The notes below the pieces were generated by a model. It was not told where the DNA came from, searched no databases, and was given only the letters and a program-made list of their open reading frames with translations. A stretch of DNA of 18,780 nucleotides from a virus. The position numbers and the translations under genes are program-made. Positions 1-18,780 of the stretch are shown here, piece by piece; position 1 is the stretch's first letter, and every line of letters begins with the position of its first letter. The stretch covers positions 1 through 18,780 of IMG/VR virus record IMGVR_UViG_3300045988_003822; one strand, given 5' to 3'.

Positions 1-239
1 AAAAAGGAGGGGAGGGGCCCCAGCAGCTAGCCTTTTTCCATAACTGCTCTATCCTGTGTTCTGCATTGCTGTTGCTTTGTGTTTTTTTGTATTGCCGTTG
101 CTCTCTGTGTTTTTCGTTTCCGCTCTGTGTGTGTTTATTTCTTTGCCTTGTTTTGTCTTCGTTTTTTTTGTGTGTTTTGGGTGTGTTGTTTTTTGTGGTG
201 TGGTATGATGTAGTTATCAGCCGGTAGGGAGGTAAATAA
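1..239. repeat. Left inverted terminal repeat (ITR-L) of a linear protein-primed genome
   Basis: 1-223 is the exact reverse complement of 18558-18780. Identity continues to 239/18542 with one mismatch (g224 pairs with t18557). It starts 5'-AAAAAGGAGGGGAGGGG (17-nt polypurine). Positions 60-203 are strongly G/T-rich on the top strand, with T-tracts and degenerate ~26-bp repeats (65-90 vs 91-116). Confidence 0.95.
201..209 (+). promoter_or_regulatory. Putative extended -10 promoter element (TGgTATGAT) inside ITR-L, reading inward
   Basis: tggtatgat at 201-209 fits TGnTATAAT (and TAnnnT). It lies 32 nt upstream of ATG 241, followed by SD GGGAGG at 227-232. I found no good -35 hexamer. This is motif matching only. 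Confidence 0.35.
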
Positions 240-240
240 A

Positions 241-558
241 ATGTCTTTTGTTGAAATCAATTTTCCAGATATTTGTGAATCTGATTCTGCGGAGTATGCG
301 TATCTCGCTAACGTGTATAACACTACGTATTCACACAATCAAAACGTTTTTGGTTCGCCTGATGAAAACAAGCTTGATGGGGTCATGTATGCCGCGTGGT
401 TGTTGATGGATGAATACTATACGCGCGGTGAATATGCCATGATTGGTGAGTGCCGCCGTCTGTTGACGAAACGTTGCCGTGCGGAACTTCACAGCGAACA
501 CAATAGAGAGTTTTGCACTGGATTCTACACGGTTGTTGATTCCGTTTTGTCCATCTGA
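241..558 (+). CDS. Hypothetical early protein (105 aa), left-end inward operon
   Basis: ATG 241 lies 8 nt after SD GGGAGG, which is itself part of the ITR. The ORF is AT-richer than the late genes. No motif recognised. Confidence 0.6.
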   Translation: MSFVEINFPDICESDSAEYAYLANVYNTTYSHNQNVFGSPDENKLDGVMYAAWLLMDEYYTRGEYAMIGECRRLLTKRCRAELHSEHNREFCTGFYTVVDSVLSI

Positions 559-587
559 TAGGCGGCTTCAGGAAAGGAAATAAAAAA

Positions 588-809
588 ATGAATAACGTTC
601 TCCTCCGTCAACTGACTGCATCAGAGTTCAGCCGTATAGATAATCCACTTACTAACAGTATCTTTGCGCATTATGCGCATACAGCAATGTCAACCGCCAA
701 TCTAGCTCGCATCTATAACTACATGATGGCGTTTAGTGTCAATCCTATGCATAGTGTTGAGCGACACTTGGATGTGCTCGCTAGAGCGGAACGTGCATAT
801 AATTTTTAA
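588..809 (+). CDS. Hypothetical early protein (73 aa)
   Basis: ATG 588 is preceded by AGGAAAGGAA. It ends 10 nt before the palindromic terminator. No motif recognised. Confidence 0.55.
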   Translation: MNNVLLRQLTASEFSRIDNPLTNSIFAHYAHTAMSTANLARIYNYMMAFSVNPMHSVERHLDVLARAERAYNF

Positions 810-818
810 TAACAAATA

Positions 819-844
819 AGCCCCTAGGTTAACCTAGGGGCTTT
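819..844. terminator. Bidirectional hairpin between convergent transcription units
   Basis: A perfect 26-bp palindrome, aagcccctaggtt/aacctaggggctt. It has an A-rich 5' flank and T-rich 3' flank on the + strand. It sits between the stop at 809 (+) and the stop at 855 (-). Confidence 0.8.
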
Positions 845-854
845 CTTATGTCTG

Positions 855-1745
855 TTACTGCTGTTTGTCTGTTACTGTGATTTGCAGACTATCGAGCTTG
901 GCTTTTACGGCGTCTTGTACGGTTTTGGCGATTGTGTCGGGGTTAGCTCCCATGGATTCGGACAGTGCTTTTACTGCCGCTGTGAGCGCGGTCACTTGCG
1001 CCGTCAACGCCGGTAGCATGGTGTCATGCATTCGGATTACGTCGCTGGTCGCGTCGCTTACGATGTCTCGCGCGTATCTTCCGTTGGGGAGCTTGTGCAT
1101 CCATTGTCCGCCGACTAGTCCGGTGTCGTGCATTCTGATGACGTCGCTTGTTGCGTCGCTGATAATATCGCGTGCGGGCCGTCCGTTGGGGAGCTTGTGT
1201 GTCCAAAATCTCATGATGTCTTCATCGGTCAGTGCCATTTCGTCGTCTCCTTCTAGGATTTGGTTTGCTTTATTGATGACGTAGTTTACGTCAAGTCCGT
1301 TTGGTACGAGGTCTGGACATGCGGCATGGTCTGTTCCGGGGATTTCGCGGTGTAGCCATATGTTTCCGTTGAGTCCGTCATGCCAGAGGCGTGTCCATCC
1401 TTGGCGTCGGGCTATGTCGGCGCATAGGCGTGCGGAAGAGTTCATGCATGCTTGTGTGCAGACTGCGCCGTTGGCCATGCCTCCTTCGTGTTCGATGCTG
1501 ATTGTGGAATTGTTTGACATGTAGTTAGCGTCGCTATAACTGCCGTCGTTTTCACTCACGTACTGGTGGATGGTTCCGTCTGCGCCTATGCCGTAGTGTG
1601 CGCTTGCTTGCGTGTTGGCGTTTTGAAATGTACTGTCCGTACCTGACAGATATCCGACCATGATGTGTAATGTGATGTGTGTTATCTCGTATCCGTTGCG
1701 CCCGTTGTAATGGTTTGGTGAGCCTACCCATGTGATACCGTCCAT
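855..1745 (-). CDS. Endolysin: N-acetylmuramoyl-L-alanine amidase (Amidase_2/PGRP-type) with tandem-repeat and coiled-coil C-terminus
   Basis: The N-terminal ~165 aa have the Amidase_2 pattern (ITHITLH..., HYGIGADG, SISIEHEG, ...HREIPGTDHAACP). Two 28-aa repeats follow at a 34-aa period (WxHKLPNGRxARDIxSDATSDVIRMHDT), then an Ala/Leu-rich helical tail. The ATG overlaps the holin stop (TAATG) and follows SD GGGAGAA. Confidence 0.85.
   Translation of the reverse strand: MDGITWVGSPNHYNGRNGYEITHITLHIMVGYLSGTDSTFQNANTQASAHYGIGADGTIHQYVSENDGSYSDANYMSNNSTISIEHEGGMANGAVCTQACMNSSARLCADIARRQGWTRLWHDGLNGNIWLHREIPGTDHAACPDLVPNGLDVNYVINKANQILEGDDEMALTDEDIMRFWTHKLPNGRPARDIISDATSDVIRMHDTGLVGGQWMHKLPNGRYARDIVSDATSDVIRMHDTMLPALTAQVTALTAAVKALSESMGANPDTIAKTVQDAVKAKLDSLQITVTDKQQ
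1020..1205 (-). repeat. Intragenic tandem repeat (two ~84-nt units, 102-nt period) encoding the endolysin repeat module
   Basis: 1122-1205 and 1020-1103 encode near-identical 28-aa units. The similarity is visible at nucleotide level (...ccgttggggagcttgtg... occurs in both). Confidence 0.85.
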
Positions 1746-2107
1746 TATTCTCCCTTATGCTTGCCGTTTGTGGATTGGGCGAAGATTTGCATGAATGGCG
1801 CGTTTTTTAATTCGGGATTAATTTCGGTGATGTTTTCGAGGATTGACGTGAGTTCGATAAGGCATATCCCACCGACCGTGCAGACGAATACGGACACTGG
1901 TAGTCCCAAATCGATATGCCGGTTCACTTCATCGATAAACCATGCCACTAGCGTGAGCACGAAATATGCGAACTTGTGTCCTAGTCCCTCCCGCATTTTT
2001 CTTGAGCTGAGATTATCTTGCATGATTGCTTTTGTCACGCCCGTAACGTAGTCGGTGGTGATGAAGAACGTGACTGCTATGGTGCACCATATATCTGCTT
2101 GCGTCAT
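1745..2107 (-). CDS. Holin (Phage_holin_4_1-like)
   Basis: About 120 aa with hydrophobic helices (IWCTIAVTFFITTDYVTGV, FAYFVLTLVAWFI, VSVFVCTVGGICLIELTSIL). It has the DY.TG...SS.K..EG..HK signature and sits directly upstream of the endolysin. I prefer the ATG at 2107. The track start at 2119 is a GTG overlapping the ATPase stop (GTGA). Confidence 0.8.
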   Translation of the reverse strand: MTQADIWCTIAVTFFITTDYVTGVTKAIMQDNLSSRKMREGLGHKFAYFVLTLVAWFIDEVNRHIDLGLPVSVFVCTVGGICLIELTSILENITEINPELKNAPFMQIFAQSTNGKHKGE

Positions 2108-2115
2108 TATTATTC

Positions 2116-3219
2116 TCACTTTCTTATACCTGATTGCTGTAATAAGCCGCCAAGAATCATACCGAACTCCGCCTTGATTTGCGGAGTCTCGAATCGTAAT
2201 CTACCGACGCGATAGGCGTTCAATATTTTTTGCGTCATGTCGTCCGAACGTTTGAGCATTATGCAATCATTATCGACCAGTCGGTAGTCAAATGTAAAAT
2301 TCCTTGTGATTTTAGGCTGTTTTTTTGTGATGATATACAATACTTCGTCCGTATCGCTTAGTTGCTGATAAACGTTGAAAATACCGTATTCGGTGGTTCT
2401 TAACGTGAATGCATAACCGGCGTTATTAAAATCACTAATGAGAGTATTGGCGTTATCCCTAAAATCGTTATTGATCGCATAATTCGCATAATTCTCGTCG
2501 TATTTGCGCAAAAACTGTCCGAATTTGGATATGGCAACCTTGGCGCTGAAACCGCCGTAGTCAGCCAGTTCCACCATGATGAACCCGTCACAATATCGCT
2601 GATATTGCGTGCGATTATCTAACTGCGGTTTCAAGTTGATATTGAACGCTGAAAAATACGGATTGGCGAGGGTCACGGCATTGCTGCACATGATAACGCG
2701 AACCCTATCGTTCCAACGGTCTACCGTGTTGTAAAATTCCTCAAGCGCCGTGACCTCCCCCGCGAGATACCGCATATTATCGGGGAATATTTCGTCAAAG
2801 ATAATGGTGCGTACTCTGGGGTAGGCGACTGACTTCACCTGTCCAGCTTGTGATAGGGCGATGAAGTATCCCATGATATGCCATGTCGGACGTGTCTTGC
2901 CATGCTTGTCTGCGGTGGCGTCATGGTCATCCAGCCAGTGACATTCGGCCTGATTGCCGGATACTCTAAACTCTAGTTCTGGATATTGCTCTGCGATATC
3001 GGCAAACCAAGTGCCCTTATTTTTCTGTTCCTCTGCCGTCCGGCGCAGATAGATGAATTGCCATCGTTTCTTAATCCAGTCACCTATGACCAATTTCTTA
3101 GCTCCATAAGTCTTGCCGAGGCCGCGCGCTCCGATTATGAACATCCAAGGACTATGATAGGACAATACCCTACCATAGTCATAATAATCATTCTCGTTAA
3201 GCACGTTGACGTCACCCAT
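2116..3219 (-). CDS. DNA encapsidation (packaging) ATPase, phi29 gp16-like
   Basis: Walker A is IIGARGLGKTY and Walker B is RTIIFDEI. Collinear by-eye matches to remembered phi29 gp16 include FVIGARGIGKSY, QFIYVRR, STIVFDEF and RVRCICLSNAVSVVNPYF. Confidence 0.9.
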   Translation of the reverse strand: MGDVNVLNENDYYDYGRVLSYHSPWMFIIGARGLGKTYGAKKLVIGDWIKKRWQFIYLRRTAEEQKNKGTWFADIAEQYPELEFRVSGNQAECHWLDDHDATADKHGKTRPTWHIMGYFIALSQAGQVKSVAYPRVRTIIFDEIFPDNMRYLAGEVTALEEFYNTVDRWNDRVRVIMCSNAVTLANPYFSAFNINLKPQLDNRTQYQRYCDGFIMVELADYGGFSAKVAISKFGQFLRKYDENYANYAINNDFRDNANTLISDFNNAGYAFTLRTTEYGIFNVYQQLSDTDEVLYIITKKQPKITRNFTFDYRLVDNDCIMLKRSDDMTQKILNAYRVGRLRFETPQIKAEFGMILGGLLQQSGIRK

Positions 3220-3240
3220 GCGTCCAGTATAGCACGCCTA

Positions 3241-4476
3241 TCAGAAGTTCGGCGGCGCACTCTTTCCATCCCATACGTTCAGCAAGCTATAGGCGGTCTG
3301 ATATCGCGTGCCATACGGGCCGAACGGTGATGTGGCCAGAATGTTGTCACGCAATCCCGCAAGCGTGGTTGCGACTGGCACATTCAGCGCGCCTGCGGGA
3401 GATTGATGGTATGCGCAGACCCATAGGATTTGCATTTTCGCGTCGTCGTATTTTTGCGGATATCCTTCGTAGTCCTTGGCGAACTGGGCGCGTTGCCCCG
3501 GATGGGATTGAGCGCGTTGCGCCCACGTCTGGAACGCCGCAACCTCGCTGCCGGTCATCGCCCTATCGAACGTGCCGCCTGAGTCCATAAGCGCGGCAAT
3601 GTCCGGGGCGGCGGCGGCGAACGTCCGATATCCATCGGCGTCCGCCGTTTTCATCGAATTCAATACTTGCAGACGGCGTCCGAAACTCCATTGCGCGATA
3701 CCGATACCTTGACGGTTAGACTCTACCGCATCCCATTGCAATGATGATTCAACCGTGCCCACCACATAAAGCGCATAACTTGACTCACCATCGCCCACGC
3801 TGGGAGATGATTGGCCTCCGTCCCCATCTGGCGCACCCGTGCCGGACGCGCCGCGATATATCCAATTCTGCGCGGTCGTCTTGACGAACAACGCCGACTT
3901 GCCGCCATTGCCAGAACCGTAATGATATATCAAATTATCGCCCTGTTGTTGTATCCATGAGGACGAACCGCCCGGCACGTCCGAACCTTGGTTGTCCCCG
4001 CCTGTGGGATTCCCTCCGTTCGGATTATTCGGAGTCGTACCGCCCGGCTGTAGGACCTTGGGATGCAGGTAGCCGAGCAGCTGCGAACCTTTGAGGAGCG
4101 GTAAGGTTTGATGGACTGCGGGAGTGGGGTTTTGCGTCAGGACGTCGATGTTATCACCCGTGACGCCATTCCATACGATTGCGACATGGGAGCCTGTATA
4201 AATCTGGCTACCATACGTCCAAAACACCACGTCACCCTTAACCGGCGTATAATTGGCGTCCATTTTCTCATACACGTTGCTGAGTGCGGCAGTATAGGGG
4301 AAGCGCGTATAGCATCCTTCGGCATAGCCGGTGGGTGTGATGCAGTCCTGTACGCTCAGACCATACATGTCCATGCTGTACTTGGCCCACAGGTCCCAAC
4401 ATTGCGCACCGTATGCGCCATCCATATCCCAGTACCGGTTTTCGGTCTGCGTAAACCATTCATCAAGTGTCGGCAT
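3241..4476 (-). CDS. Virion-associated peptidoglycan hydrolase (tail lysin): N-terminal CHAP, Gly-rich linker, C-terminal lysozyme-like domain
   Basis: CHAP signature: AYGAQCWDL (Cys) and GSHVAIVW (His). A G/N/P/S-rich linker follows. The C-terminal ...VESS...GIGIAQWSFGRR... resembles the phage tail lysozyme family. The position matches phi29 gp13. I prefer ATG 4476, because the track start 4494 is a GTG inside the upstream hairpin. Confidence 0.75.
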   Translation of the reverse strand: MPTLDEWFTQTENRYWDMDGAYGAQCWDLWAKYSMDMYGLSVQDCITPTGYAEGCYTRFPYTAALSNVYEKMDANYTPVKGDVVFWTYGSQIYTGSHVAIVWNGVTGDNIDVLTQNPTPAVHQTLPLLKGSQLLGYLHPKVLQPGGTTPNNPNGGNPTGGDNQGSDVPGGSSSWIQQQGDNLIYHYGSGNGGKSALFVKTTAQNWIYRGASGTGAPDGDGGQSSPSVGDGESSYALYVVGTVESSLQWDAVESNRQGIGIAQWSFGRRLQVLNSMKTADADGYRTFAAAAPDIAALMDSGGTFDRAMTGSEVAAFQTWAQRAQSHPGQRAQFAKDYEGYPQKYDDAKMQILWVCAYHQSPAGALNVPVATTLAGLRDNILATSPFGPYGTRYQTAYSLLNVWDGKSAPPNF

Positions 4477-4485
4477 GATACCAGT

Positions 4486-4513
4486 ATACCCCACTGCACA
4501 GGCAGTGGGGTAT
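4486..4513 (-). terminator. Strong intergenic hairpin (attenuator or RNA-stability element) between the fibre gene and the tail lysin gene
   Basis: A 12-bp stem, ataccccactgc / gcagtggggtat, with a 4-nt loop. There is no U-tract on the - strand. It ends 9 nt before ATG 4476. Confidence 0.5.
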
Positions 4514-4540
4514 TAATCCATGTTTCGCGTGGGCCAGTCG

Positions 4541-5992
4541 TCAGTTGCCGCAGATGGGAACGAACGACTGGGGCGTAATCCAGCAATTATCGGACAACGC
4601 GCCACCGCCGACCAGTCCGGTCATCCGGAGGTCCCCGCCATCCAAGTGGGCAAAAGCCATTTTACTGCCCGAATTACCGAGAATCATCACGAAGTTATCA
4701 CCCAATGCGATGAATCGCGGCAGTGTGGCAATGGTGCCATTCACGTTGCTGGCAGTGAACTTCGCGGTAAGCGTCACCACGCCGCCCGCAAACCGCCAAT
4801 ACAACTTGCCAGAACATCCGCCTTTCATGGCAACCTCACCGGCGGCTTCTCCGCACGGCTCCCCGTATCCAGCGATTGCCCACACGCAAGCCTTGGCGAT
4901 GTTGTTCTGACCGTCGTCGTTATAATGAATATCGGTGCCGTTATAGAACCAATCGGAGTGACCCATGCCTAGGGTCCACATCCATGGGTGCCACACAAAA
5001 CCATTGGCGTGGCATGCGTATTCGATGCTGGTCATGGCTTGCGCGTTCATCCACGGGATTATGGCGTTATCCCAGAGGAAAATCATGTGGAAGGCCGCGT
5101 TCGGGAATGGACGGTCAGCCTTTTGCGTTCCGGCAAGCGTGTCGAAACATGTCGTCGCCGCCGCTTGGACAATGCCGGTATCATTGCGTCCGCCGCACAC
5201 CACGACATACTTGGTCTTCTTCTTGATGTCTTCGGACAGTCCGGCGATGGCTTCGTTGGCAAGGGTCTGGAATGTCTTGCCGCCATCCCCCGTTTTCACG
5301 AAGCCGGACGCATTGTTTGCATACAGATGCAGGTTCAATCCAAGGTATGCCGCCACACGCTGCGGGATACGGTGATTTTCCGGAATACTGCCGGACGGCT
5401 GATAGCCGGTCGAATAGCTATCACCAATCCACACAAGTTCCGTGAGTTCGGTGGTGACTGCCGCAACCGCGTTCGCTGTGTTCTGCGCGGTTGCCGCCGT
5501 ACCTTTCGCCGCATTGGCGTTATTATTCGCCGTGGTGGCGGTGGAATTGATACTTGCCGCCGTACCGGAATATCCGCCAAGCTGTAAGTATCGCCCATCC
5601 GCCTGAGTTTTGGTGTACACGTCGTTGGCGTCCGCCTTGCCTGCAAGGGCACTGGCGTCGGCCTTGCCGTTGATGGTGGTCAGTAGGTTCTGCGCCGTGA
5701 CTGCGGAAGTGACGCCAAGCTCGGAGAAGTAGCCGTCCAGCTCGGCAATATCGGCCTTATTGGTCTGCGCAAGCTCCGCCGCGGTGTCGGCAGACTCTTT
5801 CGCAGCATCCGCCGCCGTCTTTGCGTTGTTCGCCGCTGCGGTCGCCGTGGTGATATTGGTGGCGTTGGCGTACATCTGATTATCGATTTTCGTCATGGCG
5901 TCGGTGAAATCGCCACGCCATGATGGCCTATCATTCGGATTGTCGCCAAATGTCGGCAGATTGTAGTGTCCGGTATGCTGTGTGGTAGACAT
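4541..5992 (-). CDS. Tail fibre/appendage protein with Ala-rich stalk, SGNH/GDSL-type esterase domain and C-terminal beta-rich domain
   Basis: Preferred start is ATG 5992 (MSTTQHTGHYNLPTF...), after AGGAAAGGGAG. The N-terminal motif is shared with the next fibre. It has the fibre motif VYTKTQADGRYL. SGNH blocks: VWIGDSYSTG (I), NNASGF (II), VVCGGRND (III), GTDIHYNDDG (V-like). Confidence 0.75.
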   Translation of the reverse strand: MSTTQHTGHYNLPTFGDNPNDRPSWRGDFTDAMTKIDNQMYANATNITTATAAANNAKTAADAAKESADTAAELAQTNKADIAELDGYFSELGVTSAVTAQNLLTTINGKADASALAGKADANDVYTKTQADGRYLQLGGYSGTAASINSTATTANNNANAAKGTAATAQNTANAVAAVTTELTELVWIGDSYSTGYQPSGSIPENHRIPQRVAAYLGLNLHLYANNASGFVKTGDGGKTFQTLANEAIAGLSEDIKKKTKYVVVCGGRNDTGIVQAAATTCFDTLAGTQKADRPFPNAAFHMIFLWDNAIIPWMNAQAMTSIEYACHANGFVWHPWMWTLGMGHSDWFYNGTDIHYNDDGQNNIAKACVWAIAGYGEPCGEAAGEVAMKGGCSGKLYWRFAGGVVTLTAKFTASNVNGTIATLPRFIALGDNFVMILGNSGSKMAFAHLDGGDLRMTGLVGGGALSDNCWITPQSFVPICGN

Positions 5993-6008
5993 TGTTATTC
6001 TCCCTTTC

Positions 6009-6428
6009 CTAGCCTTTAGCGCTACCAACGCGAACGATGCCGTTCGCGTCCTTGTACATCGAATCAAGTTCGTTCGCCGTCAATCCGAGCGTGCCGGGCT
6101 GCGAAGCGGTTTTATCGACCTTACCCGCAAGCCCCGAGGTGAGGGCGGAGGTGGTGGCGAATCCGCTCACGTCCGGGATATCGGTTTTCTTGGCGATGGT
6201 ACTCGCCACGCCCAGCGGCGAACCGGACGTACCGTTGCCGGTAAGGTCGGCGGTATGGTGTACTGAGGTGAGACCGCCTGCTGTTGCCGACGCGATGTCG
6301 TCCGCGTTCCGCTTCAGCTGCGCGTCGATTTTCGACATATCGCTGTTGTAATCTCCGAGCCACGTCGGGCGGTCGGTGCCGACGAACTGGCTGAGTTCGT
6401 AATTCACTGTCTTGTTTGTTGCGGTCAT
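6009..6428 (-). CDS. Short tail fibre protein (139 aa), N-terminal paralogue of the SGNH fibre
   Basis: Preferred start is ATG 6428 (MTATNKTVNYELSQFVGTDRPTWLGDYNSDMSKIDAQL). The N-terminus parallels HYNLPTFGDNPNDRPSWRGDFTDAMTKIDNQM in the neighbouring gene. The track's 5' extension overlaps the upstream gene. Confidence 0.65.
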   Translation of the reverse strand: MTATNKTVNYELSQFVGTDRPTWLGDYNSDMSKIDAQLKRNADDIASATAGGLTSVHHTADLTGNGTSGSPLGVASTIAKKTDIPDVSGFATTSALTSGLAGKVDKTASQPGTLGLTANELDSMYKDANGIVRVGSAKG

Positions 6429-6433
6429 GATAA

Positions 6434-7069
6434 TTATCCTTTCTTGTCGAAATTGTTTGCAGTTGGATTGCGTTCGACATAGCGTGCATCCGCTTCTGAT
6501 TGCGTAATGTACGCCATGTCGGCAGGTGGATTCTCGGGCATACTCTTGCCGTAGGGGAACTGTGAGCGTCCGGGAAAGTCGCCGGGCACGCAATTATCCA
6601 CGGCGGTGGCACGCAAATCGTACTCGCGTGCGCCGAGGGTAAGCCCATCGTATTCCTGCGCGGTCAATTGCATGCCGTCATAATCACCCCAGAACAGCCC
6701 ATGATTGCGCAAATTATCATACATGCCGCCCAGCACGTCCCCGAGCGGCTGCGTAGTACCGTATACTGGGGATGTTGCCGTGCCCTGCTGTTCCATTTCA
6801 TGAATCAGGGCCAGCATTTCCGCGCGCAACGAAGCCATTTCCTTATTAAGCTGCGTTACGGTATCCGCGAGGGCCTTATCTACGGATGCCGCGAGGTCGG
6901 TGGTGGACTCCTCTAGTTTGTTCAGGTCGCATTGGATGATGTCGAGATTATGGCGCAGGCATTCGATTAACTGTAGCGTCGTCAATCCGTCCCTATAGGT
7001 GAACGGAACGGACGTAGGCACCCCGTCGAACAAGCGTTGCCGTGGAATCAGTGCATTAATGGCACTCAT
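6434..7069 (-). CDS. Putative appendage/fibre-associated structural protein with central coiled coil
   Basis: Preferred start is ATG 7069 (MSAINAL...), 5 nt after GGGAG and 3 nt after the lower-collar stop. It has a heptad-like central segment and the fibre motif AYITQSEADARYVE. It lies between the collar and fibre genes. No precise family recognised. Confidence 0.45.
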   Translation of the reverse strand: MSAINALIPRQRLFDGVPTSVPFTYRDGLTTLQLIECLRHNLDIIQCDLNKLEESTTDLAASVDKALADTVTQLNKEMASLRAEMLALIHEMEQQGTATSPVYGTTQPLGDVLGGMYDNLRNHGLFWGDYDGMQLTAQEYDGLTLGAREYDLRATAVDNCVPGDFPGRSQFPYGKSMPENPPADMAYITQSEADARYVERNPTANNFDKKG

Positions 7070-7071
7070 AA

Positions 7072-7866
7072 TTACTCCCATTCTCCATAGTTATGGCAGT
7101 TAGTAAATATTGTATCATACGAACCCCATACCTGCATGAAACACGGTTCAAGGCTCCGTACAACTTCCATGTCCACATTAATAATCGCTTGACGGTACTC
7201 TTGAATCAGGCTCATGGCGCTCTGGCTGCGTCCGCTCACATGGCTCTTGCCTTTTGCATTGCTCGAATCATGCTGGTAGTCGGTGGCGCTTTGCGCAGTG
7301 GTGTGGCTGGCTGAATCCTGTGAACTGGACGCGGTGCCGGAGCTGTCCGCCTGTGATTCGTTCGCGTGGGAGGCGTAGCGTGCGAAGTCGCCCACAACGC
7401 CGGTCTGAGGCACGTCGCTATCGAAGCTTTTGGACGTGGTGGTACTGGAATTATCCGACTTGCTGTTGCTGGAGCTGGTCGAATCCTGCATACTGGACGC
7501 TTTGCCGGACGACTGGGATTCGCTACCGCTCTCGCTATCCGTCGTCATGTCCATAGAATCCAATGGATTATATTCCATGTCCAGCGTCCGATAACGCTCA
7601 TTGAAATAGGGCATGATTTCCGCCATGGTCATTCCCAGATAGAAAATGAATTGCTGCGCGGTTTCCTGTCCTATCTCCCTAAGCGCGTAATGGCGAATAA
7701 TCTTCTCATTTAATTCCGCGCGGCGAGATTCGTTGTAAATTGGGTAATAGTCGGCGCTAAGATGCAGCTTGTCGTCGGTATCATATCCGAATGCAATAAG
7801 ATTACCGAGGGTTTCGGTGTACTCTCCCGGCGTCGCCATCGCATAGGCGCTAAAATCCTGTGTCAC
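7072..7866 (-). CDS. Lower collar protein (phi29 gp11-position) with Ser/Thr/Asp-rich central region
   Basis: It lies immediately downstream of the portal gene. GTG 7866 overlaps the portal stop (GTGA), 6 nt after GGAGG. The N-terminal YYPIYNESRRAELNEKIIRHYALREIGQET... resembles collar proteins of small podoviruses as I remember them. The call rests mainly on synteny. Confidence 0.6.
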   Translation of the reverse strand: MTQDFSAYAMATPGEYTETLGNLIAFGYDTDDKLHLSADYYPIYNESRRAELNEKIIRHYALREIGQETAQQFIFYLGMTMAEIMPYFNERYRTLDMEYNPLDSMDMTTDSESGSESQSSGKASSMQDSTSSSNSKSDNSSTTTSKSFDSDVPQTGVVGDFARYASHANESQADSSGTASSSQDSASHTTAQSATDYQHDSSNAKGKSHVSGRSQSAMSLIQEYRQAIINVDMEVVRSLEPCFMQVWGSYDTIFTNCHNYGEWE

Positions 7867-8813
7867 AATACACCTCCAATACCCGCGTCGTACGATGCGG
7901 GCATGTCGATGTCCGTCGTACCGCTTGCGCTTGAATCAAGCGCGTTGGGCACGCCGGAGCTTTGCGCGTCCGCATACTCAACCCACACGTTCAGTTGCGG
8001 CCACAATCGGTTAATCTCAGTTGCCGCCGCCTGCCGCGCCTTCAGGAAACTCAGGCGGAACACGTCTACTTTCTCGTTGGCTTGCGCCACTTCATCGGAT
8101 ATCAGCCGTTCCTTTTTCTCTGTGCCGGATGATTGAATGCCGAGATATCCCAACACCTCGTTAGTCACCTGTGCTTTTTGTTGGACGAACTTATCCAACA
8201 GATAAGGCGTGGTGTTCGGCCACGGTTGGAACATACTGCCGGGGTCGAGCGAGTCGTATCCGATAATATAGTCCTGGCCGTCCTGCCGTTGCTGAAGCAT
8301 GTTCTGAACGGTGAGTTTTGTGCGGGGGTCGGCTGTGATGATGGTCGGCAGCTTCAGACTCTCCAAGTTCACGTCATACGCCTTGTCGATATCGGCAAGT
8401 CGTCGCGCGTATTGCCATAATGTCGGTTTGAATCCGACGCGCATTCGATTATCCCAGATGGGGATGCATTCCGAACCTGCTTTGAGCTGCCTGTAGTGGT
8501 AGTTGACGCCTACCGGCTCGAAGCATGTCGGATTATTATACACATTTAATCTGCCTTGATAGCCCGCCTGAGTTACGAGGAACCTGCCGATACGCTTGTC
8601 TTCGAAAAACAACGCACATCCATATTCGCACAGACATATTTCCAACCAACGCTCATCTACAGTGGGCGGCAATCCGCGCCAACTGAAACGGTTCAGTGCG
8701 AGTTCCATCAGCAAATGAAGATACATGTCATCAAGTGTGGCTGCGCGTGTTTTCGCGTAATTGCCGCGTGGGTGCAACGCGCCGCCAACTCGATTCTTTT
8801 TAGACCTACTCAT
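7863..8813 (-). CDS. Portal / upper collar connector protein, phi29 gp10-like
   Basis: By-eye collinear matches to phi29 gp10: FSWRGLPPTVDERWLE vs FEWENLPPTINPSFLE, and GTEKKERLISDEV vs NLEKKERMVTDEV. It also has a basic N-terminus, MSRSKKNR, like gp10's MARKRSN. Confidence 0.9.
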   Translation of the reverse strand: MSRSKKNRVGGALHPRGNYAKTRAATLDDMYLHLLMELALNRFSWRGLPPTVDERWLEICLCEYGCALFFEDKRIGRFLVTQAGYQGRLNVYNNPTCFEPVGVNYHYRQLKAGSECIPIWDNRMRVGFKPTLWQYARRLADIDKAYDVNLESLKLPTIITADPRTKLTVQNMLQQRQDGQDYIIGYDSLDPGSMFQPWPNTTPYLLDKFVQQKAQVTNEVLGYLGIQSSGTEKKERLISDEVAQANEKVDVFRLSFLKARQAAATEINRLWPQLNVWVEYADAQSSGVPNALDSSASGTTDIDMPASYDAGIGGVL

Positions 8814-8825
8814 ATTGCCATTGTA

Positions 8826-11156
8826 TCACTCGTAACCAATGCCCGGAAGTGGCTCATTGTCCGCCCAGTCGGTCACACCGATGTACTCGGGCTTGTTCCA
8901 AACCGTCACGCCACGTTCAAACATGCCCTTGATGGTCAGTCGGTATTCTTCGGGCAGCGTGCCCCTCACGTACGCCTCCTGCATCTGCCAGAACGTGAAT
9001 TTCTCCATGCATTCCAGTGAAGTAGGGGGCGTTACGAATCGTTGGACAAAATATCCATAGCGTAGCATGTACTCACCTGCTGCCCTCAACGCGCTCGGCG
9101 CACACGTCTTAAACCTCACCAGCACGCCCATAATTCCGTTGCTCAGGTTGAACATGTCACCGCCGAGCGCTCCCGAAGTGGTCGGGGGGGTCAGTTGCAT
9201 CTGCTGCACTTGGGCGTTGATTCCGGCGATGGCGTTCTGGTAGTCGCCTTGCGCCGCATATGAAGCCAGTCCGTAATTGGCTTGCGAGGTGATGGCGCTG
9301 AGCTGATTGCTTAATCCGGTTGCGCCGCTTGCGTAGGCGTTGGCCTGCGATGTTGCCGCCGCATTGGTGGCAAGCTGATTGGCCGTACTCGCCGCCGCCG
9401 TAGAATTGGAGACAGCGGCGGACGAATTGATGCCGTAATTGGCGATATCCGTCTGTGCGGAGCCGAGGAACGCGCCGCCAACCGCGTTCGCCACGCCTAG
9501 CGGGCTGCGGGATGCGACGGCATTCAGTCCCCCACCAATGATGCCAGCCATACCATTGAGATTATTGCTCTTGATGTTCTGCTGCACTTGCAGATTAGCC
9601 ATTTGATTGGTCTGATTCTGCCCGATGGCAAGAGACTGGTTCAGCGAGTTTGCCGTAATGGCATTGGTTGCCGTTCGATTCTCGTTTGCCCAATTGGTTT
9701 GCCGTGTGGCGTATTCGCGTTGCAGTGCGGCATTGGAGTTGGCCACGTTCGCCGAAGTCAAAGCTTTATCCCGAGTCCATTGAGCTGATTCCTGCGCGTA
9801 GGCGCGAGTGTACGCGCTATTTGTCATCGCCAGCGCACCGCCGTTATTGACGACGGAAAAGTGGGGCAGATTGGTGATGCCAAAACTGGCATTAAGCATT
9901 TCGCCACCGTCTATAGGCAGTCCCATGTCTTTGCCGTTGATGCGCAGCGGAACCGTAGTGTCCGCACCTGCTTCATTGTATCCGGGAATGTAAAAATTGA
10001 TTCTTGCGCCGGACGGCGCGTAAGTATAAGTCTCGCGGATAGTGAGCATGTCGGATTGAATGTCTTCGGGTCGATAAGTGATAACCGTACCGTTCAGACA
10101 GCTGCATTCAATAACGCAGTACGGATAACAGTAAAGTTTGCGCAGATTCCGATACCGGTCGGGGATATCGAATCTATCACGAAAGTTCGGGATAGCCATA
10201 ACGTCTTCATATCGCAAGTCCGAATCGAGGGAAGAATTGAAGGAATAAATGCTGCCATATTCTTCGGAGACTGCCTGTCCGTAAATTTCCGTGACTTTAG
10301 AACCGTATCGAGTCACGTAATCCCGTGGAATTTTCGGCACCATGTACACGGCGCAAATACCTTGCGTCACCCAAGGGAACAGCGTGCCAAGTGCCATGAT
10401 GTTGGCAACGTACGCCATTCGATTTTCGCAGTAATAGACAGAACAACCGTCCGTCTCCTGTTCGAAGATGGCCCCGGTTGCGGTGGTGAGCTTTGGTTCG
10501 GAAGTGCTGCCGGGGTCATCTGTGAGATTGGTAGTGCTGACCACAATCAGGCCGTAATCAACCCAATCAACGCTACCGCCGTCTATATCATAATGTTGGC
10601 CTTCGATGATGCTCCGGTATTCCTGTGATGTCGTGACCATCTCGCTGCCGGTATCCAAACCTTCGGGCAAGGCGAGATATGTGCGTCCGTAATCATCCCA
10701 CTGGTGTTCATTGGCGATGCCGATATGGCCGCGCGTCACATAGCAGCTGCCGAATGTGACGTTATGCTGGAAACTTTGCCATACGTCCAGCATTAGGACC
10801 AATTGCGTGCAATGGGCGTTGACATATTCGACACGCTGGATGAAATAATACCATGCGCGCGGCCTCTCCAAGCCGGGATAGTCATTATAGGCCATGAGAT
10901 AATTCCAGTTCGACGCCTCGTTAAACGGCAATTCGACGCGGGCGGGCGCGTTGAAAATATGCATGGTGGCCGGACGGCATTCCACGCCGTCCAGTTCGTC
11001 GAACCATTCCTGCTGTGTTTCACGTGAAACAAACCGTACGATATCACGATATGAGGCGTCCCACGGTACGCGGCAGAGTTTCAGTGTGGTGTTAGGCGTC
11101 CATTCCGCCCAAGAAAAGTTAGATTCCACGTAAATGTTCGCGTCGTCAATCATCAT
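8826..11156 (-). CDS. Tail knob protein, phi29 gp9-like, with an expanded low-complexity/hydrophobic-Gly insert
   Basis: By-eye matches to phi29 gp9: WYYFIQRVEYVN...LDVWQSF vs WFYAFVTELEFKN...IDVLQTWMF, YPYCVIEC vs YPYCVTEI, NGMAGIIGGGL vs NGIMGMIGGGI, and C-terminal RYGYFVQR...GVTVWNKPEYIG vs KYGYKINR...GITLWHTDNIG. The start is ATG 11156 or 11153, after GGAGG. Confidence 0.9.
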   Translation of the reverse strand: MMIDDANIYVESNFSWAEWTPNTTLKLCRVPWDASYRDIVRFVSRETQQEWFDELDGVECRPATMHIFNAPARVELPFNEASNWNYLMAYNDYPGLERPRAWYYFIQRVEYVNAHCTQLVLMLDVWQSFQHNVTFGSCYVTRGHIGIANEHQWDDYGRTYLALPEGLDTGSEMVTTSQEYRSIIEGQHYDIDGGSVDWVDYGLIVVSTTNLTDDPGSTSEPKLTTATGAIFEQETDGCSVYYCENRMAYVANIMALGTLFPWVTQGICAVYMVPKIPRDYVTRYGSKVTEIYGQAVSEEYGSIYSFNSSLDSDLRYEDVMAIPNFRDRFDIPDRYRNLRKLYCYPYCVIECSCLNGTVITYRPEDIQSDMLTIRETYTYAPSGARINFYIPGYNEAGADTTVPLRINGKDMGLPIDGGEMLNASFGITNLPHFSVVNNGGALAMTNSAYTRAYAQESAQWTRDKALTSANVANSNAALQREYATRQTNWANENRTATNAITANSLNQSLAIGQNQTNQMANLQVQQNIKSNNLNGMAGIIGGGLNAVASRSPLGVANAVGGAFLGSAQTDIANYGINSSAAVSNSTAAASTANQLATNAAATSQANAYASGATGLSNQLSAITSQANYGLASYAAQGDYQNAIAGINAQVQQMQLTPPTTSGALGGDMFNLSNGIMGVLVRFKTCAPSALRAAGEYMLRYGYFVQRFVTPPTSLECMEKFTFWQMQEAYVRGTLPEEYRLTIKGMFERGVTVWNKPEYIGVTDWADNEPLPGIGYE

Positions 11157-11169
11157 CTTCCTCCGGTAC

Positions 11170-11214
11170 GACAAGGCCCGGAGCAATCACGTGGATTACG
11201 CTCCGGGCCTTGTC
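11170..11214 (-). terminator. Long hairpin between the capsid and tail-knob genes (attenuator or processing/stability element)
   Basis: A 15-bp stem, gacaaggcccggagc / gctccgggccttgtc, plus an inner 4-bp aatc/gatt. There is no U-tract. The SD GGAGG of the tail-knob gene starts 4 nt after it on the - strand. Confidence 0.5.
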
Positions 11215-11233
11215 TTGCATCACACCGTGAGAG

Positions 11234-11255
11234 AGGGTAGCCAACCGGCTACCCT
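11234..11255 (-). terminator. Hairpin 10 nt downstream of the major capsid stop
   Basis: agggtagcc-aacc-ggctaccct: a 9-bp stem with a 4-nt loop. Position is the only evidence. Confidence 0.4.
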
Positions 11256-11264
11256 TTCATTATA

Positions 11265-13004
11265 TCACGCGGTCACGGTCACACTCTTCTTACCGGACAC
11301 GCCGAACAGCGTGGCGGTGATATCAGAGCTGCCCTCCTTAACACCGGTCACTACGCCGGACTCGGATACGGCGGCGTCAGCCGGAGTGCCGGACATCCAT
11401 GCGGCCTGTGTGGTCACGTCGGCGGTGCGTCCGTCAATCATGGTCGCCACGGCGGTCGCCTGCGCCGTATGTCCCACAGTCACATTCGGGACGGTTACGG
11501 CAATGGACGCAACGATGGACGGGTTAAATCCGATAATACCATCACCGACCACTGGCACGTCCAGAGCCGCCGACACGGTGCCCGGCACTTCGGGGGTCGC
11601 CGGATTCGTATACAGGGCGGTCGCCATCACAGGAATGGTGGTGTTCGGTTCGTCAAGGCCGACCACCAGCACGCCGGTCGGGGAGATGTAGGTGTAATCG
11701 CTCTTCGGCTTAGCGGTATCACCGATGGCGTAGCTTACCGCGTCCGACCGGAACGTGGCCGTACCGTCATTGGCAATGGTCGTATCGGCGGTGACCTGCA
11801 CCGCGCCGCCGCGCGCCACATTGCTCGGGGTTTCCGAGCCACCGCCATACATGGCGAGCTTAAGCTGGAACGTCGGCGTCTGAGCCTGTGTGCCGACCGG
11901 CGACACCACCTTGGCGGTAGACCCTGCGCCAGTCCAGAACATCACGGCGGGGGCGAAGCCGGACACGCTAATGATGTGCTGGACATGCAGATAATGGTTA
12001 ACCGAATTGATGTTGACCGGATTGGTCTGCTGAGTCATCTCGTTGATAACGGGAATGTCAATCAGGAACTTGTCGGTAGTCAGGATGGCCTGTACGCCGT
12101 CCATGCCGAACCTGTCTTGCGGGATAACGATAATCCGGTCGATGGTCGGCTCGGCGTCGGTACGCTGGAATACCGTAGCGAGGCCCTGCACGTCAAGCGC
12201 CGACTTGACTTCGGGGGAGCAGAACAGTACGAGTTCGTCCGGACGGGCGAAGGTCGGCATATGGCGAGCGTTGTACTTGGTGGAAACGAATTTCAGCGTG
12301 TCAGCCCACGCACGAATCTGGCGCAGCATGTCGCGCGCGTCGGTTTCCGAACTGCCCATGTTGTTGAGGTCATTGTTCATGTGGACACGCCAATACCCGC
12401 CAAGCTTCGCATACTCGACGAACTGGTGGCACAATGCCTCGAAAAGGTCAACTTCAGCCGCATTGTAGCAGGATGTGAGAATCTGCGAAGTGAGCGAGGC
12501 CAAACCGTTTTCGGAGGTGAAGGCACGCTGAAGCGTCTTGTCATCCGTGGTCGCAGGATACCAGTGAGCAAAGTCCAGACGGTGATAGAGCGAATCCACG
12601 TCGATTTTCCACTTGCGGAAGTTGTCTGCGCCGAGATATTCCGCATTAGGGTCATAGACCTGCGCAAGCGGCATTCCCACGGCGATTTCCTGCCACGTGT
12701 CACCGTACGCCTGCGATGCACGCTGGAAAACACTGAGCGGATTGTTCCAACGCCACGTGTTCACATAAGTGCCGCCGATACGGTTCACCAATGCCGAGTA
12801 AAACTCATTCTTCAGCTGGGTAGACGACATGAGCGTAGCCATCTGCCTATCCATATTCATCTGAGTGGCCGAGGGCATTCGCCGCTGATACTCTGGCGAC
12901 GCCTCGTTGCGAATCATATTGAGAATCTGAGCGTTATTGAATTCGGTGAGCGGTCGAAGCTGCTGCTTCGGCGTCACCACGGGAGTAGTTGCCATGATAG
13001 TCAT
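11265..13004 (-). CDS. Major capsid protein (phi29 gp8-like HK97 fold) with C-terminal Ig-like (Big_2-type) domain(s)
   Basis: The N-terminal part aligns by eye with phi29 gp8: ILNMIRNE...NEFYSALVNRIG vs IVNAIRNS...NDFITSLVDRIG. The last ~80 aa (IAVTVPNVTVGHTAQATA...DVTTQAAWMSGTPADAAVSESGVVTGVKEGSSDITATL...VTVTA) have the Big_2 pattern. The gene follows the scaffold gene. Confidence 0.9.
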   Translation of the reverse strand: MTIMATTPVVTPKQQLRPLTEFNNAQILNMIRNEASPEYQRRMPSATQMNMDRQMATLMSSTQLKNEFYSALVNRIGGTYVNTWRWNNPLSVFQRASQAYGDTWQEIAVGMPLAQVYDPNAEYLGADNFRKWKIDVDSLYHRLDFAHWYPATTDDKTLQRAFTSENGLASLTSQILTSCYNAAEVDLFEALCHQFVEYAKLGGYWRVHMNNDLNNMGSSETDARDMLRQIRAWADTLKFVSTKYNARHMPTFARPDELVLFCSPEVKSALDVQGLATVFQRTDAEPTIDRIIVIPQDRFGMDGVQAILTTDKFLIDIPVINEMTQQTNPVNINSVNHYLHVQHIISVSGFAPAVMFWTGAGSTAKVVSPVGTQAQTPTFQLKLAMYGGGSETPSNVARGGAVQVTADTTIANDGTATFRSDAVSYAIGDTAKPKSDYTYISPTGVLVVGLDEPNTTIPVMATALYTNPATPEVPGTVSAALDVPVVGDGIIGFNPSIVASIAVTVPNVTVGHTAQATAVATMIDGRTADVTTQAAWMSGTPADAAVSESGVVTGVKEGSSDITATLFGVSGKKSVTVTA

Positions 13005-13017
13005 TCCTTCCTAATTA

Positions 13018-13359
13018 TTAGTCTTCGTACAGGTCATCGAACGTGCTGTAGGTGCCGTTATAGTCGTCATCGGTCATTTCAGCCGATTCCGGCGTCGCAA
13101 CGTCGTCGGGGCCATCGTTCAGCACGTGGTCTGCTGCCGCATCACGCATCGCTTCGACGGTTTTGGACAGCTCCGCCACGGTTGCCTCCAATGCGCTCAG
13201 CCGGTCGGCCATGTCGGCGTTTTTGTCGTCGCCCGCGTCTTCAGGCTCGCCATCATCCTGCGTTTCAGGTTCCGGGTTCGGCGTATTGTCGTCGGCGCTC
13301 CCGTCCGGTTCAGTGTCGGGCGTGGTGTCCAGCTTGTCATCATTTTCGGTGTCGTCCAT
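13018..13359 (-). CDS. Scaffolding protein (very acidic, central helix)
   Basis: 113 aa and extremely D/E-rich, with a helical core (ADRLSALEATVAELSKTVEAMRDAAA). It lies directly upstream of the capsid gene, like phi29 gp7. I prefer ATG 13359, 5 nt after GAGG. The track start 13365 is a GTG. Confidence 0.7.
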   Translation of the reverse strand: MDDTENDDKLDTTPDTEPDGSADDNTPNPEPETQDDGEPEDAGDDKNADMADRLSALEATVAELSKTVEAMRDAAADHVLNDGPDDVATPESAEMTDDDYNGTYSTFDDLYED

Positions 13360-13379
13360 AATCACCTCTTAAAGTAGAT

Positions 13380-13407
13380 GGCACGGCAGCAATCACGCTG
13401 CCGTGCC
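13380..13407 (-). terminator. Hairpin at the early/late boundary (end of the replication operon and/or 5' element of the late mRNA)
   Basis: An 11-bp GC-rich stem, ggcacggcagc / gctgccgtgcc, with a 6-nt loop. On the - strand it is followed by AUCUACUUUA, then SD and ATG 13359. Confidence 0.5.
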
Positions 13408-13545
13408 GGATTGCTAGGCTGTGCGGGTTCCCTCGCCGTCAATGGGCGTTGGCTACGCACGTCTACATCCGACCGAATCGCCTTACCGATTGCCTACCGG
13501 TCGGGCCATTGAATCGGCTTGGGACGCACACCCCGCTACCGGCTA
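13408..13545 (-). ncRNA. Candidate structured non-coding RNA (function unknown; a pRNA-like or regulatory leader is speculative)
   Basis: This ~140 nt lies downstream of the polymerase stop, has no plausible ORF on either strand, and contains several nested inverted repeats. One example is CCGACCG...AAUCG-GUAAGG-CGAUU-CGGUCGG at 13469-13504. There is no covariation or expression evidence. Confidence 0.2.
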
Positions 13546-15015
13546 TTATAGCACAAAAAAACAGCCGTCATCGTTGACATGGCGTGACCTCGGCAGGAAG
13601 TCGTCGTAGGGGATAGGGGCTGCTCGATGCACGCCACTCAACCGCATCACCGTGCCGCCGTCTTCCTCTACGCCGCAATATTTGCGATTACCGAGAATGC
13701 GAAGTTTTTTATAGGTGTGGTCGTTTTTCCACGCGCCCAGCTTCTTGTCGTCCGTTTCGATGCTTGCGGGCGCTTCCAGTCCTTCCAATATCATGCCGTC
13801 CGTATCGGCGTAGAGCACACGGTCGGCGTTCGCATTCATCGCGCGGGATAATATTTGCCGACCGTAGGCATTGACATAGGCGGCGGTCGGCAACCATGCG
13901 AGTGAGTTGGTTGACTCAGGTTTATCCACAGTAAAATCCACACCCCCTTCGCCAGAGGGTTTCGGGTGCAGCATGGGTCGGTAAAGCGAGGCTCCAAACT
14001 TTCCGACCAGTGAGTTTAATAATAGTTTCGCCATTTGCCGACGCTCGCCGGTTGCGGTTTGCTTCACGTGAAACCACTTATCAACGTAATCGTAATAAAG
14101 TCCATGCGATTTCCGGAATTTCCAACCACCTACATAATCCCACACATGGACGTCATAGTTTTCCACAAGCGTCCGCCAGTCCACATCAGTCACCGGCATG
14201 GTAACGACACCCAGCGTGCTATCCATACGTTCGCCCTCATATCCCCATACTGGCAGGATATTGGTGAGCGTCGCCGTTTTTCCCGGTTTTAGTCGCGCGT
14301 CGAACGCGATAATGTCGATGTGCAGCGGATAGTCTGCGTCATAATGATATTCTCCCCCATACCATAGGGGGGAGCCTATAGGCATGGCAAAGTCTCGCAT
14401 GATGCTCGGATAAAGACTATTCACGTCCCAGCTGTTGCAATCCCGATATTCGCCCGGCCTGCTGTGCACTATCGCTCCATAGTATGCGGGGCGCATTCGG
14501 TGATAATCATCCTTGGACAATGGAGGAAAGTGACGTTTGAATCCGGCGTAATCTCCGCCGATATAGTCGGACATCGCCATTGACGCTATTGTAGTACCCT
14601 TAAGGTTCAGGGCGTCGCATTCCTGCGCGATGTTCCACGTGGTTTCCAAGTCATCCGCACCACCAAACGTTTCACGTGAGACATTCAGCCCGTCATCTCG
14701 TGTGATATTGCGCACGTCCAAAAAATCCACGGTGATACCGCCCATACGCACCCGGAAACTGTAGAAATGACCACGAATGTTGAACGTGCCCCAGACTCCA
14801 TCCTTAGCCGGATTCGATTGCAAGGGGAGACGTCTCAATAACTCAGCCGCTATAGGTTTGATGTCCTGCCATCCGTGAGCGCACCATACGCGCGTATGGT
14901 GGTCAAGCATGGTTAGCCGAACGACGGCATTCGCCGTCAATGGCGCTATGCCGTCATCCGTCAATAGTGTTGCGCCGTCTGTTGCCGCCGTTCGACGCTC
15001 TCGCATAATTCCCAT
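13546..15015 (-). CDS. Protein-primed family-B DNA polymerase (phi29 gp2-like) with a shortened, motif-degenerate exonuclease domain
   Basis: Motif A is WDVNSLYPSIM, motif B is KLLLNSLVGKFG, motif C is LYADTDGMI, plus YYGA (YxGG/A). TPR1-region match: DADYPLHIDII vs phi29 DEDYPLHIQHI. Also LGAWKND vs LGYWAHE and RKY vs KTY. It is 489 aa against 575 aa for phi29. An alternative ATG at 15006 has better SD spacing. Confidence 0.92.
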   Translation of the reverse strand: MGIMRERRTAATDGATLLTDDGIAPLTANAVVRLTMLDHHTRVWCAHGWQDIKPIAAELLRRLPLQSNPAKDGVWGTFNIRGHFYSFRVRMGGITVDFLDVRNITRDDGLNVSRETFGGADDLETTWNIAQECDALNLKGTTIASMAMSDYIGGDYAGFKRHFPPLSKDDYHRMRPAYYGAIVHSRPGEYRDCNSWDVNSLYPSIMRDFAMPIGSPLWYGGEYHYDADYPLHIDIIAFDARLKPGKTATLTNILPVWGYEGERMDSTLGVVTMPVTDVDWRTLVENYDVHVWDYVGGWKFRKSHGLYYDYVDKWFHVKQTATGERRQMAKLLLNSLVGKFGASLYRPMLHPKPSGEGGVDFTVDKPESTNSLAWLPTAAYVNAYGRQILSRAMNANADRVLYADTDGMILEGLEAPASIETDDKKLGAWKNDHTYKKLRILGNRKYCGVEEDGGTVMRLSGVHRAAPIPYDDFLPRSRHVNDDGCFFVL

Positions 15016-15021
15016 CCTTTT

Positions 15022-15969
15022 TTAGTGTCTTGCTGCGCTGGTCATCCATTCATCAAGTCGTGTCTCTACGTCTCCTGCGTCTGCTTTAGTCTCCCATTTG
15101 TGCGCCTTATCATTATACCATGTTGCCTCACGCACGACGACGCTGAAATTCGTGTTGTTTATCAGCCATCGTTTTTGTCGGTTTGACAAAGAGGCGAATT
15201 TTTGAGCTACGCTAGAGTTGAACGCTTCGAGCTGTTGCGCGGCCTTGTCAAAATCCGAAACACCTTCGTTTTCAGAAATCCGCCTAGTTCCCGCACGCAA
15301 CGGCGCACGTCCTACAAGTCCGGCGTATTGAAGCACCTCCCGTTCAAGCCTCCTACGGCTTCCCTCTCGAATCATCGCACGCGCATGGCTTATTCCACGC
15401 TCTGTACCGAACACGTTCGCACGGCTTCGCATGAGTTCGTCACGTGCTGACCCGCCGACCGTATGAGTGCCCAGCACATCGAACGGAGATTCACCTGCAC
15501 GTTCCATTTCACGCATTTCACCTACGGTATAACTAGCCATACTCAGCGCCTCGAATTGTTGAGCACGCTTGATTTTCTGCCGTGCCTCGACTCGGCGGCG
15601 CTGCTGCTGCCGCAATGTTTTCCGACGTTTCGACGGGGCGGCGGCGATTTCCGCGTCGCTTATTAGAGGACGTGACGCCATTTCACGGTCAAGTTTCGTG
15701 ACATGGACGTCGGGAACAACCTGATACGGCTCATTGTCCCGCGCCCTTAAGGCTTGCTGTTGTTCTCCAAACTCCTGCCCGATACGTCGCGCGACCTGTT
15801 CAAGCTGTTGGACACTGAGGTTCCCTAAAAACGTTTCGGTAATTTGCTTGGGGAGGCGTCCGGTACTGTAATCCCTAACTGCTCTCTCCCGGCGCACCTG
15901 TGCCGACCTGATTGCGGCGTTGCGTTTCAGATTGTTGGCGCGTCGGCTATTTTTTTTGCGTTTTGCCAC
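15022..15969 (-). CDS. Terminal protein candidate (priming protein)
   Basis: It lies immediately upstream of the protein-primed polymerase, like phi29 gene 3. It has a highly basic N-terminus (VAKRKKNSRRANNLKRN...), is helical and charged, and is 315 aa. I prefer GTG 15969, 6 nt after AGGAG. ATG 16047 would translate through a terminator hairpin and lacks an SD. There is no direct sequence match; the call is positional. Confidence 0.55.
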   Translation of the reverse strand: MAKRKKNSRRANNLKRNAAIRSAQVRRERAVRDYSTGRLPKQITETFLGNLSVQQLEQVARRIGQEFGEQQQALRARDNEPYQVVPDVHVTKLDREMASRPLISDAEIAAAPSKRRKTLRQQQRRRVEARQKIKRAQQFEALSMASYTVGEMREMERAGESPFDVLGTHTVGGSARDELMRSRANVFGTERGISHARAMIREGSRRRLEREVLQYAGLVGRAPLRAGTRRISENEGVSDFDKAAQQLEAFNSSVAQKFASLSNRQKRWLINNTNFSVVVREATWYNDKAHKWETKADAGDVETRLDEWMTSAARH

Positions 15970-15993
15970 ATCCCTCTCCTTGCGAGTATAAAA

Positions 15994-16031
15994 CACCCCT
16001 CGCCGCAAAAGATGGGAAACGGCGAGGGGTG
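15994..16031 (-). terminator. Intrinsic terminator/attenuator between the SSB gene and the terminal-protein gene
   Basis: On the - strand: a 12-bp GC-rich stem (cacccctcgccg / cggcgaggggtg), a 14-nt loop, then GUUUUAU, followed by the SD and GTG of the next gene. Confidence 0.65.
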
Positions 16032-16093
16032 AGTTTGGCGGCAACATCCCTATAGGGACATTGTCATGATATCATACGGTGCGGACAATCGTA

Positions 16094-16531
16094 TTACTTG
16101 CGCTTGTTTTCCGACACCAGTTCGAGGTCGAAGAACTTATAGCCACGGCGACTTTTCTTTTCTACCACCTTGAGAACAAGTGGCTGATTCCACGTGTCCG
16201 GCGTGCCGAAAATGGCGAACAGATTACCGAATGCGTGCGCAAGCGTGGGGGAGGCTGCGGCAAAATCGCCTTCCTCCGCGTGAATGACGACACGAGTGGA
16301 CGGATTGGTTTCACCAGTCTCCTGATTGGCAACTTCGATGGTCTGCGCCAGCACGTTGGTGACATGCAGTAGCTCATTGAGGTGGTCATCTACCTTATCG
16401 GCGGTTTGCATGGCACTGTACAGCGCCATCTTGCCGTCCATAGAAGAAGTATCGAAAAAGTGGGATACGGCGTTAGTGCCGTTCGCAGAAAAGTTGTTGC
16501 CGTTCATTACGGTCAGTTCGTTGTCAGCCAT
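16094..16531 (-). CDS. Phage single-stranded DNA-binding protein (lactococcal-phage SSB-like family)
   Basis: The pattern ...ALYSAMQTADKVDDHLNELLHVTNVL...ETGE...RVVIHAEEGDFAAAS...FGNLFAIFGTPDTWNQPLVLKVVEKKSRRGYKFFDLELV matches, from memory, the small phage SSB family of Gram-positive phages. It sits where phi29 gene 5 sits. The SD is AGGAAAGG. Confidence 0.5.
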   Translation of the reverse strand: MADNELTVMNGNNFSANGTNAVSHFFDTSSMDGKMALYSAMQTADKVDDHLNELLHVTNVLAQTIEVANQETGETNPSTRVVIHAEEGDFAAASPTLAHAFGNLFAIFGTPDTWNQPLVLKVVEKKSRRGYKFFDLELVSENKRK

Positions 16532-16558
16532 GAGTGTTGCCTTTCCTTATAGGGGTTA

Positions 16559-16873
16559 TTAATTATTTTCCTCGGCGATAATATCATCTTCAACCACGTT
16601 GCCGTTAACCGGCCCCGGATAGTCGATAATGGTATCATCCCCAAATTCGCAATTAGCCCAATAGATTGCCTCGTCCATGCGCGTCTCCTGCGCATGATAT
16701 TCGGCGGACATTGGTAGCATGTCCTTGTTGATCTTTCGGGCTTTTTTCATAGCCATGTCAGCTGTACGGCACGCGCCATTCACGACTACCTCAGTGTCAA
16801 CGAGTTCACCGTTTTCACCGCGCGTAATGCCGCGCACAATACTGTAATGCTTGGCTCTCTTAATGTATGCCAT
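16559..16873 (-). CDS. Small protein with acidic C-terminal tail; possible p6-like dsDNA-binding/origin-organising protein
   Basis: About 104 aa, in the phi29 gene 6 position upstream of the SSB. It shows loose by-eye similarity to p6 (NGELV...G.C.T.DMAMKKARK vs DGEVQ...GNLTMEQAQWRMKRK) and has an acidic tail, VVEDDIIAEENN. ATG 16873 has better SD spacing than ATG 16879. Confidence 0.3.
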   Translation of the reverse strand: MAYIKRAKHYSIVRGITRGENGELVDTEVVVNGACRTADMAMKKARKINKDMLPMSAEYHAQETRMDEAIYWANCEFGDDTIIDYPGPVNGNVVEDDIIAEENN

Positions 16874-16890
16874 AATCATACCGCCTTATC

Positions 16891-17421
16891 TTATTGTCGC
16901 TGCTGTTGTGACATTCTTGCAATGTCTTCATCAGTATACCGCATGTCAGTGAGATTGTCAAAACAACGACACGCGATTTTAACAACAGTCTGGGCAAATT
17001 CATTACCATCCCAGACCTTGCACATTTCATAGCATGTCGCACCCTTGACATGACAGACGGCACACCACGCCACCATGGCCGGAGCATAAATAACGCCGCC
17101 CAACATTTCAATATCCAGAGTTCGCCCCAACGCGCCGATACGAGATGTGGAGGGGGACAATGATAGGCAAACGTTTGCCGCATGTTCGATACCGTCTGCA
17201 AACGCCACTTGCGCCCCTTGAGGTTTATAAAAGTCCTTGAGCAGTGCTATACTACGGCATAATGTTTCCCAATCGCCCTCACCTCGATTATATTCACGCA
17301 AGTGCAACCCACGCCGCCGACCACGAATGACACGGCGCACACGGTCATCATCCAGCACGCCATCATCAAACCAGTTTGTACGTTTGTCATTTTCATCAAA
17401 AGTCAAATTCTTCGGCTTCAT
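16891..17421 (-). CDS. Hypothetical early protein (176 aa), Cys-rich C-terminal half
   Basis: A tightly packed ORF with GGAG 8 nt upstream. It contains WCAVCHVKGATCYEMC...IACRC, a possible metal-binding cluster. No family recognised. Confidence 0.6.
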   Translation of the reverse strand: MKPKNLTFDENDKRTNWFDDGVLDDDRVRRVIRGRRRGLHLREYNRGEGDWETLCRSIALLKDFYKPQGAQVAFADGIEHAANVCLSLSPSTSRIGALGRTLDIEMLGGVIYAPAMVAWCAVCHVKGATCYEMCKVWDGNEFAQTVVKIACRCFDNLTDMRYTDEDIARMSQQQRQ

Positions 17422-17423
17422 AA

Positions 17424-17627
17424 TTAAAACTCCAATGTATCCTCACTAAACCCGGCACCATACAACCACATGTTTAACCACACAGCCTTATCAGGGCACC
17501 GTTTCGGCGGATTATAAGCGCTACGCCTATGCCGTGCGCCAGCCCAAAAAGCGCGCAAACGCCAATACGCATCAGCGTCAGGACAATTGCCGCACGTCCG
17601 CGAATGAATCCAACCACGGAAATACAT
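17424..17627 (-). CDS. Hypothetical early protein (67 aa)
   Basis: It exactly fills the gap between its neighbours. The ATG lies 2 nt after the upstream TAG, with AGGGA upstream. It has a CGNC...C pattern. It is short, so the call is uncertain. Confidence 0.45.
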   Translation of the reverse strand: MYFRGWIHSRTCGNCPDADAYWRLRAFWAGARHRRSAYNPPKRCPDKAVWLNMWLYGAGFSEDTLEF

Positions 17628-17629
17628 AA

Positions 17630-17878
17630 CTAATCCCTATCCAAGAGAGGCGTACGGGCAATGTCGATAGCATCAAGCATAAGGTCAACCACTTGACTGC
17701 CGTCACCAGCGTCATACGCGCACAAGGCTGACGCGCCACACACGCCACCGGACGGCGTACGAAGCTGAACGGCATACCGAAGTTCATACCTGTGGCCATG
17801 AGGACAATACCACAGACGCACGCCACCGCCTACAAAAGGCGACGCAAACACGGCAACATTCATATCATTCCTACACAT
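17630..17878 (-). CDS. Hypothetical early protein (82 aa)
   Basis: ATG 17878 lies 1 nt after the stop of the 55-aa ORF, with GAAGGG 8 nt upstream. No motif recognised. Confidence 0.55.
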   Translation of the reverse strand: MCRNDMNVAVFASPFVGGGVRLWYCPHGHRYELRYAVQLRTPSGGVCGASALCAYDAGDGSQVVDLMLDAIDIARTPLLDRD

Positions 17879-17879
17879 T

Positions 17880-18047
17880 TCAAAAACCCTTCACTACAAA
17901 AACCAACACCACAATCACACTCGATGCAAGTATAGCCAAAAAACAGAAAACGTCACTCCTATCACGAGGTGTTTCGGAAAACGCAGCCGCACATGGTGCA
18001 ATAAGTAGAACCACAAACAATATGACAACAATACTCATATCAATCAT
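17880..18047 (-). CDS. Small two-TM membrane protein (55 aa), absent from the supplied ORF track
   Basis: My manual translation is MIDMSIVVILFVVLLIAPCAAAFSETPRDRSDVFCFLAILASSVIVVLVFVVKGF. ATG 18047 overlaps the upstream stop (TAATG). Its TGA is followed 1 nt later by the next ATG. There are two hydrophobic helices around a charged loop. Confidence 0.6.
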   Translation of the reverse strand: MIDMSIVVILFVVLLIAPCAAAFSETPRDRSDVFCFLAILASSVIVVLVFVVKGF

Positions 18048-18277
18048 TATACCAGCACCACCTTTACCACGCCAACCATGGTGCTATCCATGTCAAACGT
18101 AGCATTGTCAATATCCACATCCACGTCCACACCGACGTACATTTTTTTAACATAAGACAGCACGCCGTCCAATGAGGATTTCAAAGACGCCGTAAGAAAC
18201 ATGCCGCTAGGCTTCACGCAATCGGGTAGAATCTCAAACACCTGAAAACCAGCATTAGTAATAATAAAATACCACAC
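18047..18277 (-). CDS. Hypothetical early protein (76 aa)
   Basis: The GTG start at 18277 lies 6 nt after AGGAAGAGGG. No motif recognised. Confidence 0.55.
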   Translation of the reverse strand: MWYFIITNAGFQVFEILPDCVKPSGMFLTASLKSSLDGVLSYVKKMYVGVDVDVDIDNATFDMDSTMVGVVKVVLV

Positions 18278-18296
18278 AGTAAGCCCTCTTCCTAAA

Positions 18297-18542
18297 TCAC
18301 TTGTTAGTCAAGGCGTCAATTACCGCTTCAGCGATAGTGTCACCAGTTCCCAAAACAACAACAGGACGACAATATCTAACACAAACGGCATAATACACCT
18401 CAACCGCGTCCACCTCACGCCCATCTTCTGTAGTACAATAGTATGGAATCCCAACCCTTTTGTCGTAAGCGCGTGCCATCAATTCCCGCACCTCCTCGAC
18501 ACTAACGCCCGCTTCTTCTGCAATTTGCTTATAACTATTCAT
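18297..18542 (-). CDS. First right-end early protein (81 aa); N-terminus weakly HTH-like
   Basis: ATG 18542 uses the SD supplied by ITR-R. The N-terminal YKQIAEEAGVSVEEVRELMARA looks like a helix-turn-helix, but this is only a pattern impression. Confidence 0.6.
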   Translation of the reverse strand: MNSYKQIAEEAGVSVEEVRELMARAYDKRVGIPYYCTTEDGREVDAVEVYYAVCVRYCRPVVVLGTGDTIAEAVIDALTNK

Positions 18543-18780
18543 TATTTACCTCCCTATCGGCTGATAACTACATCATACCACACCACAAAAAACAACACAC
18601 CCAAAACACACAAAAAAAACGAAGACAAAACAAGGCAAAGAAATAAACACACACAGAGCGGAAACGAAAAACACAGAGAGCAACGGCAATACAAAAAAAC
18701 ACAAAGCAACAGCAATGCAGAACACAGGATAGAGCAGTTATGGAAAAAGGCTAGCTGCTGGGGCCCCTCCCCTCCTTTTT
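18542..18780. repeat. Right inverted terminal repeat (ITR-R)
   Basis: Reverse complement of 1-239, as described for ITR-L. The window ends ...CCCCTCCCCTCCTTTTT-3'. Confidence 0.95.
18572..18580 (-). promoter_or_regulatory. Mirror copy of the ITR extended -10 element, reading inward into the right early operon
   Basis: Identical sequence by ITR symmetry. It is followed by the same GGGAGG SD and then ATG 18542 of the first - strand gene. Confidence 0.35.

Follow-up and report, generated by a model that had tools for sequence, protein, structure and literature searches.

A complete phi29-like podophage genome, most likely from a phage of gut Bifidobacterium, with a conserved structured RNA between its polymerase and scaffold genes

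The window (the whole stretch of viral DNA that was analysed, 18,780 nt) is a complete linear phage genome of 18.78 kb; the phage is a virulent podophage of the phi29 type. Judged from its relatives and from MAG labels, it most likely infects a Bifidobacterium of the human gut. The phage is a new, roughly genus-level member of a known clade that includes Badaztecvirus, BD811P1-3 and BP1, and the gap between its polymerase and scaffold genes encodes a conserved structured RNA of about 160-180 nt, previously undescribed, which we propose to be the counterpart of the phi29 prohead RNA (pRNA). For the account as a whole, that is, a complete Bifidobacterium phi29-like genome with protein-primed replication, the transcription scheme given below and a candidate pRNA counterpart, we estimate a probability of about 0.85.

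Genes were assigned to families by Pfam and PHROGs searches, and NCBIfam was also searched for lysogeny families; all features are listed in Table 1. An earlier note on this DNA had described phi29-like genes in a phi29-like order. We recover the genes, but the order is closer to that of Av-1 than to a strict phi29 order, with the ATPase preceding the holin and the endolysin. Lysogeny genes had been reported as missing, and indeed no integrase or repressor family was matched in Pfam, PHROGs or NCBIfam. The capsid protein has the phi29 MCP fold and, at its C-terminus, an Ig-like extension, the N-terminus of the connector is basic (MSRSKKNR), and the endolysin, which ends in a tandem repeat, shares 64% amino acid identity with its BD811P2 orthologue; the holin is ~70% identical to its counterparts in BD811P2 and BP1. 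The GC content is 52.8% overall, 52-60% in the virion structural genes (3241-13365) and 40-55% in the small early genes, the packaging ATPase and the holin. The genome is therefore moderately rather than strongly GC-rich. Terminator-like sites are not in excess (23 observed, 20.4 expected from shuffles).

Table 1. Features of the window, with coordinates and strand
Feature	Position	Strand	Remarks
Left ITR	1..239	+	starts 5'-AAAAAGGAGG; pairs with 18542-18780
105-aa ORF	241..558	+	no family match; inward from left ITR; positional analogue of the phi29 right-end early operon
73-aa ORF	588..809	+	no family match
Hairpin between convergent operons	818..843	.	11-bp palindromic; bidirectional terminator candidate
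Endolysin, N-acetylmuramoyl-L-alanine amidase	855..1745	-	Amidase_2, E 4e-17
Holin	1745..2119	-	Phage_holin_4_1, E 2e-16
gp16-type DNA packaging ATPase	2116..3219	-	Podovirus_Gp16, E 2e-42
gp13-like tail-associated cell-wall hydrolase	3241..4494	-	CHAP and tail lysozyme-like domain
Fibre / receptor-binding protein 1	4541..5992	-	likely ATG 5992; N-terminal anchor module
Fibre protein 2, 139 aa	6009..6428	-	ATG 6428; same N-terminal module as fibre 1
215-aa conserved tail protein	6434..7081	-	role unassigned; 32% aa identity, BadAztec1 gp09 region
Lower collar (gp11-like)	7072..7866	-	phrog_3225, E 1e-28; phrog_5472
Connector / upper collar (gp10)	7863..8813	-	Phage_connector, E 4e-42
Tail knob (gp9-like)	8826..11186	-	Pfam/PHROGs match
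Hairpin, 8 bp, GGUU loop	11235..11254	-	just past capsid gene
Major capsid protein (MCP)	11265..13004	-	Phi29_MCP, E 1e-85
Acidic 115-aa protein, candidate scaffold	13018..13365	-	position/synteny only
RNA 3' hairpin ('domain II')	13380..13407	-	12-bp stem, conserved GUGAUU loop
RNA domain I	13413..13536	-	long closing helix and C, E, D elements
Extended -10 box TGCTATAAT	13545..13553	-	overlaps polymerase stop codon; putative promoter of RNA
Protein-primed family B DNA polymerase, 489 aa	13546..15015	-	DNA_pol_B_2
Putative terminal protein (TP)	15022..16047	-	likely true start GTG 15969, giving 315 aa
phi29-type SSB	16094..16531	-	E 2e-13
Early ORFs without assigned function (7), overall	16559..18542	-	
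Early ORFs 1-4	16559-16879, 16891-17421, 17424-17627, 17630-17878	-	
Early ORFs 5-7	17880-18047, 18047-18277, 18297-18542	-	
Right ITR	18542..18780	-	238/239 match to left arm

A self-comparison of the window reveals inverted terminal repeats (ITRs) of 239 nt, whose arms differ, when compared directly, only at repeat position 224. We considered whether the ends could be assembly artefacts and the genome circularly permuted or only partly covered, instead of complete, linear and protein-primed; in favour of this, the case for linearity is made from sequence, and the terminal protein is weakly identified. This explanation is already disfavoured and we regard it as highly improbable. The one-base difference indicates that the arms are two independent copies, and the contigs of 10 independent IMG/VR relatives stop 0-5 nt from the same point, the terminus AAAA(A)GGAGGGGAGGGG (AAAA(A)GGAGG as it recurs in the ten assemblies), which favours true physical ends. 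Furthermore, ITRs of similar length are present in the cultured phages BadAztec1 (259 nt) and Av-1 (210 nt), and the full gene set is collinear with complete genomes. Both the inverted repeats at the extreme ends and the complete protein-primed phi29-like genome that had been claimed earlier are thus upheld.

The polymerase contains both TPR1 and TPR2, which the sequence alignment spans, and its model (pLDDT 90) superposes over the full length on the phi29 polymerase (TMq 0.84); the proofreading exonuclease motifs ExoI, ExoII and ExoIII are degenerate, none being intact. At its C-terminus, the TP candidate can be aligned to the priming domain in a profile of the phi29, Av-1, Anjali and Reje terminal proteins (hhalign E 1.8e-4), while the candidate gave no family match and a poor AF2 model (pLDDT 58). 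By homology, synthesis at each end would be primed by the terminal protein on the 3'-TTTTT terminus and then continued by the compact TPR1/TPR2 polymerase.

The left ITR contains an extended -10 box that faces inward, TGGTATGAT at 201-209, as well as the RBS GGGAGG, which serves the first left-end gene. The right ITR holds the same promoter-like box at 18572-18580, and the ATG of the first early gene begins on the final base of this repeat. A box of the form TGnTATRRT lies over the polymerase stop codon in all nine clades, whose polymerases are just 33-55% identical, and the hairpin just past the capsid gene is preceded by TGATATAAT at 11259-11267, a box that overlaps with the stop codon of that gene. 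This arrangement suggests that transcription may begin at the identical extended -10 promoters within both ITRs and run inward. The right-hand unit would lead from the early genes, SSB, TP and polymerase by read-through into the genes for structure, packaging and lysis. The left-hand unit would cover the two small genes, and both units would converge on the hairpin between them.

Full, gene-for-gene collinearity connects the genome with three cultured podophages of Bifidobacterium, BadAztec1 (genus Badaztecvirus, NC_048858), BD811P2 (NC_073478) and BP1 (PQ571273), at 26-79% amino acid identity per gene. The shared order is ITR, small early genes, SSB, TP, short polymerase (445-496 aa in these phages), gap, scaffold, MCP, gp9, gp10, gp11, fibres, lysin, gp16, holin and endolysin. 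Long ITRs, a short opposed unit and a polymerase-scaffold gap of about 180-230 nt, with the RNA in the same position, are common to them as well. On the other hand, identity is 36-42% for the MCP and 33-37% for the polymerase, the fibres are unrelated beyond their N-terminal module, and nucleotide similarity is limited to the lysis cassette (76.5% to the B. dentium phage BD811P2), which is also all that matched at the nucleotide level in the phage collection. Among the uncultivated contigs of IMG/VR, more than 120 match the window at ~80-90% nucleotide identity; since the searches for relatives returned no near-identical or classified genome, we place the phage as a new member at roughly genus level. 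The lineage cannot be called poorly described, as the earlier note had it, given these contigs, an ICTV genus (Badaztecvirus), the cultured phages BD811P1-3 and BP1, and published surveys: the group was covered in a 2024 review (PMC11476376), and an infant-gut virome study reported more than 200 Salasmaviridae-like vOTUs, some infecting Actinobacteria (PMC10159846).

With phi29 itself (Salasmaviridae), the phage shares the protein-primed polymerase with TPR1 and TPR2, the phi29-type SSB, the terminal A-run, the MCP, gp9, gp10, gp11, a gp13-like protein and gp16. It differs in the length of the ITR (239 nt vs 6 nt in phi29), in a polymerase that is 86 aa shorter and without the ExoI, ExoII and ExoIII motifs, in having the ATPase before the lysis genes and no separate head-fibre gene, and in its co-directional early and late genes. 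This last difference had been noticed correctly, but it is not distinctive, being the norm among the actinobacterial relatives examined, namely Av-1 (Dybvigvirus, Actinomyces), Anjali (Arthrobacter), Reje (Curtobacterium), BadAztec1, BD811P2 and BP1. Av-1, Anjali and Reje also have the ATPase before the lysis genes, and Av-1 has a long ITR; unlike our phage, they possess full-length polymerases (566-598 aa), and their MCPs are only about 35% identical.

The closest cultured relatives for the capsid, polymerase, tail knob and lysis genes all infect Bifidobacterium, which agrees with the high-GC Gram-positive host suggested before. A polymerase cluster that is 87% identical bears the NCBI label 'MAG: DNA polymerase [Bifidobacterium breve]', and of the five nearest cellular homologues of the amidase, four belong to Bifidobacterium genomes. 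Together with the similarity of the lysis cassette to that of a B. dentium phage, these relatives make it unlikely that the host is another gut Gram-positive, for example a different actinobacterium or a Clostridium-group bacterium. For such a host speak one amidase homologue from an Acidaminococcaceae MAG, the GC content of the phage, which is below the ~58-60% typical of gut Bifidobacterium, and the fibres, whose shared N-terminal module of 50 aa occurs in gut podophages including the Clostridium phages CI461P1-3. Fibre 1 has a weak GDSL/SGNH esterase match and is hypervariable among relatives, being alignable in 9% of loci only. A resemblance of the fibre N-termini to actinophage minor tail proteins, claimed previously, was not confirmed: in a tblastn search with both fibres against 50,697 phage records, none of these proteins was among the matches.

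The RNA lies in a gap of 180 nt (13366-13545, minus strand), within the best conserved of all 150-nt bins along the genome (92.5% identity; all but one of the other bins have about 66-89%). Its fold has an MFE of -85.6 kcal/mol (z -4.5). In domain I, 13498-13504 pairs with 13469-13475 to form the C helix, which is followed by the 5' bulge GUAGGCA (13491-13497) and the E hairpin (13477-13490), and the D hairpin is at 13446-13458; the stem sequences of domain II are wholly different between clades. A covariance model of the window clade matched over its full length at the corresponding gap in four divergent clades (E 1.6e-9 to 3.7e-5), with zero matches in 700 kb of unrelated viral DNA. Paired states account for 95.5% of cells, with double changes at 36 of 51 pairs; slid controls gave 5-13 double-change pairs, and none of 500 shuffles reached the observed values. 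Folded independently, the BD811P-like clade has the same topology, and 14 of its 40 pairs covary.

This architecture matches that of the phi29 pRNA (Rfam RF00044, reviewed in PMC5066667), a two-domain RNA of ~170-180 nt. In both, domain I consists of a long 5'/3' helix (A helix) and a three-way junction. In the C arm, a helix is followed by a 5'-side bulge of 7-9 nt and by the 4-bp E helix with its 6-nt loop; the D arm is a hairpin with a 5-nt loop, and a single-stranded linker is located between the two arms. Bulge and D loop have complementary sequences, and the 3' hairpin corresponds to domain II. The structure line of our model has a 5'-side bulge of 8 nt vs 9 in Rfam; the C-D linker is 10 nt vs 3 nt in phi29 and the D helix 4 bp vs 6 bp, and the candidate lies between polymerase and scaffold, not at the genome end. 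The E loop is UUGAGU in one clade (L090), as in phi29, UUGGGU, UUAGGU, UUAAGU or UUGAAU in other clades, and GUAAGG in the window clade. The complementary bulge and D-loop sequences are clade-specific (GACUA/UAGUC, GUCA/UGAC, ACCAC/GUGGU, GGC/GCC); in the window clade the complementarity is just 3 bp (GGC/GCC) and invariant, and one such pair covaries within the BD811P clade (65 G-C, 7 G-U, 4 A-U, 0 A-C). An RNA with this architecture is also encoded in Anjali, where it lies at 4993-5145, ahead of the scaffold gene (z -5.1; bulge ACAGCU, E hairpin CCCC-UUGAAU-GGGG), and matches our model weakly (E 0.12); the Av-1 record annotates a 'packaging RNA' elsewhere (16295-16402) with a weak fold (-14.6 kcal/mol). 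Searched with the RF00044 model at a threshold of E<=10, neither the window nor L090 nor L002 gave a match, and our own models recover neither the phi29 pRNA nor domain I of the BD811P clade. Since significant covariance scores link the RNA to the phi29 pRNA in neither direction, homology is inferred and not demonstrated.

It is possible, though less likely in our view, that the conserved RNA acts in cis on the late operon, as a leader or attenuator, and is not a packaging RNA. The promoter at the polymerase stop codon would then fire, and the 5' domain and the GUGAUU hairpin would control read-through into, or translation of, scaffold and capsid genes. Besides the missing link in covariance scores, the placement of the RNA exactly at the early/late boundary in every clade and its terminator-like 3' hairpin are in line with this explanation. 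In the window clade this hairpin stands directly upstream of the scaffold RBS, with neither a U-tract nor a second promoter downstream of it, so that the RNA could be a late-mRNA leader there. In BD811P2, BP1 and ~75 relatives, however, a U-tract comes after the hairpin, and between this tract and the late genes stands a second, conserved TGATATAAT box, which makes the RNA a self-contained gene with its own transcription unit. Neither the detailed match to the pRNA topology nor the clade-specific bulge/D-loop complementarity would be expected of an attenuator, and a gp16-type ATPase and a gp10 connector, which in phi29 need pRNA, are present in each of these genomes that has a called or annotated packaging gene.

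As a counterpart of the prohead RNA, which is the function we propose, the RNA would be expressed from its own promoter between the polymerase and scaffold genes, would form rings by pairing of the 5' bulge with the D loop, and, during DNA packaging, would form a bridge from the gp10 connector to the gp16 ATPase. To our knowledge, packaging RNA has so far been studied in Bacillus phages only. If the RNA is instead a leader, it would provide the switch from early to late expression that is required in a co-directional genome.

In all nine divergent genomes that we examined, the polymerase gene and the scaffold gene are separated by a non-coding gap of 171-230 nt. In the window, this gap folds on the gene-sense strand (-85.6 kcal/mol, z -4.5) and is, of all 150-nt bins of the genome, the best conserved: over 80 relatives, the identity is 92.5%, against approximately 66-89% in all but one of the other bins. 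The consensus fold of 78 distinct sequences (RNAalifold) has a closing helix, a three-way junction and, apart from these, a 3' hairpin; the sequences vary in the loops and show compensatory changes in the stems. The stems of the 3' hairpin are unrelated between clades, and its loop, GUGAUU, is found in eight of the nine. A covariance model of the window clade (R1) has full-length matches in the same gap of four clades (E 1.6e-9 to 3.7e-5), the polymerases of which are only 35-56% identical, and partial matches in BadAztec1 and L091 (like L085, L087, L089 and L090 below, one of the divergent relatives compared at this gap). Unrelated viral DNA, of which 700 kb were searched with R1, gave no match. 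When IMG/VR was scanned for the pattern of the E hairpin together with the GUGAUU loop, only chance hits came back; all 80 loci were negative with R1, and we therefore used them as a negative control.

An alignment of 12 sequences, fitted to the model in a way that favours the structure, has 95.5% of its cells paired and 36 of 51 pairs changed on both sides. Slid alignments gave 5-13 such pairs, and none of 500 shuffles reached the observed values. For the BD811P/BP1-like clade, a MAFFT alignment that was folded independently shows the same topology (14 of 40 pairs covary). Many of the pairs are G-U, which places the RNA on the gene strand. We have hardly any doubt that the gap encodes a real, conserved structured RNA.

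In the pRNA of phi29 (Rfam model RF00044), the A and C helices are followed by a bulge of 9 nt, on the 5' side only, and by a 4-bp E helix with a 6-nt loop; after these come a 3-nt linker, a 6-bp D helix with its 5-nt loop, and the strand that completes A. In our model of the gap RNA, the A helix is followed by a C helix of 7 bp, a 5' bulge of 8 nt and a 4-bp E helix with a 6-nt loop, then by a 10-nt linker, a 4-bp D helix with a 5-nt loop and the A return strand; further on come another linker and a hairpin, as in domain II of the pRNA (PMC5066667). Comparing the structure lines, we find the pRNA architecture in the gap RNA, with covariation behind every helix and with the fold of the second clade in agreement.

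The likeness extends in part to the loops. We searched for a 4-bp stem with a UU(G/A)NNU loop, as in the phi29 E hairpin (CUGA-UUGAGU-UCAG), and found it in the gap of L090 (CGUA-UUGAGU), L089 (-UUGGGU), L087 (-UUAGGU), L091 (-UUGACU) and BadAztec1 (-UUAAGU), each time closed by -UACG and in the same context. The E loop of the window clade is GUAAGG. Furthermore, the bulge carries the complement of the D loop, with sequences that differ between clades: GACUA/UAGUC in L085, GUCA/UGAC in L090, ACCAC/GUGGU in BD811P2, GCCA/UGGC in BP1 and GGC/GCC in the window, with AACC/GGUU in phi29 for comparison. This corresponds to 4-5 potential Watson-Crick pairs in L085, L090, BD811P2 and BP1 and to only three in the window, L087 and L091; the complementarity is weak in L089. 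Among 76 sequences of the BD811P clade, the variable pair between the bulge and the D loop is G-C in 65, G-U in seven, A-U in four and A-C in none. The BD811P/BP1-like RNAs are located at 4725-4905 in BD811P2, at 12970-13199 in BP1 and at approximately 4338-4518 in the relatives L212-L291; their bulge (A/G)CCA and D loop UGG(U/C) covary.

Is the gap RNA then a prohead RNA, or a conserved RNA of another kind? RF00044 has no match at E <= 10 in the gap of the window, in L090 or in BD811P2; this model is narrow, with a phi29-like consensus and a gathering score of 100 bits. Our own models miss the phi29 pRNA, and no gain came from the model R2, which finds nothing in phi29 and only the hairpin in BD811P2. 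The E loop of the window clade, the short complementarity (3 bp) in several clades and the weak match in Anjali (below) also speak against homology. According to published work, the sequence similarity among known pRNAs is only about 12% (PMC5066667), and a model of the Bacillus-phage pRNA was unreliable at finding the pRNA of Cp-1 (PMC6266182). Given this published divergence, the negative model scores are weak evidence against homology. In our estimate, the probability that the gap RNA is a functional pRNA is about one half.

Two further phages carry RNAs that can be placed beside it. In Arthrobacter phage Anjali, an unannotated, pRNA-like structured RNA (4993-5145, z -5.1) is situated upstream of the scaffold gene; it has a bulge ACAGCU, an E hairpin CCCC-UUGAAU-GGGG and a 3' hairpin, and it is the top match of R2 in that genome, at an E value of only 0.12. 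The GenBank record of Actinomyces phage Av-1 lists a 'packaging RNA' at 16295-16402, which folds weakly (-14.6 kcal/mol) and without the architecture seen in the other phages; the Av-1 gap (4471-4611) contains a terminator hairpin and a different fold.

The borders of the gap RNA carry promoter-like signals. The last codons of the polymerase gene and the following base form an extended -10 box, (G/A)TG(C/A)TAT(A/G)(A/G)T, in nine of nine clades, despite a polymerase identity of 33-55%; the copy in the window, TGCTATAAT, overlaps the polymerase stop codon. TGNTATRRT occurs seven times in the window (2.06 expected), six times on a gene-sense strand. One such box is present in each inverted terminal repeat (ITR), so that both terminal genes have an identical promoter, 5' UTR and RBS. 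The 9-mer AGCCGGTAG, for which we count ten matches with at most one mismatch (2.6 expected), is present downstream of the promoter in the ITR and again where the gap RNA has its 5' end, and the single mismatch between the ITRs (position 224) is inside this motif. In BD811P2, BP1 and about 75 relatives, a U-tract comes after the 3' hairpin and, further on, a second conserved promoter box, TGATATAAT, ahead of the late genes; because of these two elements, the gap RNA of the BD811P/BP1 clade is, judging by its sequence, a self-contained gene. The 3' hairpin of the window clade has neither of these elements after it, and for that reason the late mRNA would be supplied by read-through from the RNA promoter.

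The polymerase gene that precedes the RNA is unusual as well. Residues 158-447 of its product align with residues 206-501 of the phi29 polymerase, spanning TPR1 and TPR2 (phmmer, E 4e-45), and its AlphaFold model (pLDDT 90) superposes on the phi29 enzyme over the whole chain (Foldseek TMq 0.84). The protein is short, with 489 aa in the window and 445-496 aa in Bifidobacterium phages as compared to 550-615 aa in other phi29-like enzymes; its thumb is shorter by about 30 aa, and its motif B reads NSLVG rather than NSLYG. The exonuclease motifs ExoI DxE, ExoII Nx2-3(F/Y)D and ExoIII Yx3D are absent from the window enzyme, ExoI being represented by an invariant D-G, and the Kx2h and (S/T)Lx2h signatures are likewise not conserved across 13 diverse short homologues. 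Within the first 140 residues of these 13 enzymes, only D13, G14, P64, Y85, N103, R106 and G140 are invariant or nearly so. In ten long enzymes, the D and E of ExoI, the N/F/D of ExoII, the SL and K motifs and the Y/D of ExoIII are all invariant. The profile alignment of the N-terminal domain is weak (probability 29%), and its predicted fold is kept. It is reasonable to infer from the missing motifs that proofreading has been lost or strongly reduced in the compact polymerase, and the window enzyme may be naturally proofreading-deficient. For the polymerase of L090, a search of IMG/VR found no relatives.

In the literature that we searched, there is no description for this clade of either a pRNA-like RNA or a polymerase free of exonuclease motifs. 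The joint reading, namely that the RNA between polymerase and scaffold is a true prohead RNA, that RNA-dependent gp16 motors exist beyond the Bacillus phages and that a proofreading-deficient minimal polymerase occurs in the same clade, has in our estimate an even chance of being correct.

Both elements are part of a genome that the earlier note had called complete and phi29-like, with ITRs at its ends; the repeats and the gene content bear this out. The phi29-type module is complete: the capsid protein (MCP), gp9, gp10, gp11 and gp16 are all above the Pfam gathering score or have strong PHROGs matches. The order ATPase, holin, endolysin is unlike that of phi29 and like that of Av-1. Searches of Pfam, PHROGs and NCBIfam matched no integrase, no repressor and no other family linked to lysogeny. 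Nearly all genes are encoded by the minus strand, between 18542 and 855, and the opposed directions of transcription meet at a palindromic hairpin; the co-directional layout is common to Av-1, Anjali and Reje. The genome has 18,780 bp and a GC content of 52.8%. Its virion structural genes (3241-13365) have values of 52-60%; for the small early genes, together with those of the packaging ATPase and the holin, the range is 40-55%.

Coordinates of the features in the window
Feature	Position	Strand	Basis or remark
ITRs	1-239; 18542-18780		238 of 239 positions identical
TGNTATRRT box	201-209	+	
TGNTATRRT box	11259-11267	-	
TGNTATRRT box	13545-13553	-	overlaps polymerase stop codon
TGNTATRRT box	15112-15120	-	
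TGNTATRRT box	18046-18054	-	
TGNTATRRT box	18572-18580	-	
9-mer	219-227	+	
9-mer	8510-8518	-	
9-mer	13536-13544	-	
Small gene	241-558	+	
Small gene	588-809	+	
Palindromic hairpin	818-843		
Amidase endolysin	855-1745	-	Pfam/PHROGs/NCBIfam
Holin	1745-2119	-	Pfam/PHROGs/NCBIfam
gp16 packaging ATPase	2116-3219	-	Pfam/PHROGs/NCBIfam
CHAP/lysozyme tail hydrolase	3241-4494	-	Pfam/PHROGs/NCBIfam
Fibre gene 1	4541-5992	-	start moved to internal ATG
Fibre gene 2	6009-6428	-	start moved to internal ATG
Lower collar, gp11	7072-7866	-	Pfam/PHROGs/NCBIfam
Connector, gp10	7863-8813	-	Pfam/PHROGs/NCBIfam
Tail knob, gp9	8826-11186	-	Pfam/PHROGs/NCBIfam
phi29-type capsid protein (MCP)	11265-13004	-	Pfam/PHROGs/NCBIfam
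Gap RNA (candidate pRNA)	13366-13545	-	
Protein-primed polymerase	13546-15015	-	Pfam/PHROGs/NCBIfam
Putative terminal protein, 315/341 aa	15022-16047	-	between SSB and polymerase; conserved in all relatives
phi29-type SSB	16094-16531	-	Pfam/PHROGs/NCBIfam

Two observations concern the capsid gene. A strong 8-bp hairpin with a GGUU loop directly follows it (11235-11254, minus strand) and may be an attenuator or mRNA stabiliser that tunes the ratio of capsid to tail protein. Antisense to it, there is an ORF of 630 aa (11469-13361, plus strand), which we judged to be a by-product of the high GC3 (73%) of the capsid gene and not a gene.

A base-by-base comparison of the ITRs gave a single mismatch, and the 5' end of the window reads AAAAAGGAGGGGAGGGG. 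Could these ends have been produced by the assembly? The same terminus is found, 0-5 nt off, at the contig ends of ten independent IMG/VR relatives; this agreement, together with the mismatch between the two arms, makes an artefact unlikely. Sliding-back initiation is known for phi29, and the terminal run of five A would be compatible with it. Two deposited records differ at their ends: that of BP1 (PQ571273) has its ITR copy at 380-527 versus 19316-19463, that is, displaced by 380 nt from the left end, and that of BD811P2 begins within the ITR, at a TGGTATGAT box also present in the window. Probably, these records lack the true termini or are mis-joined.

The candidate for the terminal protein has a GTG start at 15969 in most gene callers, which gives 315 aa. 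When it is compared by hhalign with a profile of the terminal proteins of phi29, Av-1, Anjali and Reje, its 80 C-terminal residues fall on the priming domain (E 1.8e-4, probability 49%); BLASTP against the Av-1 terminal protein gave no match. Since no Pfam, PHROG or NCBIfam family matches and the AF2 model is poor (pLDDT 58), we consider the assignment as no more than probable. For a TP-dAMP linkage, Y310 and T299 (341-aa numbering) are candidates.

The two fibres have in common an N-terminal module of 50 residues (44% identity), presumably a tail anchor. The module is also found in uncultured gut podophages and in the Clostridium phages CI461P1-3; the fibre searches do not support the likeness to actinophage minor tail proteins that the earlier note had proposed. 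Fibre 1, the most variable gene among the relatives, has a weak match to GDSL/SGNH esterases (GDS motif).

BadAztec1, BD811P2 and BP1 are collinear with the window gene for gene, at 26-79% amino acid identity; by tblastn, 20 of the 24 ORFs have homologues in the same order in at least one of them. At the nucleotide level (megablast, 50,697 phage records), the lysis cassette alone was matched (76.5% to the B. dentium phage BD811P2, 5% of the genome), and no classified phage reached the 70% or 95% genome-wide identity of a common genus or species. The best capsid protein matches are the Bifidobacterium phages BadAztec, BadAargau, BP1 and BD811P (36-42%); phages of Arthrobacter and Curtobacterium come next. 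In IMG/VR, at least 122 contigs encode a related capsid protein (91-96% identical in the 80 kept), and the best of these viral genomes, all unclassified, have approximately 85-90% nucleotide identity over 14-16 kb; no identical or classified contig was found there, and no recorded protein matches the capsid sequence exactly. A polymerase cluster that is 87% identical bears the label 'MAG: DNA polymerase [Bifidobacterium breve]', and the member sequences of some polymerase clusters from public sequencing runs number in the hundreds to thousands. Among cellular proteins, the amidase has its nearest homologues in B. angulatum, B. bombi, B. imperatoris and B. margollesii, with one more in an Acidaminococcaceae MAG. 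Based on the cultured relatives, the polymerase cluster label and the amidase homologues, the host is most likely a Bifidobacterium, so that the earlier proposal of a high-GC Gram-positive host was right in kind. Its view of a poorly described lineage holds only in part; no near-identical or classified genome was found, and the wider group is already in the literature. The phi29-like phages covered by a 2024 review include Badaztecvirus, BD811P1 and a 'human gut phage' for which Bifidobacterium is suggested as the host (PMC11476376), and a study of the infant gut reports over 200 Salasmaviridae-like vOTUs, some of which infect Actinobacteria (PMC10159846). The window is a new member of a known group.

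Taken as a genome, the window adds one more gut Bifidobacterium podophage, without a cultured close relative, from a very common clade. The abundance of this clade makes it relevant to the ecology of the infant gut, and it represents a useful type of virulent phage for Bifidobacterium. Two points are worth pursuing: the RNA that resembles pRNA, and the compact polymerase, in which no exonuclease motifs can be recognised. The latter bears on the replication fidelity of these phages and on the minimal design of protein-primed, strand-displacing polymerases. As for the RNA, if it is functional, it would settle whether phi29-like motors outside Bacillus need an RNA, and would provide many new self-assembling RNA scaffolds. 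If the pRNA reading is true, there would be a large natural set of pRNAs with differing kissing-loop specificities, and RNA-dependent gp16 motors would be ancestral to the phi29-like phages of Actinobacteria (Bifidobacterium, Arthrobacter).

Follow-up and report, generated by a model that had tools for sequence, protein, structure and literature searches.

A protein-primed DNA polymerase of a phi29-like phage with a shortened and probably inactive proofreading domain

Introduction

Does a phage with a single, protein-primed DNA polymerase correct its own replication errors? To our knowledge, the biochemically characterised phage enzymes of this type (phi29, Nf, GA-1, Cp-1, PRD1, and Bam35) all proofread, and the use of the phi29 polymerase in DNA amplification rests on its fidelity. 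The locus analysed here raises the question anew. The original prediction, made by eye from the DNA, held that the polymerase encoded at this locus lacks recognisable exonuclease motifs and that its 3'-5' exonuclease may be inactive or remodelled. Here, we report sequence, profile, and structure-model evidence that supports this prediction.

Results

A complete phage genome with one protein-primed DNA polymerase

The window, i.e., the entire stretch of DNA analysed, represents a complete 18,780-bp phi29-like phage genome, the host of which is probably Bifidobacterium. The genome ends read AAAAAGG, and evidence for a linear genome consists of perfect 239-bp inverted terminal repeats (Table 1) together with a terminal-protein candidate that is assigned by position only. 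This 341-aa ORF sits where Av-1 and MG-B1 have their annotated terminal protein, and relatives keep its synteny with the polymerase; it had no family match in Pfam and other profile scans. Scanning all sizeable ORFs of the genome against Pfam and PHROGs identified a phi29-type single-stranded DNA-binding protein and no separate exonuclease or helicase gene. An Rfam scan of the whole window gave no family match. We note that, for several small early ORFs, neither Pfam nor PHROGs yields a recognisable family.

Table 1. Coordinates of features in the 18,780-bp window
Feature	Position	Strand	Remarks
Left inverted terminal repeat	1..239	.	239 nt, 100% complementary to 18542-18780
DNA polymerase, 489 aa, protein-primed family B	13546..15015	-	Pfam PF03175, E 1.1e-33
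Motif C YADTDG	13795..13812	-	Residues 402-407
Motif B KLLLNSLVGKFG	13993..14028	-	Residues 330-341; Val for phi29 Tyr390 (NSLYG)
Motif A DVNSLYP	14407..14427	-	Residues 197-203
N-terminal domain, residues 1-157	14545..15015	-	Shortened, degenerate 3'-5' exonuclease domain homologue
Shortened ExoIII helix D121-A135	14611..14655	-	D122 = phi29 Asp169 (hhalign, MAFFT, BLASTP)
ExoII remnant VWCAHGWQD	14863..14889	-	H47 at Asn62 position; D51 = phi29 Asp66
Possible ExoI remnant T12-D13-G14-A15	14971..14982	-	End of strand 1; Asp kept, Glu position = Ala
Terminal-protein candidate, 341-aa ORF	15022..16047	-	Position directly upstream of polymerase only
phi29-type single-stranded DNA-binding protein	16094..16531	-	Pfam PF17427, E 2.4e-13; PHROG 6243
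Right inverted terminal repeat	18542..18780	.	Pairs with left repeat

The ORF at 13546-15015 is the sole polymerase of the phage genome and scores 117 bits against PF03175, compared with a cut-off of 25.8. Using phmmer against the phi29 polymerase (1xhx), residues 158-447 aligned with phi29 residues 206-501 (E 4e-45) in a continuous alignment that covers TPR1 and TPR2. The AF2 model of the polymerase (pLDDT 91) matched the phi29 polymerase (2pyj_B) in Foldseek with a TMq of 0.82, as opposed to ≤0.46 for RNA/DNA-primed PolBs. As originally stated, the polymerisation motifs DVNSLYP, KLLLNSLVGKFG, and YADTDG are present in the translated ORF; the KxY motif reads R-K-Y, and its Tyr is invariant. 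The one deviation among the polymerisation motifs is the replacement of the motif B Tyr by Val. This Tyr is absent in 30/30 sequences inspected from the family of short polymerases to which this enzyme belongs but kept in all 18 canonical relatives inspected. The thumb is also trimmed in the short family.

The N-terminal domain is a trimmed homologue of the phi29 exonuclease domain

Aligning the N-terminal domain with canonical exonuclease domains using hhalign gave a probability of 90-91.5% and an E value of about 1e-6. The AF2 model of the domain alone had a pLDDT of 88, and in the AF2 models the order of secondary-structure elements is that of the phi29 exonuclease domain. A Foldseek search of the PDB with the model of the domain alone returned no significant match to any solved exonuclease, and the DnaQ fold can therefore not be assigned to the domain on that test; the evidence that the fold is retained comes from superposing the whole protein, from aligning profiles, and from the sequence in which the secondary-structure elements follow one another. 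In the whole-protein superposition, a TMq of 0.82 corresponds to 401 residue-equivalents, which is more than the polymerase part could supply with its 332 residues, and the N-terminal domain must therefore contribute. Searches with this domain recovered little: tblastn with the domain alone gave no match among phage records at E ≤ 1, and a word-indexed homologue search with its profile returned 10 fragments only.

Compared with canonical polymerases, the domain is trimmed by ~50 residues, including a shortened first hairpin. This agrees with the predicted shortening, as motif A begins at residue 197 and at 249 in phi29, a difference of 52 aa. The hhalign alignment places the deletions inside the domain rather than at its N-terminus.

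All three exonuclease motifs are incomplete

To describe the motifs, we used the translated ORF, alignments made with MAFFT, hhalign, and BLASTP, and the clade of this polymerase, which comprises 89 sequences down to 46% identity. For ExoI, we confirmed that DxE is absent from residues 1-57. D13 at the end of strand 1 is equated with phi29 D12 by topology only, because global hhalign has zero confidence over the first 26 residues. Throughout the clade, D13 and G14 do not vary, and position 15, where the catalytic Glu would be expected, varies between A, V, T, S, and R.

For ExoII, all three methods placed RVWCAHGWQD on the ExoII strand and the start of the following helix (DLYFHNLKFD in phi29), with a probability of 90% and an E value of 1.6e-6 in hhalign and with NVWFHNLKFD of the Bacillus phage MG-B1 polymerase as the BLASTP partner. 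Based on this placement, D51 corresponds to phi29 D66, and ExoII survives as a recognisable H-x3-D remnant, with the same spacing as the canonical N-x3-D. None of C45, H47, G48, W49, and D51 varies within the clade. The original reading of LDHHTRVW at 14884-14907 was correct, but the match to RVWAYG of phi29 was not, as RVWCAHGWQD belongs to the ExoII strand.

For ExoIII, a helix spanning residues 122-135 is present in the AF2 models of both the full protein and the domain alone, and D122 is retained in 87 of the 89 clade sequences. Between A120 and D121, 27 aa corresponding to phi29 residues 141-167 are gone, including Lys143 and Tyr165; the three methods concur on this deletion and on the residue mapping. 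In the hhalign and BLASTP alignments, the catalytic Tyr that precedes the ExoIII Asp by four residues lies within the deletion. DLE (residues 122-124) is indeed the only DxE, as had been observed; it is not a misplaced ExoI, since D122 aligns with the ExoIII Asp, phi29 D169. Likewise, YIGGD (residues 151-155) is the only YxxxD in the N-terminal part, and neither Nx2-3[F/Y]D nor Yx3D occurs at the expected places. The by-eye alignment with phi29 was wrong in three places, and the main observation, that the canonical motifs are missing, was borne out. Acidic residues do not occupy all of the aligned ExoI-III positions.

In total, the missing catalytic parts are the ExoI Glu, the ExoIII Tyr165, Lys143, and the ExoII Asn/Phe, and ExoI, ExoII, and ExoIII are all incomplete. 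The four invariant carboxylates of a DEDD exonuclease are not all found: a variable Ala occupies the Glu position, and the match of D13 to the ExoI Asp is uncertain. With D13 and D51 invariant and D122 nearly so, the clade retains carboxylates at three of the four positions, and its domain could therefore have some activity left or a remodelled one.

The motifs are absent throughout a family that includes cultured phages

None of 111 members of the short family has all three Exo motifs, compared with 23/23 canonical relatives; judged from these sequences, this absence is not due to chance. As originally suspected, this is unusual among replicative protein-primed polymerases. The full DEDDy catalytic set is kept in all other polymerases of phi29-like phages that we examined, those of actinobacterial phages included. 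In the wider short family, no catalytic Exo position is conserved, and strand 1 is wholly absent in the polymerases of BadAztec1, P0139, and P0144. The nearest annotated relatives, at 34-37% identity, are the polymerases of BP1, BD811P1-3, and BadAztec/BadAargau (Badaztecvirus), which are members of the same short family (469-483 aa) with the same synteny and no Exo motifs, and which additionally lack equivalents of H47, D51, and D122. A short polymerase is the sole polymerase of the cultured, viable Bifidobacterium phages BP1, BD811P1, and BadAztec1. Database records name the Badaztecvirus, BP1, and BD811P1-3 enzymes plainly "DNA polymerase," and we found no comment on missing proofreading motifs in Bifidobacterium-phage polymerases in the searchable literature.

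The dN/dS ratio between this polymerase and that of P0042 is 0.08 for the N-terminal domain and 0.09 for the polymerase domain; purifying selection on the N-terminal domain is as strong as on the polymerase domain. Within the clade, invariance is limited to 26 of the 157 N-terminal positions. Three residues are conserved in the short and canonical families alike, i.e., Y85 (phi29 Y101), D100 (phi29 D121), and T142 (phi29 T189), and these have been linked to contacts with DNA, to processivity, and to the connection of the exonuclease domain with the polymerase domain (PMC6351526).

Discussion

We suggest that the N-terminal domain is probably a catalytically dead or crippled pseudo-exonuclease that has been retained as a scaffold. 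The domain would descend from the DEDDy 3'-5' proofreading exonuclease of phi29-type polymerases by partial loss of the catalytic set and trimming, and proofreading by the polymerase would most likely be nil or very slight. Because several proofreading residues are lost, DNA copying by the phage and its relatives probably proceeds without correction of errors by the polymerase. The domain has probably persisted because the replicase still requires it as a structural component that may pack on the polymerase domain, form the template tunnel with TPR2, and support processivity and strand displacement.

It is highly improbable that the short N-terminus is an artefact, whether of a wrongly assigned start, a frameshift, faulty assembly, or coding sequence overlooked upstream. 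An ORF does lie upstream in the same frame, here and in the relatives L005-L007, with 6 nt separating its stop from the first ATG of the polymerase, but L005 has two in-frame stops between the ORFs, and no in-frame extension restores a canonical N-terminus. In each case, stop codons part the two ORFs and the polymerase starts at a separate ATG behind a Shine-Dalgarno sequence, and we therefore also rejected a fusion of the terminal protein to the polymerase. Here, the Shine-Dalgarno sequence AAGGA precedes the second ATG, and the true start is likely the ATG at 15006 (M4), giving a protein of 486 aa as in relatives. Moreover, AF2 modelled the unextended ORF confidently beginning with residue 4, the deletions are internal to the domain, and the ~486-aa architecture repeats in >100 independent protein clusters/contigs and in three cultured phage lineages, which refutes an assembly or annotation artefact. 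A host exonuclease or an unrecognised phage protein could also proofread in trans and so maintain fidelity. Nothing speaks positively for this possibility beyond the small ORFs without a recognisable family; no ORF matches an exonuclease family in Pfam or PHROGs, we know of no precedent among phi29-type replicases, and we consider it very unlikely.

The invariant residues of the clade deserve closer attention, as D13, H47, D51, and D122 together with C45-x-H-G-W-x-D might form a remodelled, active exonuclease that binds metal and removes mismatched 3' ends, with His47 or water standing in for the missing Glu or Tyr. The invariance of these residues down to 46% identity, in a domain with so few invariant positions, and the canonical spacing of H-x3-D favour such an enzyme. 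We nevertheless regard it as unlikely given that the ExoI Glu position varies freely, the 27-aa deletion takes away both Tyr165 and Lys143, and sister clades of the short family, cultured phages among them, persist without H47, D51, and D122. Moreover, Bernad in 1989 and Esteban in 1994 are said to have found that any single ExoI-III catalytic substitution in the phi29 polymerase cripples its exonuclease. Similarly doubtful is the broader proposal that the old pocket was rebuilt in this clade into a functional metal or single-stranded DNA site without the Glu and Tyr, serving non-DEDD proofreading or strand displacement/terminal-protein handling, which would give a phi29-type replicase a catalytic or mechanical solution not seen before. 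It is possible that the kept Asp and His residues have a non-nucleolytic role in a dead exonuclease, i.e., in single-stranded DNA binding, strand displacement, or interaction with the terminal protein. Consistent with this, strand displacement is reportedly defective in the phi29 D12A/D66A mutant and depends in part on residues of the exonuclease domain (PMC6351526), no helicase was found in the genome by Pfam and PHROGs, and the domain is under strong purifying selection; on the other hand, other clades of the short family manage without these residues. We note that such a role would refine, and not contradict, the pseudo-exonuclease explanation for this clade.

The polymerase shares the protein-primed family B fold with TPR1, TPR2, palm, fingers, and thumb with the enzymes of phi29 (gp2; 1XHX, 2PYJ), Nf, GA-1, Cp-1, Av-1, and MG-B1, and the phage shares with phi29-like phages the gene neighbourhood of SSB, terminal-protein position, and polymerase as well as a probably linear genome bounded by inverted terminal repeats. 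Unlike in those polymerases, ExoI DxE, ExoII Nx3FD, and ExoIII Yx3D are incomplete, the exonuclease domain has the 27-aa deletion and the shortened first hairpin, the region after KxY plus the thumb is ~32 aa shorter, and Tyr390 is replaced by Val. In the eukaryotic family B enzymes Pol alpha and Pol zeta, an exonuclease-like fold without catalytic carboxylates is retained as structure. These are RNA/DNA-primed cellular enzymes of another PolB branch, and the likeness is one of principle only; the exonuclease domain of PolZeta is inactivated (PMC7544198). The pPolB of the mavirus virophage and the polinton-like pPolB-S1H are protein-primed family B polymerases with an exonuclease domain that is a remnant or lost, for which lower fidelity has been predicted (PMC11161782). 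However, these belong to eukaryotic Preplasmiviricota and are fused to terminal-protein and vOTU domains, and their loss of the exonuclease comes with gain of a helicase (PMC11161782), whereas the phage described here is tailed, has no detected helicase gene, and retains a selected pseudo-exonuclease domain that is predicted to be folded.

If our interpretation is correct, this phage and the whole Bifidobacterium-phage family with the short polymerase would replicate linear genomes of ~18-19 kb by protein priming without intrinsic proofreading, and a common group of gut phages, some of them cultured, would copy double-stranded DNA by base selection only. Replication fidelity would be affected as a consequence, and mutation rates and evolvability in this group should differ from those of other tailed phages. 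With BP1, BD811P1-3, and the BadAztec phages available in culture, this prediction can be tested directly. The family would also represent a natural experiment on which exonuclease-domain residues serve processivity or strand displacement as opposed to editing, and a source of naturally exonuclease-deficient, strand-displacing polymerases for biotechnology.

A short polymerase in a complete linear phage genome

Perfect inverted terminal repeats bound the window and show that its 18,780 bp (GC content, 52.8%) make up an entire linear phage genome. The repeats start with AAAAAGG, and such termini, with five A first, would be compatible with sliding-back initiation. The genome codes for a phi29-type major capsid protein, tail knob, collar/connector proteins, a packaging ATPase (labeled terminase in PHROGs), two lysins, and a phi29-type SSB. 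The lysin-like ORF of 296 aa adjoins a holin; that of 417 aa has an endolysin/amidase match at its N-terminus and may encode a tail-associated cell-wall hydrolase.

Features of the window and their coordinates
Feature	Position	Strand	Remarks
Inverted terminal repeats	1-239 and 18542-18780		239 bp each
Lysin-like ORFs (two, separate)	855-1745 and 3241-4494 (-)
ORF next to structured RNA	13018-13365
Structured RNA	13366-13548	-	between this ORF and the polymerase stop
Polymerase	13546-15015	-	489 aa; sole polymerase in window; Pfam PF03175 match
Polymerase C-terminus	13546-13680	-
Polymerase motif B	13993-14028	-
Terminal-protein-position ORF	15022-16047	-	341 aa; no known family matched

Residues 158-447 of the polymerase match residues 206-501 of the phi29 polymerase (E 4e-45). 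Its closest database relatives are metagenome proteins of ~486 aa, one of them labeled as derived from a Bifidobacterium breve MAG, while the nearest cultured relatives are the Bifidobacterium phages BP1, BD811P1-3, and BadAztec/BadAargau (34-37% identity to the polymerase). Based on this one MAG label and these cultured relatives, the host is probably a Bifidobacterium. The real start of the polymerase is probably the second ATG at 15006, which has an upstream AAGGA Shine-Dalgarno sequence; the first ATG as annotated (15015) overlaps this sequence. Residue numbers given here nevertheless refer to the 489-aa ORF. At the 15006-15024 junction, the terminal-protein-position ORF ends with a TAA in the polymerase frame, 6 nt before this first ATG. 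In the related phage contigs L005-L007, this ORF is likewise in the polymerase frame; read-through fusion of the two ORFs is unlikely because L005 has two in-frame stops between them. An artefact or upstream coding extension as the explanation of the short N-terminus was excluded by the ~486-aa relatives, the in-frame stops, and the Shine-Dalgarno evidence.

The spacer downstream of the polymerase contains a conserved structured RNA (minimum free energy, -85.6 kcal/mol; z = -5.4). Folding it together with the homologous spacers of L005-L007 in RNAalifold gave 53 pairs, 19 with compensatory double changes, which form a branched domain of ~125 nt and, after it, a GC hairpin. The spacer matched no Rfam family, and BP1, BD811P1, and BadAztec1 each have a comparable gap, of 180-230 nt, at the same place. 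The structured RNA may be a packaging (prohead) RNA, at a genomic position unlike that in phi29.

The N-terminal domain has incomplete Exo motifs and a predicted exonuclease-like element order

The original prediction held that the polymerase lacks recognizable ExoI, ExoII, and ExoIII proofreading motifs. The phi29 reference sequence used here was confirmed against PDB 1XHX (the D12A/D66A mutant). As claimed, the polymerase has motifs A, B, and C, the N-terminus is ~50 aa shorter than in phi29 (motif A starts 52 residues earlier), residues 1-57 contain no DxE, and Nx2-3[F/Y]D is absent; YIGGD is the only Yx3D and D122-L-E124 the only DxE. By contrast, RVWCAHG, which the original prediction paired with RVWAYG in strand 2 of phi29, does not correspond to it, since three independent methods place RVWCAHG on the ExoII strand: a MAFFT alignment with canonical relatives, i.e., phi29-like polymerases with all three motifs; profile-profile hhalign between the N-termini of the short family and the exonuclease domains of canonical polymerases, phi29 being the first sequence (probability 90%, E 1.6e-6); and BLASTP against the Bacillus phage MG-B1 polymerase, in which MLDHHTRVWCAHGWQDIKPIAAELLRR pairs with MLDGSKNVWFHNLKFDGSFIAVELLRR.

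Mapped onto phi29, Asp66 and Asp169 are kept as D51 and D122, and ExoII Asn62 (His61 in hhalign) is replaced by H47. A 27-aa deletion between A120 and D121 removes phi29 residues 141-167, including Lys143 and Tyr165. Glu14 is lost, with A15 at this position and A/V/T/S/R across the 89 closer sequences (down to 46% identity) that form the clade of the polymerase. D13 lies in T-D-G-A, where the first predicted strand ends, and may correspond to Asp12; this uncertain equivalence comes from topology only, as a forced global hhalign had zero confidence over that stretch.

The AF2 full-length model, based on a 61-sequence alignment, had a pLDDT of 91 (around 93 within the N-terminal domain). Residues 1-157 were also modeled separately (pLDDT 88), from short-family sequences only to exclude bias from canonical exonuclease domains, and this second model had the same elements: strands 7-12, 16-19, and 22-25, helix 28-34, strand 40-45, helix 49-62, three strands, two short helices, and helix 122-135. 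The phi29 exonuclease domain has this order of elements, but here the first hairpin is shortened and the ExoIII helix truncated. In Foldseek, the full model matched phi29 polymerase chains with a TMq of 0.78-0.82 and RNA/DNA-primed PolBs with at most 0.46. Since 0.82 × 489 = 401 is more than the polymerase part can supply (332 residues), the N-terminal domain must superpose to a considerable degree on the exonuclease domain of phi29. The N-terminal model alone had no significant Foldseek match in the PDB; the predicted domain is by itself too diverged to be recognized as a DnaQ-like exonuclease.

A narrow family lacks the full set of Exo motifs

In a pattern census, all three Exo motifs were found in 23/23 canonical relatives, including those of six cultured phages (Actinomyces Av-1, Curtobacterium Reje, Arthrobacter Anjali, Eggerthella LE1-1, Clostridium CI461P2, and Bacillus MG-B1), and in 0/111 members of the short family. 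Motif absence is, therefore, no sampling accident. The family is narrow: its N-terminal profile matched only 29 clusters among 1.84 billion representative proteins, nearly all of 454-496 aa. Across the whole family, no catalytic position is conserved, and the BadAztec1 polymerase and the family proteins P0139 and P0144 begin downstream of the first strand. BP1, BD811P1, and BadAztec1, which share the gene order SSB, terminal-protein position, polymerase, and capsid, have polymerases of 471, 483, and 469 aa, respectively; thus, viable phages replicate with such an enzyme. The longer polymerases P0148 (526 aa) and P0149 (554 aa), weakly matched by the short N-terminal profile, also have degenerate motifs (ADVDNVT instead of DxET; YMSNMKQKG instead of FHNLKFDG), and exonuclease decay among phi29-like polymerases may for this reason have taken place on more than one occasion, or in steps.

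The N-terminal domain is most likely a pseudo-exonuclease

Single phi29 substitutions at D12, E14, D66, Y165, or D169 reportedly cripple the exonuclease (Bernad in 1989 and Esteban in 1994 are said to have described them), so the joint loss of Glu14, Tyr165, and Lys143 should too. Most likely, the N-terminal domain is a pseudo-exonuclease: it is a selected homologue of the proofreading domain that would be folded, with an incomplete two-metal DEDDy site, and retained as a component of the replicase. Within the clade the picture is milder than in the whole family, in that only 26 N-terminal positions are invariant, D13, C45, H47, G48, W49, and D51 among them, and 87/89 sequences retain D122. 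The main alternative, which we consider unlikely given the missing residues, is that in this clade D13, H47, D51, and D122 form a remodeled but working site; their survival for ssDNA binding or strand displacement would be compatible with a pseudo-exonuclease.

In codon comparisons with three relatives, dN/dS between the polymerase and its relative P0042 was 0.08 for the N-terminal domain and 0.09 for the polymerase domain, and the remaining pairs with unsaturated dS gave N-terminal values of 0.05-0.22. These ratios indicate that the domain still does something. Y85, D100, and T142 are common to the short and canonical families and correspond to phi29 Tyr101 (contacts with the template and processivity, Y101A being distributive), Asp121 (primer-end positioning), and Thr189 (a loop coupling the exonuclease and polymerase domains) (PMC6351526). 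In phi29, the exonuclease domain and TPR2 form the downstream template tunnel, and exonuclease-site mutants have strand-displacement defects (PMC6351526).

Implications for replication fidelity

Inactivated exonuclease domains are familiar from Pol alpha and Pol zeta. Among protein-primed enzymes, mavirus pPolB has only an exonuclease remnant and polinton-like-virus pPolB-S1H lacks the domain, and both gained a helicase (PMC11161782). Unlike these, the polymerase studied here belongs to a tailed phage and keeps a full-sized, selected, probable pseudo-domain; Pfam and PHROGs scans detected no exonuclease or helicase among the sizeable window ORFs. Short-family proteins are already in databases, annotated just as "DNA polymerase," and a 2024 review of phi29-like phages handles their polymerases as ordinary homologues. 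In the literature searched, we found no paper pointing out that proofreading motifs are absent from phi29-like or Bifidobacterium phages.

Elsewhere in the polymerase, two further changes run through the short family. The stretch that follows KxY and includes the thumb lacks ~32 residues relative to phi29, with a truncated terminal beta-hairpin. In motif B, Tyr390 of phi29 NSLYG, a nucleotide-selection residue, is Val; this position is non-aromatic (Val/Ile/Thr/Cys/Ala) in 30/30 short sequences inspected and Tyr in 18/18 canonical ones. The loss of this Tyr is a second fidelity-related change that co-occurs with exonuclease decay. For the phage, the consequence of a pseudo-exonuclease would be replication of lower fidelity.
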